From: Candidatus Bathyarchaeota archaeon
Lineage (GTDB): Archaea; Thermoproteota; Bathyarchaeia; Bathyarchaeales; DTEX01
Length of the DNA stretch: 64,000 bases
Direction of reading: 5' to 3'
NCBI GenBank assembly: GCA_963714275.1
Contig: CAVQNT010000007.1
Span: forward strand, 1-64,000
Shown here: positions 1 to 64,000 of the stretch, piece by piece
Layout of the letters: every line of letters begins with the position of its first letter
Position numbering within the stretch: the first letter of the stretch is position 1
Position numbers and translations under genes: made by a program
The notes under the pieces: generated by a model
The model's input: only the letters and a program-made list of their open reading frames with translations
Told to the model about the DNA's origin: nothing
Database searches by the model: none

Positions 1-8
1 TGTTCAAA

Positions 9-470
9 ATGTTCGTGCGCGACACGTTCTTTTTCGCATACCAAAAATACGCTTTCGCCACATTCGGCGTCACCATTACAGTGATTGGCGTAGGCATTCT
101 GCTCAGCAAAAAAACGTCTACACACACATGCAACAAAGCGTGCGCAGACCTAAACATCCAAGGGGAAATGAACCAGAAATTCGATTTTCGCGCCTTTCTA
201 ATGGGTTTCACTAGGGGATTAGTTTTGTGTCCTCCTCTTGTTGGGTTTCTTTTGTATTCTGCGACACTTTCCGGTCCATGTGACAGCGTAATTCTAATGC
301 CTTATTCGGCGTGGGAACAACATTATCGCCAATGTTGTTACTGGGAGGAGCCACGGGTTGGCTGCTCAACAAAGCGCCACTTTTCAGCGAGTGGATTTCG
401 AAGATTGCAGCGGTGGTCATGATTCTACTCGGATTTAACATGTTGCTAAGTGCCATGGTGGGATGATAAT
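9..470 (+). CDS. Membrane protein of the sulfite exporter TauE/SafE / DsbD-like family, 5'-truncated by the window and frameshifted near 290
   Basis: Hydrophobic helices and a GFTRGLVLCPPL motif typical of DsbD_2/TauE-like proteins. The hydrophobic C-terminus continues in another frame. Confidence 0.5.
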
Positions 471-501
471 TGTTCAGTCATAAAAGGAGGAGTAAAAGGG
501 C

Positions 502-1705
502 ATGATGGGAATAATCGCTGAAATGCTTCAGGCAACAATCGTAGCAGGAATCATAATCGCAGGGATACTGATAATAATCATAGGCGTAAAAGACCGAACC
601 AAAAAAATTAGCTGCCTGAGAGTTTTCATCCAAACAATTTCGCTGGGCGTTATTTTTCTCGGCTTAATCATAGGTCCATTCGGTTTAATGCAGTATCCGC
701 CTATCGGTAACGCCCCACGCGACACTTTATTTGGAACAAGCATCCTCGGAGCACCATTCCCAGATGGATTGTCTATACCCACTATGGCGTGCTACTATCC
801 GTCGGGAAGAACGATGACGTGCGCCCTCTGGCAGATTCAAAAGCTACATTTTCCCTTTTTGGGCTGCCGGGAAAGGTTGGGGAGTTAACTACGTCTCCTC
901 TGGTCTTGAAAGGTTAGCGATAGTCCTCGGCTTATTGATCGCAATGTCTGTCATTTTAGGCAGGTTCTTCTGCGGGTGGATTTGCCCGTTCGGATTCTAC
1001 ATGGATCTGATCACTCGCGCCCGAAAGTTCCTGAAAGTTAGGCACTACAATCTTTCTGAAGGACTTAACGATGGGCTGCGTCAACTCAGATACTTGATTA
1101 TAGCTGCAATTTTGTTGTTAAGCTTCGTTTTTGGCGCAGAAGCAATTGTTGGGACTCAGCTTGTTTCAGGAACGGAATACAAAGGATTTGTCTACCAATA
1201 TTTTAGCGCACCCTTCTGTCAGGTTTGCCCTATGCGTCCCCTGTGCGTCCTGATAGAAGGAGCCTTGGGATACATGAACCTGCAGTACGTTTTTTCACAG
1301 ACGGCAGGACAGTTCTACGAAATTGGATACTACATTACCTCACTTAACGTGCTTGTTCTAGTTCTAGTCACGATAGGAGCATTCGCACTGAGGCGTTTCT
1401 GGTGCCGCATTTGTCCTTTAGGCGGATTAATCGCTGTCTTCAACAGGTTTGTTCCTTTCAAATGGGCGTCCGTCGTTCGATTAAACAAAGAGGAAGAAAA
1501 ATGCACGAAATGCGGAATCTGCAAAAGGGTTTGCCCACCGCAAGTCACCGAGGTGTACGAAGAAAAAAGCGGAGATGTGACAGCTTCCGGATGCATACTT
1601 TGTTTCCGATGCATCGAGATGTGCCCCTACGAAGATTGCTTGAAGATTGATGTGGCGGGAAAAACGGTTTTCGGGTCCAAAAACTGGCTGGACACAGTAA
1701 AATAA
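502..1705 (+). CDS. Membrane-bound 4Fe-4S polyferredoxin (NapH/MauN-like), one frameshift near 845
   Basis: GRFFCGWICPFG and RFWCRICPLG motifs, two CxxCxxCxxxCP clusters and TM helices. ORFs 502-888 and 935-1705 join. Confidence 0.85.
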
Positions 1706-1715
1706 CGGTGAAACC

Positions 1716-3052
1716 TTGATGACAAGCAAAGACGAGACTGGAATGAAATATTTTCCCGAAATTCCCCAGAAGGAAATTGAGGAAATACGAAATTCGATCA
1801 AAGCCACCTCCATAAAAGTGACATCTGAAAACATCGAAAGGATGAAAAAAACCGCGCCTAACCGTCCGGAAACCATGACTTATTTTGACGAGATTTCAGA
1901 CTTTTTTGGTCAACGCGAACACGAAATTCGAGCTGCAAAAAAAGAAGGAAAAAAAGTCATCGGCTACAATTGCATGTTCGCGCCCATAGAATTAATTTTG
2001 GCTGCTGATGCCATTCCAGTTCGGGTGAATTCAGGCTGGTATGATGCCTCGAAACTTGGGGACAGAATCGTGCCAGTGGAAGTTTGCCCCGTCATACGGT
2101 CCACGATTGGCGCGAAAATGGTAGGCTTGTCTCCGTACCTTGAGTTAAGCGACGCTGTAATAAATGCCCTCACATGCGACGGAATGACGAAACTGGGCGA
2201 AATCCTGTCGGACTATAAACCGATTTGGACGATGTGCCCTCCGCGCGTAAAGGATTCACCGCAATCTATGGTTTTCTGGAGAGAAGAACTTAAGACGATA
2301 AAGCAGAAAATTGAGGATTTAACAGAAAATAAAATAACTGAGAAAAAATTGAGGTCCACCATAGAGCTCTTCAAAGGGCAACAAAGGCTTTCCGAAGGTT
2401 ACAGGACATAAGGAAAGGTTCTCCCGTCATAATGGGAAGAGACGCCATGCTCGTTAACCAAACTAGCGCGTGGGACAACATTAAAAGGTGGACCCAAAAA
2501 ACCGAAGAACTGTGTGACGAGCTCGAAAAAAGAGTCCGCCAAAAAACGTGGGCATGCCCGCTTGACACACCGAGAGTAATGGTCACGGGTACTCCAATGG
2601 TTTGGCCTGACAATTGGAAGCTTCCTAACCTAGTTGAAGAGTCTAACCCTCAAGGGGTCCTTGTCGTTGATGAGCTCTGCTCCAGCGATTGGCTTCTGTA
2701 TGACCCCGTGGGGGTCGATGAGTGGACGATGGACGATATGTTCAACGCTGTGGCTGAAAGGTACCTGCTTACCTCCACATGCCCATGTTTCACGTCGAAG
2801 GACGGTAACGAGGACAGAATAAACTGGCTGCTGGACAAGCTGAAAGAGTTCAAGGTCGACGGTGTAATCTATTACGTTGTCCGCGGCTGCATGCTGTACG
2901 CGATGGAGTACACCCGTATCAAGCGAATCTTGGACCGTAGAAATGTGCCAATATACTATTTGGACACTGAGTATACGCGGGAAGATGTCGGACAAATGAA
3001 GACAAGGGTCGAAGCTTTCCTGGAGATGCTGAGGGCAAGAGTTGAAATTTGA
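1716..3052 (+). CDS. 2-hydroxyacyl-CoA dehydratase-family (HgdB/FldB-like, possibly double-cubane-type) reductase subunit, frameshift near 2375
   Basis: KVIGYNC..PIELILAA, CPVIRS, TCDG, ELCS, TCPCF, GCMLY motifs and a C-terminal GQMKTRVEAFLE. Confidence 0.85.
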
Positions 3053-3065
3053 GAAGTGAAATGGC

Positions 3066-3851
3066 ATGATAATCGCAGGAATAGACATGGGCACCCAAAG
3101 CATCAAAGTAGTCATCCTAAAAGACAACGAAACCTTGTCTCAAGAACTGGTTTTCTCCGGATTCGAACCAACCAAAGCCGCTGAGCAAGCTTTCGAGAGA
3201 GTATTGAAAAGGGTCAAATTAACTCGCGACGATGTTGAGCACATCTCAGCCACTGGCGCCGGAGCTGAAATGGCTCCTTTCTTCGACAGTACAATCAGCA
3301 TGGTGGGAGCAGATGCTAAGGCAGGAGCATACTCGTTTCCAACAGCAAAGACAGTGATAGACATAGGCGCAGAGGAAGCGCGGGCAGTAAGGTGCGACGA
3401 GAAAGGAAAATTGTTAAATTTTGTCGTAAACGAGAGGTGTGCTGCAGGCGCTGGCACCTTCATAGAAGCAATGGCGAGGGCGCTGGAGGTAAAGTTGGAG
3501 GAGATGGGTTCACTGTCTCTCAAAGCGGAAAAAGCGAGCCAAATTAATGCTACGTGCGTTATTTTCGGCGAGTCCGACGTGGTGACCCTCATTCATCGTC
3601 AAGAGCCCAAACCTGAAATTGCCAGAGCAATCTATGACGCTATGGCTGACAGGATTTCGTCCATGGTTTACAGGTTGGGAGTAAACCCAGATGTCGTGCT
3701 AATTGGAGGTGTCGCCAAAGACGTTGGTTTTGTCGCTTCTTTGAAGAGAAAGCTTGGGACAGACGTTTTGATACCCGAAAATCCAGAATTCGCTGGTGCA
3801 TTGGGAGCTGCTCTTTTTGCTGCTAAACGGGTTGGAGAGTCGAAGGGATGA
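3066..3851 (+). CDS. ASKHA-type CoA-enzyme activase, benzoyl-CoA reductase BzdP-like subunit
   Basis: AGIDMG, IDIGAEEARA, NERCAAGAG and CVIFGESD motifs of the BcrAD/BadFG/HgdC family. IDIGAEE is the P-type variant. Confidence 0.85.
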   Translation: MIIAGIDMGTQSIKVVILKDNETLSQELVFSGFEPTKAAEQAFERVLKRVKLTRDDVEHISATGAGAEMAPFFDSTISMVGADAKAGAYSFPTAKTVIDIGAEEARAVRCDEKGKLLNFVVNERCAAGAGTFIEAMARALEVKLEEMGSLSLKAEKASQINATCVIFGESDVVTLIHRQEPKPEIARAIYDAMADRISSMVYRLGVNPDVVLIGGVAKDVGFVASLKRKLGTDVLIPENPEFAGALGAALFAAKRVGESKG

Positions 3852-4757
3852 AAGAGGACGGAAGTAAAGAAAAAGTAGAATACTGGAGATGGCGTGAATA
3901 CAGGAAAACCGTGTCAAGCCAGAACTGGAAAGACGCGAACATTGTTACAGCAGGAGTCGACGTGGGCTCAGTGAGCTCCAAGGCAGTGATTATGACAGAT
4001 GGTAAAATTTTCTCATATGGTATCATGCGAACGGGGTCGAACAGCCCTGACAGCGCTGTAAAGGTGATGGATTGGGCGATGGAAGGAACTGGATTAACGT
4101 TAAACGACATAAAACACGTCGTGGGAACGGGTTACGGAAGAATAAACGTTCCAATGGCAAATAAGGCAGTCACCGAGATTGCTTGCCACGCAAAGGGTGC
4201 GAACTACATTTGGGGTCCCACGGTGAGAACCATACTGGACGTGGGTGGCCAAGACATTAAAGCCATCCGCTGCGACGAGAAAGGGCGAGTAACATCATTC
4301 CTGATGAACGACAAGTGCGCAGGCTGGCACGGGAAGAGGCATGGAAGTGTTTGCTGACCTGCTGAAGATTCCCATCGAGGAAATCGGTGAAGAGTCGCTG
4401 AAGGTTGATGCGGAGCCAGACCCTGTTCACTGCACCTGCGTGGTATTCGCCAAGACGGAGGCTGTTGGGCTGTTGCGTAAGGGATGGCCTAAAGAAAAGG
4501 TTCTCGCTGCCTACACGCGGGCGATGGCTATGAGAATGAGCAAGCTGCTGGAAAAAGTGGGCTGCGAAAAAGACTTTGTTGTAACTGGCGGACAATCCAA
4601 AAACATCGGCATAGTGACAAGGATAGAGAACATTATAGGCCTTAAGCGTCTTCCGATGCCCAACTACGAAGAAAACGGGCTTGACCCTATGGTTGCAGGA
4701 GCCATCGGAGCCGCCCTTTACGCCAAGGCTTTGAATGAAAAGTCGCTGGCAGCCTGA
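3848..4757 (+). CDS. ASKHA-type activase, benzoyl-CoA reductase BzdQ-like subunit, frameshift near 4325
   Basis: N-terminal EYWRW, GVDVGSVSSK, GTGYGR, TEIACHAKG, LDVGGQD, NDKCA and CVVFAKTE motifs. Confidence 0.85.
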
Positions 4758-4761
4758 AAGG

Positions 4762-5068
4762 ATGGGGGCAGACTAAAATAATCGTTTATTACGGTTACAG
4801 GGATAGCTCAGGAGAATACTACATCATCATTGACTCTGAAAAATGCGATGGCTGCGGCAAATGCGTGGAACTTTGTCCCCAAAATGCCTTGGAATTAGTG
4901 ACTGTGATGATTGACCTCGAAGACAAAATCGTAGCCGCAGTGACGGAAGAACACAGAAAAAAAATAAAATACACCTGTTCCCCATGTAAACCCGAAATCA
5001 ATATAACACCATGCGTGTCAGTATGCAAAAAGAAAGCCATAATGTGCACTTGGAACCCTGAAAAGTAA
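4762..5068 (+). CDS. Ferredoxin (BzdM-like); start disrupted by a G-run indel
   Basis: Frame reads IIVYYGYRDSSGEYYIIIDSEKCDGCGKCVELCP...KIKYTCSPCKP...CVSVC, resembling ferredoxins encoded beside Bzd-type reductases. Confidence 0.75.
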
Positions 5069-5106
5069 AAAAGCTGAAAACAGCAGATTAGAGAATAGTT
5101 GTTATG

Positions 5107-7434
5107 TCATTGTGCAGGCAGACGAATGGTAAGAGAACTTGCGCTTTTCCTTGGAACTAACAGTGTGCCCAATGTATCTGCTTCGGCAATACCTCCTTCG
5201 ACCGATTGGACGGAACCGACACCCCTTAGCAGCACCGACCAAGATTTTTGTTCACCTTGGACTTGAACACGAACCAGCTGCCCTTTATGGCTTGCCTTAA
5301 CCGTCATGGCTTCCTCGCCTTTACTTGTGGGTACACACGCAGTTGTTGTTGCGCCATCCTGCATCTCAAAGAGATGAAAAGTCACTCCGTCACCAAGGTT
5401 ATAGTCAGGTCGGTGTTCATTTGCTCCAACTGGGATGATTGTGTTCGGTTTAACCATCAACGGAAGGCTCATGTAACTATGCTTCTCATGCACCCATCCT
5501 CCGCCCTCAGTCACTTGACCCGTTATGAAGTTTGTCCATCGCCCTTTTGGCAAATAGTAATCCACTTTTCCGTTAGGCGAAAAGATGGGTGCCACCAGCA
5601 GCGAATCGCCCAACATATACTGCCTGTCAAGGTAATCGCAGGCTGGGTCGTCTGGAAACTCGAGCATCATCGCCCGCATCACTGGAACGCCAAGTTCATG
5701 CGCCTCACAAGCGGCACCAAAAAGATAAGGCATTAATCGGCACTTGAGTTTAGTGAAAAAGCGCAGGACGTCCACGGCTTCTTCGTCGTACAGCCAAGGC
5801 ACACGATATGAGCCGCTGCCATGCAACCTACTGTGCGAAGAAAGAAGCCCAAAGGCGCACCAACGCTTGTAAACATCTGCTGAAGCCGTCTGCTCGAATC
5901 CGCCGATGTCGTGGCTCCAGAACCCGAATCCCGACAGGCACAGCGACAGTCCTCCGCGCAGGCTTTCAGCCATGGACTCAAAGGTGGCAACGCAGTCTCC
6001 TCCCCAGTGAACGGGGAACTGTTGGCATCCTGTTGTGGCTGAACGCGCGAAGAGGGCTACTTCTCCCTTACCCAACTTGTCTTCCAGCACTTCATACACG
6101 GTCTTGTTGTAAAGGTACGAATAGTAGTTGTGCATCTTTACTGGGTCTGAACCGTCACAATAGGCAATGTCCGTGGGAATGCGTTCCCCAAAGTCGGTTT
6201 TGAAGCAGTCCACGCCCATGTCCACAAGCGCACGAAGTTTGTCGCCAAACCAGCGGCAAGCGTCAGGATTAGTGAAGTCAACGATGCCCATTCCTGCCTG
6301 CCACCTGTCCCACTGCCACACGTCTCCGTTCGGTCGTTTAAGCAGAAAGCCGTGTTTCACCCCCTCGTCGAAAAGCGCCGACCGTTGGGCAATGTATGGA
6401 TTTATCCAGACGCAGATGTGTAGACCGCGAGACTTCAGCCGTTTCAGCATCGCCTGAGGGTCAGGAAAGACGCGTTTGTCCCACTCGAAATTGCACCAGT
6501 GGAACTCCTTCATCCAGAAACAGTCGAAATGGAACACGTGCAACGGAATGTCGCGGTCAGCCACGCCTTGAATGAAGCTGGTCACGGTTTCCTCATCATA
6601 ACTGGTCGTGAACGAGGTGCTCAGCCAAAGACCAAACGACCACGCGGGAGGCAAAGCTGGTCGACCAGTAAGCACCGTGTATCGGCTTAAAATCTCTTTG
6701 GGCGACGGTCCATAAATGACGAAATATTCAAGGTATTCTCCTGGAACGCTGAATTGGATACGTTCGACGTTTTCGGATGCGACTTCGAATGAAACCCGTT
6801 CGGGGTGGTTGACGAACACGCCGTAACCTCTGTTGGTTATGTAGAAAGGTACGTTCTTGTAAGCCTGTTCGGTGCCAGTTCCGCCATCCTCGTTCCACAT
6901 CTCCACTGTTTGACCGTTCTTCACAAAAGGCGTGAACCGTTCACCTAGGCCATAAACGCATTCGCCGACACCCAAAGCAAGCTGCCCGAAAGCGTATCGT
7001 CCCGTACTTGTGTCCATAACGCCCATGCCCCGCAAACCACTGCTGGCGACGACCCGGTCGCCGTCCTTGAACGTTATCTGCCAGCCGCCAGCTTTTTCGA
7101 CACGTACCGTCAAGCGTCCGCTGGTCAAAGTTGCAGCTTGCGCATCGTTGTGAACCTCAATTTTTGGTGCTGGTTGCGGTTTCAGTTGAAATTCTGGTTT
7201 TTTGTGAAGCTTCCCTTTGTGATGGCAGATTTGGACTCTTACGACGTTAGGTATTGGAGAAGAGAAACGAATAGTCAAAAGGGGAAGATCCAAGGTGTCA
7301 GCACGGTGAGCCAAACGTCTTGGTGAACCATACACGGTTAAGGCATCCGGTTCAACTTCTACCTCATGAACTTGAACAGGAAAAATGGGCGTCACTCCCG
7401 GCCGCATCAGCCAGAATCCGTCAGTGAACTTCGT
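5107..7434 (-). CDS. yicI: Alpha-xylosidase, glycoside hydrolase family 31
   Basis: HFDCFW, KTDFGERIP (nucleophile) and WSHDIGGF motifs. The N-terminus extends to (T)KFTDGFWL at 7434. Confidence 0.92.
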   Translation of the reverse strand, partial: TKFTDGFWLMRPGVTPIFPVQVHEVEVEPDALTVYGSPRRLAHRADTLDLPLLTIRFSSPIPNVVRVQICHHKGKLHKKPEFQLKPQPAPKIEVHNDAQAATLTSGRLTVRVEKAGGWQITFKDGDRVVASSGLRGMGVMDTSTGRYAFGQLALGVGECVYGLGERFTPFVKNGQTVEMWNEDGGTGTEQAYKNVPFYITNRGYGVFVNHPERVSFEVASENVERIQFSVPGEYLEYFVIYGPSPKEILSRYTVLTGRPALPPAWSFGLWLSTSFTTSYDEETVTSFIQGVADRDIPLHVFHFDCFWMKEFHWCNFEWDKRVFPDPQAMLKRLKSRGLHICVWINPYIAQRSALFDEGVKHGFLLKRPNGDVWQWDRWQAGMGIVDFTNPDACRWFGDKLRALVDMGVDCFKTDFGERIPTDIAYCDGSDPVKMHNYYSYLYNKTVYEVLEDKLGKGEVALFARSATTGCQQFPVHWGGDCVATFESMAESLRGGLSLCLSGFGFWSHDIGGFEQTASADVYKRWCAFGLLSSHSRLHGSGSYRVPWLYDEEAVDVLRFFTKLKCRLMPYLFGAACEAHELGVPVMRAMMLEFPDDPACDYLDRQYMLGDSLLVAPIFSPNGKVDYYLPKGRWTNFITGQVTEGGGWVHEKHSYMSLPLMVKPNTIIPVGANEHRPDYNLGDGVTFHLFEMQDGATTTACVPTSKGEEAMTVKASHKGQLVRVQVQGEQKSWSVLLRGVGSVQSVEGGIAEADTLGTLLVPRKSASSLTIRLPAQ

Positions 7435-7658
7435 CTAAATAGCCTCCTTAGACATTATTTATACAGGAATAATTTATAAAAGTCTGATTGATTTCTTACA
7501 GGTTCATACAAGCAGTTTTTTCGTCTGGTTCGTTAGGCTTTTTTTGTGGAAAAACTGAAGCCTGTAAACCTGAGGTTTTCAGCACGGCAAGACTTCAAAG
7601 GTAACAATTATTATGCTGTATTATTACATCGCATAACAGGTTCATTAATGGCTGAGGG

Positions 7659-8153
7659 TTGCTGATGAAAAATCTGAATTTTTGCTGTGCATGTTGCCAA
7701 AAGCTCGAGTCCAAGACTCTTCTTGATGGAAGCGTCGAAAAGTATTGTTCACAATGCGACCGAGTGTTTTTTGATGCGCCTTCGCCCGCTGCGATTGTTG
7801 CAGTCATAAATGGCGACAAAATCCTTTTGACGCGAAGCGTCGGTTGGAACCATCCTTACTGGGGGCTGGTCGCAGGGCACGTGAAAACTGGCGAAACAGC
7901 TGAAGAAGCAGCTATCCGAGAAGTTAAGGAAGAAGTTGGCTTGGACATCAAGAACCTGAACATCATCGGGACCTTCGCTTCCAAGGATCTTGACCTTTTA
8001 ATGGTCGGGTTTAGAGCAGACTCAAAAAACATGGACATCAATATGTCTCAAGAACTGGAAAAGGCAGAATGGTTCAATCTTGGCAATGATTTGCCTGTCC
8101 GTCCTTGTTCAATCGCAAGCCAAGTTATATCAAGGATTATGTCAAGTCCCTAA
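7659..8153 (+). CDS. NUDIX hydrolase with Zn ribbon (NudC-like)
   Basis: CxxC...CxxC ribbon and Nudix box GHVKTGETAEEAAIREVKEEVG. Confidence 0.88.
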   Translation: MLMKNLNFCCACCQKLESKTLLDGSVEKYCSQCDRVFFDAPSPAAIVAVINGDKILLTRSVGWNHPYWGLVAGHVKTGETAEEAAIREVKEEVGLDIKNLNIIGTFASKDLDLLMVGFRADSKNMDINMSQELEKAEWFNLGNDLPVRPCSIASQVISRIMSSP

Positions 8154-8306
8154 CCAAATACTCCCACTAGAATCGCCATCGTTTTGGGCTGTTGGCACGA
8201 ATTGACTTAGTGGATGAAAAACTCAACAGTATAAGGACATAAAGTAACTCTTAAATACGTGGGAAGATTCCATGCTAAAACAAGCTCTGAAGTAGGAGGT
8301 TAACAT

Positions 8307-8801
8307 ATGTCCCTGAAGAATGACAGGCGCCTACTTATGCTTGATAAGTTCACGATGCAGCATCAACATCGGAAAGACGCTCTTCTCGAGATTTTGCATT
8401 ATGCTCAGGAACAATACGGTTACCTCGATAAGGACGTTCTTGCGCACATCTCTGATTCGCTGAACCTTCCCCCAAGCCACGTCTACGGGGTGGCTACCTT
8501 CTATAACTTTTTTAAGTTGAAGAAGCCCGGAAGCCACATAGTCACTTTTTGCTTGGGAACAGCTTGTTTTGTCAAAAGCGTCGAGGAAATTATTTCAGCG
8601 GTCGAAAGCGAGTTCAACATCAAACGCGGGGAAACCAGAGCGGACAGAAAACTTTCCCTTTTCATCACCCGTTGTATAGGCGCGTGCGCCATGGCTCCAA
8701 ACGCAATCGTCGACAACGCGGTCGTCGGAAAAGCCACGCCAGAATCAGTGGTTAACAGAATAAAATCGGTGCTTGGAGAGGAAAAAGTTGAAGCCGATTG
8801 A
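8307..8801 (+). CDS. hoxE: Bidirectional NiFe-hydrogenase diaphorase subunit E (NuoE-like)
   Basis: ALLEILHYAQEQYGYL, VYGVATFY, CLGTAC and RCIGAC 2Fe-2S motifs. Confidence 0.9.
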   Translation: MSLKNDRRLLMLDKFTMQHQHRKDALLEILHYAQEQYGYLDKDVLAHISDSLNLPPSHVYGVATFYNFFKLKKPGSHIVTFCLGTACFVKSVEEIISAVESEFNIKRGETRADRKLSLFITRCIGACAMAPNAIVDNAVVGKATPESVVNRIKSVLGEEKVEAD

Positions 8802-10422
8802 CATAATTAGGCTGGCAGAAAGGGACCTTGACCTCCGAAGGTCCTACAAATACAGAATAAACGTCTGCTGCTCCAGCGGCTGCTTACCCTTCGGCGCAGA
8901 AGATGTGCTGAAGGCTTTTGACGAAGCTGTAAAGGAGCTGGGGGTCGAAAAAGTCTGCAAGGTCGCCAGAACAGGCTGTTTTGGAACCTGCAGCGTTGGT
9001 CCAGCGGTTGTGGTGGAGCCGGGAGATTTTCTTTACCAAAACGTGACTCCTGAAAACGCTCGGGAAATAGTGAAAGAACACATCGTGAAGGGGACGCCCG
9101 TAAAGAGCCTGCTATACACGAATGAAGTGTTCTTCAAGAAACAGCATAGGCTTATTCTAAAGTATGCTGGAAAAATCGACCCATTCAACATTGAAGACTA
9201 CATAGCCATGGGTGGCTATTCTGCGCTAATAAAGTGTCTAACAAAAATGACCCAGAAAGAAGTCATAGACGAGGTGATAGCCAGCGGCTTAAGAGGTCGA
9301 GGAGGCGCAGGGTTCCTTACTGGACAAAAATGGAGTTTTGTCGCAAGAGCCACTGGAAACCCAAAGTACGCCATAGCCAACTTGGACGAGGGTGACCCAG
9401 GTGTATTCGCAAACCGAACACTCGCGGAGGCTGATCCGCACGCCATCATTGAGGGTTTGCTGATCGCTGCGTATGTAACTGGAATTGAACAAGCCTACAT
9501 TTACATCAGGTCAGAATACCCGCTTGCAATCACAACCCTGAAGAAGGCGCTTGAACAGGCAAAATCGCTGAATCTCGTTGGCGAAAACATTCTTGAAACT
9601 CCTTTCAAGTTAGCTATTGATTTGAGGCTTGGAGCTGGCGCCTTCGTGGCAGGCGAGGAAACAGCCATATTAGCCTCTGTTGAGGGGGAAAGGGCTATGC
9701 CTCGTCCGCGTCCGCCGTATCCTGCAACCTCAGGCTTGTGGGCGAAACCGACCCTTATACAGAACGTTGAAACCTTAGCTAACATCCCCCCTATAGTTTT
9801 GAACGGAGGAGCGTGGTTCAGCAGGATTGGAACCCCCAAATGCAGCGGGACCAAGTGTTTCTCTTTAACTGGGAAAGTTAACAGCCCTGGGCTCATCGAG
9901 GTGCCTATGGGCATAACTCTGAGGGAAGTCGTGTTTGACATAGGCGGAGGTGTTCTTAACAACAGGAAATTTAAAGCCGTTCTGGTGGGTGGACCTTCAG
10001 GCGGATGTTTGCCTGAGAGTCTTCTGGACCTGCCTGTTGATTACGAGTCTCTTACGAAGGCTGGCGCCATCATGGGTTCAGGGGGCATAGTCGTGATTGA
10101 TGACAAGTCGTGCATGGTTGATACTGCAAAGTTCTTCACCGACTTCTGCATTGACGAGTCCTGCGGCAAATGCGTCCCATGCAGAGCGGGTCTTGCCAAG
10201 GTTCAGGGGATTTTTAAACGTATCATGCAGGGCGAAGGCAGGCTGGACGACATGAACGTGCTGGAGGAAGCTGGCAACTACATAAGAGAAGCCAGCCTGT
10301 GCGGGCTTGGGCAGACAGCTCCGAACCCAGTTTTGACGACTCTGCGGTACTTCAAAGACGAATATGTTCAGCACATCGTTCACAAGCAGTGTTCAGCGGG
10401 AAAATGCTTCAAAAAAGGATAA
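8788..10422 (+). CDS. hoxF: Diaphorase flavoprotein subunit F (NuoF-like)
   Basis: GLRGRGGAGF, NLDEGDPG, GEETA, ESCGKCVPC and SLCGLGQ motifs, with an N-terminal 2Fe-2S domain. Confidence 0.92.
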   Translation: MKPIDIIRLAERDLDLRRSYKYRINVCCSSGCLPFGAEDVLKAFDEAVKELGVEKVCKVARTGCFGTCSVGPAVVVEPGDFLYQNVTPENAREIVKEHIVKGTPVKSLLYTNEVFFKKQHRLILKYAGKIDPFNIEDYIAMGGYSALIKCLTKMTQKEVIDEVIASGLRGRGGAGFLTGQKWSFVARATGNPKYAIANLDEGDPGVFANRTLAEADPHAIIEGLLIAAYVTGIEQAYIYIRSEYPLAITTLKKALEQAKSLNLVGENILETPFKLAIDLRLGAGAFVAGEETAILASVEGERAMPRPRPPYPATSGLWAKPTLIQNVETLANIPPIVLNGGAWFSRIGTPKCSGTKCFSLTGKVNSPGLIEVPMGITLREVVFDIGGGVLNNRKFKAVLVGGPSGGCLPESLLDLPVDYESLTKAGAIMGSGGIVVIDDKSCMVDTAKFFTDFCIDESCGKCVPCRAGLAKVQGIFKRIMQGEGRLDDMNVLEEAGNYIREASLCGLGQTAPNPVLTTLRYFKDEYVQHIVHKQCSAGKCFKKG

Positions 10423-10438
10423 AAGAGGTAAGAAAACC

Positions 10439-11143
10439 ATGAGCGTAGGAACCATTAATTTGAAGATTAACGGGCAAGATGTTGTTTCCAAAGATGGCGA
10501 AACTATCCTTAAGGCAGCGAAGGAACATGGCATAAACATTCCAACGTTATGCGAATTTGACGGCTTAACAAGCCTAGGGGGCTGTCGACTCTGCCTCGTG
10601 GAAGTTAAGGGGTCGCCGAAGCTTTTCCCTGCATGCACAACGCCCGTCAGCAACGGAATGGAAGTCACAACAGACTCTGACAGGCTGAAGCTTTATCGTA
10701 AAATGGCTCTGGAGCTTACTCTTTCTGAAAGGATTCATGTTTGTTCTGTCTGCGTGGCGAATAACAACTGTGAACTTCAGGACTTAGCCAACAAGTTGGG
10801 AGTCGACCATGTCAGGTTCGAACGTAACTGGGAATCGCGTAACGTGGATTCGACTCATGAGTTTCTCGTCTTCGACCGAAACCGATGCATACTTTGCAGC
10901 CGATGCGTAAAGGTCTGCGACCAAATTGAGGGAGTTCACGTTCTTGACCTGAAAATGAGGGGAAAAGACTCAGAAGTCATCGTTGACCTCGATGACACGT
11001 GGGGCTCCTCAAAATCCTGCACTTCATGCAGAAAGTGCGCCAAAGTCTGCCCCGTGGGTTCCATCTACGTCGAAGGTCAACCCATCATTCAGACTAGAGA
11101 CAAGAAGATAGCGGAGTTCGTGTTGGAAAGGAGACGCAAATAG
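10439..11143 (+). CDS. hoxU: Diaphorase Fe-S subunit U (NuoG-like)
   Basis: IPTLC, GCRLCLVE, HVCSVC, RCILCSRC and CTSCRKC motifs. Confidence 0.92.
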   Translation: MSVGTINLKINGQDVVSKDGETILKAAKEHGINIPTLCEFDGLTSLGGCRLCLVEVKGSPKLFPACTTPVSNGMEVTTDSDRLKLYRKMALELTLSERIHVCSVCVANNNCELQDLANKLGVDHVRFERNWESRNVDSTHEFLVFDRNRCILCSRCVKVCDQIEGVHVLDLKMRGKDSEVIVDLDDTWGSSKSCTSCRKCAKVCPVGSIYVEGQPIIQTRDKKIAEFVLERRRK

Positions 11144-11686
11144 ATGAACGCAGCAAACAAGACTCGAGTTGCTACCGTCTGGCTCAGCGGATGTTCAGGA
11201 TGCCACATGTCATTCTTAGATCAGGACGAACGCCTCGTTGAGCTGGCTGAAAAAATACAGCTAGTCTACAGCCCAATAATGGACGTTAAGGTTTTTCCCG
11301 AAAACGTTGATGTTACGCTTGTCGAAGGCGCAGTGGCAAACGAGGAACAGTTGGAAACGCTCAGGATAGTTAGGGAACGAACGAAGGTCCTCATATCGCT
11401 GGGAGACTGCGCAGTCACCGGGAATGTCACAGGATTAAGGAACACGGTGTCGAACAGCGCGGAATCAGCACTCAAGAGGGCTTTTGTGGAAACCGCGGAC
11501 GTGAATGGTCAGATTCCGAACGAGGTTCCAAAGCTTCTGAAGCAGACAAGTCCGCTGCACGAAGTAGTCAAAGTGGACTATTACATACCGGGCTGCCCTC
11601 CGTCGGCTGACCTCATAAACTACGTTGTGACGGAACTGCTAGCGGGAAGGACGCCAAACATGGAGAACAGGTCGAAATATGGTTAA
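11144..11686 (+). CDS. hoxY: NiFe-hydrogenase small subunit (single-cluster, group 3d type)
   Basis: [19 protein letters not shown] and IPGCPP motifs; 180 aa. Confidence 0.92.
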
Positions 11687-13129
11687 TGGAGTTGGCTGAA
11701 AAGATGGACAAAATTGAGGTTTCTCCCGTAACCCGAATAGAGGGACATGGCAAGGTAACAATTTTCCTCAATAAAGACGGTACCGTTAAAGAGGCACGGT
11801 TCCAAGTTACCGATTTCAGAGGGTTCGAAAAGTTCTGCGAAGGACGCCCGTTCTACGAGATGCCCTCAATAACGTCGAGGACATGCGGAATCTGCCCCGT
11901 GAGCCACCTGCTTGCCTCTGCTAAGGCGTGCGATGAAATAGTAGCTGTTAACATTCCAAGGTCAGCTGAATTGCTGCGCCGCTTGATGCACATGGGTCAG
12001 ATAGTTCAGTCTCACGCGTTGAGCTTTTTCCACCTGTCCTCGCCTGACTTGCTTCTCGGAATGGACGCAGACCCTTCCGTAAGAAACGTTTTCGGTTTGA
12101 TCGGAAGCCACCCTGAACTGGCAAAAAAAGGAATTAAACTGAGAAAGTTTGGGCAGGAAGTCATTGAGCAGGCTCGCAGGCAAGAGGATTCATTCAAGCG
12201 ACTGGCTTGTGCCCGGCGGCGTGAAAACTCCGCTTTCGAAAGAAAAGGCTGAAAAGATGCTTGCCAATCTGCCTGAAGCCTTGAACATTACGCTTGAAAC
12301 GCTGTCCATGTTTAAGGATAAACTGGACGGTCTGGAAGAGGAAATAGAGAACTTTGGCAACTTCCCAACTTACTATCTAGGTCTCGTTACCCCGGATGGC
12401 GGACTTGAACACTACGATGGCAAAATAAGGGTGGTTGACCCGAAAGGCAAGATTGTCGTGGACAATCTAGACCCCAAGAAATATTTTGAGTACATCGGCG
12501 AGGCTGTCGAACCGTGGAGTTACATGAAGTTCCCGTTCTATAAATCCCTAGGATATCCGAATGGCGCTTACAGGGTAGGCCCGTTGGCTAGGCTTAACAT
12601 CGTTTCACACTGCGGCACCCCGTTGGCTGACGAAGAACTGAAAGATTTCAGGAAATTTGGCAAAAACGGAATCGTGCAAAGCACCTTCCTCTATCACTAT
12701 GCACGTTTGGTGGAGGCTCTTTTCTGTCTCGAAAAAACCAAGGAAATTCTTGAAGACCCGGAGGCTTACGCGGACAATGTTTGGGCTAAGGCTTCGGTTA
12801 ACCGTGGCGAAGGCGTGGGAGTTGCTGAGGCTCCAAGGGGCACCTTGATCCACCACTACAAGGTTGACAGGGAAGGCTTGATAACGTGGGTGAACATGAT
12901 TATCGCGACGGAAAACAACAACCTCGCCTACAATATGGCTGTCACGCAGGTCGCAAAGAAGTACGTCAAAGGGAAACATTTAAGCGAAGGCGTCTTGAAC
13001 AGGGTCGAAGCCGTCGTCCGAGCATTTGACCCTTGCCTGAGCTGCGCAACACACGAACTGGGAAAAATGGCTCTCGACGTGCAACTCTACGATTCAGAAA
13101 AAAGGCTCGTAGACAGACTAACTCGTTGA
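11686..13129 (+). CDS. hoxH: NiFe-hydrogenase large subunit, frameshift near 12160
   Basis: [10 protein letters not shown]1 [10 protein letters not shown] and L2 [12 protein letters not shown] followed by a cleavable C-terminal extension. Confidence 0.92.
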
Positions 13130-13347
13130 CAACGAAGCTTATTTTTCGGATATGCCGTTTTTCAATTCAGTAGAAATAATCTCGTTTGATAATTCGTTCA
13201 ACACACAAGAATATCATATTAAAGAGATGGTCGTTTTTCTTGCCGCATGGAATATTTTACTACAAATAGCTAGCTAGCTGTCAACAACGACTTGTCACTA
13301 AAAACAGGAATTCTTCTCATACCTAAACCTAGATAAGTTTGAGTCTT

Positions 13348-13572
13348 TGGTGGGGCTGGTCGGATTTGAACCGGCGACCTTTGCCCGGAGACAAGGCGTT
13401 GCTTGTTCCTACGGGTTTCTCCGTGCTCCAGAACTTCTTCATCCCATGTTCTGGTCCGCAAACCCGCTTGCTGCTTTCTGGAGCCCTTAACGGTTAGGCC
13501 GTTCGCGACCAACTGTCGTCATACCGTTCCAGCAACCGCCTTAATGGCGAGCTGTTACTAGACTACAGCCCC
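13348..13572 (-). tRNA. tRNA-Trp(CCA) with four BHB-type introns; 77-nt mature tRNA with encoded CCA
   Basis: Acceptor stem GGGGCTG/CAGCCCC, T-loop TTCAAAT, anticodon arm ACGGG-CTCCAGA-CCCGT after removing introns 13555-13527, 13514-13487, 13477-13417 and 13410-13381. Confidence 0.88.
13417..13477 (-). ncRNA. Box C/D guide RNA within the canonical (37/38) tRNA-Trp intron
   Basis: Guide GCGGGTTT before CGGA pairs with AAACCCGT. Guide TTCTGGAGC before CGGA pairs with GCTCCAGAA. ATGAAGA is C'-like. The N+5 rule gives C39 and C34. Confidence 0.75.
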
Positions 13573-13671
13573 ACAAACCAAACTTTTTTAGAGGATTAGC
13601 ATATATGCATTACGTTCAATGTTCGTTGAGTGAAACGAAAGGTTAAAAAACAACAACCATTCAAATATCAC

Positions 13672-13795
13672 GGGTTGCCGGCCACAGGGCGTGGGACCCA
13701 CCCGAACCCATTCCGAACTCGGAAGTTAAACCACGCTCCGTCCATGGTGTTAGTGCAGTCTTAGGCTGCGTGAAGCCAAGGAAGCTGGCAATCCA
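13672..13795 (+). rRNA. rrf: 5S rRNA (unlinked), divergent from tRNA-Trp
   Basis: Conserved CCCGAACCCATTCCGAACTCGGAAGTTAAACC core and terminal helix GGTTGCCGGC/GCTGGCAATC. Confidence 0.93.
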
Positions 13796-13987
13796 CTCAT
13801 TCTAAAGTCTTCAAACAAAAATAGAATCCCCCTTTCTGTGCGGTGGCTTAACTATGGTGTGATGCCAAGTTTTTGTGAAAATTGTTGTCGTATCGTCGAT
13901 TTTTCATTTTTTAGAATAGTTAATGTTAAAATCATTAATTCGTATTACATTCTATCCAATTCCAACAGTCTTGGAGAACAAAGAAAC

Positions 13988-15809
13988 ATGAGCATTGTTG
14001 AATATCTGGAAACCAAAGCGAACATTCTTAGGTTACACAGTATAAGAGCCACAACAAAGGCGGGATCAGGTCACCCTACGAGCTGCATGTCTTCCGCAGA
14101 AATTGTGGCGACACTGTTCTTTAAAGAAATGAACATTGACCCCTTAAACCTTGATTGCATAGACAATGACGAGTTCATATTGTCAAAAGGCCACGCTGCG
14201 CCAATTTTGTACGCTGCCCTCAGCTGAAGTAGGCGTTATTCCGAAAGAGAAAATCATGACCCTGAGAGAGTTCGCTTCTGAGCTGGAAGGGCACCCAGTT
14301 CCGAGGTTGAAAGGCGTAAGGGTTGGAACAGGCTCCCTAGGTCAAGGCTTGGCGACTGGCATAGGGATGGCGTACGCGAAGAAGCTGCATGGAGTCAATC
14401 ATCGGGTCTACGTTCTTCTCGGCGATGGCGAAATGGCTGAGGGTTCAGTGTGGGAGGCAATCAACTTCGCGGGACGACTTGGGCTCTCAAACCTGACCGC
14501 GATAACTGACATGAACCGTCTTGGCCAAAGTGGACCCACAATGTACGAGTGGGAAGCCGAAGCTTACGCTGAAAGGATTGCAGCCTTCAATTGGGACGTT
14601 TATGTCTGCGACGGGCACGATGTCAAAGAGCTTCTGGAAGTCTTCAGCAAGACGAAAAGGTCGAAAAAACCGTCCTTCATAGTAGCGAAGACCGTGAAGG
14701 GTAAAGGTGTCAGCTTCCTCGAAAACGTTGACGGCAGACACGGGAGACCCTTGACAAAGGAAGAACAGGAAAAAGCCATCAACGAAATAACGCCGAGAAT
14801 CCGTAACATTGTTTATCAACCAAAAAATTTTATCAAGGCAACAGTTCCAGCGAAGATTTCAGCAACCGAATACTCATTTGAGACAGACTATAAGTTGGGC
14901 GAAAAGGTCGCGACGAGATTAGCCTACGGTAAAGCCTTGCAGAAACTTGGAAGAATGAACAAGAACATGGTTGTCCTCGACGGCGACGTCCAGAACTCCA
15001 CGTATACGATTAACTTTTTCGAGGAGTTCCCTGAACGGAGCCTACAATGTTTTATAGCGGAACAGAACATGGTCAGCACGGCAGTCGGTCTGCAGACCCA
15101 CGGGTTCGACGTGTTTTTTTCAGACTTCGCTTGTTTTCTGACAAGAGCCTACGACCAGATAAGGATGGCTGCGTACTCCAGAGCTAACTTGAAAGTAACC
15201 GGGTCGCATGCAGGCATATCAATAGGCGAAGACGGTCCCTCGCAGATGGGCTTGGAAGACTTAGGCATGTTCCGCTCCTTAATGAACAGCATCGTCCTTT
15301 ACCCCTCCGACGCCGTGAGCAGCGAGAAACTTACGTGTTTGATGGCAAACTACAGAGGCATATCCTACCTTAGGACCACCCGACCAGCGACACCAGTAAT
15401 ATACGACAACAAAGAAGAATTAACCATAGGCGGTTCAAAGATTCTCAAGCAAGCCAGAAACGACAAAGCAACGATTGTGGCTGCCGGAGTGACAACGCAC
15501 GAAGCCTTGAAAGCCTACGACAAACTGAAACAAGACAACATTACCATTAGAATCATAGACTGCTATTCTGTAAAGCCCCTAGACGAGGCGACGTTGAGGA
15601 AGGCAGCCAAGGAAACGGGGCACCTCATAACGGTTGAGGACCATTATGCAGAAGGAGGACTCGGTGAAGCCATAGCTTCGTTGGGTCTGCAGCCCCACAT
15701 ACTTGCGGTGAGGAAGATGCCTCATTCAGGACCACCTGAAATGCTTATGGCTGAGCAAGGAATCGACGCCGAGGGCATAATCAAAGAGGTCAAGAAGATT
15801 CTGGGCTAA
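13988..15809 (+). CDS. tkt: Transketolase (full-length, ~607 aa), frameshift near 14220
   Basis: [24 protein letters not shown] motif GDGE...N, IAEQNM and GEDGPSQ. Confidence 0.92.
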
Positions 15810-15916
15810 GAAATCGTTGCTCTCCTCTAAACTATTTTCGTGTTCTTGAAAAGGTTAATGTATGCCTCAAACAATAGGATGGTTGGTTGCAGAGATCATT
15901 TTAAAGTGACACTTAC

Positions 15917-16234
15917 ATGGCCGTCATGTACGTGAGGTATTACGGGAAACTGCGCGAACTGCTGGGCTTCAGGAAAGAAGAATACGCTGTTGACGAGGGA
16001 ACAACCCTAATGGACTTGCTCGTAAACCACATACCCCAAAGGCACCCAGAAGTCTCCGAAGCTTGGGCTGAAACCCTTTTTAAGAAAGTGAAAGGTGAGG
16101 TTGCGCAGAACAAAAATGGCGTTCCAGTCCTAGGCAACTATCTCGTTACATTGAACGGTAAAACAGCAAGTCTCGGAGAAAAATTGAAAGAAGGAGACGA
16201 AGTGGCGATAATGCCTCCTTTTGGCGGAGGATAA
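15917..16234 (+). CDS. moaD: MoaD/SAMP ubiquitin-like sulfur carrier
   Basis: Beta-grasp pattern ending LKEGDEVAIMPPFGGG (C-terminal GG); adjacent to moaE. Confidence 0.85.
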   Translation: MAVMYVRYYGKLRELLGFRKEEYAVDEGTTLMDLLVNHIPQRHPEVSEAWAETLFKKVKGEVAQNKNGVPVLGNYLVTLNGKTASLGEKLKEGDEVAIMPPFGGG

Positions 16235-16258
16235 CCCAAAAAAACATTGGCGAAGTGA

Positions 16259-16687
16259 TTGGTGGTTAAGGTGAAAGTTAAGGTTTTGCAGAAGCTTGAC
16301 CCTTTGGATTCTCTGGTTGAGGAATTGAAGAAGTCATCAAACGAAGTAGGCGCAGTAACAGTTTTTGTAGGAATCGTTCGAGGGACTCGCGAAAAAGAAA
16401 AGGTCCTCAGGCTTGAGTACGAGGCGCACGAAGCCTTGGCGCCACAGACAATAAAAACCATCGTTGAAGAACAGAAAACGAAACATGGCATAATCGACGC
16501 AATCGTTGAACACAGAGTGGGAACGGTTCAGGTCGGTGAAGAAGTCATGTACGTTCTCGTGGCGTCCAAGCACCGAAGGGAGGGACGGAAAGCCCTAGCG
16601 GAGCTCGTTGATAGAATTAAGCATGAGGTTCCAATCTGGAAAAAAGAAGTAACAGAAAAAGATACTTACTGGGTCGAGAATCCCTAA
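16259..16687 (+). CDS. moaE: Molybdopterin synthase catalytic subunit
   Basis: GAVTVFVGIVR, LEYEA, HRVG and PIWKKE motifs. Confidence 0.92.
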   Translation: MVVKVKVKVLQKLDPLDSLVEELKKSSNEVGAVTVFVGIVRGTREKEKVLRLEYEAHEALAPQTIKTIVEEQKTKHGIIDAIVEHRVGTVQVGEEVMYVLVASKHRREGRKALAELVDRIKHEVPIWKKEVTEKDTYWVENP

Positions 16688-16712
16688 AGCTCATTGAATT
16701 GCGTGTGCCTTT

Positions 16713-17963
16713 TTATTTTGGTTTTGCTCTTTCGGATACTATTTTCTCTTGGTAACCAGATTTAACGTAGCCTTCCACCGGGTCAATCGGCAACCCCTTT
16801 TCTTGCCTAGCCACGTAAAGAATCGGTCTAACGTCGGTCAGATAGGCGTCCAGCAACGTTCTGTTCGCAAGCATGATTTCGTTTATGTTCTGAAGCTTAA
16901 GGAGATTGGCTTCATCAATAATCAAAGCCTTAGCATACGAGACCATAAGCGAATCAACCGAATGCAGAACCGCGTGAATTCGGTTTTCAAGCGCTGAACT
17001 CTGGTCAATAACGTATGTCCAGTTCTTTTCGGGCACAGGATTGCCAATTACTGCTCCAAGAACTAGCTCGTGGTAGATGCCGAAGAGCTGCATGTTCGGT
17101 TCAACCGCGTGGTCGTCGTCCGCAGCGTACCGGGTGTTAAAATGGAACCCGCCAGGCATCTTTTCTTCTATGAGTCTGGCTACAATGTGTTCAACGTTTA
17201 CGCCGTGCGGATGATGCCCCAAGTCGATGAGGACTCCCGCCCTGTTTCCGAGGCTCCGCGCAAAATCTGAGGCTACACAGTAATCGGAGACAACCGTGTG
17301 ATAAGTTCCAGGCTCAAACAGCTTATACTCAATAAGCATACGAACCGAGCTCGGCATCTCTCTGTAAATGTCCAGTAAACAGTTTTTGAGGTTACGTTCA
17401 ACAGTACGCATGTTCACTTGTCCCGGATACAATGACCCGTCTGGAACCCAAACTGTGATCAGTCCAGTGCCATATTTTGCTGCTGTTTCTGCACTGATTA
17501 CACTGTGTTCAACAAGGCGTCGCCTAGTTTCAGCGTCATTCGCTGTTAAGCTGCCGAAATGTGTGCCCTCCATAAAGTAGGTCGGATTGATAGCGCCAAT
17601 CCCTAAGCCTAGCTTGTCTGCGTAGCTTTTCAGTTTCTTGAACGAGTCAGCTTTGATCTCATAAAACTGGGCATCGTCAGGATCGTCCCATCCCATTTGG
17701 AGGCTGACTTTAGGCGTGGCTCCGGTTAATTTGTTTACGAGGGCCGCGTCGTCGAACTTCTCAAAAATGTCCCTAGCTGCTCCGGGAGCTAGGTATCCGC
17801 TGAATCGTCCGCCTCCGAAGGCTCCAAAAATCCAAGAAGGCACCTCAACCGTGAACTGCTTGATTTTTTCTTTAACCTGCTCTATGTCGATGTTTTTATT
17901 CGCAAGGTCTTTCCCTAAAAGCTCATATTTTATATCCAAGTCTTTTTCTTTACTTTTAGACAT
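16713..17963 (-). CDS. L-rhamnose isomerase-like sugar isomerase (RhaI / xylose-isomerase TIM barrel)
   Basis: EVPSW, WVPDG, IEYKLFEP, DLGHH and GGFHFN...DDD motifs. Confidence 0.8.
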   Translation of the reverse strand: MSKSKEKDLDIKYELLGKDLANKNIDIEQVKEKIKQFTVEVPSWIFGAFGGGRFSGYLAPGAARDIFEKFDDAALVNKLTGATPKVSLQMGWDDPDDAQFYEIKADSFKKLKSYADKLGLGIGAINPTYFMEGTHFGSLTANDAETRRRLVEHSVISAETAAKYGTGLITVWVPDGSLYPGQVNMRTVERNLKNCLLDIYREMPSSVRMLIEYKLFEPGTYHTVVSDYCVASDFARSLGNRAGVLIDLGHHPHGVNVEHIVARLIEEKMPGGFHFNTRYAADDDHAVEPNMQLFGIYHELVLGAVIGNPVPEKNWTYVIDQSSALENRIHAVLHSVDSLMVSYAKALIIDEANLLKLQNINEIMLANRTLLDAYLTDVRPILYVARQEKGLPIDPVEGYVKSGYQEKIVSERAKPK

Positions 17964-18185
17964 GACTCGTCTCACTTCCAAGCAGCAACGAACATTGAAT
18001 GACTACTTAATGCCAATACAAACAACGTCTTTATAAAAATAACATCATAATAAAAAACAAACCTCACCTAAAAAAATTTCATCTAGTAAAGAAAAATTAT
18101 TATTACGGTCTTTTCTCTAGATTTAATAAGCGGTTCCCAAAAATATTAGGGTCAAGCCAGATTGTTGTGGGAGGATCAATGCCAA

Positions 18186-18923
18186 ATGAGTTTGTCGAAG
18201 TCAGAACTTGAACAGTACAACCGCCAGATGTTGATTGACGGTTGGGGAAAAGAAGGACAAACGAAACTCAAAAATTCCTCAGTTGCGGTTGTAGGCGTCG
18301 GCGGCTTAGGATGCGTGTCGTCAACGTATCTGGCAGCTGCAGGCGTTGGAAAGCTAATTTTGGTTGACAAGGACAAAACGAGCATGAGCGACCTGAACCG
18401 CCAAGTCCTCTATACACTGAAGGACATCGGACAATTTAAAGCTGAAACAGCCAAAAAAAGGCTGGAAGCTTTGAATCCAGAAGTTAAGGTTGCAGCCATT
18501 CTGGAAGAGGTCTCAGAGGAAAATGTTACAAAAATTATTAGTAATGTGGATGCGGTCGTCGATGGGCTTGACAACTGGAAAACAAGGTTCATAATCAACG
18601 ACTACTGCGTAAAAAGGCAGGTCCCATTCGTCCACGCAGGCGTCTCCCAGTTCTACGGGCAAATAACCACCGTGATTCCGGGGAAGGGACCATGCCTCAG
18701 ATGCATCTTCCCGAAAGAACCATCCGAAACAAAGACCAACCCGATCTTCGGAGGTACCCCCTCAGCCTTAGCCTCACTCCAAGTCATGGAGGTTATTAAA
18801 TGCCTGACAGGAATCGGGAACCCGCTGGTCGGAAGAATGCTGTTCATCGACGGAGAAGAAATGGCGATCGAAACAGCAGAAATAAAGAAAAATCCAAAAT
18901 GCCCAGCCTGTGGCTCTATTTAA
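18186..18923 (+). CDS. moeB: MoeB/ThiF (UbaA-like) adenylyltransferase
   Basis: YNRQ, GVGGLG, SDLNRQ, CLRC and CPAC motifs. Confidence 0.9.
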   Translation: MSLSKSELEQYNRQMLIDGWGKEGQTKLKNSSVAVVGVGGLGCVSSTYLAAAGVGKLILVDKDKTSMSDLNRQVLYTLKDIGQFKAETAKKRLEALNPEVKVAAILEEVSEENVTKIISNVDAVVDGLDNWKTRFIINDYCVKRQVPFVHAGVSQFYGQITTVIPGKGPCLRCIFPKEPSETKTNPIFGGTPSALASLQVMEVIKCLTGIGNPLVGRMLFIDGEEMAIETAEIKKNPKCPACGSI

Positions 18924-18943
18924 ATTTCATTATTCATATGAAG

Positions 18944-19043
18944 TGGTGCTCCGGCCGGGATTTGAACCCGGGTTTGCGACTTTCTTCTGTCTTATGTGGA
19001 CATCGAGAGGCCGCCATACTTGACCGAACTATACTACCGGAGC
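18944..19043 (-). tRNA. tRNA-Glu(CTC) with one 22-nt intron at 37/38
   Basis: GCTCCGG/CCGGAGC acceptor stem, GCGGC-CTCTCG|intron|A-GTCGC anticodon arm, GGTTCAAATCC T-arm and encoded CCA. Confidence 0.92.
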
Positions 19044-19387
19044 GTTGAACTAGACTACTTTTTTCATTTGCGTTTGCGGTATAAAGCGATATCGTCTTTC
19101 TCACTGTCTGCAAGTTCATGTTTTTTCGCTTGCTACGCATAGTCTAAGATTTTTACTTCCAGATATTGTCTTGTGTCTTCCCGATGGTTTATTTCTTTTT
19201 GGGCTTCCACTATAGTCAAGTTTTTCGCTTACTTTCCGTCAGCGCATACTTGATAACATAAAGTGTACTGGTTCTCCTTTTTATTATTTAGTTCTGACCA
19301 TAGCTAGCTTTGGTTTGTAAGTTAAATTATCTTTAGTAAAATTTGCTTCAGTAACTACTTTAAAAGCCATTTTTACCTTATAAAAAA

Positions 19388-19888
19388 ATGGTGGCATGTT
19401 ACATGGCCAAAAACACCATCGGAAAGGCACAAGAGGAAAGTTTAGAAGAATCCATTTTTAAAACATTGAACCACCAGAAAAGGCGAGACATCTTACGTTT
19501 CATAGGCGAATGGAAAGAAGCTACATTTCCCGAAATTAAGAATTCAATAGGAATTGAAGACAGCCCCAGCTTGTCCTATCATCTAAACGCGTTAGACCAT
19601 CTTGCGGTTCAAAAGGAAGGGAGATACAAGCTGTCCGAATTGGGACGTACTGCTTACAATTTTATGTGTAAGACCGCAACATACACAGCATCAACATCCA
19701 TTATAAGCTCTTTGAGAAAGGAAATTCCAGCAATAATAATCGCTAATGCTATTCTCTTGGCTGTTGCCATATTCTCAGTCTTTCAATTTGAAGGAAGACT
19801 TCACCAGATGACTACCTACAGTTTTGCTGTTCTCTGGTTTATCAGCAACATAATTCTCTATTCTATTCTAAAAAGAATAAGAAAGTGA
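19388..19888 (+). CDS. Winged-helix (ArsR-like) regulator with two C-terminal TM helices
   Basis: IFKTLNHQKRRDIL...LSYHLNAL...YKLSELG followed by hydrophobic helices. Confidence 0.75.
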   Translation: MVACYMAKNTIGKAQEESLEESIFKTLNHQKRRDILRFIGEWKEATFPEIKNSIGIEDSPSLSYHLNALDHLAVQKEGRYKLSELGRTAYNFMCKTATYTASTSIISSLRKEIPAIIIANAILLAVAIFSVFQFEGRLHQMTTYSFAVLWFISNIILYSILKRIRK

Positions 19889-19967
19889 CAATCTTAGTTA
19901 TTAATAAAACTGGAAGTAAGCCAAAGTAGAAAGGCTTTTAAAAAACGATAATGTATGTATAAAAGTT

Positions 19968-20477
19968 ATGATACCAACAAAAATGTTTTTCACGCAGGGT
20001 GTAGGAGTTCACAAAGACAAGCTGGCCTCGTTCGAACTTGCATTAAGACAAGCTGGCATTGAAAAATGCAATCTTGTGCGAGTGTCAAGTATATTTCCTC
20101 CCAACTGTAAGTTGATTTCAAAGGAAGAAGGCCTGAGTCTTCTAAAGCCTGGCCAAATAACCTTTGTTATTATGGCAAAAAATGAAACTAACGAACCGAA
20201 TCATCATGTTTCTGCAGCAATAGGACTAGCTAGGCGAAAAGAAGACGATGGATATGGTTATCTTGCAGAATATAGTTCGTTTGAAGAGACTGCCTCAAAA
20301 GCCGGAGACTACGCTGAGAATTTAGCAGCAACAATGCTGGCAATGACGTTTGGTATAGAATTAGATTCAGAAGCCACAAGCAGCAAGATTTCCAAAACTT
20401 CTGTCTGCCAGTCTGCCAAAGGGAATAAGGACAAGTTGTGGACAACAGTAGTTGCTGCAGCAGTTTTTATTATGTAG
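19968..20477 (+). CDS. pdaD: Pyruvoyl-dependent arginine decarboxylase
   Basis: SFELALRQAGIEKCNLVRVSSIFP self-cleavage motif and WTTVVAAAVF C-terminus. Confidence 0.92.
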   Translation: MIPTKMFFTQGVGVHKDKLASFELALRQAGIEKCNLVRVSSIFPPNCKLISKEEGLSLLKPGQITFVIMAKNETNEPNHHVSAAIGLARRKEDDGYGYLAEYSSFEETASKAGDYAENLAATMLAMTFGIELDSEATSSKISKTSVCQSAKGNKDKLWTTVVAAAVFIM

Positions 20478-20488
20478 TTGATTCTTCT

Positions 20489-21101
20489 CTAAGGTTCCTT
20501 CATGAATTCTAAAAATTCATTAAGTGAACGTTTTTCGAGGATGTAGTTTGTTTTCTTTTCCTCTTCTATTGTTGAGTGAGGTCTTGAACCATAATCGTGA
20601 CCTGGATAGACTTCAACATCGTCGTCAAGCTTCATTAATTTATTGAAAAGGCTGTTAAACATTTCCACCGAACTACCTCCAGGCAAATCCGTCCTACCGC
20701 ATTCTCCTACAAACAATGTATCGCCCGTTATGAGTTTATTTTCAATTAGTAAACATATGCTGTCTGGTGTATGTCCAGGCGTGTGGATCACTTTTATGAT
20801 TAGTTCACCTACTTTTAGAATGTCTCCTTCGCCTACTTCAATGTCTTTCTCGGTTTTCGACAGTTTATGGGCTACAATTTCTGAGTTAAAGCGTGATTTG
20901 ATTTTAGAATTATCCATAATGTGATCGCTGTGTTGATGAGTGTTAATGACATATCTTATGCACAACCCGTTTTTCGTTGCCAATAGAACAATAACATCAC
21001 CGTTGAAGCTTGGGTCGACAACAGACTGCTTCATTTGTACCTTCGTCTGCTATGATATAGGAAAAGTTATCGCCAACATGTTTAATCTGTCTGAAGAACA
21101 A
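20489..21101 (-). CDS. Metallo-beta-lactamase-fold hydrolase (glyoxalase II-like), frameshift near 21025
   Basis: THQHSDH, HTPGHT, TGDTLF and PGHDY motifs. The N-terminus (LFFRQIKHVGDNFSYII) is in another frame. Confidence 0.88.
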
Positions 21102-21121
21102 TTCAAAAAACAACCTTTCAT

Positions 21122-22483
21122 TTATCTAGCATATTCGTATTGTGAAAGACATTCGACCCTCATGCCCAATTTAGCTAAATCCTCAAATTTTTCAACTGAG
21201 CCTATACTTGTATCTATGGTTCTATATATCGGGTGAACCCACATATTTTCCGGTATAAGATTAAATTGAAGAGGAACCCTTTTCGTAATTCCATATTTTT
21301 CCAATCCTCTAATCATAGCATATTTCGTACATGCAAGGCGTACCGATGTGTAACTCTTTACCAACTGCGCCGCCCCAGATTCGCCAATTCCATGCCAAAT
21401 GGCTGCATCTTCTGGGGAACCTAAAGAGTATAAGACGAATTGGGGTGAAGATGGTGTTTCTTTATAATCATAGTTTGTTAGTTTGTCTCCATCAATTGTA
21501 AACTGATCCTCAGCCACCGCGATGCTGAAATCTTTTGGGTCAATATCGTTCGGGTAAAGTGGAGTCGTCTGATAGGTCACTTGAATGTTTTTCAGTTTTG
21601 TTCCGTCGAAGTATATTTTTCCTTTAGCTGCTCTTTTTGAGCCGAACCCTTTCTTTGAATGTGGAACCGTGAGAAGTGTTGTCCGGTTCTTCATGCTTCT
21701 CCCCATACAATTGTAAACATGCTCAATTGTCTCGTAGTCTCTATGTGTCTCCCTTATTATATGGTGTAACAAGCCATTAGTAGTTTCCTCATTAAGAATC
21801 TTTAAAGGCATTCGTATGATGGGAAAACAGAGGTCGATTCCGAATGACTCAGAGAGCTTTTTCAAACACTCTTGTTTTACACTGTCTACCATGTTCACAT
21901 AACTGTTTCCCGAATTTGTTAGGTAGTATTCAATTAGTTCTCCCTCAGATTTCGAAATGAGTGATCCTTCATATTTTTTCATGAACTTTTCATCTAACTT
22001 AAGACCTTCTGTTTTGACAAATGCAGATGGAAATGCGCTTTGTCCACTTTCCACTAATGACTTTCTCAAAGGGTTCGCTGAATACCTATCAGGCTCAATA
22101 TCGTCCGTGTTCAACAAGAAAGGGACAATCCTTCCTCTAGGAGGTTCCTCTAGCATCTCACAGATGCTAATAACATCTTCCTTGTTTATTTCATGAAAAT
22201 CATGAAGGTAAAAGTAATTTCCACATACCTCTAATAATCTTGCAGCAATTATGCCTTGAACTTCCTCAAGGGTTAGATGTGGATATGAATATTCGACAGA
22301 AGATCTTAGAAAGAAGTGATCCTCATCAAGAATGATTTCCTTCACTTGATTTTTATTCACATCAAGTAAATGGACTTTTTTATTTTTATATGCCTTGAAA
22401 TGGCGTAATTCCTCTACAATGGTTTGTATAGCTGGTCTAGAATATTCAAGGAAATCAAGTATCATTTTGCCCAGATTTGCCAA
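21122..22483 (-). CDS. Hypothetical 453-aa soluble protein
   Basis: Long intact ORF, tightly co-directional with its neighbours; no motif recognised. Confidence 0.8.
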   Translation of the reverse strand: MANLGKMILDFLEYSRPAIQTIVEELRHFKAYKNKKVHLLDVNKNQVKEIILDEDHFFLRSSVEYSYPHLTLEEVQGIIAARLLEVCGNYFYLHDFHEINKEDVISICEMLEEPPRGRIVPFLLNTDDIEPDRYSANPLRKSLVESGQSAFPSAFVKTEGLKLDEKFMKKYEGSLISKSEGELIEYYLTNSGNSYVNMVDSVKQECLKKLSESFGIDLCFPIIRMPLKILNEETTNGLLHHIIRETHRDYETIEHVYNCMGRSMKNRTTLLTVPHSKKGFGSKRAAKGKIYFDGTKLKNIQVTYQTTPLYPNDIDPKDFSIAVAEDQFTIDGDKLTNYDYKETPSSPQFVLYSLGSPEDAAIWHGIGESGAAQLVKSYTSVRLACTKYAMIRGLEKYGITKRVPLQFNLIPENMWVHPIYRTIDTSIGSVEKFEDLAKLGMRVECLSQYEYAR

Positions 22484-22492
22484 TAAAAAAAG

Positions 22493-23332
22493 TTACCCCC
22501 TTTCCAATGACTCTACGACATAAATATAATCATTAATCATCGGAGGTCCACGATACAATCTTACCAAGCTAAAGTCCTCTCTAAATCCGTTTCGCTTTAA
22601 TAGATTAAGGATTTTAGATTCTTTTTCAGGAACACACAAAGAAACCTCGCCACGATTCAGTTTTTTAAGAGTTGTCTTTAAGAGGTCCATGGCTACATCA
22701 TCATATCCTCCTCTGCAAACCAAGGGTCCTATTTCGGATTCTTCATCAAATACTTTTACCACAATAAATCCGAGTATCCAATCATCATCTGTGCATACAT
22801 GACAAAGGTTGGTTGGGTCATGTAGAACGGGTTCCAATAACCTTCTTCGAGATCCGCCAAAACATAGCCTATCTAGATCAAATATTTGTTGCATATCATC
22901 GTTTTGGGCTATTCTTATATCACTTCTGGTTGATGCGGAAAACCCTTTTCCCTTCAATACTATGAATCTTGAATCAGATTGAAAATTTTGCTTTGCATAA
23001 AAAGGGACTCGATCAACATAACTGTATAAGCCAATGGTTTCGACACCCTTGTTTGTTAAGTATTCGATTGCGTTTTTGACTATTAGCGATCCGCCTCCCT
23101 TTCCACGATAGTTTTCGTTGACTATGATGTTTCCCAACCAGCCTACTCGATTGTAACTTATTGTTGTCGCAATGCCGACTCTTTCAGAGTTAAAAAATAA
23201 AACAAAACATCCATTTGGCTCTAAGCTCATCATGTATTCGAAGTCCTCTTCAACAGAATTCCAGTTCATGGTGTCAGATAGACGAACAGCAAATTCCAAG
23301 TCTCCCAATGTCATCTTTTCGACATGAAACAT
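22493..23332 (-). CDS. Tandem GNAT acetyltransferase
   Basis: IIVNENYRGKGGG acetyl-CoA motif and a second GNAT-like domain with IGPL. Confidence 0.85.
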   Translation of the reverse strand: MFHVEKMTLGDLEFAVRLSDTMNWNSVEEDFEYMMSLEPNGCFVLFFNSERVGIATTISYNRVGWLGNIIVNENYRGKGGGSLIVKNAIEYLTNKGVETIGLYSYVDRVPFYAKQNFQSDSRFIVLKGKGFSASTRSDIRIAQNDDMQQIFDLDRLCFGGSRRRLLEPVLHDPTNLCHVCTDDDWILGFIVVKVFDEESEIGPLVCRGGYDDVAMDLLKTTLKKLNRGEVSLCVPEKESKILNLLKRNGFREDFSLVRLYRGPPMINDYIYVVESLERG

Positions 23333-23386
23333 ATATCGTACCCTTACAAAATTTATCGCATTAAATGAAATTAACCATAATGTAAT

Positions 23387-24463
23387 TCAAAATTTCAATT
23401 TAAGCCTACTTCTCTTATCGAGGTTCCTGCATCTTTCAAGTGTTGCCTTAACAATGAGAGGAAAAGCAATAGTTGCGTCGCAGTAGCATGTTGCATATTT
23501 ACCTCCAGGCTTCTCCTTCCCCCAGCTAATGCCTTCCCTAAATGTGCATCCAGATAATCCCCCCCATTGAGGACTATCTGTTGTTATCTGGAAGCCATAA
23601 TCATGTTCCGAATCGGGTGTTCCGAAATGCCTTTCAAGGAAAGCTGTCTGCTGAACATAGTTCTTTGGCACACCCCCTCCAACAAATATAACTCCCGTCT
23701 TAGACGCTGCCTTCTTAATTGATAGTATTTCGTAGTTATCCTTTATCTGATCAATTGTAAGTGGACTTTGACCCTTTTTTACGAAATGGATATAGTGTTC
23801 TGTTACTGCAAGTCCTAAAGAACTATCATTAAAAGCTGGTACAAAGATGGGGACATCATTTTTCCAGCAGTTCCAAATCACAGAATCTTTTTTATCCTCA
23901 CTAGGGGCTTTCTCGTCAATTAACTTTCCAAGATCATTTAAAAATTGTCTCGATGAAATGTTACTTATTTTTTCATTTGCCATCTTGTCTGCAAGATAAA
24001 TTATCATGTTTTCAATTGTTCCGAATTTTGATGCATCTCCCCCGAACAAAAACGTGTCATATATCCTATCAATTCCTTCCTTGCGTAGCAGTACATCGTC
24101 AGCATCCGGTGAACCAATATAGTGATGCTCCCCCAACGCCTCCACGAAATCATGGTACATGTTAGCCCCTGTGCTCACGATGACGTCGACCATGTTCCTT
24201 CTCACGGCGGTCGATATTACACCTTTCATCCCGGCTGGAACCATTGCCCCGGCGATGCCAAGAAAAATAGTCGGTCTCTCCGTATCCTCCAGCATGTCTA
24301 AGTAAATATTTGCACACATTGCTAAGGTACGGGATTGAAAGGAGGTTCGGTTGAACGCGTCCAATAATTCTGAAATAGTCTGTATCTTTTCTAAATCTAA
24401 TGGCTTGATTGTTTCCTTTAAGTATTCATTCTTTGAATTTGTTTCTACTGAATTAGGTGTCAT
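23387..24463 (-). CDS. dys: Deoxyhypusine synthase family protein
   Basis: AGAMVPAG, STGAN, GGGVPKN and WGGLSGCTFREGISWGK (catalytic Lys) motifs. Confidence 0.9.
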   Translation of the reverse strand: MTPNSVETNSKNEYLKETIKPLDLEKIQTISELLDAFNRTSFQSRTLAMCANIYLDMLEDTERPTIFLGIAGAMVPAGMKGVISTAVRRNMVDVIVSTGANMYHDFVEALGEHHYIGSPDADDVLLRKEGIDRIYDTFLFGGDASKFGTIENMIIYLADKMANEKISNISSRQFLNDLGKLIDEKAPSEDKKDSVIWNCWKNDVPIFVPAFNDSSLGLAVTEHYIHFVKKGQSPLTIDQIKDNYEILSIKKAASKTGVIFVGGGVPKNYVQQTAFLERHFGTPDSEHDYGFQITTDSPQWGGLSGCTFREGISWGKEKPGGKYATCYCDATIAFPLIVKATLERCRNLDKRSRLKLKF

Positions 24464-24609
24464 GCTTCAATAAATATAATTATGATTTTATAAATTAAAT
24501 GTTTGATATATATTCAGTTACGGTTTTCATTTGAAACAAAATTACGAAAAACTTTATAGAAAGTGTGGGTATTACCTTAGTAATAATTCGTAAAATAATA
24601 TAAATAATA

Positions 24610-25131
24610 ATGATAACTGGAAGTTCAGTAATTATGGAATCAAAACTGAATGTTAAAATTTTGCGTAATGCCAAGGTTGCCATGTTTCCCTTCATTGATT
24701 ACTTCAAGGGATTCGAGAAAGTTGAGGCTGTTAAGCGTATATTTGGGGATAAGACAGAAAGTGTACTCGATAATCTTAAGATAGAATTTGGTGGAAGGCG
24801 TGGCTACATGGGAGTAAGCAATATGGATGGGCACCTAATGATAAGCGCGGAATATTTGAATAGTGGCGACATTATGGACATATACCTCGATATAATCCAC
24901 GAGTTGACCCATGTTAAGCAGTTTTTGGACGGAAAGGAACTCTTTGACCGTCGTTACAACTATGTCGAGAACCCTACAGAAATTGAGGCTCACTACAACG
25001 CTGTTGAGGAGGCGCGTAGATTAGGATTAAGCGACGAGAAAATTTGTAACTACCTTCAGACTGAGTGGATAACAGATGAAGATTTATTGGTCTTAGCGAA
25101 GGCTCTTAACGTGAAATGTAAACCGACTTAA
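24610..25131 (+). CDS. Hypothetical protein with a zincin-like HExxH motif
   Basis: IIHELTHVKQ...EIEA pattern. Confidence 0.6.
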   Translation: MITGSSVIMESKLNVKILRNAKVAMFPFIDYFKGFEKVEAVKRIFGDKTESVLDNLKIEFGGRRGYMGVSNMDGHLMISAEYLNSGDIMDIYLDIIHELTHVKQFLDGKELFDRRYNYVENPTEIEAHYNAVEEARRLGLSDEKICNYLQTEWITDEDLLVLAKALNVKCKPT

Positions 25132-25239
25132 TAGTTACATAAAACATCATCTCTAAATCTTATTTAAAGGTTGATTTCTGTCGACAAATTTCTAAATGTT
25201 AAAAACATCTATATACTTTTGATTTGTTAGCTTAGACCT

Positions 25240-26127
25240 ATGAAAAAAGGGAAATTTTTAGGTTGGTCTAACAGTCATATTCCTTTGAGAGACGCAGATG
25301 TTGTGATTTTTGGTGTGCCTTTAGGGAAAAATTCTATAAAAATGGTTAATTTTCTTAGAGATGCGAGCTGGTTTATTGAAAGTCTTGATCCGAATAGAGA
25401 AAGAGATTTGCTTGAAAGTATAAAAATTTTTGACATAGGTAATATATCATTAACAAGCCTTGACGATATTTCTCGACAAACAAAAAGGATTATTGACCTG
25501 AATAAAATTCCATTAATTCTAGGTAAATCCCATTTACTGACTTTATATGCTTTGATGGCTTTTGATGATGTAAAGTTAGTTAGCTTCGATGCTCATGCTG
25601 ACATTAAAGATTATTACATGGACAAGAGAGTTGCTTGTTCTGTTGAGCCCTTGAGCCTGCAAGAGCCTGCAAGGTACAACTGTGCGACTTGGTTGAGAAG
25701 GTTTTGCGAGCTTGGCAATGAGAGAAAAGTTTGTTTGGTTGGCATGAGATCCTGTGGTGAAGAGGATTACAATTATTTAAAAGAGAATAGAATCCTGCAT
25801 TTTACACCTAATGATATTAAAAAGAATTTGCCATGTGTGAAAGGAAAGTTAGCAAGTTTTTGTCGAAACTCTAAGATCTACGTAAGCGTAGACATGGATT
25901 TTTTTGATCCTTCTATAGCCCCTTCTGTTGAACACCCAGAGCATAATGGACTATCTTTCATAGAATTTGCGGAATTGGTAAAGGAACTCTGTGAAGAAAA
26001 GATTGTTGGTTTAGATCTGGTAGAAATACAATATCTACCAGAAAAAATTAGGGAAGTCACGGATTCTTTAGCAGTGAGAATTATTTTGGAAATACTTTCA
26101 GGAATTAAATTTAATAAACCACAATAA
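25240..26127 (+). CDS. speB: Agmatinase/arginase-family ureohydrolase (divergent)
   Basis: DAHAD, SVDMDFFDPS and GLDLVE motifs. GKSH replaces GGxH and NCAT replaces HGT. Confidence 0.75.
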   Translation: MKKGKFLGWSNSHIPLRDADVVIFGVPLGKNSIKMVNFLRDASWFIESLDPNRERDLLESIKIFDIGNISLTSLDDISRQTKRIIDLNKIPLILGKSHLLTLYALMAFDDVKLVSFDAHADIKDYYMDKRVACSVEPLSLQEPARYNCATWLRRFCELGNERKVCLVGMRSCGEEDYNYLKENRILHFTPNDIKKNLPCVKGKLASFCRNSKIYVSVDMDFFDPSIAPSVEHPEHNGLSFIEFAELVKELCEEKIVGLDLVEIQYLPEKIREVTDSLAVRIILEILSGIKFNKPQ

Positions 26128-26181
26128 AATGGCGTGAAATTTCAAGTTAATTATATATTCAGGATGTTTTTATATGACTGA

Positions 26182-26568
26182 ATGATAGTCATGAAGTTTA
26201 TATTTTCGTATGTTGGAATAAGAGTGACGAATTTACAGAAATCTATCGATTTCTATACAAAATTACTTGGTATGAAGGTTGTGGATCAGGGTAAAATTGA
26301 GCAAACTAAGGGGGAAACTGTTGCCCTAGTAAGCGAGAAAAGCGATTTCGTTTTGGAACTAAACTATTATGAAGAAAACAGCCCTTACAACACTAAATAC
26401 ACTGCAGGAGAAGGATTGGATCATCTTGGTTTCAAGGTTGATAATCTTGAAAAGGCTCTGGAAGAAGCCAAGTTAGCAGGATACCGAATCATCTTAGAAA
26501 TGAAAGCAGATAACAATAGATGGGTATATATAGAGGACCCAGATGGGATCTGGATTGAACTATACTAA
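26182..26568 (+). CDS. VOC/glyoxalase I family protein
   Basis: SIDFYTKLLG, LELNY, DHLGF and EDPDGIWIEL motifs. Confidence 0.88.
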   Translation: MIVMKFIFSYVGIRVTNLQKSIDFYTKLLGMKVVDQGKIEQTKGETVALVSEKSDFVLELNYYEENSPYNTKYTAGEGLDHLGFKVDNLEKALEEAKLAGYRIILEMKADNNRWVYIEDPDGIWIELY

Positions 26569-26703
26569 TCGTTATGACTAATGCACATCGAAGAGATAGC
26601 TTTTCCAACGACAAGTGTAAGGTTTTCGCATACCAATAATTTTTTTGACTCTCTTGGCGGATTGTTTAATTTATATTAGGAAGAATTGTTATATTTTTTA
26701 TAG

Positions 26704-27201
26704 GTGATAATGTTGGATATTAAGGATCTATTCAATTACAATTGGTACTGTCGAAGTAAGTTTCTGAAGAGCATGGCTGAGATTCCTTGGGAAACTGTTA
26801 CCGAAAACTGTGGGGCTAGCTTCGACTCTATCCGAGACATATATGTACATAGCCTTCAAGCTGAACATGCGTGGATCAGACGTTTGACTGCAAAAAGTAC
26901 GGAGGGAATCTATGAGACTCCGTTCAGCAAGTTCGTCAGCATAAAGGATATTCAAGATTACGCTGACAAGGTTGAGACCGAAACAAACGGCTACTTGAGC
27001 AGTTTGTCGGATAAAAGGCTGGAAAGTATCTTTGAGTTTGAAGGATGGGATAAAAAGACACATAGGTACAAGATTGAGGATGTCTTGATGCACATAATTG
27101 AGGAAGAGATTCATCACCGTGGAGAACTTTTATGCATCTTCTGGCAACACGACCTTCAACCGCCATACACCAGCTATACTGCCTTCAAGGGTGAATCCTA
27201 A
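26704..27201 (+). CDS. DinB family protein
   Basis: YNW..., SIRDIYVH..AE..W and HIIEEEIHHRGE motifs. Confidence 0.85.
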   Translation: MIMLDIKDLFNYNWYCRSKFLKSMAEIPWETVTENCGASFDSIRDIYVHSLQAEHAWIRRLTAKSTEGIYETPFSKFVSIKDIQDYADKVETETNGYLSSLSDKRLESIFEFEGWDKKTHRYKIEDVLMHIIEEEIHHRGELLCIFWQHDLQPPYTSYTAFKGES

Positions 27202-27987
27202 CAAAATTCCTTCTGTGACCCAAAAAAATAATACATATTTACTCTATCTACAGACTTGGAACAATTAGTATTCAACAATTTTCGGCTACACTAGCGCTAG
27301 TTTTCTCTCTATGGCCAATAAGATATTCTTTCCATAATCCATCGGGCGTATTTGGAACAAGGTTTTACTCTCGATTTATTGCTAGCTAGCACTTAAAATT
27401 AAGACAGAAGAAAGTATGTATTGAAACAATTGCCTTTCCCAAGCCTTAATTAATCAGCTCTAGTTCAAAGTTTCAGAATCATGTGCTAGGACATATTGAC
27501 GATGTTGTTTTTATATTCTATCTCGGACTCATATGTTTAATTTATTAAATAAGTTATCAATTAAACGTGATTAGGGAAGGGAAAGGAAAGGGAATTATAA
27601 AGAAAAATATGAAAAGACTTTAATCTTGAGTAGTCCTCTCGAAAAACTTAACTAATTCCCAGACTTCATTAACCATCTACTTAGTGAATAAAAATCACTT
27701 CTAACGTGTACTTGGACTTAAATCCTAACAGTACAAGTACACAAACCATTTAGTGAGCTAGCAACTGCAGTCTCATAAACAAAGATTAAAAACTGTAACG
27801 ATAGTAAAACTTAACAGTCCAAGAAGAGTACCCGTTAAAGTTTTCTCATTTTTCTTCATTTATATAATCTTCTTAATGTCGTAACTTTTTTGTAATATCT
27901 GACCTGAAATTTAATAGGGTATGAAATCGTGGTATGGATTTCCCGTGCATATTCTTTATTATTATAGATTAAAATTTTACATCGACT

Positions 27988-29043
27988 ATGACTAGAAATA
28001 AGTTTCAATTAGTATACCTACTAATGATGCTAACAATTGCAGTGCCTAGCTTAGCATATGCTTTCATTTATGAGCAACGATCACTTAACTTCACTCAAAC
28101 TATAGTAAGAATGTGGTTTAATAATAATTGGAATTATCGAAAAAGTCATATTATTAGTGGGATTGGAACAAACGCGGGAACTAACTACCAGATTAGGATT
28201 GTTGTAGTAAATGGTACTGGAACTGACAACGGAGAGACCGTGTATATTAATAATAAGGTTAGAACCGATTTCGGTGATATCCGATTCACTACTGTAGACG
28301 GAATTCTATTGGATTATTGGCGGGAATCTTTGAATGTTAGTAAGAATGCAACTTTTTGGGTAGAGATAGCAGGCAACTTAACTGGACAAACTCAAACAAT
28401 TTATCTTTATTATGGCAACTCCATAGCAACTACAACAAGCAGTGGATATAATACCTTCATATTCTTTGACGATTTTAGCGGAGACTTGAGCAAATGGACA
28501 AAACACAAAAACGGTGTTAACATCTATATTGAATCAGGTTATCTAGTCTGTGGTGGAGGAGTAACCTCTAGCCCTTATGGTCACACTGTTCTTGGTTCTA
28601 ACGCAAGTTATTCTGGGTTCTTGAATGGCGTTATAGAAGCTGACGTTTACCCGTCTACTGAAGCACTTCCTGAGATAGGGTTTAGAGGAACCTTTAGTTT
28701 GAACACTGGGTATAAAGGCAGGTGGGATTGTCGTTCAGGAACTGAGTCGCCTTGGATGAAACCTCCATATAATAATTGGCAAGCGTTCGGCTCATCTGTT
28801 ACTAGATTCGGTATCCCAAACCAATGGCAAAAAGTAAAACTTGTCATCTATGGATTGACTTTTAGGATTTACAGTAATGGAGTGCTAAAGTCCACTGCCA
28901 CAGACTCCCAATACACTGCCTCTGGAGAAATATCTCTCCAAAACCATTATGGCTCTTATTCTAGATTTGATAATGTCAGAGTAAGAAAATATGTGGAGCC
29001 TGAACCTTCACATGGCATTTGGGGCAACGAACAAACCCGTTAA
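27988..29043 (+). CDS. Secreted DUF2341-domain protein with a C-terminal beta-sandwich
   Basis: Signal peptide, WNYRK, DFGDIRFT, LDYWRE, FWVEI, YLYYGN, FIFFDDF and FDNVRVRKY motifs. Confidence 0.8.
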   Translation: MTRNKFQLVYLLMMLTIAVPSLAYAFIYEQRSLNFTQTIVRMWFNNNWNYRKSHIISGIGTNAGTNYQIRIVVVNGTGTDNGETVYINNKVRTDFGDIRFTTVDGILLDYWRESLNVSKNATFWVEIAGNLTGQTQTIYLYYGNSIATTTSSGYNTFIFFDDFSGDLSKWTKHKNGVNIYIESGYLVCGGGVTSSPYGHTVLGSNASYSGFLNGVIEADVYPSTEALPEIGFRGTFSLNTGYKGRWDCRSGTESPWMKPPYNNWQAFGSSVTRFGIPNQWQKVKLVIYGLTFRIYSNGVLKSTATDSQYTASGEISLQNHYGSYSRFDNVRVRKYVEPEPSHGIWGNEQTR

Positions 29044-29287
29044 TGTATTGTAAATAGAGACAAACATTACTCCAGAAATATAACAACACACACATGTAAG
29101 AGTGGGAGAGTTAGGAAATATTTTTTGTTATTTTGTTTTGTATGTGATTCATCTCTCAAACATATATACATACATTTTTCACACACCTTAAGAGAATAAA
29201 AAAAGGGAGTAAAAGAGAATACGAGTAAATCTGAATATGTGAGAGGAAGAGCGAGAACGTAAACAAATGTCAGAGAGAGAGAAAAAG

Positions 29288-29313
29288 ATTAAATTTTAGT
29301 CCCCAACCCCAAA
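29288..29313 (+). repeat. Dispersed intergenic repeat, copy A
   Basis: ATTAAATTTTAGTCCCCAACCCCAAA; matches copies at 30171, 33278, 34801, 45790 and 46486. Confidence 0.75.
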
Positions 29314-29348
29314 GAAGAGAATTACAGACTCTGACCATGTGAGGATGC

Positions 29349-30059
29349 CTATTTCTCCATGGCTGCGTCTCGTAGGTCTCTAGAGAGTTTCTCAATCGCG
29401 TATCTGAGTGCCATCCGCGGCATGTTCCTCTTATTCTTCATCACGTACTCGAATACTTCCTTCTGATGGAGTCTACTTGCCTCTTTGAGAAGCCACCCAT
29501 ACCCCTTCTGGACGAGATCATCCTTGTCCTTCAATAAGCTGTTGGAAATCTCGAATACATCCTCCATAAACAAGCCTTTTCTAGCAGGTAGAATCAATGA
29601 TACTGCTGAGGCACGTCTAAGCCATCTATTATCTGATTTCGTTCAGGCTTTGAGACGGGCGATACATTGCGGGAAGCGTTCGATAAGTGCACCTACAGCA
29701 TGATTGCAGAGAGTGTCACATTTGGCCCAGTTGTTAACATATCTCTCAACCCATTTTTCGAACATGTCGAAATCATTTGCATCATAGTCTTTCCTAAGAG
29801 AGTACGCCCATTCAAACGCGATTAAAGCCTCTTCACAATAGTCTGACTGCAGAAGCTTTTCACACAGGGAAAATACCTCTTCTTTACTTTTTCCCTTGAA
29901 TTTCTCAGAATACTTCTTTGCAATCTTTCCTACATCTAGAGTCTTCACCCCATAGAATTTCACATCTTCCTTGAAGAAGCGTTTGTAGCTATTCTTAGAC
30001 TTCTCATCTACGCTTGATTTCGAATCCGCCCTAATATCAGAAATAATTCCATTTTCCAT
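29349..30059 (-). CDS. DNA alkylation repair protein (AlkD-like HEAT-repeat), frameshift near 29645
   Basis: FYGVK, NNWAKCD, RWLRRAS, VQKGYGWLLKE and MPRMALRYAIEK motifs. Confidence 0.85.
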
Positions 30060-30170
30060 AACTATACATATATTCCAGAATGGATATTTGAACTTCATTT
30101 TTACTTGATTGCTGTGGCTTAATCATCTTGCTAGCAATCATAATACCAAGTCAAGCTAGCTAGCTAGGGG

Positions 30171-30197
30171 TTAGTTTTTAATCCCCAAACCCCAAAC
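30171..30197 (+). repeat. Dispersed intergenic repeat, copy B
   Basis: TTAGTTTTTAATCCCCAAACCCCAAAC, directly preceded by GCTAGCTAGCTAG. Confidence 0.75.
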
Positions 30198-30539
30198 ATC
30201 TCTCTTTTTCCCAATCATTCTCTCATTCTCTCTCTTATATTACACCTACACACAAAACTAAATTGGACTGTTGAGTTCTACATTGAAAGAACTTTATTGA
30301 AAACGTCAATGAATTGTGTGTGTGCAATGTCAATGCGGTCAGTTCAAAAACTAAAATGAGAAATGGGTAAATGGGGAAATAGAATAAAAAGGGGAATTAT
30401 TCTAACCTTTAGAATAATTAACTAGCTAAACGAACACTCATGGGTTGTTAATCTTAGGTTCTTAGAAAAGTTCATAAATGAATAAAATTCATATTTTGTT
30501 TTGGTTGAGATGAGCTTCAGCTAGCTTGAGTAGAAGATT

Positions 30540-31223
30540 ATGGTGATTTATAAGTATCTTAAAAGAGAGTTTCTGGAGCGATTCAAAGAAGAAGGTTCAA
30601 TATGTATTGGAAACATTAAGTGGTATAGAGAAATCGAAAGTGAAAAGATACGAGACCCACACGAGGGAAGGACAACCTATCTTCTCAATACAGGAGAAGA
30701 GTCAATTGAGCTTTCTGTAGAACAGGTCAATGCAATAACAAATGATTATTACATCTCAGTACCTTTGAAAGTAAATCCACATACTTATTTTTGTTCTGAT
30801 TTGAAGGTTCCAAATGCGTTTGTTTTCAGCACTTCCAGCAGGCTTGATGAAGAATTAATGAGTTATCTCGGATATGATGCATATTATAGTATTTCTAATA
30901 TCAAGCAGTTCCTGAACGCTGTTAGTGACGAATTGAACAAGCATCACAAGTTACTTTTTTCACTAGCTCACAAAGTACGCTATGTTCCGACAAAGACAAT
31001 CAGAGTTACCAACAGTAACAAGGACGCTATAATTCGTACAACGCCATACGACAAGTCTAAGTCGGATAGAATGAAGACAATCTACGTTGAAGACTATCTC
31101 ACAAAGTCTCAAGCTTTCGAAAAAGAAGAGGAGTTCAGGCTAATATTCATAACAGCGACTCCGATTGGTAGAGAACCTGTTTATCTAAGCTCTAGGAAAT
31201 TTACTGAATACTGTGAATTCTGA
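30540..31223 (+). CDS. Hypothetical protein, loosely DUF2971-like
   Basis: IYKY...D.HEG...FSTS...KVRY...EEEFR pattern. Confidence 0.5.
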   Translation: MVIYKYLKREFLERFKEEGSICIGNIKWYREIESEKIRDPHEGRTTYLLNTGEESIELSVEQVNAITNDYYISVPLKVNPHTYFCSDLKVPNAFVFSTSSRLDEELMSYLGYDAYYSISNIKQFLNAVSDELNKHHKLLFSLAHKVRYVPTKTIRVTNSNKDAIIRTTPYDKSKSDRMKTIYVEDYLTKSQAFEKEEEFRLIFITATPIGREPVYLSSRKFTEYCEF

Positions 31224-31393
31224 GCATCTAGTGAACTAGCTCACTACTTTTATTTCGATTTGAATTCTTTGTAGTCCCAGATGTGGTCTTTGCCTTATTG
31301 GAGGTTGCAGCGATATCCATAAAACGCGTGTTAAAAAAACCAAAACTAATAATAATCTAGACACGAAAATAAATGATAAAGGGGTAAGTCATT

Positions 31394-32091
31394 TTGAGTA
31401 GAATCGGTCAAGAAGCGGGGAGTATTTTGAACGACTTATTGAAATGATTTTTAAAGCTGCTGGGTTCACAACTGAAAGAGATAAGTTGTTTTCTTCATCT
31501 TCTGGAGTTAGACACGAAATTGATGTTTGGGCTATAATAAATGCTGATAAAGTCGCAATAGAGTGTAAAGATTGGGCAAGAATGACATCCAACATACTGA
31601 AGAAAGAACTGGGCGAATTTAGGTCTAAGGTATCAGATATAGGGGCTATAACTGGAATTTTCGCAATTAACCAACCTGATGATGGTCGTTTTCAACTATA
31701 TAAAAAATACTTGAGAGAAAATGGGCTCTTCTTATGGGATAAAGATGATGTAGAAAAATGGAAGGATAAGATGGGTAGTTCTGATTATCTGAAGGAGTTA
31801 TATGATTATCTTGGACTCTCCCAACAATCCCAAACTAAAGGTGGGAAGATGTTTGGTTTTCTTAAGAGTGATGGAATGTCTACGGCTTTAAAAAAAATAG
31901 GGAAGGTAGCCTACAAATCAGCAGTGGTTACAGCAGATGTTGCACAAAAACTTGGAGAGGAATTTCTAGTAGATGAGAAACCTCGGAGAAAGAAAAAACG
32001 GACTAGTCCAAAACGCGCGCGTACTAGTTCAAAACGAAAACGACCAACGAAGAAGAAAAGAAGCAACGATTGGTCTGTGTGGACGATTTAA
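31394..32091 (+). CDS. Mrr-like PD-(D/E)xK restriction endonuclease with a basic tail; 5' frameshift near 31415
   Basis: GEYFERLIEMIF, SGVRHEIDV and AIECKDW motifs. Confidence 0.75.
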
Positions 32092-32333
32092 AAATTTTAC
32101 TAGTTAGCTAACTACAAAGTTGAAAAAAACGAATTGAGAATTTCTTCAGACTTTTTTTGGCTCTAAATTATGGCAACTTGTGGCTTGCAAATGAACTCTT
32201 AGAGGATTTTTCCATTGACTAACCGTCTTTGTTTTTCCTTATTTAGAATGGAATTTCTTATGGCATAAGTGACTAAAGGAGTAGATGGGATAGCAAGCGA
32301 CAAATCTGACATACTGAAAGTTGAATGAAGCAA

Positions 32334-33185
32334 CTAACATTTCTGACAAAATATAGGTTCGATGCCCTTGCTATTTTTGGCTAAGAGAGCGGTTTCCTTC
32401 TTGGAAAGCGGTTTAAATTTTACTGCAGCATCGCAGGCCATCCACAACAGTTCCGCGTGGCTTGGGCTCACCGCAGCTGTAACAGGCAGCGAAAGAGTGA
32501 ACCGGAGGGCTAAGGAGACCTCTTCTGGCGTATCCAACGGTTTGTACCAGCATTTGGGCCATATCTGTTCTTTTCCTTTTGTCTTCGCTAAAGACTTCAG
32601 GGCTAATAGGGCAACACCTTTTTCTTGAGCCTTTTTTATGACTCGTGGACCGAAGTTGCCTTGGTGCCAGCATACCCAGTTTAAGGGGAAAAGAACACTA
32701 TCAAACTTGAATTGTTCCATCAAAGTCATTGCAGCTTCTTCAGAGTGGGCGGAGAACCCAAGATATTTGGCCAATCCTTGCTCTCTGAGCTTTCACAAAA
32801 GCTTCGATTGCTCCTCCTGATCCCATTATTTGGCTGACTTCTTCCATTGTTGTCACCCCGTGGAGTGGTACAAGTCAAAGTGGTCTGTCTGCAGGAGTCG
32901 AAGGGATTTACGCAGTTCTAATTCAGCCTTCCCTTTAGTACGTTGTCCAGTTTTACACGCAAGGAAAACTGAGTCACGGTAAGGCTTAAGGGCGGGACCT
33001 AATCGCTCCTCAGCGTTCCCGTATGAGGGCGCAACATCAAAATAGTTGATGCCTCTTTCAACTGCTTGGGAGACTATGCGACTTGCTGATGATGGTTTCT
33101 CATCTCTAACTATGATACCACCGAAACCGACAACTGAGAGCTCTGGACCTGTTCTCCCAAGCCTTCTCTTCTTCATTTCAGTCAT
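32334..33185 (-). CDS. Aldo/keto reductase, frameshifted
   Basis: RRLGRTG, GINYFDVAPSYG, LACKT, DHFDLY and YLGFSAH motifs. Confidence 0.88.
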
Positions 33186-33277
33186 GTTTATTCCTGCCGA
33201 ACAAATATTAGAACAGATTCTCCTACGCTCCAATGATTATTCAGGAAAGTACATAAAGGTTAGCTGAGCTTAGCTAG

Positions 33278-33308
33278 TTTAAAATTTAATACAAACCCAA
33301 AACCCAAA
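33278..33308 (+). repeat. Dispersed intergenic repeat, copy C (degenerate)
   Basis: TTTAAAATTTAATACAAACCCAAAACCCAAA, preceded by TAGCTGAGCTTAGCTAG. Confidence 0.5.
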
Positions 33309-33361
33309 TTTTCTTTCTTTTATTCTCTCTATCTCTCTTTTAGTGAGCTTTGAGGAACATT

Positions 33362-34067
33362 TCACACCGACCTTGTTCGACAAGTAACCTCATGAAGAAA
33401 TCTCGCTAAGAGTGGTTCAGGTTTCCTAACGGCAAAATTAAGCTGAGGAAGAAATGCTACTCCCAAATAGAAAGGATGATTGACGAGCTTAAACCCGAAT
33501 ATTCGCTCCCTGTCAACACTGGTAGCAAGAAGTTCCAAGCCAACCTGCTCAAGCCGAGACCAGTATTCTCGGTTCACAAACCGTCCACAGCGAACTATAC
33601 CCTCTATTTTTTCAGATCCATACAGATCTGCAAGGAATCTTCCAGGGATAAGCCGGATAGACTTGAGAGGTGCGAACACATAATTGCCCATCTTCATGAA
33701 CAATAGGAACAGGGGTTGTTGGCACATATTCCACACTGTTCGCTTCCGGAAGGCCGGCGAGATGGCGTGCTACATCAACCGCTGCTGCCTGAAGTCCGCC
33801 ACAGATTCCGAGAAGAGGAATCTTTGATTCACGGGCTACCTTACAGCACACAACTTGCCCCTCGAAAGATGGAGTGGGACCATTAGGAACAATGACACCT
33901 TTTACATTAGTAATCTCGCTTACAGCTTCCATGGGATGCTTCCACAAGACATTAATCGAAACATCCATGAGGCTGGAAATCTCCTCAAGATGCTCACTGA
34001 GTGCTACATGCCCATCATTTCTTGGGTTGCGTTCGAGACAAATTAATAAGTTCATTGGATAAGTCAT
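33362..34067 (-). CDS. Stand-alone CTP-synthase-like class I glutamine amidotransferase domain, frameshift near 33680
   Basis: IPLLGICGGLQ, LPEANSVE and HPFYLGVAFLPQ motifs. Confidence 0.7.
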
Positions 34068-34426
34068 AATCTCGCCTCATTCATTGCGAAATGCTGCACA
34101 ACTCATTCATATTCGACATTAATGTCGTATATCCTTCTACATTAGTAGAATATCCGAAATTACATCTCTTTTGTTGATTTTAGTTATCCATTACCCTATT
34201 TGAAGATTAAGTCCAAGGGGCTTTTTATTTTTTCCGATATTCCTGTTGCTCACATAGGTTTGAGATAAAAAATTAATCTTTTTTCTCTGACTAACTAACT
34301 AGGAACGTATTCCGTAATAAAAATTTGATGAAAATGTTAAACGGGCTCTTTGAGTTAGTTAACTTATAAATTTGAATACGTAAATTGAAAAAAAATTATG
34401 GTTTATCCGTATGGGATGAAGAACGA

Positions 34427-34771
34427 TTGACTAAGAATAATAAGAAACAAAAAGGTCTCGCCAAGGCGCAAAGCACAGTTTTAGCTGATCTAATTAACTA
34501 TCAAGAAGGCTCTATTGTCAGCCGCACATTGATTGATAAGAAAGCTGGAACCGTAACGGTTTTCGCTTTTGATGAAGGACAAGGTCTAAGTGAACATACT
34601 GCACCTTACGATGCCATTGTTTACATAATCGACGGGGAAGCTGAAATCGTCATTTCAGGCAAAATCATAACTGCAAAAGAGGGTGAAATGGTCATCATGC
34701 CAGCACACCGACCGCACGCTTTAAAGGCAGTAAAAAAATATAAAATGCTCTTGATAATGATACGGTCTTGA
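34427..34771 (+). CDS. Cupin domain protein
   Basis: GSIVSRTL, FAFDEGQGLSEHTAP and MPAHRPHAL motifs. Confidence 0.88.
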   Translation: MTKNNKKQKGLAKAQSTVLADLINYQEGSIVSRTLIDKKAGTVTVFAFDEGQGLSEHTAPYDAIVYIIDGEAEIVISGKIITAKEGEMVIMPAHRPHALKAVKKYKMLLIMIRS

Positions 34772-34800
34772 AGTTAACATCTTAGACCCAAAAAAACTTT

Positions 34801-34826
34801 TAATTAGGTTTGGGGATTAAAAATTA
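34801..34826 (-). repeat. Dispersed intergenic repeat, copy D (inverted)
   Basis: Minus strand reads TAATTTTTAATCCCCAAACCTAATTA. Confidence 0.7.
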
Positions 34827-35314
34827 TTTTTTCTTCTTATTGTATTTTCCTTCCTAACTCCTTAGATTCACTACATAGAGATCGACAGATAGTGAGCTTG
34901 CTGCAACAATGAACAAAATTCATCAAGCTACTATGATGAAAATTCAGAGATTTGGTTTAGAAGAAGAAGGAAACTGCAAAACACAAAATTCTTCTTCTTC
35001 TTGTTTAGTTGTTCCAGATGTGCTTCCGAGCGTTGAGAAAGCCCTTAAGGTGTCAGGTTTTAACCAGGTTTACTGTCAAATCAAAACGGTGAAAAATATA
35101 GGATTCTACAAATTCCGTAATATCAATGTATCAATTTTTCAGTTTTGTATTCAAATGTCTTATAAACTCATACGATATGAACCGGCTGTCCAGACCGATG
35201 GTTGTGATAGTTAAAATGAATAAACCTGAATACGAAAAATATTTAGTTAAAATATATAACCATGTTTCATCGTTTTTTATTAATCCATATGAATATTAAG
35301 AGAGAGATACAAAA

Positions 35315-35554
35315 ATGACTAAAAAACCAGAAAAACAAACCAACTACACATATATGGATTTACTGACAGAAGCCATTACGAACCATGAAAGAAAGTTAAA
35401 TGAGATAATTATAAGGCTAAACAAAGTGGTCAATGAATTTACAGGAATAACGAACCCAGAATCTTCACAACAAACGGAACAACAACCTGTGGAAGATGAT
35501 GAACCAGAAGAGGATCTATCTGCTCTACTTAAAACAGCACATGGTATGTTATAA
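35315..35554 (+). CDS. Small hypothetical protein (short coiled coil, acidic tail)
   Basis: ATG start, plausible composition (MDLLTEAITNHERKLNEII). Confidence 0.55.
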   Translation: MTKKPEKQTNYTYMDLLTEAITNHERKLNEIIIRLNKVVNEFTGITNPESSQQTEQQPVEDDEPEEDLSALLKTAHGML

Positions 35555-36094
35555 AGCAAACAATTAGAAACAAATTTTCTTTTAATATTCTATTTCTTAT
35601 TGGTTGGTTTAGATTAAGATTATTCTTCGTTAAGAATATGATGAGCCTTTTGGACTTGTTCATCAGGAAAGTCAGATATGAGTTCATTCGGCACCTTTGT
35701 AACTATTTGTAGATTCATCTGAATTTTTGGCTGTCTTATATTTTATATTACTAAAGTATAACCACATATAGATGCTGAAATGGATAAGTAAACTATTGTG
35801 ACAATAAAGTTGTTTTCGCTCAGATAAGGAATAATTTCATCTATAAGAAGAAACTCGCCAAACACAGCAGTAAAAAAAAGAAAATCTTTTTCATGTTTTC
35901 TCCTTTAAAGTGAGCCCTCAGTGACAGGGCTATTAAGACAAAAAGGTTAGTCAAGACAATAATCTGTAGAGGACCCATTTCTTACCCCATAAAAGTTATG
36001 GATGATATACTTTTAAAAGGTATTGAACTGCTGATCCAGACTACTATTTATAGTTGAGAACAGGCAAAGAAGGTAGAAAAATTTTGATTGAAAG

Positions 36095-36742
36095 TTAAAC
36101 CTTGCTTTTCTTTGTTGCATACATTAGTGTACTTAATAGATCTATTCCATATTTTTGAATATCATGTATCTGCCCAATTTGTTCTTCAACCTTGGATAAT
36201 TCTTCACGCCTTTCATTCAAAACTGCATGTATCTTTTTCCTATTACGTTCTAGCTTAGGAATTAGTTGATTTATCTCCTCAGATTTTACTTGCTTTTCTT
36301 GGATTTCTTTTTCGAGTAGTTCTATTTCTTCTTTCTTACTTAGAATGTAGCTGTCTAAATCTTGTTTTTTCACGTTAAGTTTTGGTATTAATTCCTCAAT
36401 TTCGGCAATTTGTTTTTCTTTTTCATTAATTTGCTTTGTTAAAAGTTCCATTTTTTCATTAAGTTGAGGAATCAACGAGGATGTTGTTTCAATTTTTGCG
36501 GTTATTCCCTTCTTTATTTTTTCGAATTCTGCAAGTTCATCTCTTAAATTGTTTAGGATATTGAATATGTCTCCATTATCAGATTCATCTTTCTGGAGAA
36601 GAGTAAGAGTTCCGTGTTCTTCTTCAACATTTACTTCATTCGATTTTACTTGTTCTTCCTGTTTGTCATAATTTCCCACTTCTTTTTCAGTAGTGAGGTC
36701 TGATGCTGTTTTCTCTGATTTTCCTTTCTTGAATATACCCAT
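36095..36742 (-). CDS. Long coiled-coil protein, paralogue 1
   Basis: MGIFKKGK start, heptad repeats with recurring LIP(K/Q)L, C-terminal IQKYGIDLL. Confidence 0.75.
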   Translation of the reverse strand: MGIFKKGKSEKTASDLTTEKEVGNYDKQEEQVKSNEVNVEEEHGTLTLLQKDESDNGDIFNILNNLRDELAEFEKIKKGITAKIETTSSLIPQLNEKMELLTKQINEKEKQIAEIEELIPKLNVKKQDLDSYILSKKEEIELLEKEIQEKQVKSEEINQLIPKLERNRKKIHAVLNERREELSKVEEQIGQIHDIQKYGIDLLSTLMYATKKSKV

Positions 36743-36961
36743 CCATATCACCAATGCAGTATGTTTCTTGTTGGTCACGAACTACATGGAAAACTAATTA
36801 ATATTAGAATTATGAATTTGGTATCTGAACTGTGAGTCCATTAGTTTTTCCATGAAGGTTCTAAATATTGTCAATATTATGCTTCACCAGCACATTTTAT
36901 ATATAAAAATGATTCACTAGATGGAAAAGCTTATAAAAGGACTCTAAATATAAATCAACAA

Positions 36962-37789
36962 TTGGTTATCAATTTGAGCAGCAAAGGTCAAAGGTCAATT
37001 GTCTTAGGTTTCGCATTCTTTTGTATATGGTTATCGTTCTTTGTCTTAGTGTATCTTATACTTTTCATAAATCAGCAGCAAATACTCAGTATTCAAATAG
37101 ATTTTGACATGCAATTAATTGAAAGTTTTATTGGATGGGAGTTGACAAAGCAAATCACGTGGGCTGTTTTAATATTTCCATGTCTTGTAGGGTTTTTTTT
37201 CGTAGTTAACCGGCTAAAGGAAAAAAATTCCAACTACATGATTTTTCTTCTAACTATTTTATACTTGGGATTCGTTCTAACCTTCGAGTACTGCGTCTTG
37301 AAACTAATTTGGTCTTTTCAGCTCATTAAAAAATATGAAACTCTGTTAGGAACAGCATTTGTTGAAACCGATCCTATTCAAAGCTTCCTGTTCATTCATA
37401 CTGGTGCCATGACCCCTCAAGGCATTGTTATTGTTGCAGCGTTACTGGGAATTACGGCAGTTCTATTCTTCCAGCTCCCGCAATTTGGCGCTCTAAGAAA
37501 AGCAAGGCCAGAAGAGGAAGTAGAACTAGTAGGGAAAGCGCATGAACTGGTCGAAGAAAAACCGAGAAATAATAATGAAGATTTAAAAAAAGTTAAAGGT
37601 ATTGGTCCGATGATAGCTGAAAAGCTTATAAAAGTGGGCATTAAGAGCTTGGCAGATTTAGCGAATTCCAACTCCCAGAAAGTTGCAGGAGCACTCGATA
37701 TTTCTAATGAGAGTGCCATCGTCTTTATCAATGTGGCTAGTTCTCTGATAAAGGCCAAAAAAACCTCCAAAAAACTTAAAATAGAATAA
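36962..37789 (+). CDS. Four-TM membrane protein with C-terminal helix-hairpin-helix domain
   Basis: Hydrophobic helices followed by DLKKVKGIGPMIAEKLIKVGIKSLADLA. Confidence 0.8.
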   Translation: MVINLSSKGQRSIVLGFAFFCIWLSFFVLVYLILFINQQQILSIQIDFDMQLIESFIGWELTKQITWAVLIFPCLVGFFFVVNRLKEKNSNYMIFLLTILYLGFVLTFEYCVLKLIWSFQLIKKYETLLGTAFVETDPIQSFLFIHTGAMTPQGIVIVAALLGITAVLFFQLPQFGALRKARPEEEVELVGKAHELVEEKPRNNNEDLKKVKGIGPMIAEKLIKVGIKSLADLANSNSQKVAGALDISNESAIVFINVASSLIKAKKTSKKLKIE

Positions 37790-38208
37790 ACCCCCAACAG
37801 GGTAATTTTTTTGCCAAGAGATTGTTCTATGAAAAAGGAGTTAGAATTAAAATTTTTATGATATTTCCCTATTTAGAAGGATTCCGAATCCATATTTTCT
37901 ATTCATAACCTTAATGTACAATAAATATTTAGATTCATTCTGCCAACCATACCAGTCTGCAAGAGGTGAAGCTTTAGTACCGACGGTTAATTAAAAGAAC
38001 ATTCTAAAACTGCCCACGTACCCGTCGGTGCTAATCATCCCTTAAAGAAAATAATGCTTGCAGTTCAGTATCCTAAAGCTAGCTCAGCTAATATTTCATA
38101 TCATATTCTTGCCCGAAATGAAGTGTTGATACTTACTCTATATTCATAATTCTAATATCTTCTATGCGTTTTCAATTTTCCAAATATCGGTCAGCGTAGG
38201 CGATATAG

Positions 38209-38955
38209 ATGGGTCTATTTAGGAAAAAAAGTCTGAAGCACAGATTGATACTACTGCTGAAATAAAAAAGGAGAGATTTTTAAAGGAAGTGAAGCAACAG
38301 GAAGATGAAGAACAGTTACAACTATCCTATGAACCTTCTGAAGATGATGGATTGTGGCAGATGTCGATGCCTGAACTGTGGAAGATGGCTTCTAGCCTCG
38401 GAATTTCCAAGAAGGGGCGAAAAGAGGAGCTGATAAAAAGGATTCTTGATGCTCAGAAATCCGAGGTGCAGGTAATTCATGATGATAAGAACTTAAATGG
38501 CACACTAGATCAGTTAAGAAACGAATTACGTGAGTATGAGAGAATTAGAGAGGAAATAAAGACAAAGATCGCGTCAACATCGGAGTTAATTCCAAAACTC
38601 GATGAAAGAAAAGAATTTCTAGAGAAAGATATTAACCAGATGCAGCAAAGAATTACTGAGGTAACCGAGCTTTTTCCGAAGCTCGAAGATGAAAATGAAA
38701 GCCTTCAAAAAGACATACAAGAAAAACTTAGAATAAAGATACTTCTGGAAAAAAGAGATTACTGAAAGAAGAGGGAAGATTGAAGAGATAGCCAATCTCC
38801 TCCCGAAGCTTAAAAGAAACAAAGAAGATACTCAGAAAAGCATGCAACACAACCAGGAAGAAATTTCAAAAATCGATGTACAAATCAAGCAGATTCAGAA
38901 TTTCCAAAAGTATGGCTTGAATTTACTTAACACATCTTTATATATGATAGAGTAG
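38209..38955 (+). CDS. Long coiled-coil protein, paralogue 2, with SAP/Rho-N-like motif; two frameshifts
   Basis: MGLFRKK start, MSMPELWKMASSLGISKKGRKEELIKRIL, LIPKL repeats, C-terminal FQKYGLNLL. Confidence 0.7.
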
Positions 38956-39200
38956 AGCAAGAAATAAAACTCGCTGTTCTCTACGCATTCTTGCGATGCG
39001 AAAACCCGAAAAATGACTTATAATAAATAAGAACGAAGTACAATTCCTATGGATTATAATAAAAATGAGTTGCATTGAAACTAGCTGACTGCAGTTGGCT
39101 AAAAGCCACAGGCTGGCTCTGTCAAAATTGGGCGACCAAAGATGCTTGCTCTTTATATTGCCATATTGTCACACAATTTTCTGCCTAAACGTTGGCTTCA

Positions 39201-40220
39201 TTAAAGAAACATGGGATTTGTCCACGCTGTTTTGCCACGTTTGTCCGAGGCTTCCACACGCAAGTATCTCCTAAAGATGCTGCCTTCGACCTTTAACTGT
39301 TCAATGCCTTTTTTGCTGAAGATTATTTTGGCTTTCCATGCCCTTCCATCCAGATATGCCGTGGTTATTTCGCCTTCCACGTTTGCTTCAACATGATTGT
39401 ACATACGCGTCATTCCCTTTCTTTCAGCAGGCTCCTTCCATGCTTTCAGCAGCACTCGGAGATTGTTCATGTCGATGCAGAATCCTCTGCCATCGTGCGA
39501 GACCATGTTTACCCTAAAAACGGGAGTAGACTTCAGACGGACTACACGGTCAGACATCTCAAGTGCCTTTATTTCAGGTCCCGTGGAAGAATAGAATTGT
39601 CCCGTTTTTAGCAATTTAATTGTTGTCGCGGAGTCATCAGCGTTTTTTACCCACACCCATCCTCCGTCGGCATCAATTGGTGGAACGGAATATCGGTGAG
39701 CATCGTCCACAGCGCAGCCCCAACACTTAACGCCTGATGACAAGAGCGAGTCCCAGTGGGTCACAGCGTAGCCCTTCGCCACTTCGACATCGCATCCTGT
39801 GTTGTAAACTTCGATTCCAGCGTAACCCTTCAAGCATTCAAGGTCTTCGTGCACTAGACTGGACCATGACGGGTGAGCGATGATTGCTAAGCCTCCTGCA
39901 CTGTTAATCTCATCAATAACTTCTTGTGGACTACTGAGATTGTTACATCTTGGGTTATCGACACCTAATCCTACGATGTGGTAGGGTTCTTTCATTCGGC
40001 TTTCTCCCTTCGCCACTTCTAAGCCTGTCAGAAACGTGCCTTCTCGGCTATTATTGTGATCTTTAGTTACCTTGCCATGGTCCGTTATCACTAATAAACC
40101 ATATTTTTTTGAATGGTAAAAGTCAGCGACCTCTTTTGGCGAAAGAAACCCATCTGAGGACGTGGTGTGACAGTGCAGCGAACCTTTAACCCACGATTTG
40201 TCAACTTCCAGCCTGTACAT
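39201..40220 (-). CDS. PHP-domain metallohydrolase (CehA/McbA-like)
   Basis: WVKGSLHCHTTSSDG, ITDH, AHP, GIEVYN and DDAH motifs. Confidence 0.85.
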   Translation of the reverse strand: MYRLEVDKSWVKGSLHCHTTSSDGFLSPKEVADFYHSKKYGLLVITDHGKVTKDHNNSREGTFLTGLEVAKGESRMKEPYHIVGLGVDNPRCNNLSSPQEVIDEINSAGGLAIIAHPSWSSLVHEDLECLKGYAGIEVYNTGCDVEVAKGYAVTHWDSLLSSGVKCWGCAVDDAHRYSVPPIDADGGWVWVKNADDSATTIKLLKTGQFYSSTGPEIKALEMSDRVVRLKSTPVFRVNMVSHDGRGFCIDMNNLRVLLKAWKEPAERKGMTRMYNHVEANVEGEITTAYLDGRAWKAKIIFSKKGIEQLKVEGSIFRRYLRVEASDKRGKTAWTNPMFL

Positions 40221-40354
40221 GCTACCACCTTATATCCGCAAACGCAGTACGCACATTAAATGCTTTATCAAAACATCTAACAAAATTAATAGTGCCGACT
40301 ACGAAAGATTCTTAAAGTTAAAAAAAATGAAAAAAGGAAAAAGGGAACGGTAAC

Positions 40355-42005
40355 CTAGTATCCTCCAGGCATGCCAGGGGGCATACCAGAAGGAGGCATC
40401 TCTGGTCCTTTAGGCTTAGACGCAGCGATTACGTCGTCTATTCTTAGAATCATGCATGCTGTTTCGGAAGTCTGATTTTATGGCGTGTTCTTTGACGATT
40501 GCTGGTTCGATGACGCCCTTCTTTCGCATATCCATGATTTTTCCGCTGAACACGTCGACGCCTATCGTTGCTCCTTTAGGTTTCTCGTGAGCTGCTCTCA
40601 ATTCAGAGATTATGTCGATGGGTTCAAGCCCAGCGTTCTCAGAAAGTGTCCACGGAATAACCTCTAGGCTTTCCGCGAAAGCGTTCACTGCGAGCTGTTC
40701 TCTGCCCCCAACTTTGGGTGCGTAGTCTCGTAGTTGCTTGGCTAACTCAGCTTCAATTGCTCCGCCGCCTGAAACGATTTTACCGTGTTCAACGACGTCG
40801 CGGACGACCGAAAGCGCGTCATTAAGTGCACGTTCAGCTTCGTCGACCATTCTTTCCAGTCCAGCTCGAACGAGGATTGTGACTGACTGTGGGTCTTTGC
40901 AATCCTCAACGAAGATCATCTTGTCGTTGCCTATCTTACGTTCCTCAACAAGCCCTGCTTCCCCAAGGTCTTCATGTCTCAGATCGTCAAGGTTCACCAC
41001 AATCTTAGCTTTAGTGGCTCTAGAAAGTTTTTCCATGTCAGACTCTTTAACCCTCGTCGCAGCCATTATTCCTTCTTTTGCTAGGAAGTGTTGGGCCATA
41101 TCGTCAATGCCTTTCTGGCAGAGAACGATGTTAGCTCCAGACTTCTTGATTTTGTTAATCATATCCTGTAACATGTGGGTTTCCTGGTCTAAGAAAGCTT
41201 TGACTTGGGATGGGTCCTTAATCCTTACCTCAGCGCTGAACTCTGTCTTCTCAACCTCTAAAGCAGCGTTAACTAGGCATACCTTTGCTTTCTCTATTCT
41301 CTTAGGCATTCCTGCGTGTGCGGCTTCTTTGTCTATGATGACACCTTTTATGAGGCTGGTTTCAAAGAGGCTTTTACCAACTTTTTTCACGATTTGAATC
41401 TGGTCGATGTCTGCGACTTTTCTGTCCCCGCGCTGTTCAGTTATCTGCTTCACTGCCTCTATAGCGACTTCTGACAAATGACTTTTCTCGTAACCAACAA
41501 TTTTACTCGACATAGAGGTTTCAGCAATCTTCCTCAGTATTTCGGCGTCATCAAACGCAACATCTTCAGCGACCTTGTTTAGTATCTTAACCGTCATGTC
41601 TGCAGCTTTCCTGTACCCGCTTACAATGGAGATTGGGTGAATGTCCTGTTCCAGCAGACTTTCAGCTTTCCTTAACAGTTCACCTGACAGTACTACTACT
41701 GTTGTTGTGCCGTCTCCGACCATGTCGTCCTGGGTTTTTGCAATTTCAGCCATCATTTTTGCAGCTGGGTGTTCGATGTCCATGTCTTTCAGGATTGATG
41801 CTCCATCGTTTGTGATCGTTATGTCTCCAAGGTTATCAATCAACATCTTGTCCATTCCACGTGGACCAAGCGTTGTCTTCAGAACCTCAGCGACTGCCTT
41901 TGCTGCAGTAATGTTTGATTTTTGTGCTTCCTTCTTTCTTGTTCGTCCGGTACCTTCCTTCAAAATTAAAACTGGCTGTCCGCCTTGCATAGTTAAATAT
42001 GCCAT
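40355..42005 (-). CDS. Thermosome (group II chaperonin) subunit, frameshift near 40470
   Basis: [15 protein letters not shown] and GDGTTT motifs; C-terminal [13 protein letters not shown] in the shifted frame. Confidence 0.95.
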
Positions 42006-42120
42006 TCTGATTTCCTCATATCTTCTTAAGTATGTCCTTTAAACATTCAATGTCTTAAATATAAGTTTTTCATTTTACGCTAAAAGAAAACAAAGAAAAA
42101 CAGAGAATTATGCCCTAATT

Positions 42121-42336
42121 TTACCTTCCCAATATTTTTTCTGAAGCACGTCTGATGTCTTCGGATTTGATTGTTTTCCTGCCTGCGTGCATGGACCAGT
42201 CTATGGCTTCTTTTCCGATTTTTACGCCAATTTCTTCAAGAACCTTGCCCATCTCCTTGGCAGCTGGTTCACTTACTCTTTCTGCGCCTGCTTTTTTGCA
42301 GATTCTGTGCATAGCTGCTAATGCTAATTCGCCCAT
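42121..42336 (-). CDS. Archaeal histone (HMf-like, chromosomal)
   Basis: KKAGAERVS...HAGRKTIKSED; 71 aa. Confidence 0.93.
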   Translation of the reverse strand: MGELALAAMHRICKKAGAERVSEPAAKEMGKVLEEIGVKIGKEAIDWSMHAGRKTIKSEDIRRASEKILGR

Positions 42337-42532
42337 AACAATTCCTCTATCCGTTATGGATAAGTAGGCTTATTTAACCCTTTTTCTGCGAAAAGGAAAA
42401 GAATTCCTTTTTCTGGCTTTATCGAATCATTATTCTTATATATTAGGTTTGGAAAGATTCCAGAAAAGGTAGGCTGCGTAAAGACGCTGCAAGATGAAGT
42501 TTAAATCGATTAAAGAAAAAAAGAAAGGATGA

Positions 42533-42757
42533 GTGAACTTGGGAAACGTACGCCCAGAAAAAGTGAAAAGGATTGCTCGTGAACTCTTCGAAAAGCATCC
42601 CACCATGTTTACTACTGATTTTGAACAAAACAAGAATCTCTTGAAGACAATGATGAGCACACCGTCGAAGAGTCTGAGGAACATGATAATAGGTTACGTA
42701 ACCCGATTGGTCATTCTATCTCAACCAGAAGACTCCTCAGAAACCGAAGAACCTTAA
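42533..42757 (+). CDS. rps17e: 30S ribosomal protein S17e
   Basis: GNVRPEKVKRIA, FTTDFEQNK and SKSLRNMIIGYVT motifs. Confidence 0.93.
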   Translation: MNLGNVRPEKVKRIARELFEKHPTMFTTDFEQNKNLLKTMMSTPSKSLRNMIIGYVTRLVILSQPEDSSETEEP

Positions 42758-42829
42758 ATAACTAGTCCAAATAAGAAACAAATAACCTTATTTCAATAAC
42801 AGAAATAAATAAAAAGGTTAATTGGGCAA

Positions 42830-43203
42830 GTGGCAAAAAGGATGATCGACGATTTCCGTAAAGGTTGGGCTTTACGCTACATGAGGGAGGCTGAAGACGA
42901 AATAAGAGCAAGCCAGAAGTCCGCCCAGTCATTCGGTCTCATTCTTGACGCAGCAAGGAAAGCTCAGCTGCAGTGTACTATAGCCTCGGAGACCCGTTCT
43001 ACATTGAGAGTCTTGTCCACGAAGTCTTCCACAACAACCAAAATGTTCAAGACCCCATCCTCCGTTGTTTGGTCGACATCGAAAACACGCTGCAGAGGAT
43101 AGAAAACCTTCCAGAGTCGTCCGGCGAAGAAGCCTTCAAGGACGCTGACGAAGTCGTAAAAACCGCGGCTGGAATAGTAAATCTATTGGTCTCCGAAGAC
43201 TAA
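42830..43203 (+). CDS. Hypothetical helical protein (possibly HEPN-like), frameshift near 42970
   Basis: ORFs 42830-43102 and 42973-43203 join as ...ARKAQ.AVYYSLGDP. Confidence 0.55.
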
Positions 43204-43226
43204 TCAAGGATTATCAATACGACTTT

Positions 43227-44006
43227 TTACAAAAAGAAATCTTCCAGTTTCCTGGTTTCAGTTTCTCTGACGATTTCAGCGCATTTTCTTGGGTCAAGCT
43301 GCCTAAAATCCAGCCCCAATGTCACCAAGAGTTTCTGCACGCCCTTCGCTAATTGGGGAGCAACGAGGATGCCTCTAACTTCGCGATTCACCATGTTCTT
43401 CACAGAGTCAACGTATTTTGCCAGTTGCAGCGTAGACTTCCTTTCCTGCTGTTTTCCGTTTAATCTCGATTATGACCATTCTGCCCTTGTCGTCGACGCC
43501 ATAGACGTCGATGAAGCCCGGCTTTACTTTTTTCTCATACGTGATCAGCCTTAACCCTTCTTCCACAATCGAGGGGTGAAGCAATATCGCCTTCTGCATG
43601 TCCTCCTCGCTTGCGTACAGGGAAAATTCGCCTTTGTCGACAAGGCTCAGGACAGACACCAGATATACATGGTTAAAATGTGCTGCGATAGATTCGTTGG
43701 GCTTTTTCCTAACAGCCTTGATGGTGAGTATGCCCTTTCTACTGCTTGTGTAAAAAACTGAACCCGGTGGCTGCCAGTTTACGGGCTCATAGCCTTTTGG
43801 CCTATGGACCAGAACTGACCCATCTTCTTTCATGATGAGGATTCTTTCGCCCAGTTCCAGCTTTGAGTTGCTCTGCCTTGATATTCGACCCAGCAGCTGC
43901 CGACAACAATGAGCGCCTTATGCCCAGAGGTCGCCACCCTAACAGCCTTCACAGCTTCCTCTAGGCTTGGGTTCTCGTAAACAACAGCGGGTCTTCGTGG
44001 CAGCAA
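43227..44006 (-). CDS. nucS: Endonuclease NucS/EndoMS, two frameshifts
   Basis: CWVEYQGRA, KEDGSVLVH, PVNWQPPG, GFIDVYG..IEIKR and RGILVAP motifs. Confidence 0.92.
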
Positions 44007-44063
44007 CTTTCTTCGACAACCTTTTAGAACAACTAAAATAAATAAGTCTTCTCGGGAACAAAT

Positions 44064-44648
44064 TTGCCGACAACGTGGTTCGAGAAACTCGGAATCATCC
44101 GCCACTACGACAAAATGGCAAACATCTACGATTCCTTATACCGAGAAGAACAAGAACTAAAGATTAAACAAATACTAAGGCATATGGCTGTCCACGATTC
44201 GGACTTAACTTTGGATGAAGGTTGTGGTACAGGTTTCCTTTTTGAACACATCTACAAACAAGGTGCTCACCTCGTCGGGGTAGATTTATCTAAAGGGCTC
44301 TTGAGGATTGCATTAGCCCACGTTAGGCAAGCTGGAACAAGGAATGTTTCGCTGGTTCGGGCGGATGTTGACCATTTGCCCTTCAAAGAACGTGTGTTTG
44401 ACAAGGTCTTTGCGTTGACTCTTCTCCAAGACTCTTCGGACCTAGACGTGACACTAAAAGAAATAATAAGGACGACAAAAGTGGATTCGATGCTTGCGGT
44501 TACGGGGCTCAAGAAAGTTTTCACGGAAGAGCGGTTCAAACAGGCTTTAACGAAAGAAGGCTTGGAAATCAATATTTTGTTGACGCCCGAACAAGTGAAA
44601 GATTTTATCGCTGTTTGTCGGATGCACGTAGAAGCAAAGATTAAATAA
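44064..44648 (+). CDS. Class I SAM-dependent methyltransferase
   Basis: LDEGCGTG, GVDLS and ADVDHLPF..FDKV motifs. Confidence 0.88.
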   Translation: MPTTWFEKLGIIRHYDKMANIYDSLYREEQELKIKQILRHMAVHDSDLTLDEGCGTGFLFEHIYKQGAHLVGVDLSKGLLRIALAHVRQAGTRNVSLVRADVDHLPFKERVFDKVFALTLLQDSSDLDVTLKEIIRTTKVDSMLAVTGLKKVFTEERFKQALTKEGLEINILLTPEQVKDFIAVCRMHVEAKIK

Positions 44649-45325
44649 TGGCTTGGCGAAGTAGTAACTCTGGTGAAATACAGTGCCGACTCACGGAAGC
44701 CTGTCTAAAGCAGGAAAAGTCCGTTCGCAGACTCCGAAAATAGAGGCTACTCCGAAAACTAGGAAATCGCCAAAAATAAAGTATCGGAGAAATTTCGAAA
44801 AAAGAATCATGCTGCAAAGAAAACTGGGACAAAACTGGGGCGCGCGCGCGCGCTAGCAAAACCCAAAACAAGACGTCATTGCAAAATTTTTAGTTCAAAA
44901 TCAAAAATATTACTATTTAACCAACTAAAAGTATTAAAAAATACACTTTTATGAAAGATACATCACTTGAGGTTTCTTTTTCTTTGCTTTCTGGATTTTT
45001 ATCGCCAAATATAAAGGACGCTCACAAAAACTCTTCTGGTTACCACCTTCATCATTATTAGCGTCTTTCTCTTTTTGGGGCAAAAGTCTCACTATCTTGA
45101 TTTAGATACTGAGGCTATTTATATTTGTTTAATTCATGGAAAGAGAGCGAGGAATCCCGACTTCTAATAATGTTTGCCCAACCCCAAACCATTGCTCATA
45201 AGGCTTTTCTAGGGGCAGTTAATCGAGCGAGAAGTGTAGGTGACAACAAGGGCTGAGTAAGTGAAGGTATTAGAGGAATAAATTTAAGTTTCTTGTTACT
45301 ATTCAAGATTATGGGGAGTAATTAA

Positions 45326-45794
45326 TTGTTTAGGAAAAAGAAAACAAGAAGCCCATTCAAAGCCTCAATGCCTATAGATAATCCAGACATTAAATTAGTG
45401 GAAGCTCGATACAAAGGTAAACCATTTTTCTTAGCAGTGGGAGTATCTAAACAGAGAGAAGTAAAGGGTTCAGGGCAACTTAGTATGAACGAAGGAGTAA
45501 AAGGAGGTTACCAGACCCAGAAGGATTTAGATTGGGAGGTTCACTATAATATGGGTGCTCTGCCTTCAGGCTTCATGTCAGCTCAGAAGACTTAAAGGCT
45601 TAATGGCTGGAACGGTTTCTGTTGTAAGTGGAAGCACAGGCGTCTATTCTGGAAAATTTTCAGAAACAAACTCAGAAAGTCTTAGTAATATTGAAAATAA
45701 ATTTTCCAACTTTAGAGTTGAGGACATCAATAGCCTTCTTGAATATTTAGGTAGTATTAGTTTGGCAATAAAGAAGAAGAAGAAAAAAGATTAA
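45326..45794 (+). CDS. Hypothetical protein, frameshift near 45570
   Basis: Two overlapping ORFs after a GGGAG RBS; the stop codon overlaps repeat copy E. Confidence 0.45.
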
Positions 45795-45817
45795 AATTTA
45801 ATCCCCAAACCCAAACC
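45790..45817 (+). repeat. Dispersed intergenic repeat, copy E
   Basis: ATTAAATTTTAATCCCCAAACCCAAACC; inverted match to copy F. Confidence 0.85.
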
Positions 45818-45909
45818 GACCTAGTCTTATACGCTAGTGAACCAAAAAAAAATTCTTTACCACCACAACCAGGACAAATTAATGTATCAACTATTTCTGA
45901 CATTCTTTT

Positions 45910-46238
45910 CTACCATAATCTCCCTTCTTGCTCAGGAATTATCACACCACCGATTGAAGCGTTTACGTCAATACCTTGTGGAATATTCGGTCCACCCTCT
46001 CCAAAGATTACAGCAAAATCTATGATAATGGCTTTATTTGCTGAATTATGAATTGTTATGTTTTGGATTTTCGTTTCACCAGCGTATGCAGTAATTGAAA
46101 ACGTGGATGGTCTTACAGAGATTGGTTCATTAATTGTGAGTGTTCCTTGAACCTGAAAAATGTCCCATGCTCTTACACCCCAATACTGAACAATGATACA
46201 AGTAGTGCTACCAAGATTACTTTCTTATTTGTTTGCAT
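45910..46238 (-). pseudogene. Small secreted beta-rich protein, frameshifted; absent from the ORF track
   Basis: MQTNKKVILVALLVSLFSIG signal peptide, then (shifted frame) RAWDIFQVQGTLTINEPISVRPSTFSITAYAGETKIQNITIHNS. Confidence 0.55.
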
Positions 46239-46485
46239 TTTTCATTTCTCCTATTTTTTCCGTGTACTCTTTCTTCCCTTCAATTAGGGACAGGCGGTTT
46301 CACGCCTCCAACAGAGTTTACTGCTAATGCTATAAACCTTTATTATAATTGAACGTATAAGGGGTTATGAAAGATAATTAAGAAAGACAAATCTATTAAA
46401 TAATATCAGTTAAATTTTGTGTGTGAGTAGTATGTAGTGTGTAGTGTAGAGAACACATATAACAGAACATAACGTAACGGCATTA

Positions 46486-46512
46486 GGTTTGGGTTTGGGA
46501 TTAAAATTTAAT
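46486..46512 (-). repeat. Dispersed intergenic repeat, copy F (inverted)
   Basis: Minus strand reads ATTAAATTTTAATCCCAAACCCAAACC, differing from E only by one C in a run. Confidence 0.85.
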
Positions 46513-46622
46513 GCACACATAATTTAGGCAAATTAGGCAATTTAGGTGATTTTTTAGGAAGAATCTTAGAATAAACTAAAATTTATATACTGAATGATAT
46601 AATAATATTAAATTGAGGATAA

Positions 46623-47438
46623 TTGCCAAAAGCAGAGAAAAATCTCAAACAAATCTATCATCTGATGGTCGAAAAGTTGAGGCAGTTGAGTAAAGGCGAT
46701 GCTTTTGATAAAACGATGGAAGAAAATAAGAGTTTTAACTACTTAGAAAGGAAGGATAGTTATTTCTTTGAGAAGATGACGCAAGCAGTTTTTGAGAGTG
46801 GTTTGCGTGCTTGGGCATGGGAACCTCACACAAGAGGCATAAAAAAAGCGTTTTGTTATTTCGATGTAAGAAAGGTCGCTGGTTTTGATGATAAGGATGT
46901 AGATAGAATTCTTGTTAGTAATAACATGATTCGTAGGAAACCAAAGATTGAGGCAGTCGTCTATAATGCGGGAAAGATAGTTGAGATAAGCGAGAAGCAT
47001 AATGGTTTTTGGAAATGGATAGACAGCAAAGTGATTAGAAAAGGAGATTTGATCTTTCCAAAGCCTGATTTAATTGAAGAGATCCAGAAAACGTTCAAAT
47101 GGCTGACAGGCATAAACGCTTACTATTTCCTAAAGCTTTGCGGTGTTGATGTTGTTAAGCCAGACTTGAATGTTCGCAGGATATTGTTTAGGCTTGGATT
47201 GATAGAAAGTGACAAAAACAATAAGAAAACGTGGAATCAGATACAAGAGGTTGGAAGAAAGATTTCAAAAGCAACTGGAGAGAGGATAATAAACATTGAT
47301 TATGTCATCTATCTCTATGGTAGTGGTGGAGATCAGTTTTTTGATCACCCAATCTGCACTAAAAAGCCGAAGTGCGAAGAGTGCCCTTTAACAAGTTTTT
47401 GTTATTGGTATAGGAAGGGAAGATTGAAAGTAGGCTAG
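46623..47438 (+). CDS. 3-methyladenine DNA glycosylase (Tag-like) with C-terminal EndoIII-type 4Fe-4S motif
   Basis: FFEKMTQAVFESGL, AF..FD...VA, IRRKPKIEAVVYNA, KPDLNVRR and CTKKPKCEECPLTSFC motifs. Confidence 0.8.
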   Translation: MPKAEKNLKQIYHLMVEKLRQLSKGDAFDKTMEENKSFNYLERKDSYFFEKMTQAVFESGLRAWAWEPHTRGIKKAFCYFDVRKVAGFDDKDVDRILVSNNMIRRKPKIEAVVYNAGKIVEISEKHNGFWKWIDSKVIRKGDLIFPKPDLIEEIQKTFKWLTGINAYYFLKLCGVDVVKPDLNVRRILFRLGLIESDKNNKKTWNQIQEVGRKISKATGERIINIDYVIYLYGSGGDQFFDHPICTKKPKCEECPLTSFCYWYRKGRLKVG

Positions 47439-47500
47439 CCAGTCAAGTAATATAACTCGAATTTAAATCCATTTTATAAAAAATTAGTAGCGAAGCCTTT

Positions 47501-49363
47501 CTAAATTCGTGCTACCACGGTTATTATAGGGGTCTGAGCAGCTTTTTTCAGGCTGGATATAAGCTTGCTAAACACAATGCAGCGATTAATACTGAAAGCA
47601 ATATTGTGATTGCCACGATTGCGTTCTGGGATATAACCAGTTCAGGAATTAAGAATATTAAAACAAATGCCAACCCAATCGGTAGCCCAAACAGCGCACC
47701 AGTGAAGACAAGCAGGAACGTCTGAAATAATAGAATCTTTAATATGGTTCCGGGTTTTGTTCCTAACGCACGCATGATGCCCAAGTCTCTCTGCTGACCT
47801 GACACTGAAAGCATAAGGAAACCCATAAGCGAAGTGACAGCGCTTATGAAAGACAAAAGCGAAAGAGAAAGAAGCAGAGACCAAATTTGGCTTATGAAGG
47901 TTATCTGTCTATTTAAAGACTGATCTAAATCAACCATAATCAAGCCTGAGTTAGAAATTACAGCTTCTATTCCTTGAAGTATGCTTGAACGGTTTGAATG
48001 TTCAACCTGCACTAGAAGAATATTATAACCTGAGTGATGAACGATGGAGGACAATCCCTCATAGGGCATGTAGACTACCATCCCGTTATTAAGAGGGTCC
48101 AAACAAACCCCAACAGTATGAAACTCGTGATCGAAGGCTTTGAAGTTTTTGTTGAAAAGGGTCTTCAAAAAATGTTGCAGTGAAAGGGGTCTCCCAATAA
48201 CACGTTGTTCAAGTCTTTATCTTGGATTTTCTCACCGAGAAGCAACCAATCATTTACAAGATCCCCAACATGAACACCCATGATAATAGCGTCACCTTGT
48301 CTTTGGTCTCCAATTACTATGTATTGGCCGGGATTATTAGGATCTGGGGCAATATATTGAGCCTCTTTAACAGAGGTCTCTAAAATCAACCGGGGCGGCT
48401 TCTGATGACTCCGCTGATTTCTTGAATCGCAGAGATAACAGAATCCGGAATCGCATAACTATCATTAAGGTAGTTAAAAGACTCAGATTGGCTTGGCTGA
48501 AGGAACCTATCAAGTAATTGTTCATAATGTTCAGCCATTTCAGTCTTAGTCACAAGAACCACATCTGTACCAACCGCCCTCTGAACGTAGCTAGCGTGGT
48601 TTCTTCAGCAACTATTCCGCCGACGACGATTACAGTCATCAAAGCAATGACTACACCAAGACAGGTAATTGATTGAATAGTCATAGACCATCTTCTACGT
48701 AGAGTCCTAGAAGCAATGCGTACAGTAAGACTCTTGCCAAACAAGAAAGGCAATTTAAAAGTTGACTGTTGAGCAGCCATCACATCTGAAACTTGAGACA
48801 ACGCCTCAGCAGGTTTAATACGAGCTACCCGTCCAGTCAGCCGCAAGCCTAGAATAAAAGAAAATCCAGCGAACATAATAAAAATCAGCAAAATCATCTG
48901 TACATTGAGAGGACCAACTAAGAGATGAAAACCTAAAAGGTTCATCACGCCTGTCGAGACAAAACTTAAGGCAATCCCAACAAAAGTCCCGATCAGGCAG
49001 CCTGCAAGGACGAGAATCAAAAACTCCGATGCGAAATGCTGAAAAACAGCATCAGTTAGGCATCCGACGGCTTTCATGATGCCAATGTCACGAGTCCGAT
49101 TCTGAAGTAGCCACAGACATTAGGAAATAAACAACAAGAACCCCAGTAACACAGTCAAGTATGACCACAAGCAGGATGAACCTGGAAAAAATTACTGAAA
49201 ATCCAACTGTTAACCCACTCGTTGAAAAACCTGCAACCTCAACGCCGAGGTTTTCACCGAAAAGAACAAGTGAAATAGTCACCGAAACGCAGACAGCAAG
49301 GCTAACGATTGTTAATGTTGTCTGAAACTTTCTTCTCGCCAACTCTTTAAGTGGAAACCCCAA
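47501..49363 (-). CDS. ABC transporter permease (FtsX/MacB-like), several frameshifts
   Basis: Two R(D)xGIMKA(V/L)G-type FtsX repeats and TM helices across four ORF pieces. Confidence 0.8.
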
Positions 49364-49372
49364 CCATCCCGC

Positions 49373-50052
49373 CTACTCCTCGGAAACAATTTTTCCGTCT
49401 GACATGACAAGCGTCCGGTCCGCTAACTTCAGGACCCTTTCATCATGCGTGACAACAACCACTGTCTTCTTCTCTTTCAATCCCCTCAAAATGTCAATAA
49501 CCTTCAAGCCTGTGTCCAAATCAAGGTTTCCCGTAGGCTCATCCGCTAACAAAATAAGCGGATCATTAGCAAGCGCCCGAGCGAAAGCTGCCCGTTGCTG
49601 TTCGCCTCCGCTGAGTGGGACGGAAAATGGTCAACTCTACCAGTTAAGCCCACAAGTTTCAGCAGTTCATCTGATTTTTGCTCAATCTGGCTGTCGTCCC
49701 ACCCGGTGAAATGCATGGGAAACGCGAGATTCTCCTTTGCAGTAAGGGTCGAAATTAGGTTGTACGACTGAAAAACGTATCCGATGTTGGTGCACCGGAA
49801 AGTCGCAAGAAAATACTCATCATACTTAACCAGATCATGCCCGAGGACAGAGATCTCGCCTGATGTTAGTTTGTCTAAACCGCCAATAATGTTTAGAAGA
49901 GTCGTTTTTCCCGCCCCAGATGGACCTTGGACAACAATGAATTCGCGAGTCAAAATGGTCAGGTCGACGTCTTTGAGCGCCTCAACTACGGTTCCGCCAA
50001 TATTGTACTCTTTCCGCATGGATAAGGCAACAACAACCTTTTCATTTTCCAT
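49373..50052 (-). CDS. ABC transporter ATP-binding protein (LolD-like), frameshift near 49620
   Basis: GPSGAGKTT, GYVFQSYNL, LSGGEQQR, LADEPTGNLD and VVTHD motifs. Confidence 0.9.
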
Positions 50053-50151
50053 AGTCAGTAACGCTTCGAAGCGATTTAACTAGTTATCTAGCGCGCGCGT
50101 AGATCTCTTTGCAATGACTTCTATTAATTCGAATTCGTCTGAGTTAGTGAG

Positions 50152-50814
50152 TTACCTAAGATTAACAAGAGAAATGCAACGACTCAATAAAAATATATTC
50201 TTCCCCGTTACAAAGTATTCCACAGTCATTCGTTCTCTCACGGTATCAACTACTCCCATTTTCTTGAAACGACTCATCTGCCAACTTAAAAGTCTGAGAA
50301 GATATGCCAAGTTCAGAAGTTAACGATTTATGCGAAATTGATTGGTTCTTGGATAAAACTAAAAGAATCCTTCCCAGCGTTTTGTGTCTAAGGAGAGAAA
50401 TCAATCTCATTTCAGACTCTTTAAACCTTCCTGACTGGAAAAATCTCTTGTATCTATTGTCATCATAGACCGAAATCAATTCAGATTTTGTGAGAAGTTT
50501 AAGATGATATTGCACAACGCCGACAGAAAAATCTCAGTTTTCCGCATATGTCCCTGAAGCAGGTCCCAGGATTATCTTCAATGAAGGTGTAGATTTCTAA
50601 CCTCGTTGACTGGTTAAGTAATGACTGATTTTGATAGAAACTTGTGCGGGCTATATCCTGTGTGAAAAAAGTGTATTGGCTGAATACTCTCTGTGAGTGC
50701 AATGGGTGTAGGAAGCGAATGTTTCGAGTCGCTCTGAGAGCAAACCATTTCAGTGAGAAATAGAAATAGGACTAGGGTGCCAAGGGACACTGACAAAATT
50801 TGTCTTCGCTTCAA
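50152..50814 (-). CDS. Double winged-helix regulator with N-terminal hydrophobic segment, frameshifted
   Basis: TRLEIYTFIEDNPG, VQYHLKLL, RYKRFF and ELGISSQT pieces. Confidence 0.7.
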
Positions 50815-50870
50815 ATCACTTCTGCCCCTATCGAAAAATCTAATTAGATTTCCCAGTATTTATCATCTTT

Positions 50871-50903
50871 TGTAAACGATTGTACTAGTGTAAACGATTG
50901 TAC
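50871..50903. promoter_or_regulatory. 15-bp direct repeat, candidate operator between divergent genes
   Basis: TGTAAACGATTGTAC at 50871-50885 and 50889-50903, separated by TAG. Confidence 0.5.
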
Positions 50904-50965
50904 CATAAAATTTATTCTTCTTCCCCATTAACATGATTTAAAGGTATATTTAACAAGGGTTAAAT

Positions 50966-51895
50966 ATGGAAAGTCATTTCCGTCGTCCTATTTTTGAAGG
51001 ATGGAAAAAAGGGAAACTGCTTGTTCCCTTCATCGTTGTTGCCCTTTCTTGGTCCTTATCGTTAATCGTACGGTTTGTTTTTGGTCTTGATGGGATAGGG
51101 CTTTCTGTCGGCGAAGGAATCGATGAGATTGCCAAGGTATGTTTGGCGATTGGGTTAATCTGGCTGTTTCTAAGAAACGTTCCGCCCTCTCCTTACAAAA
51201 AGGGATTCTCCAAGAGGTCCGCCTTAATTGATCTGTCAATTGCAGGAATAGACTGTGCGATCACGGTTCTCTATGGTTTTTTCTTTTATTCTTCTCTTGA
51301 TTATCATTATTATAGTCTTGGTTTTTTCCTCCTTGGAATGGAATATGCGATCATATTATTGTTCACAATCAGACATTACGGAAAGAAAGAGTTAAAGCCC
51401 TTTTTGAAGGACTTAGGACTGCGCACGCCATCAGTAAGAATCATAGTGTGCTGGGTTGCAACAATTGTCATCTTTTTTTCCCCTTATCTACTTAAGTGCA
51501 GGTGCAAACTTTCAGGCGTTTCTTAATGATTATCATAACACTCTCTTCTGGATGCCGAATATTCTGTATATGATCTTTGCCTGGCTTGGTGCTGAAGAGT
51601 TTTTTTCAGAGTCTATTTGCAGACAAGACTTGAGAAGATAATGCCAGTTGGATTGGCAATCATAATTCAATCATTTCTATTCAGTATAATCCATATTCCT
51701 GGCAACGCAGCAGTTTTGGGTTGGGGATGGCGTGTTGTTCCCCATTTGGCGAACACGTTACTCCTAACTAATGGCTTGATTGGAGGATACTTGTGGCATA
51801 GAACGAAGAGTCTGCCAATTCTAATCCTTTACCATTGGGCAATATATCCTCTCATGCCACTCATCTTCTTTCCATCCTATTATTTGCCTAGTTAA
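50966..51895 (+). CDS. CPBP/CAAX (Abi-family) intramembrane metalloprotease, frameshifted
   Basis: AEEFFFR..LQ.RL, FSIIH and ILYH motifs with multiple TM helices. Confidence 0.8.
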
Positions 51896-51968
51896 CATAA
51901 TTATTTGAATCCTTGACATTTATTGATGACAATAGTAGCTAGATAGTGAGCTGGCTTTTCAATTTAAC

Positions 51969-52265
51969 TCATAAAACTTCTCTAAATTCTAACCAGGATT
52001 TTATTACTCTAACTGGGAATTCTCCATTTAAAACATACATGGTTCCTTCTTTTTTTATAAAATCACTTTCTTTCAATAGGTTTAGGACAGCGTAGTATTG
52101 ATTTAGTGAGCAGTTGAGTCTGGAGAAGGTCTGTTCCCTAACCTCTTTACTTGTTTCTAAGCCTCCATCTTTAATCTCATTTGCCAACGTCCTTCCTATG
52201 CGTATGTAGTCTGAGGACTTTAACGCCATTTCTATAATTTTCGGTAATTCCCTCATATTCACCAC
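51969..52265 (-). CDS. Small hypothetical protein, wHTH-like
   Basis: QYYAVLNLLKESDFIKKEG..YVL wing pattern; GAGGTG RBS. Confidence 0.55.
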   Translation of the reverse strand: MVNMRELPKIIEMALKSSDYIRIGRTLANEIKDGGLETSKEVREQTFSRLNCSLNQYYAVLNLLKESDFIKKEGTMYVLNGEFPVRVIKSWLEFREVL

Positions 52266-52558
52266 CTCAATTTTGGTTATAGCAAAAATGCATCATCTAT
52301 ACCCTAATTTTCCATTTTTCATTTTTGACTTAGGAACAAAATGAGGACTATTCCGTCAAAGAAATTATATCAAACGACCCTTTAGATTCCTGAATAACAG
52401 CATTTGAGTTTATACCAAAATAGTCGCTTTTGTCGTTTTTGGTTCTACCTTTTAGCCTCCGTATAGTAGTTTACGATTTTAATGGTTGTATAGGACAGTA
52501 AAAGAGTCTAAAAGAGCGGTTGAGTAAATGATTAATTCATTTGTCATGTGGTCACCAG

Positions 52559-52869
52559 TTACTTTTGTCTCTTAGGGTGGGGAATTTCTGGTTCAGGCTT
52601 TGCTTCTTTTTCGCTTTCTGCTTGTGAACTGCTCATTTGCTCTGCCACTGGTGCTACTTCACCGAAATAGTCTTCCTTAGCCTCAACTATATCAGAAGGC
52701 ATCTCTTCTTTAGAAAGTTTAACATTTTCTGCTTCACCTTCCGCCTCTAATCTCTTTGCCTTTCTTTGTTCTGCCTGTTTTTCATTTTTTCCTGATATTC
52801 TTGCAATTCCTTAGGTGGACGTTGTTCAGTCTGTCTCTGTTTCAAAACTGACTTTCCTAACTTACCCAT
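52559..52869 (-). CDS. About 100-aa charged, low-complexity protein, one frameshift; absent from the ORF track
   Basis: GGAGGTG RBS; MGKLGKSVLKQRQTEQRPPKELQEYQEK then QAEQRKAKRLEAEGEAE...EAKPEPEIPHPKRQK. Confidence 0.5.
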
Positions 52870-52938
52870 AACATTCACCTCCTGCAACCTTATTCCCACT
52901 ACTCTGTTTCACATACATCACCTCAAAAGATTGGTTAG

Positions 52939-53214
52939 TTACTGTAGGGCTTGGCTCAAAACTCTTCTGGTTGCTATGGCAACGTCTTCTGCTGTAATTG
53001 TCTCCCGTTCCTTAAAGCTTGGAGCATGAGGAGAACTTTGAGCAATGAGAATAGACTCTTTTGCCACCTTCATGGATGCTTCGTTTAAAGTCCTAATCAT
53101 TTCCTCAACACCTTCTCTGCTTACTCTCTTCGCTCCTGCTTTAGTTAAAAGTCTTCGGACTGCCAAAAATGGGAAACCTTCTCTCCTATGCTTGTCTACT
53201 CTTCTAACTTCCAA
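52939..53214 (-). CDS. Variant archaeal histone encoded in the mobile element
   Basis: FPFLAVRRLLTKAGAKRVS...RETITAEDV aligns with the host histone at 42121. Confidence 0.85.
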   Translation of the reverse strand: MEVRRVDKHRREGFPFLAVRRLLTKAGAKRVSREGVEEMIRTLNEASMKVAKESILIAQSSPHAPSFKERETITAEDVAIATRRVLSQALQ

Positions 53215-54060
53215 TCAAATCCCTCGCTTCAATCTCACTAATTCTCGCACCGAAATTGTCAAACACTCTTTTTACATGAGTGATATGTTCGCCTTGTCCT
53301 TTGACACGAACAACCCCGTTCTTCAATAGCAATTGTATTGCTCTTTCAAAATCAAATCCATATTTCTTTATTACATTCCTAAAATTGTAACTGCTACTCA
53401 ACTCCTCCAACGAAATCCACTTGAACTCTGGAAGCGCTTTTAAAAATGCTTTCAAAGAGTAATACTCGTACCAAACCCTCAGTTCTTTGAGCGTCTTTTT
53501 GACTCGTCCTCTTGTCTTGCTGTCCGTCTCAAGTCGTAATGAGTGACACGTTTATTGAACGCCTCATGTTTACTTATCTGCACAACAGGAAAATCAATCT
53601 TCTTGAGTTTGTCGAATGTAAACCATAAACTCCCAACACTAATGCCTAATGCTTCGCTTAATTCAGTAAAAGCGCTATACCCATGTTCCTCAAGGTATAA
53701 AACAACCCGAGCCACAAAAGGATTTCTGGCGACATCCTTAATCACATGACTGTTAGAAAATGGAATTATGTCCTTTAGTTCTTTCGCAGGTTTAATGTCT
53801 TGAACTCGCAACTTAACGTCTTCAACTATTACTTTCTCTTCTGCCTTAGTTTCTTCTATCATTGCACCTAAATTATCTTCAGGAAGGTCAAAATCCGCCA
53901 AGTCATCTTGAGTTTCATTAGGCATTAATATTTGGTTCTCCTGTCCTTCTGCAACATCTACTACCTTATTCGTTGAAGGCTTATCGTTAATATTCTCCTT
54001 AACTTGCTTTGTTCTACTCTGCAAACCGAACTCAAACTTCAGACCTTTCACCTTTCCCAC
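53204..54060 (-). CDS. Winged-helix DNA-binding protein (~285 aa), probably one gene frameshifted near 53490
   Basis: Acidic N-terminus, HTH FTELSEALGISVGSL; the second ORF continues ELRVWYEYYSLKAF with another wHTH-like segment. Confidence 0.6.
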
Positions 54061-54945
54061 TCATTTACTAAAACTATAAAATATTATATTGATTGTAAGA
54101 TTGTCCTTACTTATTGTTAGTGCCTTCATCTGCTCTCAGTCCTCAAATCCACCTACCTATATTATATTATTAGAGTGTGCGAAATTACGATAGTTTTGGT
54201 ATATACCAATTATAAATTAATGGTGAGGAAGTATATAAATTTTAGGTAGCATTTGGTAGCATTGGCAACATAGTGATATTGAAAGCATAAGCCATCTTAA
54301 GGTTAAAATCAACACGTCTTAATCTACCATATTATTAATATTATTAAAACTACCACCACTGTTTCTCCGAGACAACAAAAATAGTGTAGCTGTTCCTCAG
54401 ACGGCATCAAAACTGTTTTACTTGCTCTAACTGCTATTTGCTTTAAATGCCAAAGTGCTATCTGTAAAATTAAGAATATAAATTTAATATATGAAAAAAA
54501 ACGCCACATTAAGGATTTTGTGAGATTATGTCTATAATGATTATATATTTATGCAAGAGACAGCAAGACATACCCTTAGTCAAAACCTGACTAAATTAAC
54601 TAAAAAAAATAAATGGAAATTTCGAGTAAAACGTAACAAACATTAATAATCTTCACACAAATGGTCTTTTAATTTTCTCTTTCTTATAGCAGAACTGATT
54701 TATTTTTTTCATTTATTTATTTTTTTAGTTAATTTATTTTTTTTATTTGAGATTTGAAAGAGGTTTATTATTAAAAATTTATGCAGAATACCTTAGTCAG
54801 ATCTTAAATAAATTCAATAAAAAAAATAAAAAAAATAAAGGGAGATTTTAGGATTTAAGATTAATTTAATCACTTAGATCTGTATGATTTTCCCTTTCTA
54901 AAGTGCTTAACAGAGTTCGTAGACAATCCAGATTTCCTTTAAAGT

Positions 54946-56842
54946 CTATGAAAAGGGCGTTTTGTTCTCCTCGCCTTGTAACAGAAAGCCAAAGTGTTGT
55001 AAGCTTTGATTGAGTCTTCTTTGCCCGCTTGGAGTTTCTGGAATATTTTGTAGAACGCTAGAGAAGTAAGTTATAGGCTTTAGATGTTCGTTAAGTCCAT
55101 TGTAAGTCGTTGTTAATTCTGAAAGAGGCATGATATTTTTGGCATCATTGGATTATTGTTGGTGAAAGCACATGCTCCTAGAACAATGGCTTTCCACTTT
55201 CCGCTAGGCAAATTCTTATACTGATTCAAAAGCCACAATTCATGAGGAACACTGCTAATAGTGGTTAACATTTGCGTAATGGAGTTTATGATTAAATTGC
55301 AGATATGTGTAACATCTTCCTCCGCATCCTGAAGAATTTTGTTGATGTCATAGTCTCCTAAGTAAACTTCTTTCAGATTGTCTAATATAGCATGCTTCAA
55401 TGCTTTTCCTCTTATGTGCCTGAAAGCACCCTTGAAACTTAAACAATATTCTCTGATGTCAGGGAAAGAGGCAGTAGCAGAGTGGAGTCGATGTAAGATT
55501 TGATTACATCGGAAAAAGTTTCAGGAGGAATGTCCTTATCTAACCACGTTTGCACTTGTCTATTAGGAAAGATTGTACTTTGTACTCTAGTATTTACAAC
55601 TGATATTATATGGGTGTAGACAAGCTCATTTTTGTCTATAGTTTCATCGTTCAATGGCTCTATGTCTGTGCCTTGACTGTCTTTTTCTTTCTTAGCAATG
55701 TCTAGTTTTAGTAAGATTAGAAGTAGTCCTAATCTTGAAGATACGGGTCCTGATACAATTGCATGCCGTGATATATATTCAGCAAAGTATTGAGCAAGTT
55801 GGTTACGGTCAACAGCGACAGGATTATCTGCATCAGAAATTTCTGTCTGAGGAAGGTTAAGCAAGCAAGTTACAGAAGCAGTTGTCCTTGCTACCACTGG
55901 TCCTTTGCCCTTCCCTGCTCTTTGAACTCCTTTCTCTTTTATCTCTAATAGATTTCTTATAGCTTCTAGTATATAGTCTTGTACACTGTCTAACATCGAG
56001 AGTTCCGTATTGTCCGTCAAAATTCCTATATTTTCAGCATCAGCAGTCGCAAACCCGACTAATCCTGCTCTTGAAGCATCACTGAACCACACTCCACCGC
56101 TAATTCTTGCTATTTTCATCGCAAAAGTAGTTTTTCCCAATTTTGTAGGAGAAAGCAAGTCTGTATGGTCTTGATACTTCATTATTATCTCAGGAGTTTT
56201 TTCGTCCTCATAGGGATTGTCGTGAAAATTTATCACTTGAGATTCTAAGGCATAAATCATGTCAGCATTTTTGTACCACCCTTCGTAACAAAAGTCATGT
56301 CTGATTCTTTCAAAGTCCCAGCTCTGTATATTGTTGATTTCTTGGGGAGTCAATGGTTCAACAATTTTGAAGAGAAAAGGTGTGTTTAAGTGTTTATTAA
56401 GTATGTTTGTCCATATTTCATAAGGTTCAAGTGAGCGAGACTGAAACTTTCCATTTTCATCTGGTTCCTTTACCGTTGTTACTATGTTGCGTTCCTTAGT
56501 TATCTCAAAGATTACTTTTGATTCAGGTTCGGGAGTAGGAAATGCCAATGCATTTTCGGGTCCAAGAAAAAGTTCGTCTCGTGTAAGTGGCATTATTCTA
56601 TGCCAGTCACCAGTTAGCCTATACGTAGACTTCGTTAATATATAGTTTAAGGGAGTTCCAACGTCACATCTATATTTGTAAATGCTGTACTGATAGACAT
56701 AATTGTTAGAGTTCCAAGGTTTGTGGTTGTAGTATAGAGTGAAGTCTCTCAAGTTTACTTTTTTCTTTGCTGTTATACCAGAATAGTCAGGAGGCAGGTC
56801 TTGCAGACCAGGTCGTTCAGGAGGCAAACTAAGTCCTGACAC
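54946..56842 (-). CDS. Divergent MCM-like AAA+ helicase, frameshifts near 55450 and 55130
   Basis: SPTKLGKTT (Walker A), ASRAGLVG, SMLDS (Walker B position), RAGKG..ARTTASVTCLLN and VSSRLGL (Arg finger) in MCM order. GTG at 56842 follows AGGAGG. Confidence 0.7.
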
Positions 56843-57698
56843 TTTTTTCAGCCTCCTTTTGAGAGAGTACGTCAGGTTTTTGTCTACTATCCACAACATG
56901 CTTGAGCAGGGTTTTTGATAGATAATGTGTACATTCTTGTTTCTTTGGATGAGTTTCTTTAAATCCAGAAAATCCCTATATTTGCCTTTTAGTACTAATG
57001 CAAAGAATATTGGTTCGTCTAGGAAATTTTCTATCTCTTTATCCAATGTTATCACTCTCTGATTTATTTAATTCTGAAATCTCACAGGGACACCTACTTG
57101 CGTAGGCGTTAACGTGGCGTTAAGCCACAATTTTCAGATTATTAATTTTTTGGTTTCTGACTCTTCACCTTTTAAAGGTGGATTTTAAATCCCTCTACAT
57201 ATGGGGCATTCAGAGGTCTTTAATCACAATTTAAATTTGTGACCGTGATTTCTATTTCCTTATTTATATAATAACAGTGATCCTATATTTAAATTTTATT
57301 TTTTTTTACTAAAAGTTGTGAATATAACAAAAAATTTATATATCTTAACATCATATAAAACTCAGCTAGGATGTGGTAATCTCTTGAGACAAAGACCAAA
57401 AAGGAAGCGTAAGACAAGGCTTGAAAAACTAGCAGAAAAATACCCAGCCAAGAAATGGGGAAACTTGGAGAAGTTCGTTCATCCTGAGGAATAGAAGCGC
57501 ACGCGCTAATTCAAATTGGAACCCGCATAAAATGGAGAAGTATGTGCTATCGCAGAATTTTTAGATGAGAATTTGAAAGGAATCAATCTCAATGGATTGA
57601 AGTTAGACAGCAATGTCCTCGAGTTCAGTTTTAGAAGGCATTTCAAAGAGAAAGAAGATGATTCTCTTAATCTGGAATGATAAATCCTAAATCTTCAA

Positions 57699-58974
57699 TC
57701 AATCGTTCTGCCTTATTTGCTTCTTTTTTGTAGACTTTGGTAGTTTGAACTTTCCTCTTTCTTCAGGTGTCATTTCTCTTGTGCCTTCAAGTATCTTCTT
57801 TAGACCTTCTTCAGTATGTAACCTCACGAATCTTTCGAAGTCTGCTCTTAAATCTGCATAATTCTTCTTTTGCTCTTCTAGGTCCGTCTTAAGGGTTGTA
57901 ATCTGTTCTGTGACTTCAGAGGGAATAACTGCCTTTTCAATTACTTTCTCAATTAACGGAGTTAGGTAGTTTTCCACATTAGCATATATCTGCCTCAAAT
58001 TATCTTTCTGAACCTGTCCTTGAAAATAAGTTTCCTCCATCCCTTCCAATGTATGTCCCATCATCCAGTAGACAATGTTTTTGTTGGCGTTATGTCCTTG
58101 CAATTGACTATCAAAATACTTTCTAAAACAGTGTACTCTAACCCTGCCATGTTCCCCGTCTAATCTGAGGCTTGTCTTTTTCGCTAAATCTTTCATCATA
58201 CTATTCCATTGCTGTTCAGATAACTTATTCCCTTCTTGACCTGTAAAGATATATTGCTCTCTTAACCCATCATCTTTTACTCTAGCTCTCAGATCAGCTT
58301 TTAACAACTCCACGCCATATTTGCCGAGAAACGTAAAACGCCATCCTATCTCCCTGCCCTCTGTCTTTTCTGGAAGGTAGTCAATAGCCATAGGAACTTT
58401 TAAGGCATCTAACTTCCCTAAATCAAACTCCTTTAAATCCTTCACCTTCAGCTTTTGAACGTCACCTATCCTCATGCCTGTTTGTGCTAACCAAACAATT
58501 CTTCAGCTTCTCTTTCATATCACCTGCGTCAACTATCGCTTTATAATCACTTTCAGATAACTCGACATCATGAAATTTCCTTTGTTTCGACTTTCTATAC
58601 TTTGTATCTTCTTTGCAAAGTGGGTATCCCCAATAGCTATAAAATGACTTGACTATCAGTCTTGAAGTTGCAATAGTTTTGGGTGCAAGTCTTTTCTCCT
58701 CTTCTATTTGCTGAAACACACGCTGAAATAACCTTTCTGATTCTTTCTTTCTTTGAGCAAAATCCATTAATAATTCGCCGTCAATCTGCTTATACTCAGA
58801 CATTCTATCTTCAATCAATTGTCTTGGAGCCTTACCAGCATATTTACAAAACTGTTTTATCTCTCTGAGATACAATGGTCTGCTTTCATTAGACTTCCCT
58901 AGTAGCCATTGAATAACTGCATCTTGGTCTGCTTTTTCTGTAAATGCCTCTTTTACCTTTTCTTCATGACTCAT
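57699..58974 (-). CDS. Tyrosine recombinase/integrase, frameshift near 58500
   Basis: TGMRIGD, EKT, HCFRKYF, MMGH and ETY catalytic residues; C-terminal coiled coil. Confidence 0.9.
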
Positions 58975-59232
58975 TTACTTCTTTTCCTCAAAAATATAAT
59001 CTTAGAGGTCTTATTTAAATTTTTTTATTATAAAAGATGGGAAAATTACTATTTTCATTCACCTGAAAGCCAAAAATCTAGATAAGTCCATGACGGTTGC
59101 GGTATGTCACACAAATCAGATAGCCTCCCGTAAACAGCGTTTATTGTTCAAAATTGAAACTCGGTTGTTGAACAAATCATACTAAGTAGAAACACTTGAA
59201 TCCACATATAAAAAGAAAAAAGTGTTGGGACT

Positions 59233-60432
59233 CTAAGCGGGAATTGTCACCCACTTGCTCTTTTCTGACGATTCCTCGATTGCGGACAGTATTTCTTGGC
59301 ATTTCAGCCCGTCGTAGAAGGTTGCACCCAGCGGAGCCACTGACTTGTCGTTCACTATGCAATCTACCAAGTGGTGGATTTCGTGCGCGAAAGTATGTTC
59401 CCAGCCGATAATGTGCCCCTGCGGCCACCAGTGCTCCATGAACGGGTGAACGCTTTCGGTGACCAGAATGTTGCGGAAGCCCATTCTGTCATCCTGGTCC
59501 TTCTTTGAGTAAACTTCCAGTTCGTTCAGCCGTTCAAGGTTGAAGCTGATTGACCCTTCTGTCCCGTGAACCTCAACCCTCTGATAGTTCTTTCTTCCTG
59601 CACAGAAGCGGGAACTTTCAAGGCTACCGACCGCGTTGTTCCTGAACTTGACCATGGCGATGAACATGTCGTCCACGTCAACCTTGCCCTTCTTTTCTGG
59701 ATTATCCTGCAACTGGCGTTCCTTGATGAAGGTCTCAGTTAATCCGCAAATTGAGGCGAAGTCTCCCACGAGAAACCTAGACAAGTCCACGATGTGTGCT
59801 CCTAGGTCGCCTAATGCTCCTGATCCAGCGACGCTTTTCCTCAGCCTCCAAACCAAAGGAAACGAGGGATCCATAATCCACTCCTGAAGGTAAACGGCTC
59901 TGAACTGAAGGACTTTGCCGATGTAGCCTTCGTCAATGAGGTTCCTCGCCAGCCTCAACGCGGGAACAAAACGGTAATTAAAAGCTGTCATGTGCTTTAC
60001 GCCCGCCTTCTCAGCAGCCTCATACATCGCCCTCGCTTCCCTGAGGGTTCCAGCAAGTGGCTTCTCGCAAATCACGTTCTTTCCAGCTTCGACTGCCGCT
60101 ATGCAGGGTTCAGAATGCAAGTTGTTTGGCAAACAGTTGTCGACAAGCTGAATCCTCTTGTCTTTGACGACATCCTTCCAGTTAGTGTAGTAGGTTTCAA
60201 ACCCATATCTTTTTGCCAGCTTCACTAAAGCCTCCTCCGTTCTTCCGCAGAGAGCTATCAAGCGCGGTCTCGCAGGAGGCGGATAGAAGAACACTGGCAT
60301 CTTTTTGTAACCGTTTGTATGAGCTTTGCCCATGAAGGCGTAGCCTAACACGCCGACGCTGATGTCTTTAACTTCTTTAGGTTCCTTCGAAACCTTGCCC
60401 ATCGTCACAAATCCGACTTCTTTCTTCGACAC
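59233..60432 (-). CDS. Gfo/Idh/MocA family oxidoreductase
   Basis: GYAFMGKAH, CEKPLA, GALGDLGAH and GHIIGWEHTF motifs. Confidence 0.92.
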   Translation of the reverse strand: MSKKEVGFVTMGKVSKEPKEVKDISVGVLGYAFMGKAHTNGYKKMPVFFYPPPARPRLIALCGRTEEALVKLAKRYGFETYYTNWKDVVKDKRIQLVDNCLPNNLHSEPCIAAVEAGKNVICEKPLAGTLREARAMYEAAEKAGVKHMTAFNYRFVPALRLARNLIDEGYIGKVLQFRAVYLQEWIMDPSFPLVWRLRKSVAGSGALGDLGAHIVDLSRFLVGDFASICGLTETFIKERQLQDNPEKKGKVDVDDMFIAMVKFRNNAVGSLESSRFCAGRKNYQRVEVHGTEGSISFNLERLNELEVYSKKDQDDRMGFRNILVTESVHPFMEHWWPQGHIIGWEHTFAHEIHHLVDCIVNDKSVAPLGATFYDGLKCQEILSAIEESSEKSKWVTIPA

Positions 60433-60435
60433 TTT

Positions 60436-61406
60436 TCACCACCACACCTGCTTAAGGGGAGCCTTGATTATTAATGACTTTAGGAAAGCTATGCATTTTT
60501 CGCACCCGTCTTCGCGGCTCATCACGGGGTCTTCGTGCTCGTAACTCAGGACAAAATCATAGTGGACCTCAAGCAGCGCGGTTATTACCCTTTTCCATTC
60601 AACATCGCCCCAGCCTACGACCCTGAACCTGAACCCTCTGCCCTGCCTCATCCACCCGCCCGTTGGTATAACGCCTGACGTTGCGACGTTCTCCTTCACG
60701 ATCTCTGCATCCTTGGCATGCGCATGATAGATTCTATCCCCGAACTTCTTGATGAAAACAACAGGGTCAATTCCCTGCCAGACGAAGTGACTCGGGTCGA
60801 AGTTAACCCCGAACTCTTTTCTACCATCAACCGCCTTTATCGCCTGCTCCGTCGTTTCAACGTTGTACGCCTGTTCCTGCGGGTGAACCTCGTGGGCAAA
60901 CTTAATCCCATGCGCAGCAAACACGTCGAAAATGGGGTTCCAACGCTCAGCGAACATCTTGAAACCTTCCTCGTAAATCTTCTCGTAGGCGGGTGGAAAA
61001 ATGTACCATGCTCCCCAATACGGTGCTCCGATGAACCCGTTCACGACGCTAACATCAAGCGCAGCTGCAGTTCAGCAGTTTTCTTCATGCGTTCCGTGCC
61101 ATATTTTACTTTTTCTTCCGGTGTGCCTTTGAAAAAGTCGTCTGTTGAAGCGCCGTGAGGCCCGAGCACAAGTTGCCCTTCAAGGTGGTTGCTGATTCCA
61201 GAAATTGAAAGCCCATATTTTTCGACTGTTTTTTTAAGTTTCGTGGCACCGCCGCTTAGGACGTTGTCGAGGTCGAGGTGAGTGCTTCCCTTCCATGCTG
61301 CGAGTTCAACGCTTTCGTAGCCGAGCTTTGAAACATATTCTAACACTTTTTCCAGTTTAAGTTCATTGTACAGAACGGTGAAGATACCTATCTTCAAACG
61401 AGTCAA
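60436..61406 (-). CDS. Sugar phosphate isomerase/epimerase (IolE/xylose-isomerase-like TIM barrel), frameshift near 61060
   Basis: HEVHP, NFDPSH, HAHAKD and SYEHED motifs. Confidence 0.88.
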
Positions 61407-61532
61407 TCTCCTATATGTTTTTTGTGAAGTCTAGTATCACCATATTGTCTTAAATAATTTACACTTACCAATGAATTACAGAAAAATTGTTATATGAAGA
61501 AATAAGCTCTGTTTGGTCAAAAAACGGTCTTG

Positions 61533-61724
61533 TCACTCAACTTTCTTGGCAACAGAATATTTGCGGATCTTCAGGTCGTTAATTATTTCATTGCTCTCGA
61601 AAAGTCTCCTCAAAGAGCTGAAAACGGCTTTTGGTTTTTTGTCCAATTTCCCAGCAATCTCGACGAGAGTAAGAGGCCCAGATTCGCTTAGCAGCTTAAG
61701 AACCTGTTCGTCCAGCTTGTTCAA
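61533..61724 (-). CDS. Small winged-helix DNA-binding protein
   Basis: VLKLLSESGPLTLVEIAGKL..VFSSLRRL pattern. Confidence 0.65.
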   Translation of the reverse strand: MNKLDEQVLKLLSESGPLTLVEIAGKLDKKPKAVFSSLRRLFESNEIINDLKIRKYSVAKKVE

Positions 61725-62005
61725 CCTCGAAGCACCTCAACATTTTCCAATATTTTCCAGCCTTCAGTATTTATCATCTTCGCTGAAAACCAAAAATCCT
61801 CTTATTGAATAAACTTTTAAAGACATTTTATTTTCTTGGTCATGTTCACAAAAAATCATGTATTATTGACCTTCATAATGGATAATACTAACCAAAATTG
61901 TGAATAGGTAGAACCGTTGATACGCAATTAAGCTTATAAAACGGATTTCGCAAAGTATCTGAAGACATAATACATTTAAGCGCGGAACGTATTGAAGGCG
62001 GTATC

Positions 62006-64000
62006 ATGTATGAGCTGTGGCTTGTCGCGCCATTATCTGCTCTAGTCTCAATCGTAGTTGGACTCTACTTCTACAATTATGTTAACAAACAGGACCCAGG
62101 AACCGAAAAAATGCAGGAAATCGCCTCTGCAATTAGGGAAGGGGCAAGAACATTTCTAAACAGGGAATACAAAACATTGGCAGTGTTCGTGTCCATAGTC
62201 GCTGTTTTCATGTTCATTTTTCTTCCTTCACCCATATGGTCAAATCCTGACCCCTTAAAAAATATAGCAATAGTTACAGCGTATGTTTTCGGATCAGTCT
62301 GTTCAGCAACAGCTGGCTTCCTCGGAATGAACATATCAACAAAAGCGAACACAAGGGCAGCCAGCGCAGCGAGAGAAGGACTGAACAAAGCCTTCACAAT
62401 AGGTTTCCGCGGTGGAGCAGTCATGGGAATGGCAGTCGTAGGTCTCGGCTTGCTCGGAGTAAGCGTCGTGTATTGGGCAACAGGCGACCCCGAAGTCATA
62501 TTGGGATTCAGCTTCGGCGCAAGTTCCCTTGCCCTTTTCGCTAAGGCTGGCGGTGGCATATACACAAAGACTGCTGACATAAGCGCAGACTTGGTTGGAA
62601 AGGTGGAGCTGAACATTCCTGAGGACGACCCGAGAAACCCAGCTGTAATTGCTGACAACGTTGGCGACAATGTGGGCGATGTTGCAGGCATGGGAGCAGA
62701 CCTTTTCGACTCATACGTGGCAAGTATCGTCGCAGTCATGATTCTTGGACAAGCCTTGAACCTGTTGCCGGGCTCCCAAGGAATATACCTTCAAATCCCC
62801 CTAGTGTTCGCTGGCCAAGGCATCCTGTCAGCTGATTGTAGGAGCTTTGACAGTAAGGGTAGGAAGCGGGGGCAACCCAGGCAAAGCTTTGAACACAGGA
62901 ACATACGTTACATGCATAATTTTTGTGGGCTTAACATACGTGACATCGGTCTTCATCCAGTATAACCTCAGAATTTGGGGAGCCTCAACAGTCGGTCTAA
63001 TTGCGGGAGTCATCATAGGCGTAACCTCGGACTACTTTACCTCAGAGGACAAGGCGCCAGTCCAAAAAACAGCGGAAGCAGCACAAACAGGAGCAGCCAT
63101 AAACATCATAACAGGATTCTCCTACGGTCTACGCAGCGTTCTACCACCACTAGTGGGAATTGCAGGCGCAGCAGTCGTAGCATACAGACTATGTGAGCCA
63201 TTAGGCACCCAATATGCACTCTACGGTATATCTATGGCAGCATTGGGAATGCTGTCAATCGTAGGCTTAGTGGTTTCAAACGACGCCTATGGTCCCATAG
63301 TTGACAACTCCAAGGGAATAGCAGAGCAGGGAGGACTCGGTGAAGAAGTCATAAACGTAACAGACGAGCTGGACGCAGCAGGAAACACTGCAAAGGCAAT
63401 AACGAAAGGATTCGCTATAGGTGCAGCGGGATTAACCGTGATTGCCCTTTTCAGCTGCATTCCAAGAAATAATCAGAAACGAAACAGGCATAACAGTCAG
63501 CTTCGACCTGATGAACCCACTCGTTCTGTTAGGCGCCTTTATAGGAACTGCCATACCCGCTGTTTTTTCAGCGATGCTTATGCTTGGAGTTGGAAGAAAC
63601 GCTTTCAGAATGATTGAGGAAATCAGAAGGCAATTTAGGGAAATTCCGGGACTCAGAGAAGGAAAAGAAGGAGTAAAACCTGAGTATAGCCGGTGCGTTG
63701 ACATCGCAACCAAAGGCGCATTACAAGAGCTTCTACCAGCAAGCGTCATGGCCATCGCTGCAACATTGATTGTTGGGTTTGTCGGCGGAGTCGAAGCGTT
63801 AGGTGGATACCTCGCTGGCAGCATTTTCTCAGGACTACTATTCGCGTTGCTTATGGCTAACGCTGGTGGCTTATGGGACAACGCCAAGAAACTGATAGAG
63901 TCCGGAGCGTATGGCGGAAAAGGGTCAGAAGCTCACAAAGCAGCAGTCATAGGCGACACTGTTGGCGACCCATTCAAGGATACTGCTGGTCCATCGCTTA
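62006..64000 (+). CDS. hppA: Membrane-bound ion-translocating pyrophosphatase, probably K+-independent; two frameshifts, runs off the window
   Basis: GGIYTKTADISADLVGKVE, EDDPRN, DNVGDNVGD and GDTVGDPFKD motifs. GNTAKA has Lys at the K+-dependence determinant. Confidence 0.92.

What the first reader, a model, noticed from the sequence alone, without database searches (positions are those of the whole stretch)
13348..13572. tRNA-Trp interrupted by four introns, with 12-, 9- and 6-nt internal exons
Seen: the 225-nt gene gives a 77-nt cloverleaf only after removing four segments: 29 nt at 17/17a, 28 nt at 28/29, 61 nt at 37/38 and 30 nt at 43/44. Each has a BHB-like fold with 4-bp central helices CTAG/CTGG, GACG/CGTT, CTCC/GGAG and ACCC/GGGC (one mismatch) plus 3-nt bulges. 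Known: multi-intron tRNAs occur in TACK archaea; the maximum I recall is three, which I cannot verify here. Inference: the CCC of exon 4 is needed both for the outer helix of intron 3 and the central helix of intron 4, so splicing must be ordered. Standard finders would probably miss or mis-call this gene.
Basis: partly seen in the sequence, partly recalled or inferred. Interest (0 to 1): 0.85.

Follow-up and report, generated by a model that had tools for sequence, protein, structure and literature searches.

The report
Four-intron tRNA-Trp gene in Bathyarchaeia
This is a real tryptophan tRNA gene of an uncultivated archaeon that is cut into five pieces by four introns, one more than the long-quoted maximum of three, and many related species share the same layout.

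Summary
Confirmed. On the minus strand, 13572..13348 holds a 225-nt gene. Removing 29, 28, 61 and 30 nt at positions 17/17a, 28/29, 37/38 and 43/44 leaves a 77-nt tRNA-Trp(CCA) with encoded CCA.

The strongest support is comparative. I parsed 69 orthologous loci from related species genomes. All 69 splice to tRNA-Trp. 39 carry all four introns; the others lack one, two or three of them exactly at the predicted junctions.

Bulge-helix-bulge pairing is kept in register, with compensatory changes. Stem pairs co-vary across exons. The genome encodes two EndA paralogs, RtcB and fibrillarin. No second tRNA-Trp was found.

The 61-nt canonical intron looks like the known box C/D guide of tRNA-Trp introns, aimed at C34 and C39.

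Introns 3 and 4 compete for C39-C41, so they cannot be cut from one fold. The order is inferred, not shown. No spliced RNA was seen.

The nearest named relatives are Bathyarchaeia. Multi-intron tRNAs are known: up to three classically, and up to five in a 2026 Asgard preprint. This is therefore a new member of a known kind.

The parts
13348..13572 (-). tRNA-Trp(CCA) gene, 225 nt, five exons and four introns, CCA encoded (13348-13350)
   Evidence: The spliced product is called tRNA-Trp(cca) by ARAGORN. 69 of 69 parsed orthologs splice to the same tRNA.
13556..13572 (-). Exon 1 (17 nt, positions 1-17): acceptor 5' strand, D-stem 5' strand and part of the D loop
   Evidence: Acceptor pairs 5:68 and 6:67 co-vary with exon 5.
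13527..13555 (-). Intron 1 (29 nt) at 17/17a in the D loop, HBh' type
   Evidence: Central helix 4/4, h' 5 bp. Absent precisely in L004-L006, which are from the same genus. Register pairs 346/357, against 58-127 in shifted controls.
13515..13526 (-). Exon 2 (12 nt, positions 17a-28)
   Evidence: It lies contiguous with exons 1 or 3 in orthologs that lack intron 1 or intron 2.
13487..13514 (-). Intron 2 (28 nt) at 28/29, HBh' type
   Evidence: Central helix 4/4, h' 5 bp. The local MFE fold is the BHB. Register pairs 265/287, against 12-119 in controls.
13478..13486 (-). Exon 3 (9 nt, positions 29-37) with anticodon CCA
   Evidence: Invariant in 69 of 69 orthologs; it was also the search anchor.
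13417..13477 (-). Intron 3 (61 nt) at the canonical 37/38 site, hBH type; carries a box C/D-like guide RNA
   Evidence: Central helix 4/4, h 3 bp, h' 0. Present in 69 of 69 orthologs. Conserved blocks. Sub-threshold Rfam matches to the C/D-box families sR40 and sR3.
13459..13467 (-). D' guide in intron 3, complementary to C35-U43; its fifth base upstream of D' pairs with C39
   Evidence: Read. Conserved across the orthologs.
13455..13458 (-). D' box (CGGA here; CUGA in several orthologs)
   Evidence: Alignment.
13436..13442 (-). C' box (AUGAAGA here; AUGAUGA in L017, L023 and L025)
   Evidence: Alignment.
13424..13435 (-). D guide (12 nt), complementary to G31-A38; its fifth base upstream of D pairs with C34
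   Evidence: The MFE folds form this duplex.
13420..13423 (-). D box (CGGA; NNGA in orthologs); overlaps the 3' strand of intron 3's central BHB helix
13411..13416 (-). Exon 4 (6 nt, positions 38-43): 3' strand of the anticodon stem
   Evidence: Pair 28:42 co-varies with exon 2. It takes part in three mutually exclusive pairings.
13381..13410 (-). Intron 4 (30 nt) at 43/44, relaxed HBh' type
   Evidence: Central helix 3/4 (A38:C), h' 3 bp. 24 of 44 distinct orthologous introns have A:U there. Absent precisely in 11 of the 69 orthologs.
13348..13380 (-). Exon 5 (33 nt, positions 44-76): variable loop, T arm, acceptor 3' strand, A73, CCA
   Evidence: C50:A64 mismatch.

Best explanation
This is the functional tRNA-Trp(CCA) gene of a Bathyarchaeia-like archaeon, and the only one found in the assembly. 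It is transcribed as a precursor of about 225 nt.

Four introns are removed by the archaeal protein-only pathway. The splicing endonuclease EndA, here probably a two-subunit alpha2-beta2 type, cuts in the 3-nt bulges of a bulge-helix-bulge motif at each intron. RtcB then joins the exons.

Introns 1, 2 and 4 are short non-canonical introns whose motif is built from the last exon bases plus the intron's own hairpin (HBh').

Intron 3 is the ancient canonical tRNA-Trp intron. It carries a box C/D guide that directs fibrillarin to 2'-O-methylate C34 and C39.

Exon 4 (6 nt) must pair in turn with three partners: the 3' part of intron 4 (for cutting intron 4), G29-G31 (the anticodon stem, which is the outer helix needed to cut intron 3), and the D' guide. 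Maturation therefore passes through successive folds. My inference is that intron 4, and probably introns 1 and 2, go before intron 3.

Shown: the gene anatomy, the junctions, motif conservation and the presence of the enzymes.
Inferred: actual cutting, the order of cutting, and the methylations.
For: (1) Splicing at the four sites gives a cloverleaf that ARAGORN calls tRNA-Trp(cca). This set ties for the top cloverleaf score with one 1-nt variant, among 12,139 scorable BHB-compatible products.

(2) All 69 parsed orthologs give tRNA-Trp after removal at the same sites (one uses 25/26 instead of 28/29). The intron sets were:
- 1,2,3,4 in 39
- 1,3,4 in 8
- 1,2,3 in 7
- 3,4 in 7
- 2,3,4 in 3
- 3 only in 3
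- 25/26,3,4 in 1
- 1,3 in 1
. Every predicted exon junction therefore exists as contiguous DNA in some relative.

(3) BHB register pairs (four central plus three h' pairs), counted over distinct sequences with shifted-partner controls:
- I1: 346/357 (controls 58-127)
- I2: 265/287 (12-119)
- I3: 304/441 (162-199)
- I4: 288/308 (71-195)
There are compensatory changes, for example I1 h'2 A:U 20 / G:C 26 and h'3 G:C 21 / C:G 19.

(4) Cross-exon covariation: 6:67 is U:A in 32 and C:G in 37; 28:42 is C:G in 66, U:G in 2 and U:A in 1.

(5) Machinery in the same genome: two EndA paralogs that are 27% identical, RtcB and fibrillarin.

(6) No other tRNA-Trp. ARAGORN made 39 calls, the Rfam tRNA model gave 35 matches, and a BLAST of the spliced product hit only this locus plus a 21-nt fragment.

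(7) Intron 3:
- Blocks are conserved across the order.
- Canonical CUGA and AUGAUGA boxes occur in some orthologs.
- Spacers are 12 nt.
- The fifth base upstream of D' and of D faces C39 and C34.
- There are weak Rfam matches to sR40 (17.4 bits, E 0.31) and sR3 (10 bits, E 3.1).
- Reviews state that tRNA-Trp introns (median 65 nt) nest a box C/D RNA aimed at C34 and U39 (PMC4090602, passages).

(8) Exclusive pairings. Constrained folds gave -75.6 kcal/mol with intron 3's hBH, -73.9 with intron 4's BHB, and -70.2 when intron 4's BHB is forced together with intron 3's central helix alone.
Against: - No RNA evidence of any junction. The one RNA-library contig that lies on the gene (run X19, 152 nt, 13359-13500) still holds introns 3 and 4 and shows no joint. 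It may be precursor or carried-over DNA.
- Thermodynamic folding alone does not single out the BHBs. The whole-precursor MFE and the local folds give the BHB only for intron 2. They give a near-BHB for intron 4, a continuous helix over the 5' site of intron 1, and the guide-target duplex for intron 3.
- Intron 4's central helix has an A:C mismatch.
- Intron 3 has no h' helix.
- The T stem has a C50:A64 mismatch.
- The terminal box C of the guide is poorly matched in this genome, and the Rfam C/D matches are far below their thresholds (50 and 41 bits).
- The assembly is 91% complete, so a second tRNA-Trp in the missing part cannot be excluded.
- The second batch of orthologs was chosen for long matches, so 39 of 69 is not a frequency.
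Confidence: 0.9

Rival explanations
1. The locus is a decayed or silent tRNA relic. The working tRNA-Trp lies in the unassembled 9% of the genome.
For: Completeness is 91%. The T stem has a C:A mismatch. No spliced RNA was seen.
Against: Exons are near-invariant while introns vary, across 69 species genomes. Compensatory changes occur in the stems across exons and in the intron helices. The C:A pair is shared by all six genomes of the genus and by four others. None of the relatives' loci showed a decayed exon. No other tRNA-Trp signal was found.
Confidence: 0.03
2. The gene is real but the intron model differs. For example, intron 1 may be cut one base further in on each side, leaving an 11-nt D loop. 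Alternatively, one segment may be kept as an enlarged loop.
For: The variant with intron 1 boundaries (18,45) ties for the top cloverleaf score. One ortholog (L017) fits best one base downstream. The local MFE for intron 1 has no 5' bulge.
Against: The BHB register at 17/17a is paired in 346/357 cells, against at most 127 in shifted controls. For the other three introns, relatives likewise show the predicted junctions as contiguous DNA.
Confidence: 0.05
3. The segments are removed, but not all by EndA acting on a BHB. For example, intron 4 (imperfect central helix) or intron 3 (no h') may need another factor or another fold.
For: Intron 4 pairs 3/4 and intron 3 has h' 0. The MFE folds differ from the BHB.
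Against: Relaxed hBH and HBh' motifs are the accepted substrates of the two-subunit crenarchaeal-type enzymes (recalled; the motif classes are described in the preprint read). Two EndA paralogs are present. In 24 of 44 distinct orthologous copies of intron 4 the central helix is 4/4. No group I or group II intron signal appeared in the Rfam scans.
Confidence: 0.04

Closest known systems
Multi-intron tRNA genes of Thermoproteales (for example Pyrobaculum calidifontis, 71 introns in 46 genes)
   Same: BHB introns at canonical and non-canonical positions, several per gene. Neighbouring introns can require one to be removed before the next motif can form (PMC8450103, passages read).
   Different: That paper gives a maximum of three per gene; this gene has four. 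The lineage is also different: the nearest named relatives here are Bathyarchaeia. The introns here are single-copy in the genome. I saw no sign of the intron families shared between genes that are described for Thermoproteales.
[quoted passage not shown]
   Same: Many D-arm introns that annotators miss. Up to five intervening sequences in one gene. Introns sit at BHB motifs. Relatives differ by presence or absence of an intron (bioRxiv 10.64898/2026.10.13.758758, sections 1 and 2.1 and passages; PMC11291895, passages).
   Different: A different phylum-level lineage. In this genome the load appears lower: the partial census found mostly 1-2 introns per gene, and Trp was the only gene with four. 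Their per-gene tables are supplements that I could not open.
Box C/D guide nested in the canonical tRNA-Trp intron (Haloferax volcanii, 105 nt; Sulfolobus solfataricus, 65 nt, a stable circle)
   Same: Same position (37/38), similar length (61 nt), and guides complementary to the regions around positions 34 and 39 (PMC4090602; PMC3326292).
   Different: Position 39 is C here, not U. The D and D' boxes read CGGA and the terminal C box is poor. The guide's target, exon 4, is itself flanked by a further intron, which is not the case in those organisms.
Multi-intron nuclear tRNA genes of the red alga Cyanidioschyzon merolae
   Same: BHB introns in the D arm, at 37/38 and elsewhere. Ordered removal has been shown by RT-PCR, with the outer introns removed before the canonical one (PMC3728597, passages).
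   Different: A eukaryote, with a maximum of three introns per gene, some of them permuted. Here there are four, the exons are colinear, and the order is untested.

Membership tests
Archaeal BHB (EndA/RtcB-spliced) tRNA introns | [quoted passage not shown] | tested here: met
   I1, I2 and I3 pair 4/4; I4 pairs 3/4 (relaxed). The register is conserved in orthologs, against shifted controls.
Archaeal BHB (EndA/RtcB-spliced) tRNA introns | At least one flanking helix (h or h') of 2 bp or more | tested here: met
   I1 h' 5, I2 h' 5, I3 h 3, I4 h' 3.
Archaeal BHB (EndA/RtcB-spliced) tRNA introns | Removal restores a canonical cloverleaf | tested here: met
   ARAGORN calls tRNA-Trp(cca). Top cloverleaf score among 12,139 alternatives. 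69 of 69 orthologs do the same.
Archaeal BHB (EndA/RtcB-spliced) tRNA introns | Splicing endonuclease and RtcB ligase encoded in the genome | tested here: met
   PF01974 twice. TIGR00324 on both proteins. PF01139 at 592 bits.
Archaeal BHB (EndA/RtcB-spliced) tRNA introns | Cleavage and ligation seen in RNA (junction reads, circular introns) | tested here: inconclusive
   Only contigs of public runs could be laid. One RNA-library contig is unspliced and no joints were found.
tRNA-Trp | Anticodon CCA in a 7-nt loop with U33 and a purine at 37; 7/4/5/5-bp stems; G18G19; T loop | tested here: met
   ARAGORN drawing and cloverleaf score of 14/15. There is one C50:A64 mismatch and a U13:U22 mismatch.
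tRNA-Trp | Archaeal TrpRS identity elements (A73, G1:C72; recalled, not from a call) | tested here: met
   A73 and G1:C72 are read. That these are the identity elements is recalled.
Box C/D guide sRNA (tRNA-Trp intron type; Rfam sR40 and sR3 as nearest models) | C'/D' and C/D boxes with about 12-nt spacers | tested here: inconclusive
   D' CGGA, C' AUGAAGA and D CGGA with 12-nt spacers. Canonical CUGA and AUGAUGA occur in some orthologs. The terminal box C is poor in this genome.
Box C/D guide sRNA (tRNA-Trp intron type; Rfam sR40 and sR3 as nearest models) | Guide complementarity that places the target opposite the fifth base upstream of D or D' | tested here: met
   The D' guide pairs C35-U43, with C39 at the fifth position. 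The D guide pairs G31-A38, with C34 at the fifth position (read). The duplex appears in MFE folds.
Box C/D guide sRNA (tRNA-Trp intron type; Rfam sR40 and sR3 as nearest models) | Score over the Rfam gathering threshold | tested here: not met
   sR40 scored 17.4 bits against 50; sR3 scored 10 bits against 41. I therefore say it works like these families and do not file it as a member of either.
Split or permuted tRNA genes | Exons at separate loci or in permuted order | tested here: not met
   All five exons are colinear within 225 nt. The same holds in the orthologs.

The most novel reading that the evidence does not exclude
Bathyarchaeia are a third hot-spot of tRNA-intron accumulation, independent of Thermoproteales and Asgard archaea. 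In this lineage a four-intron tRNA-Trp has been kept across several families, while single introns were lost precisely and repeatedly.

The 6-nt exon 4 works as a three-way switch: central helix of intron 4, then anticodon stem (the outer helix of intron 3), then target of the intron-borne D' guide. This imposes a fixed maturation order and couples splicing to 2'-O-methylation of C39 and C34.
Probability: 0.3. Interest if true: 0.65.

Novelty: new member of a known kind. Interest (0 to 1): 0.5.

Why it matters
- It extends four-intron tRNA genes, including a 6-nt exon, to a TACK lineage where I found none described. Searches turned up no paper on Bathyarchaeia tRNA introns.
- It shows why tRNA-Trp goes unannotated in such genomes: ARAGORN and the Rfam tRNA model both miss it. 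That affects completeness and codon-usage calls for a very abundant sediment group.
- Close relatives that differ by exactly one intron, including within one genus, are a natural series for studying how BHB introns are lost or gained.
- The overlapping demands on exon 4 give a concrete, testable case of ordered splicing coupled to guide-RNA methylation.

Tried and rejected
- **RNA evidence.** The look-up of sequencing runs listed 23 runs; 20 hold part of the stretch and only one of those is on record as RNA. Read laying on X19, X22, X23 (RNA) and X1 (DNA) gave no joints. X22 and X23 laid nothing. X19 gave an unspliced contig over 13359-13500 plus 5S rRNA pieces. This neither shows nor excludes splicing.
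- **ARAGORN as a uniqueness test.** Rejected, because it called 1,406 of 16,770 alternative products a tRNA. I replaced it with a cloverleaf score.
- **A 'best BHB within +30 nt' heuristic**. It picked wrong boundaries in several loci, including intron 4 of the window's own gene. I replaced it with anchor-based parsing.
- **The blind decoder.** It failed on 11 of 35 genes in the second batch, where intron 3's motif is too relaxed to be enumerated. Those genes were classified by anchors only.
- **Whole-precursor and local MFE folding**. It does not reproduce the BHBs of introns 1 and 3, so I do not use it as support.
- **Intron mobility.** BLAST of the four introns against the genome found no further copies. 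A 17-nt match at C3:229149 lies in what looks like coding sequence, and I take it as chance.
- **Census of other tRNAs**. It is partial: it needs an intact T arm and a near-perfect acceptor stem, and it handles class I tRNAs only. Two loci stayed unresolved (C2:623203-623366 and C2:557651-557770). AT-rich 'solutions' such as C2:468173-468389 and C3:14509-14754 are spurious.
- **Second batch of loci.** Of 40 regions fetched, 5 were dropped before counting. One had no anchors (L066). In four, no 5' acceptor was found (L095, L096, L098, L104).
- **Supplements closed.** Per-gene intron counts in the Asgard preprint (its Tables S3 and S4) and in PMC11291895 (Supplementary Data 4) could bear on how common four-intron genes already are in print.

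Full report
**What is there.**
- The feature lies on the minus strand.
- From 13572 down to 13348 the sequence starts with a 7-nt acceptor 5' strand. It ends with the complementary 3' strand, A73 and an encoded CCA.
- ARAGORN draws that 77-mer as tRNA-Trp(cca). The only blemishes are C50:A64 in the T stem and the common U13:U22.
- The unspliced gene is invisible to ARAGORN, both by default and in intron mode. It is also invisible to the Rfam tRNA model, on the window and on the whole genome.

**Is it more than chance?**
- With the usual BHB geometry, introns 1-3 have 4 of 4 central pairs and intron 4 has 3 of 4 (A38:C). In that geometry the central helix is formed by exon bases x-5..x-2 with intron bases n-5..n-2, and each cut falls after the second bulge base.
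- Each intron has a flanking helix.
- A blind enumeration found 147 BHB-like candidates in the gene. They make 16,770 disjoint combinations that leave 71-78 nt.
- ARAGORN accepted 1,406 of these, so it does not discriminate.
- A cloverleaf score based on stem pairs plus U8, A14, GG, U33 and R37 did discriminate. Only two of the 12,139 scorable products reached the top value.

**Comparative evidence (the decisive part).**
- A DNA search of 40 relatives found the locus in 39 of them.
- The match ranges already showed clean gaps that equal intron 1, intron 2 or intron 4.
- I parsed 34 loci.
- After an order-level search of 401 genomes, in which 241 had a match at E <= 1e-12, I fetched 40 more regions chosen for long matches. 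Of these, 35 could be parsed.
- All 69 spliced products are called tRNA-Trp(cca).
- 39 of the 69 carry all four introns. They come from four of the tool's family bins: f1, f7, f11 and f12. The other intron sets are listed in the For line.
- Three genomes of the window's own genus lack intron 1. There the D loop is contiguous and reads exactly as the predicted junction.
- One ortholog (L015) has its second intron at 25/26 instead of 28/29.
- Because the second batch was selected, 39/69 is not a frequency. The safe statement is that at least 39 of the 401 sampled species genomes have the four-intron gene.

**Motif conservation.**
- I counted pairs in the fixed BHB register (four central pairs plus the first three h' pairs) over distinct sequences. 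Controls had the 3' partner shifted by 1 or 2 bases.
  - Intron 1: 346/357 (controls 58-127)
  - Intron 2: 265/287 (12-119)
  - Intron 3: 304/441 (162-199)
  - Intron 4: 288/308 (71-195)
- The h' helices show compensatory changes.
- The mature stems co-vary across exon boundaries: 6:67 is U:A in 32 and C:G in 37; 28:42 is C:G in 66, U:G in 2 and U:A in 1.
- Against this, energy folding alone does not yield the BHBs. The local MFE is the BHB only for intron 2 and close to it for intron 4. It is a bulge-free helix for intron 1 and a guide-target duplex for intron 3.

**Intron 3.**
- It is present in all 69 orthologs and has blocks conserved across the order.
- Read as a box C/D RNA, it has these elements:
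  - D' is CGGA (CUGA in several orthologs).
  - C' is AUGAAGA (AUGAUGA in three orthologs).
  - D is CGGA (NNGA elsewhere).
  - Both spacers are 12 nt.
  - A co-varying short stem lies between D' and C'.
- The fifth base upstream of D' pairs with C39, and the fifth base upstream of D pairs with C34.
- These are the two positions methylated through the tRNA-Trp intron in Haloferax (PMC4090602). Complementarity to the same regions was noted for the stable 65-nt circle of Sulfolobus (PMC3326292).
- Rfam gives only sub-threshold matches to the C/D families sR40 and sR3. In both, the aligned stretch includes the D' guide and box.
- The terminal box C is poor here.
- I conclude that it works like the known tRNA-Trp intron guide. 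I do not file it under an Rfam family.

**Machinery and uniqueness.**
- The genome has two EndA paralogs of 185 and 189 aa that are 27% identical. Both match the endA model, and the second also matches beta-subunit models weakly. This fits the two-subunit enzyme type that accepts relaxed motifs; that property is recalled.
- RtcB and fibrillarin are present.
- No second tRNA-Trp was found. The assembly is 91% complete.

**Order of splicing.**
- C39-C41 pair either with G29-G31 or with intron 4's GGG. The first pairing is the anticodon stem, the only flanking helix intron 3 has. The second is the central helix of intron 4.
- Constrained folds put the two states at -75.6 and -73.9 kcal/mol. Forcing both central helices costs more, at -70.2.
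- The BHBs of introns 1 and 2 are compatible with each other and lie near the MFE (-80.2 against -83.0).
- I infer that intron 4 goes before intron 3, for two reasons. A finished anticodon hairpin would compete with intron 4's weak helix. In Cyanidioschyzon the canonical intron was removed last (PMC3728597).
- Exon 4 is also the target of the D' guide, which makes a third exclusive pairing.

**Who and how new.**
- The closest named relatives of a window protein are Candidatus Bathyarchaeota/Bathyarchaeia MAGs, at 60-67% identity.
- The tRNAscan-SE 2.0 paper says archaeal tRNA genes contain up to three introns.
- A preprint of October 2026 reports up to five intervening sequences per gene in three Asgard families.
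- I found nothing on Bathyarchaeia tRNA introns (the two candidate papers were checked).
- In this genome a partial census found mostly one or two introns per gene, and Trp alone had four.
- The kind is known. The member, its conservation and the 6-nt exon's triple duty are new.

Noticed in passing
window 13269-13368 and G000:C2:266180-266279 (L105): A 100-nt repeat, 98% identical. It covers the last 21 nt of tRNA-Trp plus 79 nt of its 3' flank, and recurs on another contig. On C2 it borders ORFs of unknown family and a HEPN_AbiV gene on one side, and sugar-metabolism genes on the other. It could be an attachment-site remnant of an integrative element.
   Followed up: partly
window 11686-13129 and 13838-15809: A NiFe-hydrogenase large subunit and a transketolase each appear as two overlapping ORFs in different frames (11686-12252 / 12149-13129; 13838-14227 / 14166-15809). 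These could be frameshifts, assembly indels or split genes.
   Followed up: no
window 18944-19043 (-): The window's other tRNA is called Arg(tcg) by default ARAGORN. Intron-aware reading gives Glu(CTC) with a 22-nt canonical intron.
   Followed up: partly
window 13361 and 13375 (positions 64 and 50 of the tRNA): A C50:A64 mismatch in the T stem is shared by all six genomes of the genus and by four others. Relatives have U:G (32), C:G (14) or U:A (13). It may be a tolerated C:A wobble or a base change after transcription; this is untested.
   Followed up: partly
G000 genome-wide, e.g. C2:906202-906319, C2:664693-664821, C6:162149-162258, C2:207810-207937, C3:236824-236956: Several two-intron tRNA genes (Val-TAC, Lys-CTT, Arg-TCG, Arg-TCT, Asn-GTT) are missed or mis-called by ARAGORN. 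About a dozen isoacceptors remain unfound. Two candidate loci are unresolved: C2:623203-623366 and C2:557651-557770.
   Followed up: partly
L015 (G033:C33, about 36720-36917): This ortholog has a 32-nt intron at 25/26 instead of 28/29, with an 11-bp h' helix. It is either a slid intron or an independently gained one.
   Followed up: partly
window 13674-13793 (+): A 5S rRNA gene lies 101 nt away, divergent from tRNA-Trp, so the two share a short promoter region.
   Followed up: no
window about 18000-38000: G+C drops from about 0.47-0.50 to 0.33-0.40 beyond about 18 kb.
   Followed up: no

Follow-up and report, generated by a model that had tools for sequence, protein, structure and literature searches.

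Palindromic 13-bp junctions at the edges of accessory genes in a Bathyarchaeota genome and their probable origin from Cas1-encoding, casposon-like transposons

The closest described counterparts of the motif examined here are casposons. The available text of PMC8464041 describes a family 1 casposase of Nitrosopumilus as a protein of 347 aa with no HTH, which generates a 13-bp duplication with key positions A1, A11 and T13. For tandem casposons of Methanosarcina, the accessible part of PMC4779613 describes a single duplication shared between them.

The sequence analysed here, referred to as the window, is a whole stretch of 64,000 nucleotides from a Candidatus Bathyarchaeota archaeon (C7:1–64000), in which an initial annotation had recognized six copies of a motif at the edges of accessory genes. 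The six copies are confirmed as real and non-random. The core TTTTAATCCCCAAACCC with at most 3 mismatches has 5 matches in the window compared with a mean of 0.24 in dinucleotide shuffles, and 5 or more matches were reached in 0 of 100 dinucleotide shuffles of the window. The degenerate copy C at 33278 was missed by the core pattern and recovered, with 22.7 bits, by a weight matrix built from the copies of the motif in the genome, which served for the scans of both window and genome. There is also a seventh, decayed copy that was absent from the annotated list, and the matrix scan of the window found no additional copy beyond the reported sites. The orientations of the pairs (A/B direct, C/D and E/F inverted) are as annotated, and both B and F do continue into a G-less pyrimidine- or CA-rich stretch ending in ACACACAAAA. 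The features of the window are as follows.

19107..39150, no strand: island 1, low-GC (0.33–0.44) accessory DNA with copies A–D and the seventh copy
29271..29314, plus strand: copy A, consisting of a CT-type terminus at 29271–29287 (CTTTTTCTCTCTCTCTG on the minus strand), the 13-mer ATTAAATTTTAGT at 29288–29300 and a C-type stub
29301..29314: truncated C-type stub of copy A, CCCCAACCCCAAAG, adjoining the AlkD-like pseudogene at its 3' end
29349..30098, minus strand: AlkD-like gene for DNA alkylation repair, located between copies A and B and interrupted by a single in-frame TGA at 29643–29645
30170..30428, plus strand: copy B, with the degenerate 13-mer GTTAGTTTTTAAT at 30170–30182, then a C-type arm
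33278..33342, plus strand: copy C, with the 13-mer TTTAAAATTTAAT at 33278–33290 and a degenerate, G-less C-type arm at 33291–33342
34265..34277, no strand: seventh, decayed copy, GGTTTGAG / ATAAAAAATTAAT / CTTTTTTCTCTGAC
34804..34859, motif on the minus strand: copy D, reading on the plus strand as C-type arm GGTTTGGGG at 34806–34815 and 13-mer ATTAAAAATTATT at 34816–34828
34829..34859: CT-type arm of copy D, TTTTCTTCTTATTG..., as read on the plus strand
44844..59181, no strand: island 2, containing copies E and F close to its left end
45770..45817, plus strand: copy E, with the CT-type terminus GAAGAAGAAGAAAAAAG (plus strand) at 45770–45789 and the 13-mer ATTAAAATTTAAT at 45790–45802
45803..45817: C-type terminus of copy E, CCCCAAACCCAAACC, right of the 13-mer
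45905..46255, minus strand: small decayed gene lying between copies E and F; its signal-peptide-like start gives way to stop codons and changes of frame
46410..46522, motif on the minus strand: copy F, with the C-type arm GGTTTGGGTTTGGG (plus strand) at 46486–46499 and the 13-mer ATTAAAATTTAAT at 46500–46512
46513..46522: CA-type arm of copy F, GCACACATAA
57699..58974, minus strand: tyrosine integrase at the right end of island 2; the nearest motif copy is 11 kb away

The conserved unit of the motif is a 13-bp AT palindrome, ATTAAAWTTTAAT, which with 1.3–1.8 bits per position is its most conserved part, rather than the C-rich core of the annotation. Both sides of the 13-mer carry a G-poor, low-complexity arm made of simple repeats of variable length, namely (GA)n, (GAA)n, (CCCAAA)n, (CA)n and (GGTT)n; read outward, the arms hold a mean of 4.1 G per 40 nt, half of the 8.6 expected. 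Of the 14 arms that border the seven window 13-mers, 11 begin like the termini of the Cas1 elements described below. The left arm of copy A shares its first 16 nt with the terminus of the G078 element and is 81% identical to an arm at C3:75350. In copy B the arm contains no G from 30183 to 30264 and homology to other copies continues to 30428, with 86–88% identity over 174–253 nt to C5:168162 and to C4:105160, which lies beyond the right end of the C4 element; in both cases the homology begins at the 13-mer. The right arm of copy E matches the C7 and G198 element termini exactly over 15 nt, its left arm resembles the C2 terminus, and the region 45759–45814 around it has 75% complementarity to copy D over 56 nt. 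The C-type arm of copy F sits within a stretch, C-poor on the plus strand, that begins near 46410. The 13-mers of A/B and C/D are heavily decayed. Because the 13-mers of E and F are identical and in direct orientation, with inward arms that are inverted and match over only ~14 nt, a combination seen in no other pair of the window, E–F is a candidate non-autonomous unit of 0.7 kb. The decayed gene within it has an 84%-identical paralogue at C6:62774–63286 with no flanking motif copies.

All window copies are confined to two islands missing from close relatives, in agreement with the annotated restriction to accessory DNA. The closest relative joins position 39151 to 19106, with ~2.85 kb of unrelated DNA in place of island 1, which adjoins a tRNA-Glu (18944–19043), and a same-genus relative joins 44843 to 59182, with ~1.4 kb in place of island 2. 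The scan of the whole genome gave 109 matches, or 94 distinct sites after merging matches on the two strands, and these sites are largely intergenic (91 of 94) and clustered in variable regions. The motif arms are modular across the genome: at 42 of the 94 sites, at least 40 nt of only one arm is common to a distant site and the homology ends at the 13-mer, and 10 sites have both arms in common with another site. Two pairs that enclose no Cas1 gene (C6:469853/475237 and C7:187330/203007) have inverted inward arms with 13-mers that are inverted or near-inverted, not direct, so not every motif pair is a simple duplication.

There are 7 matches to PF01867 (Cas1) in the genome, each of which, where it is near a motif site, lies between or beside motif copies; no Cas2 was found in the genome. 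Eight Cas1-bearing elements in six genomes have terminal inverted repeats of 36–271 nt and lie between two copies of one 13-mer in direct orientation, an exact 13-bp duplication in 8 of 8 resolved cases, and these 13-mers include imperfect and non-palindromic variants. Three of the elements, with identical 13-mers on the same strand at their two sides, are in the genome studied here: at C2:931102 and 937507 (132-nt termini, 95% identity), at C4:99115 and 105160 (187 nt, 90%) and at C7:143210 and 147626 (79 nt, 76%). The C2 element has ACTAAATTTTAAT at both ends, which would mismatch at 3 positions if read as an inverted repeat. The other five came from 20 loci examined and carry GTTAAATTTTAAC (G222), CTTAAATTTTAAC (G279), ATTAAAATTTAGT (G078), ATTAATGCGTAAT (G103) and ATAAAAATTAAAT (G198) at both ends; the remaining 15 loci, many on short contigs, had no inverted repeat enclosing Cas1. 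The G198 13-mer is not a palindrome and lies in ordinary flanks, and the duplication length is therefore fixed at exactly 13 bp. Direct duplication of the 13-mer beside inverted termini is the signature of transposition.

The elements are 4.4–7.6 kb long and contain Cas1, small ORFs and little else; no polymerase domain was found in them, and in the two intact elements of this genome no ORF exceeds Cas1 in length. The Cas1 is full length at 344 aa (the TIGR00287 match covers positions 2–324 of 327) and in sequence it matches the CRISPR Cas1 4n06 (E = 4e-24) more closely than it does 6opm, the solved casposase (E = 4e-11). For none of the elements of this genome was an empty site found, and same-genus relatives lack the whole surrounding islands. 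Among 301 Bathyarchaeia genomes, 13 contain both the motif and the Cas1 subfamily, 24 the motif only, 20 Cas1 only and 244 neither. The odds ratio is 6.6 (p = 1.9e-5 by Fisher's exact test), a significance that is overstated, as related genomes are not independent. No Cas1 of the element subfamily was seen in 24 of the 37 motif-bearing genomes, and the exact 16-mer is absent from 20 of the 33 Cas1-bearing ones.

These results lead us to propose, with a probability of roughly 0.72, that the motif is the junction left by casposon-like Bathyarchaeia transposons that encode Cas1 and have neither DNA polymerase nor Cas2. The palindrome would be the target-site duplication of such Cas1-solo transposons and the arms their termini (beginning CTTTTTCTCTC... 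or CCCCAAACCCAAACC...), so that the annotated core would be a duplication–terminus junction, and the motif would mark the edges of accessory genes because it combines a duplicated landing site with adjoining transposon ends. We infer that Cas1 catalyses the insertion, and the elements are probably still active. The integrase would join each end of the element to one border of an AT-rich 13-bp target, with ATTAAAWTTTAAT as the preferred form, and gap repair would then duplicate the 13-mer at both sides. The termini, G-poor when read inward, would begin with CTTTTTCTCTC / CTTTCTCTC or CCCCAAACCCAAACC, and each junction would read terminus, 13-mer, flank. Each duplicate could serve as a target again, with new elements inserting beside old ones, and such re-use would leave one 13-mer between two termini, as in GAGAGAAAAAG-ATTAAAATTTAAT-CCCCAAACCC. 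Later deletion and recombination would leave solo junctions bracketing cargo genes and pseudogenes. The window contains no Cas1 gene or fragment, so its six copies are linked to the transposons only by the likeness of arms and 13-mer; they probably arose as Cas1-transposon junctions and would now be orphans among decayed cargo genes, relying, if still mobile, on Cas1 genes in other parts of the genome (C7:144 kb, at 144193–145224, and C4:100 kb). The annotated idea of element ends is partly supported, in the form of end or insertion sites of a mobile system, and that of a site-specific shuffling system is not.

It is possible, although unlikely, that the motif is a symmetric and perhaps insulated archaeal promoter module, with the palindrome as a two-way TATA box and the G-poor arms as unstructured leaders; the copies would then regulate mobile or acquired genes, and transposons may merely prefer the site for landing. 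Bidirectional BRE-TATA-BRE promoters documented in Pyrococcus, in the available text of PMC6640164, provide a precedent. Upstream regions of tRNA genes in this organism have an A-rich BRE and then (C/T)TTAAAT ~34 nt before the tRNA, a pattern that the left half AAAAAG-ATTAAAAT fits. A shared regulator site, the annotated alternative, is possible, with this likeness on one side and the neutral gene orientation around the sites on the other. Start codons of outward-pointing genes lie at least 44 nt from the palindrome centre; several, with SD-like sequences, cluster at 74–81 nt; the G depletion of the outward-read arms is also in keeping with leaders. However, gene orientation around the sites is as at random intergenic positions, with 24 of 91 sites between convergent genes compared to 16% of intergenic DNA genome-wide, and 12 of 66 in a cross-species set. 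Moreover, of 81 outward neighbour genes, 60 begin more than 120 nt from the site, while the genome-wide peak of TATA-like words is 45–60 nt upstream of start codons, and the distant genes have TATA-like words of their own about as often as others (28% vs 32%). The motif is also patchy, found in 37 of 301 genomes, and this reading leaves the direct 13-bp duplications around inverted termini unexplained.

Less probable still is the reading of the site as a passive point of fragility or a hotspot of homologous recombination, without any dedicated enzyme: the AT palindrome and its slippage-prone simple repeats would break and recombine, and replication slippage would lengthen the arms. The repeat composition of the arms, the end of inter-copy homology at the palindrome and the inclusion of the palindrome itself in some inverted pairs are all compatible with it, but random breakage would not be expected to yield an exact direct duplication in every resolved Cas1 element, nor to preserve an identical 22-mer in many families of Bathyarchaeia (at least 114 stretches; among the matches listed, 72 of 80 are labelled Bathyarchaeota or Bathyarchaeia). 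Shuffling of gene cassettes by a tyrosine recombinase (the island integrase or XerA) at core sites, in the manner of integron attC or pdif, is very improbable: although TTTGGG-ATTAAAWTTTAAT-CCCAAA, the extended palindrome, might in principle be seen as two inverted arms around an AT spacer, and at least 14 tyrosine recombinase genes score above the Pfam cut-off, several within 4–8 kb of motif copies, the complete motif-flanked units contain Cas1 and no recombinase, nothing ties the annotated integrase to the motif, the duplications (including non-palindromic ones in ordinary flanks) point to transposition rather than crossover, C-rich and G-rich flanks occur on just one side in most copies, motif orientation is mixed within clusters, no motif-related direct att-type repeat was found at the island ends, and duplicated genes do not have the motif at both ends, as in a 99%-identical DUF2341 paralogue whose duplicated stretch ends at the stop codon.

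Published casposon biology, as far as the available sources describe it, fits the Cas1-transposon reading. In family 1 (Nitrosopumilus koreensis NitAR1-C1), as in the elements described here, a Cas1 homologue of about 345 aa without an extra HTH domain is the only integrase-like gene, the host belongs to Thermoproteota, and terminal inverted repeats are flanked by a direct 13-bp target-site duplication; the 13-mer consensus here likewise has A1, A11 and T13. In contrast to casposons, the present elements lack a family B DNA polymerase and are therefore not self-synthesizing, they target a short AT palindrome within intergenic or mobile DNA rather than an ef-2 or tRNA gene, their Cas1 is by sequence match nearer to CRISPR Cas1 than to the solved family 2 casposase, and one genome holds 94 junctions, compared to one or two copies described for casposons. 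The tandem arrays of Methanosarcina, in the accessible part of PMC4779613, also re-use a duplicated target, with one copy separating neighbours, and build islands; here, re-use is pervasive, involves at least two terminus classes and has mostly decayed to solo junctions that surround unrelated cargo and pseudogenes. As in CRISPR adaptation by Cas1–Cas2, a Cas1-family enzyme would insert DNA at the edge of a short sequence that is partly palindromic and is duplicated with each insertion, giving a repeat-insert-repeat pattern, but the repeat here is 13 bp, the inserts are kilobase-sized transposons that vary in length (spacing 0.7–15 kb), and Cas2, leader and effector genes are absent. Integron attC and pdif sites are also short imperfect palindromes bordering accessory genes; they differ in enzyme class, in acting by crossover instead of duplication with inverted termini and in their co-oriented units, and the locus has no adjacent integrase with an attI site and no XerC/D-type site. 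Finally, REP/BIME sequences with RAYT, and MITEs, resemble the motif as high-copy intergenic palindromic repeats that are neutral to gene orientation and include non-autonomous copies. No Y1 transposase was found in this genome, which is 91% complete; the AT-only 13-mer does not fold into a stable hairpin, and the conserved unit here is the target duplication, not the element itself.

The initial annotation had reported six copies of a motif with the core TTTTAATCCCCAAACCC, and this core is not a random word: at up to three mismatches it occurs five times in the window, compared with a mean of 0.24 in dinucleotide shuffles, none of 100 of which reached five. The degenerate sixth copy (33278) was recovered with a weight matrix grown from the genome copies. 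There is also a seventh, decayed copy at 34265. The strands and pairings of the copies and the ACACACAAAA tails of copies B and F agree with the earlier description. The positions of the 13-nt units and of the two islands that hold them are as follows.

19107–39150: island 1, with copies A–D and the seventh copy
29288–29300, + strand: 13-mer of copy A
30170–30182, + strand: 13-mer of copy B
33278–33290, + strand: 13-mer of copy C
34265–34277: 13-mer of the seventh copy
34816–34828, − strand: 13-mer of copy D
44844–59181: island 2, with copies E and F and a tyrosine integrase
45790–45802, + strand: 13-mer of copy E
46500–46512, − strand: 13-mer of copy F

Alignment of all copies in this Bathyarchaeota genome (G000; 2.64 Mb, 43% GC, the window being C7:1–64000) shows the AT palindrome ATTAAAWTTTAAT to be the conserved unit, bordered by arms of low complexity that are G-poor when read outward on both sides. 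A search with the thermosome gene of this genome returned relatives from Bathyarchaeia only. One class of arm (C-type) starts CCCCAAACCC(AAACCC)n or (CA)n. The other (CT-type), read outward, starts CTTTTTCTCTC or CTTTTTCTTCTTC, and appears on the top strand to the left of the palindrome as GAGAGAAAAAG or GAAGAAGAAAAAG. Runs similar to CTAGCTAGCTAG directly adjoin copies B (30145–30168) and C (33262–33277) as well as several copies elsewhere in G000; within a (CTAG)n run, every one of the six frames contains stop codons.

The weight matrix gave 109 matches in G000, representing 94 distinct sites that are strongly clustered in a few regions, and 91 of the 94 lie between ORF-based gene calls. Of 301 Bathyarchaeia genomes sampled, 37, belonging to several families, contain the 16-mer RTTAAAWTTTAAYCCC, with the highest count (36) in G000; the same pattern read backwards as a control matched once in one of the 301 genomes. 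A 22-mer version matched at least 114 stretches in a collection of species genomes (72 of the 80 matches listed are labelled Bathyarchaeota or Bathyarchaeia) and nothing in a collection of viral contigs. The 13-mer alone is unfit for calling sites, because a loose pattern allowing one mismatch is barely enriched over its backwards-read control (221 versus 152 matches). A comparison of the 94 sites over flanks of 600 nt showed 42 sites to have at least 40 nt of just one arm in common with a distant site, and in these the homology ends at the palindrome; only 10 have both arms in common with another site, and these are segmental duplications. Since the homology is mostly one-armed and stops at the palindrome, the palindrome represents a seam between independently moving pieces. 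Two regions with three motif copies each (C2:81–88 kb and C2:964–971 kb) match each other in inverted orientation with 97.7–99.4% identity, the match extending over at least 1.2 kb at each site; they reflect a large inverted duplication or else an artefact of assembly.

No protein family is constantly encoded beside the motif. Among 2300 stop-to-stop ORFs located within 1.5 kb of about 170 sites, no clustered family occurs at more than seven sites; Cas1 is one of these families, and the clustering is the source of the Cas1 lead. G000 contains seven Cas1 matches (PF01867), and a search for Cas2 in the same genome found none. Three units of 4.4–6.4 kb in G000, on contigs C2, C4 and C7, have inverted termini of 79–187 nt around a Cas1 gene, which is intact in two of the units and frameshifted in the third. 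The Cas1 genes of the C7 and C4 units are located at C7:144193–145224 and C4:100210–101235. Five further Cas1 elements of the same anatomy were found in five other genomes (G222, G279, G078, G103 and G198) out of 20 loci examined, the other 15 having no enclosing inverted repeat and many of them being short contigs. Across the eight reference elements the inverted termini around Cas1 span 36–271 nt with 76–100% identity; the Cas1 protein (ORF of 344 aa) matches PF01867 and, over its full length, TIGR00287, and the remaining content consists of small ORFs. A family B DNA polymerase was looked for without success: the C7 and C4 elements contain no ORF longer than Cas1, and Pfam detected no polymerase domain in 23 ORFs.

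Just outside the termini, all eight elements have the same 13-mer at either end in direct orientation, followed by termini starting CTTTTTCTCTC / CTTTCTCTC or CCCCAAACCCAAACC. The C2 element has the imperfect 13-mer ACTAAATTTTAAT at both ends, where reading it as an inverted repeat would introduce three mismatches. Such an inverted reading is ruled out because the 13-mers of five of the eight elements are imperfect or non-palindromic. In G198 the duplicated 13-mer, ATAAAAATTAAAT, is non-palindromic and flanked by ordinary sequence, and the duplication is therefore exactly 13 bp long and derived from the target. No empty sites were recovered for the three G000 elements, as the same-genus relatives lack the entire surrounding regions. 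Among the 301 genomes, 13 contain both the motif and this Cas1 subfamily, 24 the motif alone, 20 Cas1 alone and 244 neither (odds ratio 6.6, p = 1.9e-5 by Fisher's exact test, with the reservations that related genomes are not independent and that the exact 16-mer misses variant targets). The same counts provide a point against the Cas1 explanation, in that most motif-bearing sampled genomes (24 of 37) have no detectable Cas1 of the subfamily. A further point against it is that two pairs of sites not associated with Cas1 have 13-mers in inverted or near-inverted relation. One of these (C6:469853–475237, 5.4 kb, with 171-nt inverted arms 99.5% identical) misfits simple target duplication because its inverted repeat extends through the 13-mer and 10 nt beyond.

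The copies in the window are best read as orphan junctions, consisting of target duplications and termini, of a family of polymerase-less, Cas1-driven transposons, where Cas1 would be the catalyst and the elements may still be active. The seven window 13-mers have 14 arms between them, and eleven of these begin in the manner of Cas1-element termini; over 16 nt the left arm of A matches the G078 terminus exactly, as does the right arm of E, over 15 nt, the termini of the C7 and G198 elements. None of the seven Cas1 matches in G000 is located within the window. Because Cas1-element termini begin in the same way, the previously described core TTTTAAT-CCCCAAACCC is made up of the duplication's right half and the opening bases of a C-type terminus, and the run of purines on the left side of A and E is where a CT-type terminus ends. 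A 13-mer placed between two termini, as at A, D, E and 34265, is the expected outcome of tandem re-use of a duplicated target. Copies E and F have identical 13-mers in direct orientation and inverted C-type arms of about 14 nt; as these enclose a decayed small gene, the E–F segment is a candidate non-autonomous unit of 0.7 kb. D and E are 75% complementary over 56 nt, yet they enclose a conserved core block, and the 13-mers of the pairs A/B and C/D are decayed. A 156-nt contig from a metatranscriptome of the same study (X2, record 1) differs from window 29268–29309 at 3 of 42 nt, spanning the GA arm (CT-type on the other strand), 13-mer and C-stub of copy A. Its flanks are unrelated, which points to a junction of this type from another locus or organism in the library, either as RNA or as carried-over DNA.

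The placement of the copies in accessory DNA was confirmed, as each of them lies in one of two low-GC islands specific to this genome. In the closest relative (L001), position 39151 and the tRNA-Glu region at 19106 are joined through about 2.85 kb of unrelated DNA in place of 20 kb in G000; in a same-genus relative, 44843 and 59182 are joined through about 1.4 kb in place of 14.3 kb. Island 1 is bordered by an intron-containing tRNA-Glu(CTC) at 18944–19043, and since the closest relative has a different 2.85-kb insert there (L001, 3061–5915), this site is a hotspot in both genomes. ARAGORN also predicted in G000 a tRNA-Ile with a 685-nt intron (C5:31360–32137) and a tRNA with a four-base anticodon (C5:136338–136415). 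A search of metagenome contigs with an island-border gene for strain-level presence or absence returned short contigs only, and the sole near-identical one (L225, 98.4%) retains the island edge.

Both islands are rich in gene fragments, including partial aldo-keto reductase, amidotransferase and FtsX genes and a split integrase. The AlkD-like gene (29349–30098, − strand) is full length relative to Pfam DNA_alkylation apart from a single in-frame TGA at 29643–29645, and is most simply read as a nonsense-mutated pseudogene. The idea of an AlkD cassette found no support among three relatives (L093–L095), whose AlkD homologues have no motif beside them. The DUF2341/LamG-like gene at 27988–29043 has a 99%-identical paralogue at C2:344251–345242, with the identity stopping at the stop codon; a motif copy follows each paralogue within 150–245 nt, but the arms of these two motif copies are of different families. 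Downstream of copy B, a non-coding stretch of 77 nt (30343–30419) is 90% identical to G013:C53:4537–4612 in a genome of another genus, where a motif-like copy lies about 180 nt away (L099).

A promoter or terminator function is a less probable alternative. The left half of the palindrome with an A-rich arm resembles the BRE/TATA elements about 34 nt upstream of G000 tRNAs, and symmetric, two-way archaeal promoters have been documented (PMC6640164). Of 91 intergenic sites, 30 lie between tandem genes co-directional with the motif, 20 between tandem genes in the opposite direction, 24 between convergent and 17 between divergent genes; genome-wide, where intergenic stretches of at least 150 nt are considered, 59% of the DNA lies between tandem, 16% between convergent and 25% between divergent genes. 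The corresponding numbers for 66 cross-species sites are 21, 14, 12 and 19. TATA-like words in G000 peak 45–60 nt upstream of start codons, yet of the 81 neighbour genes that point outward, 60 have their start codon over 120 nt away from the palindrome, and these have TATA-like words of their own about as frequently as other genes. Overall, gene orientation and distance are neutral with respect to this reading. Three contig sets of nanopore metatranscriptomes from the same study match window 28000–47500 in only three pieces of 33–42 nt, too little for a reading of expression. In the speculative scenario set out below, the junctions, with a BRE-like terminus and a TATA-like duplication, might also serve as portable promoters reading out into neighbouring DNA.

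Recombination-site readings are less probable as well. A Xer/dif-like (pdif) site has two conserved 11-bp arms and a 6–8-bp spacer; symmetry extends beyond the 13-mer in only 15 of the 94 sites (those with matches on both strands). The tyrosine integrase proposed earlier as the responsible enzyme shows no link to the motif, being 11 kb from the nearest copy, and the complete motif-flanked units carry Cas1 instead. The gene, which closes island 2 on the right (57699–58974), is divided into two overlapping ORFs (258 and 170 aa), suggesting that it is frameshifted. A search for att-type direct repeats at the ends of both islands gave only insignificant matches of 8–10 nt; the 18-nt stretch at 44901–44918 and the region 58988–59054 have two 10-mers in common. 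The analogy with integron cassettes is not supported: such an array has an IntI-type integrase with attI and co-oriented cassettes ending in attC, but at the window copies motif orientation is mixed, the only integrase is 11 kb away and a duplicated gene is not bounded by copies. A REP/RAYT system is rejected, as the Y1 (IS200-like) transposase PF01797 has no match in G000 (91% complete), while the control search gave matches in 6 of 14 named genomes. A CRISPR array, with regularly spaced repeats, short spacers, a leader and cas genes, is likewise dismissed given the irregular spacing of copies (0.26 to more than 15 kb) and the absence of a detected Cas2.

With the window copies taken as Cas1-transposon junctions, a conspicuous repeat family of Bathyarchaeia, a major uncultured archaeal group, is explained as traces of repeated insertions, which mark where accessory genes and pseudogenes came in or were cut off. 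The 13-mer with its arms is also a handy marker of island boundaries in these genomes. These results lead us to speculate further, in a scenario that we consider on balance unlikely, that Bathyarchaeia host an active polymerase-less Cas1 transposon with an integrase closer to CRISPR Cas1 than to known casposases, that each insertion rebuilds the target palindrome twice, and that repeated landings grow repeat-insert-repeat arrays in islands. If true, the step proposed to lead from casposon to CRISPR array, in which the duplicated target gives rise to the repeat, would have a living analogue. The interest of the family lies in its copy number, its re-used palindromic target and its bearing on the origin of CRISPR repeats. 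It would offer a natural system for the study of target choice by Cas1, where a short palindrome is picked and duplicated, relevant to the hypothesis that CRISPR repeats derive from casposon target duplications.

Literature on casposons in Bathyarchaeia gave passing mentions only, and this family was not found described in the texts searched, although supplementary tables of casposon papers may already list polymerase-less Cas1-solo islands; none of the papers listed was relevant to intergenic palindromic repeats of Bathyarchaeia. Casposons, as defined in PMC9939771, possess Cas1, inverted termini, a target duplication of 13–15 bp and a family B polymerase. The reference elements share the first three and lack the polymerase, and are therefore casposon-like rather than casposons in the strict sense. 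They would widen the casposon concept to elements without polymerase, with 94 junctions in one 2.6-Mb genome and a 13-bp AT palindrome as target. In terms of sequence matches, as distinct from phylogeny, their Cas1 is nearer to the CRISPR Cas1 structure 4n06 (E = 4e-24) than to the solved casposase 6opm (E = 4e-11). Tandem re-use of a duplicated target has a precedent in the arrays reported for Methanosarcina casposons (PMC4779613). The closest parallel is the family 1 casposase of Nitrosopumilus koreensis, described in PMC8464041 as a protein of 347 aa with no HTH domain that generates a 13-bp duplication with A1, A11 and T13 positions; the duplication length of the reference elements is the same, and the A1, A11 and T13 positions agree with the consensus here.

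Follow-up and report, generated by a model that had tools for sequence, protein, structure and literature searches.

A probably mobile, capsid-less 14.1-kb integrated element with a histone variant operon and a divergent MCM-like ATPase in a Bathyarchaeota archaeon

Analysis of a 64,000-nt stretch of Candidatus Bathyarchaeota archaeon DNA, hereafter the window, indicates that positions 44909-59054 probably constitute a 14.1-kb capsid-less integrated mobile element, of the cryptic integrated element or integrative plasmid kind, operating by the mechanism proposed below. It further shows that the element belongs to a family of integrative elements carrying defence genes, whose hallmark core is a conserved, N-terminally extended histone variant coupled to a DNA-binding partner; no element with such a histone-variant core was found in the literature searched, supplements aside. 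As in cryptic integrated elements, the region holds an integrase, is flanked by direct repeats and is missing from the site of a close relative. Its features, in window coordinates, are as follows.

44909..44918, no strand: left-hand copy of ATTACTATTT, a 10-nt direct repeat and candidate attL core (alignment with the uninterrupted site of genome G002)
45326..46240: small unknown genes of the left end, one a plus-strand ORF (45326-45794) and the other encoding a small secreted-type protein on the minus strand (about 45837-46240), each in two frames (ORF lists, three-frame translations)
46623..47438, plus strand: DNA glycosylase-like protein with a Tag-like domain and an EndoIII-type iron-sulfur motif (PF03352 at 2.4e-14, PF10576)
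47548..50052, minus strand: cargo, MacB/LolCDE-type ABC exporter, FtsX permease pieces and ATPase, with several frame breaks (PF02687, PF00005, NCBIfam ABC families)
50246..50814, minus strand: cargo, small wHTH regulator with upstream fragments (HTH_24 at 6.7e-5)
50966..51895, plus strand: cargo, intramembrane protease of the CPBP (Rce1-like) type, in two frames (PF02517 at 9.3e-8, second piece)
51969..52265, minus strand: orf98, last gene of the conserved operon (tblastn against L038-L043)
52559..52899, minus strand: small charged protein (orf50 and orf47), read in two frames here and as a single ORF of 102-113 aa in relatives
52939..53214, minus strand: variant archaeal histone, 91 aa (PF00808)
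53204..54060, minus strand: double winged-helix protein, one gene split by one frame break near 53480-53510
54061..54945, no strand: non-coding gap, 885 nt, 26.8% G+C (sequence and repeat analysis)
54946..57055, minus strand: MCM-like AAA+ ATPase of about 700 aa, putative replicative helicase, in three frames (57055-55439, about 55502-55140, 55131-54946)
57056..57698, no strand: spacer between the integrase and ATPase genes, without convincing ORF or repeat
57699..58974, minus strand: tyrosine integrase, about 428 aa, with its frame broken once (PF00589, phrog_216, alignment with the intact 429-aa relative in L041)
59045..59054, no strand: right copy of ATTACTATTT, candidate attR core (alignment with the G002 site)

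The extent of about 14.1 kb within the archaeal chromosome was defined by alignment with G002, a genome of the same genus, in which a single 7.35-kb contig holds both the methyltransferase and the oxidoreductase flanks. The methyltransferase flank is 88% identical between G002 and the window up to 44841, and the oxidoreductase flank is likewise 88% identical from 59165, with a 38-nt G002 match to window 59048-59084 directly after the left flank. Because both flanks are joined on one contig, G002 lacks the approximately 14.1 kb that separates them in the window. The junction of the two flanking genes that the original prediction expected in relatives was thus recovered, at a site that is not strictly empty, since G002 has 1.27 kb of its own DNA there, with two small ORFs, against 80 nt in the window. 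The G+C fraction is 0.26-0.45 within the element versus 0.43-0.53 in the flanks. Against this reading, the direct repeat of 10 nt is short: when the two 60-nt junction windows were shuffled 5000 times, 165 shuffles gave a repeat of that length. Neither a circular form nor an excision junction turned up in the only run found, which comprises five short contigs.

The range first assigned to the element, 51930..59090, proved to cover only its right half. The cargo to the left (CPBP protease, ABC exporter, glycosylase), suspected from the outset to belong to it, lies inside 44909-59054, is bounded by the repeat and is missing in G002; because G002 joins the flanks across this repeat-bounded point, the left-hand cargo belongs to the element. 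Vertical conservation in synteny, named beforehand as the refuting observation, is not what was found: 0 of the 25 island protein pieces match in six related loci of the same genus (L013-L015, L017-L019; G001, G002, G005, G006), and among 401 class-level genomes the wHTH-histone module was found in one, that of the window itself.

The tyrosine integrase lies at the right end of the element, terminal as predicted. Its 258-aa piece matches PF00589 at 1.5e-10 (41.6 bits versus a cut-off of 27.1) and the gene matches phrog_216 at 1.6e-10, with a sub-threshold SAM-like match only for the 170-aa piece. Alignment with the intact relative shows that every catalytic residue, R, H-x-x-R, H and Y, is retained (TGMRIGD, HCFRK, GH and ETY), where the roles of R, H-x-x-R, H/W and Y are those that we take to be general in this family. 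In the present assembly the integrase frame is interrupted at 58462-58475, and this break may be an assembly error.

Frame breaks number at least 12 in the element and affect the integrase, the ATPase (two), the wHTH gene, orf50/47, the CPBP, ABC and FtsX genes, and both left-end genes. Given this number, and because the wHTH break is common to a near-identical protein from another assembly (P0091, a 13.2-kb contig, which stops at the same position), the copy may be partly dead. An improbable but arguable reading is therefore that the element is a decaying remnant, once mobile and now fixed, immobile and non-replicating, with its integrase, helicase, wHTH and cargo genes turned into pseudogenes, with which it agrees that only 23% of the island bases lie in open frames of at least 250 aa. 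However, breaks are about as frequent in the conserved chromosomal genes next to the island, where four 1-nt indels in coding sequence relative to G002 fall within about 6 kb, for example in NucS and a TIM-barrel gene, and long frames cover 44% of the bases in the window outside the island versus 64-73% in the relatives' loci. In addition, the P0019 fragment, from another assembly, stays in frame through the window's first ATPase break. As conserved chromosomal genes are broken as often as those of the element, assembly error is the likelier cause, and the broken frames, judged from sequence, more likely point to an error-prone assembly than to decay.

Among the left-hand genes of the mobile element, the small ones at 45326..46240 have no significant Pfam match. 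The glycosylase-like gene, with copies at 76-89% identity in 4 of 5 long related loci, is conserved in the element family and, like the core operon, keeps its place in the gene order on related metagenomic contigs whose cargo differs. The ABC exporter was not found in related elements, and together with the regulator and the CPBP protease it is accessory cargo in a slot that holds defence systems in related elements. An exact 15-nt tandem repeat (repeat family D14) lies at 50871-50903, in the divergent promoter region beside the wHTH regulator.

The wHTH protein, the histone and the small ORFs that had been read from the window are all present, and the double wHTH gene, the histone and three small ORFs (51969-52899) form one operon. 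The wHTH piece at 53479-54060, for which HTH_24 scores below the cut-off, is part of a larger gene together with 53204-53455, of 271-283 aa in relatives, and the histone start overlaps this upstream gene by 11 nt. The most conserved protein is orf98 (79-83% identity), which has no family match in Pfam, PHROGs or NCBIfam. The histone matches PF00808 above the cut-off (23.9 versus 21.4 bits) and NCBIfam archaea_histone NF043032 at E 9.9e-11 but with 41.9 bits, below the cut-off of 50. It shares 38% identity with the host histone and 65-79% with five full-length relatives of 89-92 aa, its N-terminus is extended by a basic stretch of 13 aa, and 7 aa are inserted ahead of the loop-2 R-x-T motif. 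Archaeal nucleosomal histones are described as marked by loop-1 R-V, loop-2 R-x-T and an aspartate seven residues after the arginine (PMC13260811). The element histone carries KRVS and RETITAED, conserved in its relatives, with the canonical R-K-T lysine replaced by glutamate, and by these motifs is classed as a nucleosomal-type singlet.

Histone-fold genes on prokaryotic mobile elements have precedents: haloarchaeal plasmids encode face-to-face histones (PMC11390915), and Caudoviricetes genomes encode archaeal-like ones (PMC13681535). The precedents are of other types or belong to tailed viruses, whereas the histone reported here is a nucleosomal-type singlet with R-V and R-x-T-x-x-x-x-D and differs from them in its N-terminal extension, its loop insertion, its translational coupling to a double wHTH protein and its location on a capsid-less integrative element (PMC11390915, PMC13681535). 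Closer in origin, the histone of Bathyarchaeota archaeon B23 is described as having an N-terminal tail and predicted less stable hypernucleosomes (PMC6136690); by that description it resembles the element histone in coming from the Bathyarchaeota and in being tailed. We tentatively suggest, as a rather doubtful possibility, that the histone variant and the upstream double wHTH protein are a pair giving the selfish element its own chromatin, in which the wHTH protein targets the tailed, loop-extended histone to element DNA or the histone caps host histone filaments. Such a pair would control how the element is silenced, how many copies it has or how it is shielded from the defence systems carried by its relatives. 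If so, tailed archaeal histone variants may first have spread as mobile-element genes, and the tailed Bathyarchaeota histone in the literature may be such a gene. The role of histone variants for selfish archaeal DNA is now directly testable with two small proteins.

In agreement with the original prediction, which recognised no capsid, terminase or conjugation gene, the window ORFs match no capsid, portal, terminase, other virion or conjugation family in Pfam or PHROGs. That the element is a provirus or virus satellite, packaged by unrecognisably divergent capsid proteins or by a helper virus, is distinctly unlikely; it would accord with the several conserved small proteins without known function and with the uncharacterised crenarchaeal virus proteins that are the best viral matches to the ATPase by fold (E 1e-7 to 1e-5), but Pfam and PHROGs reveal no virion family in the element or in the scanned ORFs of L035, L036, L038, L039 and L041, the conserved core proteins are of soluble DNA-binding types, and nothing was found when a viral contig collection was scanned with the ATPase, the ATPase alignment and the integrase. 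Of the two alternatives proposed earlier, an integrative plasmid fits better, and for a satellite there is no evidence.

The ATPase gene of this integrative element begins with a 538-aa ORF (55439-57055, minus strand), the first 77% of the gene, which continues in two further frames down to 54946. This protein has no Pfam, PHROGs, NCBIfam or PDB sequence match; specifically, no Pfam match to PF00493 was obtained at E 0.1 or better, and a PDB profile search gave nothing significant. None of the family's 65 relatives matches a Pfam model for the domain, and PF00493 is approached in 1 of 55 relatives by a sub-threshold match (20.4 versus 23.3 bits). The predicted structure (pLDDT 81.5), by contrast with the sequence, resembles MCM: all of the best 40 Foldseek rows listed are MCM (E 2e-8 to 7e-7), and VIA-align ranks MCM or MCM8/9 chains at positions 1-11 (Z 12.1-14.7), with non-MCM AAA+ proteins at Z 10.6 or lower, BrxL excepted (Z 12.1). 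The model appears two-tiered, with an N-terminal OB-type domain and an AAA+ domain, as the MCM alignments to the whole model run from residue 99-100 to 524-525 (301-323 residues aligned, Z 12.1-14.3), at 9-14% identity to solved MCMs. In hhalign, the family aligns with ten host-type MCMs over 231 columns (E 2.3e-4, probability 45%), keeping the order of Walker A, an AGL(T/V) stretch, Walker B, the lysine of the pre-sensor-1 KG hairpin, the sensor-1 N-P and the S-R of the arginine finger, motif names that we presume to apply. Residues K308, D356, G383, N400 and R441 are invariant in the family, and its 11-sequence alignment contains no invariant or nearly invariant cysteine for zinc binding. 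The predicted fold thus supports a very divergent MCM relative and putative helicase; the MCM-like label given at the outset stands for fold and motif order and fails for membership of the Pfam MCM family.

Even less probable than packaging is that this protein is a BrxL- or MoxR-kind defence or maintenance ATPase in a defence-gene slot and not a replicative helicase, for although BrxL equals the weakest MCM rows (Z 12.1), one relative has a sub-threshold BrxL_ATPase match, and L039 and L041 hold DISARM and TIR genes in the slot of the ATPase, eleven MCM-type chains lie above or level with BrxL, the Lon-like C-terminal domain and other BREX genes are not present, PADLOC gives no match for the ATPase, primase domains (some DnaG-type or Prim-Pol) are fused in 3 of the 55 scanned relatives, and the family member in G016 adjoins a PriS/PriL-like primase and an integrase. 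In G021, too, the gene of this family adjoins an integrase.

Next to the putative helicase gene, the non-coding DNA predicted at about 880 bp measures 885 nt and contains two direct copies of a 40-50-nt unit, one at 54574 and one at 54791; between them lie inverted copies rich in A/T. The best repeat has 33 of 40 matches, which was reached in 0 of 200 first-order Markov simulations. This gap is a candidate replication origin and operon promoter, of which we infer the origin function.

Based on these features, we propose how the element could function. The integrase would recombine the short core, whereby the element would be excised and re-inserted as a circle. The MCM-like AAA+ protein could act as a ring helicase loaded at the adjacent AT-rich, repeat-bearing gap, and may recruit the host replisome, because the element itself encodes neither a primase nor a polymerase. 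The wHTH protein and the histone variant, whose translation is coupled, could bind element DNA to regulate, compact or mark it.

MCM helicases have reportedly been recruited by archaeal plasmids and viruses, as Krupovic and colleagues, cited in PMC6563490, are said to have described in 2010, and Cch (PDB 5dgk) is the MCM-like helicase of staphylococcal SCCmec. Like these, the present ATPase would place an MCM-type AAA+ ring-helicase fold on an integrative element that is presumed to recruit the host replisome. To our knowledge, the MCMs borne by mobile elements have so far all been recognisable members of the MCM family; unlike them, the present ATPase lacks a PF00493 match, is far from the solved MCMs in identity and lacks the conserved zinc-finger cysteines, and Cch is a weaker fold match to it (Z 8.6). 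This unnamed MCM-like AAA+ family broadens the range so far known for replicative helicases of the MCM type and could help to explain the diversification of the MCM helicase class.

The closest known systems are the cryptic integrated elements of archaea, as defined for Thaumarchaeota. These are mostly below 20 kb, encode a tyrosine integrase and are flanked by short direct repeats; they lack virus and conjugation hallmarks, their replication protein varies (MCM, Cch-like, Orc1, primpol), and they carry restriction-modification or other cargo (PMC6563490). The present element resembles them in size, tyrosine integrase, short repeats, absence of virus or conjugation hallmarks, replication protein and cargo, but differs in that its family has a wHTH-histone operon as conserved core; a text search of the paper on cryptic integrated elements gives no mention of 'histone' or 'chromatin' (PMC6563490). 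Also unlike these elements, its helicase family lies outside every Pfam model. The element offers a clean mobile-element case with mapped junctions in a poorly known uncultured archaeal lineage.

The ATPase family was found in 3 of 401 phylum genomes and in 0 of the 8 related histone-module loci, where other proteins fill the same slot; therefore, the pairing of helicase and histone is not a family trait. The order of the wHTH-histone module is unchanged in all 8 metagenomic loci, as far as each contig extends, and defence genes accompany it there as variable cargo.

The methyltransferase and oxidoreductase genes that flank the element lie 14.6 kb apart in the window versus 1.6 kb apart in G002, a genome of the same genus (89% complete) wherein both occur on one 7.35-kb contig. 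By blastn, the left flank (window 42149-44841) and the right flank (59165-62513) each match this contig at 88%, and a 38-nt piece at 59048-59084 matches G002 directly after the left flank. In a three-way alignment, G002 tracks the left flank to about 44902 and then the right flank from about 59045. The direct repeat ATTACTATTT occurs at both window junctions, 44909-44918 and 59045-59054, and the element therefore measures 14,136 bp. When the two 60-nt junction windows were shuffled 5000 times, a repeat as long as this one arose in 165 cases; short as it is, it carries weight because it stands exactly at the junctions. The original prediction of an integrated element is thus right in substance, as G002 joins both flanks at the element's site.

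The G002 site is not strictly empty, as it holds 1.27 kb with two small ORFs versus 80 nt in the window, and the intergenic spacer is therefore a variable spot in the genus. This G002 insert (positions 3294-4562 of locus L017, contig C88) lies opposite window 59085-59164, and its two ORFs apparently encode membrane proteins. A run of about 16 nt of alternating G/C at window 44838-44853, just left of the junction, is missing from G002 at the aligned position. Three further same-genus genomes (G001, G005 and G006) have the flanking genes on separate contigs and so are uninformative on the site. Vertical syntenic conservation, the observation named beforehand as speaking against an element, was not seen: none of 25 island protein pieces matched the six related loci (L013-L015 and L017-L019) of these three genomes and G002. 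Vertical inheritance followed by deletion in G002 was rejected on the low G+C, the junction-adjacent integrase, and the relatives located on unrelated contigs with other cargo. The G+C content is 0.26 at 54500-54999, 0.31-0.45 over the rest of 44500-59000, and 0.43-0.53 outside. An Rfam search over 43500-60000 gave no RNA family, and neither end has a tRNA; the element is not tRNA-targeted, because the only tRNA of the window is at 18944. One DNA sequencing run, sharing 7% of sampled words, gave only five contigs of 151-217 nt, at least 99% matching and with no joints, and so does not bear on a circle junction, an empty site or the frame breaks; no RNA run was among the matches listed.

As originally predicted, integrase, ATPase, AT-rich gap, winged-helix (wHTH) gene, histone and small ORFs are all present, the genes co-directional on the minus strand, as determined by ORF lists.

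Genes of the minus-strand module
58974-58462 and 58475-57699, minus strand: tyrosine integrase in two frames (ORF lists, PF00589)
57055-55439, minus strand: 538-aa ORF, the ATPase (ORF lists)
55400-55113 and 55131-54946, minus strand: ATPase fragments (ORF lists)
Below the ORF-free stretch, minus strand: ORFs of 193 and 83 aa, wHTH (ORF lists)
Minus strand: histone of 91 aa (ORF lists, PF00808)
Minus strand: ORFs of 50, 47 and 98 aa, named orf50, orf47 and orf98 (ORF lists)

The integrase (PF00589, 1.5e-10) carries one frame break just before the catalytic arginine and has no match in viral_contigs, and the 193-aa ORF has a sub-threshold HTH_24 match in Pfam. The window's own genome has 20 PF00589 matches, 14 above cut-off, in 2.64 Mb, against 1.1-2.2 Mb for each of the 40 relatives searched; it seems unusually rich in integrated elements.

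Many genes of the island are broken by frame. The ATPase runs on in two more frames, as its relative P0001, from an 11.3-kb contig, covers 56797-55487, 55502-55140 and 55131-54964 by tblastn; the 193-aa and 83-aa ORFs belong to a single gene, of 271-283 aa in relatives, where orf50 and orf47 likewise form a single ORF. These breaks are probably mostly assembly errors. Conserved chromosomal genes adjoining the island are broken too: compared with G002, the coding sequence has 1-nt indels at four positions (42966, 43436, 43868 and 61071), which interrupt NucS and a TIM-barrel gene, both intact in G002. Moreover, P0019, from another assembly, is in frame through the first ATPase break. Real decay may account for some of the breaks, as P0091, also from another assembly, has the same wHTH stop as the window. 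Across the whole assembly a frame break seems to occur roughly every 1-2 kb, and open frames of at least 250 aa hold 44% of bases in the window outside the island versus 64-73% in the relatives' loci. Within window 42830-44105 and 60436-61406, a gene for a 134-aa protein is cut by single-base indels together with NucS and the TIM-barrel gene, and its G002 copy is intact as well. Five proteins from another assembly (P0072, P0091, P0004, P0012 and P0019) are differently frame-broken fragments, 89-96% identical to the element's proteins, and P0072 and P0091 occur on one 13.2-kb contig.

The ATPase gave no match in a word-index protein search, and its family surfaced by exhaustive search, with 65 relatives at E ≤1e-3 (24 at 1e-10 and 11 at 1e-30), the best being 46% identical and 658 aa long. 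The 538-aa ORF has no match in Pfam, PHROGs or NCBIfam and nothing in a PDB sequence search; a PDB profile search gave nothing significant, and neither the protein nor its alignment matches viral_contigs or genome_contigs. Among the 55 relatives scanned (ten were left aside, being short fragments, one 7571-aa protein and a few others), none has a Pfam model on the shared ATPase domain, and the sub-threshold matches are one MCM, one BrxL_ATPase and one Gins51_C. Three of the 55 carry primase domains above cut-off, namely P0029 (DnaG zinc ribbon, DnaG_N and Toprim), P0056 (Toprim and PriCT-1) and P0063 (Prim-Pol and CHC2 zinc ribbon). The family shows no conserved cysteines suggestive of a zinc finger. 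A single canonical MCM is encoded elsewhere in the host genome.

Its predicted structure, modelled from a 41-sequence alignment, has a pLDDT of 81.5, with residues 80-525 modelled confidently; the single-sequence model (pLDDT 30.8) was unusable. Foldseek against the PDB returned only MCM chains among the best 40 rows (E 2e-8 to 7e-7), with low TM-scores of 0.23-0.36. In VIA-align over 48,161 chains, ranks 1-11 were MCM2-7, MCM8/9 and archaeal MCMs (Z 12.1-14.7), with alignments of 234-323 residues, several of them beginning at residue 99, followed by BrxL (Z 12.1) and other AAA+ proteins at no more than 10.6, with Cch at 8.6. Compared by hhalign with ten host-type MCMs, the family shows its motifs in MCM order across 231 aligned columns (E 2.3e-4, probability 45%). 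The label "MCM-like ATPase" therefore holds for predicted fold and motif order and fails for the MCM family models, none of which matches: the protein is a putative MCM-type ring ATPase that, judged from sequence, lies outside the MCM family as currently modelled.

A profile search found this family in three of 401 phylum-level genomes: the window's own, G016 and G021. In G016 the family gene precedes, in this order, an 82-aa ORF, a PriS/PriL-like primase, a 141-aa ORF and a tyrosine integrase, beyond which host genes begin; in G021 its neighbours are a wHTH gene on one side and, on the other, a tyrosine integrase gene that overlaps it. From these neighbourhoods, the family is tied to small integrative elements and primases, a link that supports a role in replication and disfavours one in defence. 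The two other small integrative elements span L036 1-5100 (G016) and L035 9100-13400 (G021), and the primase of the former is a fused gene.

The AT-rich gap is 885 nt long with 26.8% G+C. Its best 40-nt direct repeat (33 matches, at 54574 and 54791) was reached in none of 200 first-order Markov simulations, and inverted A/T-rich copies lie between the repeat units. The repeat's 9-nt start is in no related locus searched, those loci also being without this ATPase, and nothing comparable to this AT-rich gap is present in the G021 element. From its adjacency to the helicase gene and its base composition, the gap is a candidate replication origin.

Two histone-fold genes, 38% identical, are present in the genome: the chromosomal one at 42145-42327 and that of the island (PF00808, 23.9 bits versus a cut-off of 21.4). 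The chromosomal gene is 2.6 kb to the left of the element's boundary, and both are within 11 kb. Five full-length relatives of the island histone (89-92 aa, 65-79% identity) were found; island-type histones have in common an N-terminal extension with EVRRVDKYR as its consensus, seven inserted residues ahead of loop 2, and R-V and R-x-T-x-x-x-x-D motifs. The histone alignment gave one weak match in genome_contigs, an Acidobacteriaceae MAG (41% over 44 residues), which is probably unrelated. The wHTH family comprises nine clusters in a large protein collection and, among 401 class-level genomes, was found in the window's own alone.

A metagenome scan yielded eight module-bearing loci. Each of them keeps the order wHTH, C-terminal wHTH part, histone, orf50, orf47 and orf98 over the length that its contig covers. 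L041 and L042 also have an integrase of 52-61% identity 6.3 kb upstream, whereas no locus of the eight carries the ATPase. Since L039/L040 and L041/L042 give identical figures, the five long loci probably represent three distinct elements. The glycosylase-like gene comes after the module in four of the five, and no terminal repeats were found on the metagenomic contigs.

Cryptic integrated elements, which combine an integrase and short repeats with a replication protein (MCM or another), are defined in a Thaumarchaeota survey (PMC6563490). The word "histone" is absent from its main text and from those of a Bathyarchaeia virus survey (PMC10848311) and an Asgard element study (PMC11529989), supplements aside. 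The terms searched for integrated elements are absent from the main text, supplements aside, of two histone surveys (PMC11390915 and PMC13260811), which mention face-to-face histones on haloarchaeal plasmids and phage histones. Archaeal-like histones have been reported in Caudoviricetes genomes (PMC13681535), and a tailed histone in Bathyarchaeota B23 (PMC6136690). The unnamed MCM-like family and the histone operon carried by the element both merit further study.

The related metagenomic elements differ in cargo.

Cargo of the related elements
L041: AAA+/wHTH protein, TIR protein, type IIG restriction enzyme (2e-186)
L038: ParB-like protein, SIR2, DpdA-like genes
L039: ParB-like protein, DISARM genes (DrmA 1e-215, DrmMII 1e-105), TIR protein

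The histone-module element family is a vehicle for defence systems. The defence genes of these three loci occupy two variable slots. The window element's own cargo, an ABC exporter, a regulator and a CPBP protease, gave no convincing PADLOC match. Between its divergent wHTH regulator and CPBP protease genes, an exact 15-nt tandem repeat with 18-nt spacing (window 50871-50903) may be an operator.

Follow-up and report, generated by a model that had tools for sequence, protein, structure and literature searches.

A small family of variant histones, seen solely in metagenomes, rides integrative mobile elements of Bathyarchaeia. The member described here is encoded in the window (the whole 64,000-nucleotide stretch of DNA that was analysed) and is genuinely a histone-fold protein of the nucleosomal type, in which alpha2 (28 residues) and alpha3 are both complete. 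To our knowledge, variants of archaeal histones have until now been regarded as paralogues on the chromosome, and among archaeal mobile elements only Borgs, halobacterial plasmids and some tailed viruses have been reported to carry histones. Mobile-element histones as such are already known; the histones with an insertion in loop L2 form a distinct, undescribed small family. The histone identity and mobile-element context of the variant are very probably correct. The best explanation overall, which combines identity and element context with a mechanism in which the variant would set up a special nucleoprotein state on element DNA, has a probability of about one half; the mechanism taken by itself is tentative, at somewhat less than even odds. 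The variant and the host histone used as comparator are as follows.

52939 to 53214, minus strand: element-borne histone variant, 91 amino acids, TTG start; N-terminal extension 1-13, alpha1 16-25, alpha2 33-60, enlarged L2 61-74 (insertion P62-K68), alpha3 75-90.
42121 to 42336, minus strand: canonical histone of the host, outside the element, 71 amino acids, PF00808 at 45.9 bits.

Pfam family PF00808 matches residues 14-81 of the variant (E 5e-05; 23.9 bits, above the cut-off of 21.4), and the NCBIfam model archaea_histone scores it at 41.9 bits, under its cut-off of 50. The AlphaFold2 (AF2) model (mean pLDDT 80.9) has helices at residues 16-25, 33-60 and 75-90, which give a 28-residue alpha2, a 16-residue alpha3 and a complete alpha1-L1-alpha2-L2-alpha3 histone fold; the region of the L2 insertion (residues 61-70) is modelled with moderate confidence (mean pLDDT 64). 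The top Foldseek matches of this model are HPhA, HMfB and HMfA, with TM-scores (target) of 0.88-0.90 and an rmsd of about 1 A over 70-71 columns, at E-values of 2.8e-3 and weaker. The model and the structure search predict the histone fold that the initial annotation had claimed. Two other interpretations of the locus were discarded: an antisense ORF (53045-53329, plus strand) as the true gene, because the histone frame carries the Pfam match and a dN/dS well below 1, and an internal TTG at L17 as the real start, because loci L019, L021 and L022 lack a start codon at that position and the SD-like/TTG junction upstream is near-invariant.

The host histone and the variant are the only PF00808 matches in the genome. 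The host histone is 61-97% identical across Bathyarchaeia genomes; a BLASTP alignment of the variant with it has 27 identities in 75 positions (36%), 7 gap positions and an E-value of 3e-12. Three departures from the host protein, noted when the sequence was first inspected, are confirmed by alignment. F14 of the variant pairs with host L4, which leaves a short, Arg-rich N-terminal extension of 10 residues; a proline-rich insertion of 7 residues separates the end of alpha2 from the R of the L2 motif in alignments with the host histone and with homologues; and the motif itself is R70-E71-T72, compared with R53-K54-T55 in the host (RET for RKT).

Residues of the variant were mapped onto HMfB through an hmmsearch alignment against PDB sequences, and the roles of the mapped HMfB residues are those given in the accessible parts of PMC6136690, PMC7776873 and PMC13260811. 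The equivalences are R21=R10, G27=G16, R30=R19, I57=L46 and S60=H49, and, past the insertion P62-K68, R70=R52, E71=K53, T72=T54, D77=D59 and I80=L62. In HMfB numbering, the variant has the DNA-anchoring residues R10, R19, T54 and the R52-D59 clamp with its 7-residue spacing, and retains G16 together with the hydrophobics 46 and 62 and the Asp 59 of the tetramer interface. I57, D77 and I80 fit this interface; the HMMER register puts S60 at position 49, whereas BLASTP pairs H63 of 'SSPH' with host H50, so that the tetramer His may be displaced, not lost. The conserved changes are the 7-residue insertion after alpha2, the absence of His49 (in the profile and structure register) and the replacement of K53 by E, and on this mapping all three are predicted to cluster where DNA contact and dimer-dimer contact meet.

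The variant has the same fold as HMfA, HMfB and HPhA (PF00808), the same 28-residue alpha2 and full alpha3, and the same R10, G16, R19, R52, T54, D59 and hydrophobic 46 and 62, but it differs from them in its 7-residue proline-rich L2 insertion (the canonical L2 is short), in S for H49 (profile register) and E for K53, in its 10-residue Arg-rich extension, in an identity of only 32-36%, in its location on a mobile element and in its coupling to a winged-helix gene. According to the accessible text of Henneman et al. (2018, PMC6136690), the tailed archaeal histones Heimdallarchaeota HA and Bathyarchaeota B23 likewise have a basic extension before alpha1, and such an extension often accompanies weakened dimer-dimer residues. 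The extension of the variant is only about 10-12 residues long, Arg-rich instead of H4-like and Lys-rich, and modelled with low confidence.

The three features of extension, insertion and RET are retained in five full-length homologues (65-79% identity) and in eight metagenome loci, so they are due neither to chance nor to a sequencing artefact in the window copy. R70 is near-invariant and D77 invariant among 17 sequences, and the close family has E for K53; in a single homologue (P0002/L015) R70 is M, and the R-D clamp is thereby disrupted. Ten pairwise comparisons of the variant gene gave dN/dS values of 0.16-0.35, so that at the level of the family the gene is under purifying selection. Pooled pN/pS is 0.35 across the insertion and 0.71 across the N-terminal extension.

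Insertions in L2 are 7 residues long in the close family and 7-19 residues long in a wider clade. The 12 L2-insertion proteins form one clade (support 99/94, stem 0.59), separate in the tree from 22 host-type histones of Bathyarchaeia; recent capture of a host histone by the element was dropped as an explanation because of this placement and the 36% identity to the host histone. The variant is absent from all 60 relatives and from all 400 further genomes of the phylum (460 in total). Searches for relatives in genome contigs (63 pattern matches) and in 2.9 million viral contigs (180 and 255 pattern matches) yielded none that was confirmed, and an NCBI source is listed for none of the 10 histone clusters looked up. 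No published account of mobile-element histones of Bathyarchaeia or of L2-insertion histones was found, and such proteins may sit unremarked in supplementary lists (Schwab's 17 categories, Laursen and Luger); the word 'histone' has no listed occurrence in the Bathyarchaeia virome paper PMC10541130.

The gene lies within a 14.1-kb low-GC insertion at about 44919-59054, which has the following features apart from the histone and its immediate neighbours.

44909 to 44918, plus strand: left 10-bp direct repeat ATTACTATTT, putative att core.
59045 to 59054, plus strand: right 10-bp direct repeat ATTACTATTT, 70 nt beyond the integrase start.
57699 to 58974, minus strand: tyrosine recombinase (integrase), PF00589 at 41.6 bits, split by a frameshift into 58462-58974 and 57699-58475.
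55439 to 57055, minus strand: 538-amino-acid protein, candidate replication ATPase, bearing a P-loop-like GKT motif.
54061 to 54945, no strand assigned: AT-rich intergenic region between the block of the 538-amino-acid ATPase-like gene and the winged-helix gene F1, with direct and inverted A/T-tract repeats.
46623 to 47438, plus strand: F4, DNA-glycosylase-like protein with methyladenine glycosylase and EndoIII Fe-S motifs, common to four of eight metagenome loci.

The G+C content of the element is 0.376, compared with 0.445 and 0.473 in its flanks and 0.434 in the genome. An empty site is present in a contig of the same genus (G002, 88% identical), which links window position 44841 directly to 59048 and has one related copy of the direct repeat there. 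The repeat ATTACTATTT has three matches in the window against 0.32 expected, and three were reached in none of 100 shuffles. The integrase of locus L019 is intact (429 amino acids, PF00589 at 43.3 bits), and the two halves in the window are 61% and 52% identical to it. The mobile-element label of the initial annotation is upheld by the empty site in the relative, the direct repeats, the integrase at one end and the low G+C content; the homologues, which might have been found in a conserved chromosomal context, sit among mobile-element or defence-type genes only and never among housekeeping genes. The 'MCM' label once given to the 538-amino-acid neighbour fared less well. This protein has no match in Pfam, PHROGs, NCBIfam or PDB sequences, and its nearest clusters in a language-model protein atlas are among MCM/AAA families (score 0.87); since that match comes from the language model alone and no HMM matches, the MCM-like reading is a lead only. 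The region 54061-54945, with a TATA-like stretch immediately upstream of F1, is a candidate for both origin and promoter.

Tyrosine recombinase elements often, but not always, insert into tRNA genes; no tRNA is present at the insertion, the sole tRNA of the window being at 18944-19043, and Rfam gave no match over 44500-59400 at E-values up to 0.1. Circular metagenome contigs were considered and dropped, terminal overlap being found in none of the eight loci. No element joints of an excised or circular form were found over 44500-59500 in one DNA run (0.06 of the sampled words), which gave seven contig records: four of 151 nt and one of 217 nt, at a depth of 2-2.6 and with 0-2 differences from the window, and two with matches of 25-41 nt only. 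No RNA sequencing runs are listed as containing the element stretch.

Low G+C content also bears on a very unlikely reading, built by analogy, in which the element would bring its own histone and so spare the single histone of the host from titration by AT-rich DNA. Plasmid-borne H-NS homologues of bacteria, such as Sfh of R27, are analogous 'stealth' proteins: like the variant, they are paralogues of a host chromatin protein carried on a mobile element, but their fold is unrelated and they belong to another domain of life, the likeness being one of analogy only. The difference between 0.376 in the element and 0.434 in the genome and the retention of the DNA-anchoring residues fit such a role, as does the presence of histones on other archaeal extrachromosomal elements, namely Borgs (PMC12660748) and halobacterial plasmids (PMC11390915), as far as the accessible text of these papers goes. 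However, a simple supplement would be expected to be host-like, whereas the variant is 36% identical to the host histone, occupies a long separate branch and has conserved changes at functional sites; moreover, 14 kb would bind few histone dimers, at the figure of about 30 bp per dimer in the accessible text of PMC11390915.

The variant resembles Borg histones (PMC12660748), the face-to-face histones of halobacterial plasmids (PMC11390915) and the archaeal-like histones of Caudoviricetes (PMC13681535), as described in the accessible parts of these sources, in being a histone-fold protein encoded on a mobile or extrachromosomal element. The definition given for face-to-face histones (Schwab et al. 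2024, PMC11390915) is an alpha3 of only 3-4 residues with an alpha2 that is 4-5 residues shorter, whereas the alpha3 of the variant has 16 residues and its alpha2 has 28. Borgs are presented in PMC12660748 as huge linear elements of Methanoperedens, in contrast to the 14-kb integrase element of Bathyarchaeia described here.

Three genes accompany the histone in a conserved backbone module.

53204 to 54060, minus strand: F1, double winged-helix protein, its gene broken by a frameshift into 53479-54060 and 53204-53455 and overlapping the histone start by its final 11 nt.
52559 to 52899, minus strand: F2, a protein that is small, charged and mainly acidic; a frameshift in an A-run divides it into 52747-52899 and 52559-52702.
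51969 to 52265, minus strand: F3, conserved 98-amino-acid protein with no Pfam family, last gene of the conserved module.

The ORF at 53204-53455 is the C-terminal part of a frameshifted 271-amino-acid F1 gene; F1 is intact in the metagenome loci, at 271-274 amino acids. It has a weak match to Pfam HTH_24 (E 0.0046), and its AF2 model (mean pLDDT 59.9) consists of a disordered region (residues 1-84), a winged helix (95-167), a long helix (171-195) and a second winged-helix-like unit (201-241), for which Foldseek found weak matches to MarR/ArsR-type regulators only (best E 8.6e-3). F2 is 102-113 amino acids long in other loci and matches no family above cut-off, and F3 is 79-83% identical in six of the eight metagenome loci. 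The F1 and histone genes travel together in every locus seen, near ParB-like or replication-type genes: the pair is present in 8/8 loci, F3 in 6/8 and an integrase in 2/8, and a ParB-like gene is directly upstream of F1 in three of the five loci that reach far enough. The TTG start of the histone gene overlaps the end of F1 by 11 nt, and the SD-like/TTG junction, with GAGGG 6 nt upstream of the TTG, is near-invariant in 9/9 loci; only 4 of 240 positions differ across the eight other loci in the 30 nt upstream of the TTG, despite dS values of 0.35-0.88 between the window copy and the five loci compared. Coupling of the histone to the upstream winged-helix gene, suggested earlier from the overlap, is supported at the gene level by this junction.

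Strict linkage of the two genes and their conserved overlapping start, as well as the equally small size of the two families (9 clusters for F1 and about 10 for the histone), speak for an improbable alternative in which the histone fold would be a protein-protein module, the variant would join F1 in the sequence-specific regulation of element genes, and the enlarged L2 would be a protein-binding surface. NF-Y and TAF proteins offer a comparison for a histone-fold adaptor of this kind, and non-nucleosomal histone-fold proteins typically have long inserts in L2. The conservation of the minor-groove arginines and of the R-D clamp argues instead for direct DNA binding of the histone type.

Three backbone genes, namely those for the integrase, F1 and F2, are interrupted in the window, so the module may be inactive in this genome; several cargo genes are broken too. 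These splits could also be taken to mean that the element is a decaying relic whose histone gene is no longer used here, but this is highly improbable: the histone ORF is intact, the family is under purifying selection, and host genes (the thermosome C-terminus, V-PPase and a TIM-barrel gene) are split as well, which points to assembly indels and makes such errors at least as likely as decay.

In the preferred mechanism, the variant would be co-produced with F1 from the backbone operon of the element and would form histone-fold dimers, either homodimers or possibly heterodimers with the single host histone. It would bind DNA by the usual L1L2 and alpha1 contacts, with an altered extension of the tetramer or hypernucleosome, and the resulting special nucleoprotein state on the AT-rich DNA of the element may serve element regulation, replication or partition. 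The variant would not be a general packaging histone.

A heterodimer model of the variant with the host histone gave ipSAE values of 0.74, 0.79 and 0.74, against 0.00 for the best of three controls, with contacts at least 92% consistent between runs and a partner pLDDT of at least 84; 58 of 80 solved complexes reach the pass mark, as do 2 of 110 mismatched pairs, counts that are only roughly valid with the alignments used here. The heterodimerisation proposed in the initial annotation is compatible with this model, although the pass may merely reflect likeness to solved histone dimers. The modelled contacts are those of the usual handshake, and the insertion (residues 59-70) lies outside that interface and, judging from the AF2 model and the HMfB mapping, would adjoin the four-helix-bundle surface. 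These observations, the residue other than His at position 49 (HMfB, profile register) and the presence of a single canonical histone in the host, to which a second paralogue would add to create mixed chromatin, suggest a further role that is possible but rather unlikely: the variant may pair with the host histone or dock on its polymers, and its altered dimer-dimer face may end or loosen hypernucleosomes, keeping element genes (or host targets) accessible. The capstones of Methanobacteriales, as presented in the accessible text of Stevens et al. (2020, PMC7776873), are likewise minor paralogues alongside a canonical histone, in which a changed residue 49 could limit oligomer growth. They are, however, encoded on the chromosome, inherited vertically and normal in length, and their marker is an acidic or hydrophobic residue 49, whereas the variant family has S, N, G or Y at this position, an L2 insertion and a mobile-element location. 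Such a capping or anti-silencing role also has against it the retained equivalents of L46, D59, L62 and G16, the little support in archaea for xenogeneic silencing by histones (PMC11894787, in its accessible parts) and the tight linkage to F1, which it leaves unexplained.

A bolder version, distinctly unlikely, would make the family a weapon of mobile elements against histone chromatin: produced with a targeting winged-helix protein, the variant would co-assemble with the single histone of the host and stop hypernucleosome growth locally on element DNA by means of its enlarged L2 and changed dimer-dimer face. If this were true, the family would be an archaeal equivalent of the anti-silencing and 'stealth' chromatin proteins of bacterial plasmids, a natural histone poison.

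The L2-insertion clade, to date visible in metagenomes only, adds to the catalogue of prokaryotic histone folds. An element with a divergent histone of its own, in which the DNA-contact loop is enlarged, allows a test of whether archaeal mobile elements tamper with histone chromatin, and the case is compact: a 91-amino-acid protein, one histone in the host and one defined partner gene. By sequence, the conserved changes fall at the junction of the DNA and dimer-dimer contacts, and simple reconstitution of the variant, alone or mixed with the host histone, would reveal if archaeal chromatin can be reprogrammed by a mobile element.

A conserved histone variant is carried by a mobile element in this genome, with its DNA anchors intact and the corner between helix alpha2 and loop L2 remodelled. 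Matches to Pfam PF00808 (archaeal histone/CBF-NFY) in the genome (2.64 Mb, 91% complete) comprise only the variant and the canonical host histone, which lies outside the element:

52939-53214, minus strand, histone variant ORF, 91 aa, TTG start
42121-42336, minus strand, host histone

Residues 14-81 of the variant match PF00808 with 23.9 bits (cut-off 21.4), compared with 45.9 bits for the host histone; its score against NCBIfam archaea_histone, 41.9 bits, is under the cut-off of 50, and automatic annotation would probably give the gene no name. BLASTP aligns the two proteins with 27 of 75 residues identical and 7 gap positions, and the variant is the more basic (pI 10.5 versus 9.5). The differences listed in the initial annotation hold: ten extra N-terminal residues (F14 of the variant aligns with host L4), an insertion that follows alpha2 and precedes the arginine of the L2 motif, and an RKT-to-RET change (variant R70-E71-T72, host R53-K54-T55).

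The AlphaFold2 model of the variant (alignment of 17 sequences, mean pLDDT 80.9) has the predicted histone fold, with helices at residues 16-25, 33-60 and 75-90, an L2 of 14 residues (mean pLDDT 64 over residues 61-70) and an N-terminus modelled without confidence. Foldseek gave no match at E <= 0.001. Its top rows were archaeal histones, namely HPhA, HMfB, HMfA and one from Asgard archaea, with E values between 2.8e-3 and 7.3e-3, TM on target of 0.87-0.90 and an rmsd near 1 A; eukaryotic H4 came next. With an alpha2 of the canonical 28 residues and a complete alpha3, the variant is of the nucleosomal type, unlike the alpha3-truncated histones of Schwab et al. (PMC11390915). An hmmsearch alignment against PDB sequences provides the register to HMfB.

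Variant residues and their HMfB equivalents
R21, R10
G27, G16
R30, R19
I57, L46
S60, H49
P62-K68, insertion relative to HMfB
R70, R52
E71, K53
T72, T54
D77, D59
I80, L62

According to Henneman et al. 2018 (PMC6136690), Stevens et al. 2020 (PMC7776873) and Laursen and Luger 2026 (PMC13260811), R10 and R19 anchor the dimer in the minor groove, residues 53 and 54 help to bind DNA, the R-D clamp pairs the L2 arginine with the aspartate seven residues downstream, L46, H49, D59 and L62 make the dimer-dimer interface, and G16 permits stacking. Judged by alignment, the variant retains the DNA anchors, the R-D clamp and G16, together with all but one of the four interface residues; what differs is the length of the loop and the residues at positions 49 and 53. 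The tetramer histidine may be displaced rather than lost, because the BLASTP register differs, splitting the gap and aligning H63 of 'SSPH' with the host histidine.

Heterodimerisation with the host histone, as first proposed, is compatible with the modelling: the modelled pair reached ipSAE 0.74, 0.79 and 0.74 (best of three controls, 0.00), with at least 92% of contacts agreeing between runs and partner pLDDT of at least 84. Of 80 solved complexes 58 pass the mark set for such models, as do 2 of 110 mismatched pairs; these counts carry over only roughly, because the pair was modelled from custom alignments. In the model the two chains meet in the handshake typical of histones, with both L1-L2 pairings formed, and residues 59-70 lie outside the interface. 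Since histone dimers are abundant among solved structures, this pass shows likeness to them, not binding by this pair. Capping of host hypernucleosomes by the variant, which would end their growth, is a rival reading.

The variant belongs to a family, so the insertion, extension and RET motif are not peculiar to one copy. A word-indexed search yielded eight proteins from nine candidates. Apart from the variant itself these are five relatives of full length (89-92 aa, 65-79% identical) and two fragments. An exhaustive profile search found 63 proteins at E <= 0.001, eight at <= 1e-10 and one at <= 1e-30; one of the eight, a eukaryote-like repeat protein matching the N-terminal half only, was set aside. 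Six distant histones (P0010-P0015) have 'SP' following alpha2, and their L2 is likewise lengthened, by 7-19 residues. The 12 proteins with the insertion group together in a 78-histone tree (one clade, support 99/94, stem 0.59), separate from 22 Bathyarchaeia histones of host type. The insertion should not drive this grouping, because its columns should fall among those filled in fewer than 30% of rows, which were dropped; with so few columns (76) kept, the tree supports the clade but neither its deeper forks nor a particular origin. Ten clusters looked up have one to three members each, all from metagenomes, one being named 'histone H3/H4'. Ratios of dN/dS are 0.16-0.35 (10 pairwise comparisons), and pooled pN/pS is lower across the insertion (0.35) than across the N-terminal extension (0.71), all from small counts and non-independent pairs.

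The assignment to a mobile element is borne out by a same-genus genome, G002, in which a contig (88% identical) runs from the host histone to the right flank, matching, in order, window 42149-44841, 59048-59084 and 59165-62513. Synteny with three same-genus genomes ends at 44838-44839, and the element has a tyrosine recombinase (PF00589) at its right end and direct repeats:

44909-44918 and 59045-59054, direct repeat ATTACTATTT (motif matches)
50246-50702, winged-helix regulator, element cargo
50966-51895, CPBP/Rce1-like membrane protease, element cargo

The repeat has three matches in the window (0.32 expected; three reached in 0 of 100 shuffles) and one related copy at the G002 site. The insertion is about 14.1 kb with GC 0.376 (flanks 0.445 and 0.473, genome 0.434). 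The variant was not found in the genomes of 60 relatives, where the best matches are canonical histones (26.8-45.5 bits versus 174.2 for the window's copy), and a search of 400 more genomes from the phylum at E <= 1e-12 did not find it either. Supply of a 'stealth' histone for the element is a rival reading of this carriage. The element also carries an ABC transporter (47548-50052; FtsX-type permease and ATPase) with a paralogue on contig C5 (62-85% identical). The left junction has a 14-nt alternating GC run (44840-44853) absent from the G002 site. Beside the right repeat, 59104-59184 recurs in part at 13 other genome places (25-50 nt, 88-100% identical) and matches many G002 contigs; it is a dispersed repeat with no Rfam match. 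The same chromosomal site in G002 (contig C88, reverse-complement 2790-4058) is occupied by another stretch, 1.27 kb long and coding for a protein of 189 aa, and may be a hot spot for insertions. A second integrase on the same contig as the window (148157-149267), 49-59% identical to the element's and matched in pieces, has no second histone-module copy beside it.

The variant is coupled to a double winged-helix gene (F1) beside partition- or replication-type genes. Among eight metagenome loci encoding the variant, tblastn found the F1-histone pair in all eight, a conserved 98-aa protein in six, a DNA-glycosylase-like protein in four, and the integrase in two near-copies of each other (L019 and L020). 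Of the five loci extending far enough, three (L016, L017, L018) have a ParB-like gene immediately upstream of F1, and L019 and L020 have an AAA+/winged-helix protein in that place. Nearby there are also genes for restriction-modification, a C5 methylase, helicases, and TIR, SIR2-like and TGT-like proteins, with none of housekeeping type among those seen; the homologues lie in mobile-element or defence-type rather than conserved chromosomal contexts. Defence-type cargo of L015 and L016-L020 comprises a type IIG restriction-modification enzyme, a C5 methylase with a large helicase, a SIR2-HEAT protein with a GHKL ATPase, TIR-domain proteins and a TGT-like gene.

The F1 model (mean pLDDT 59.9; only one of five models has a mean above 43) starts with a disordered acidic N-terminus, followed by a winged helix, a long helix and another unit resembling a winged helix, with weak MarR/ArsR-type Foldseek matches only; an AT-rich repeat region of 885 bp lies just upstream of the gene. 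The F1 family (nine clusters) is small, like that of the histone, and two F1 relatives lie on contigs of size 1371 and 3298, equal to those of P0012 and P0011 respectively, which suggests that the linkage may extend to the wider clade. In nine of nine loci an in-frame TGA immediately precedes the histone TTG, which lies 11 nt ahead of the F1 stop, and a Shine-Dalgarno-like GAGGG lies 6 nt upstream. The preceding 30 nt differ at 4 of 240 positions across the eight other loci, unlike synonymous sites (dS 0.35-0.88 between the window's copy and five loci compared; 0.16-1.08 over ten pairs). This conserved junction supports TTG as the start codon and, with it, translation of the N-terminal extension; it also supports the co-expression with F1 that the overlap had suggested. 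A non-chromatin adaptor role is a rival account of the variant. An antisense ORF across the junction (53045-53329, plus strand) is open in eight loci; most likely it reflects conservation of the coding sequence on the opposite strand.

In the metagenome loci F1 is a single ORF of 271-274 aa and a small charged protein (F2) follows the histone; the window's copies of F1, F2 and the integrase are all frameshifted, and the variant may alternatively be a relic in this genome. Many genes of the window are split by frameshifts, host genes included (40416-42005, 47548-50052, 60436-61406, 62006-63999), among them the thermosome C-terminus, the ABC transporter, a TIM-barrel gene (relative to G002, a 1-nt deletion at 61071) and V-PPase (three pieces), through either assembly indel errors or widespread pseudogenes. 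A long low-GC stretch (18000-39000, 0.31-0.40), which may be one or more further islands, starts at a tRNA gene that probably holds an intron:

18944-19043, tRNA-Arg(TCG) gene, 100 nt

Element-borne archaeal histones are already in print, on Borg extrachromosomal elements (PMC12660748), halobacterial plasmids (PMC11390915) and Caudoviricetes (PMC13681535). Literature searches turned up no account of the L2-insertion clade, or of integrative elements of Bathyarchaeia that carry histones; unremarked listing of either in large surveys is possible. The variant would form DNA-binding dimers with a different mode of extension, and may act together with F1 on the AT-rich element.
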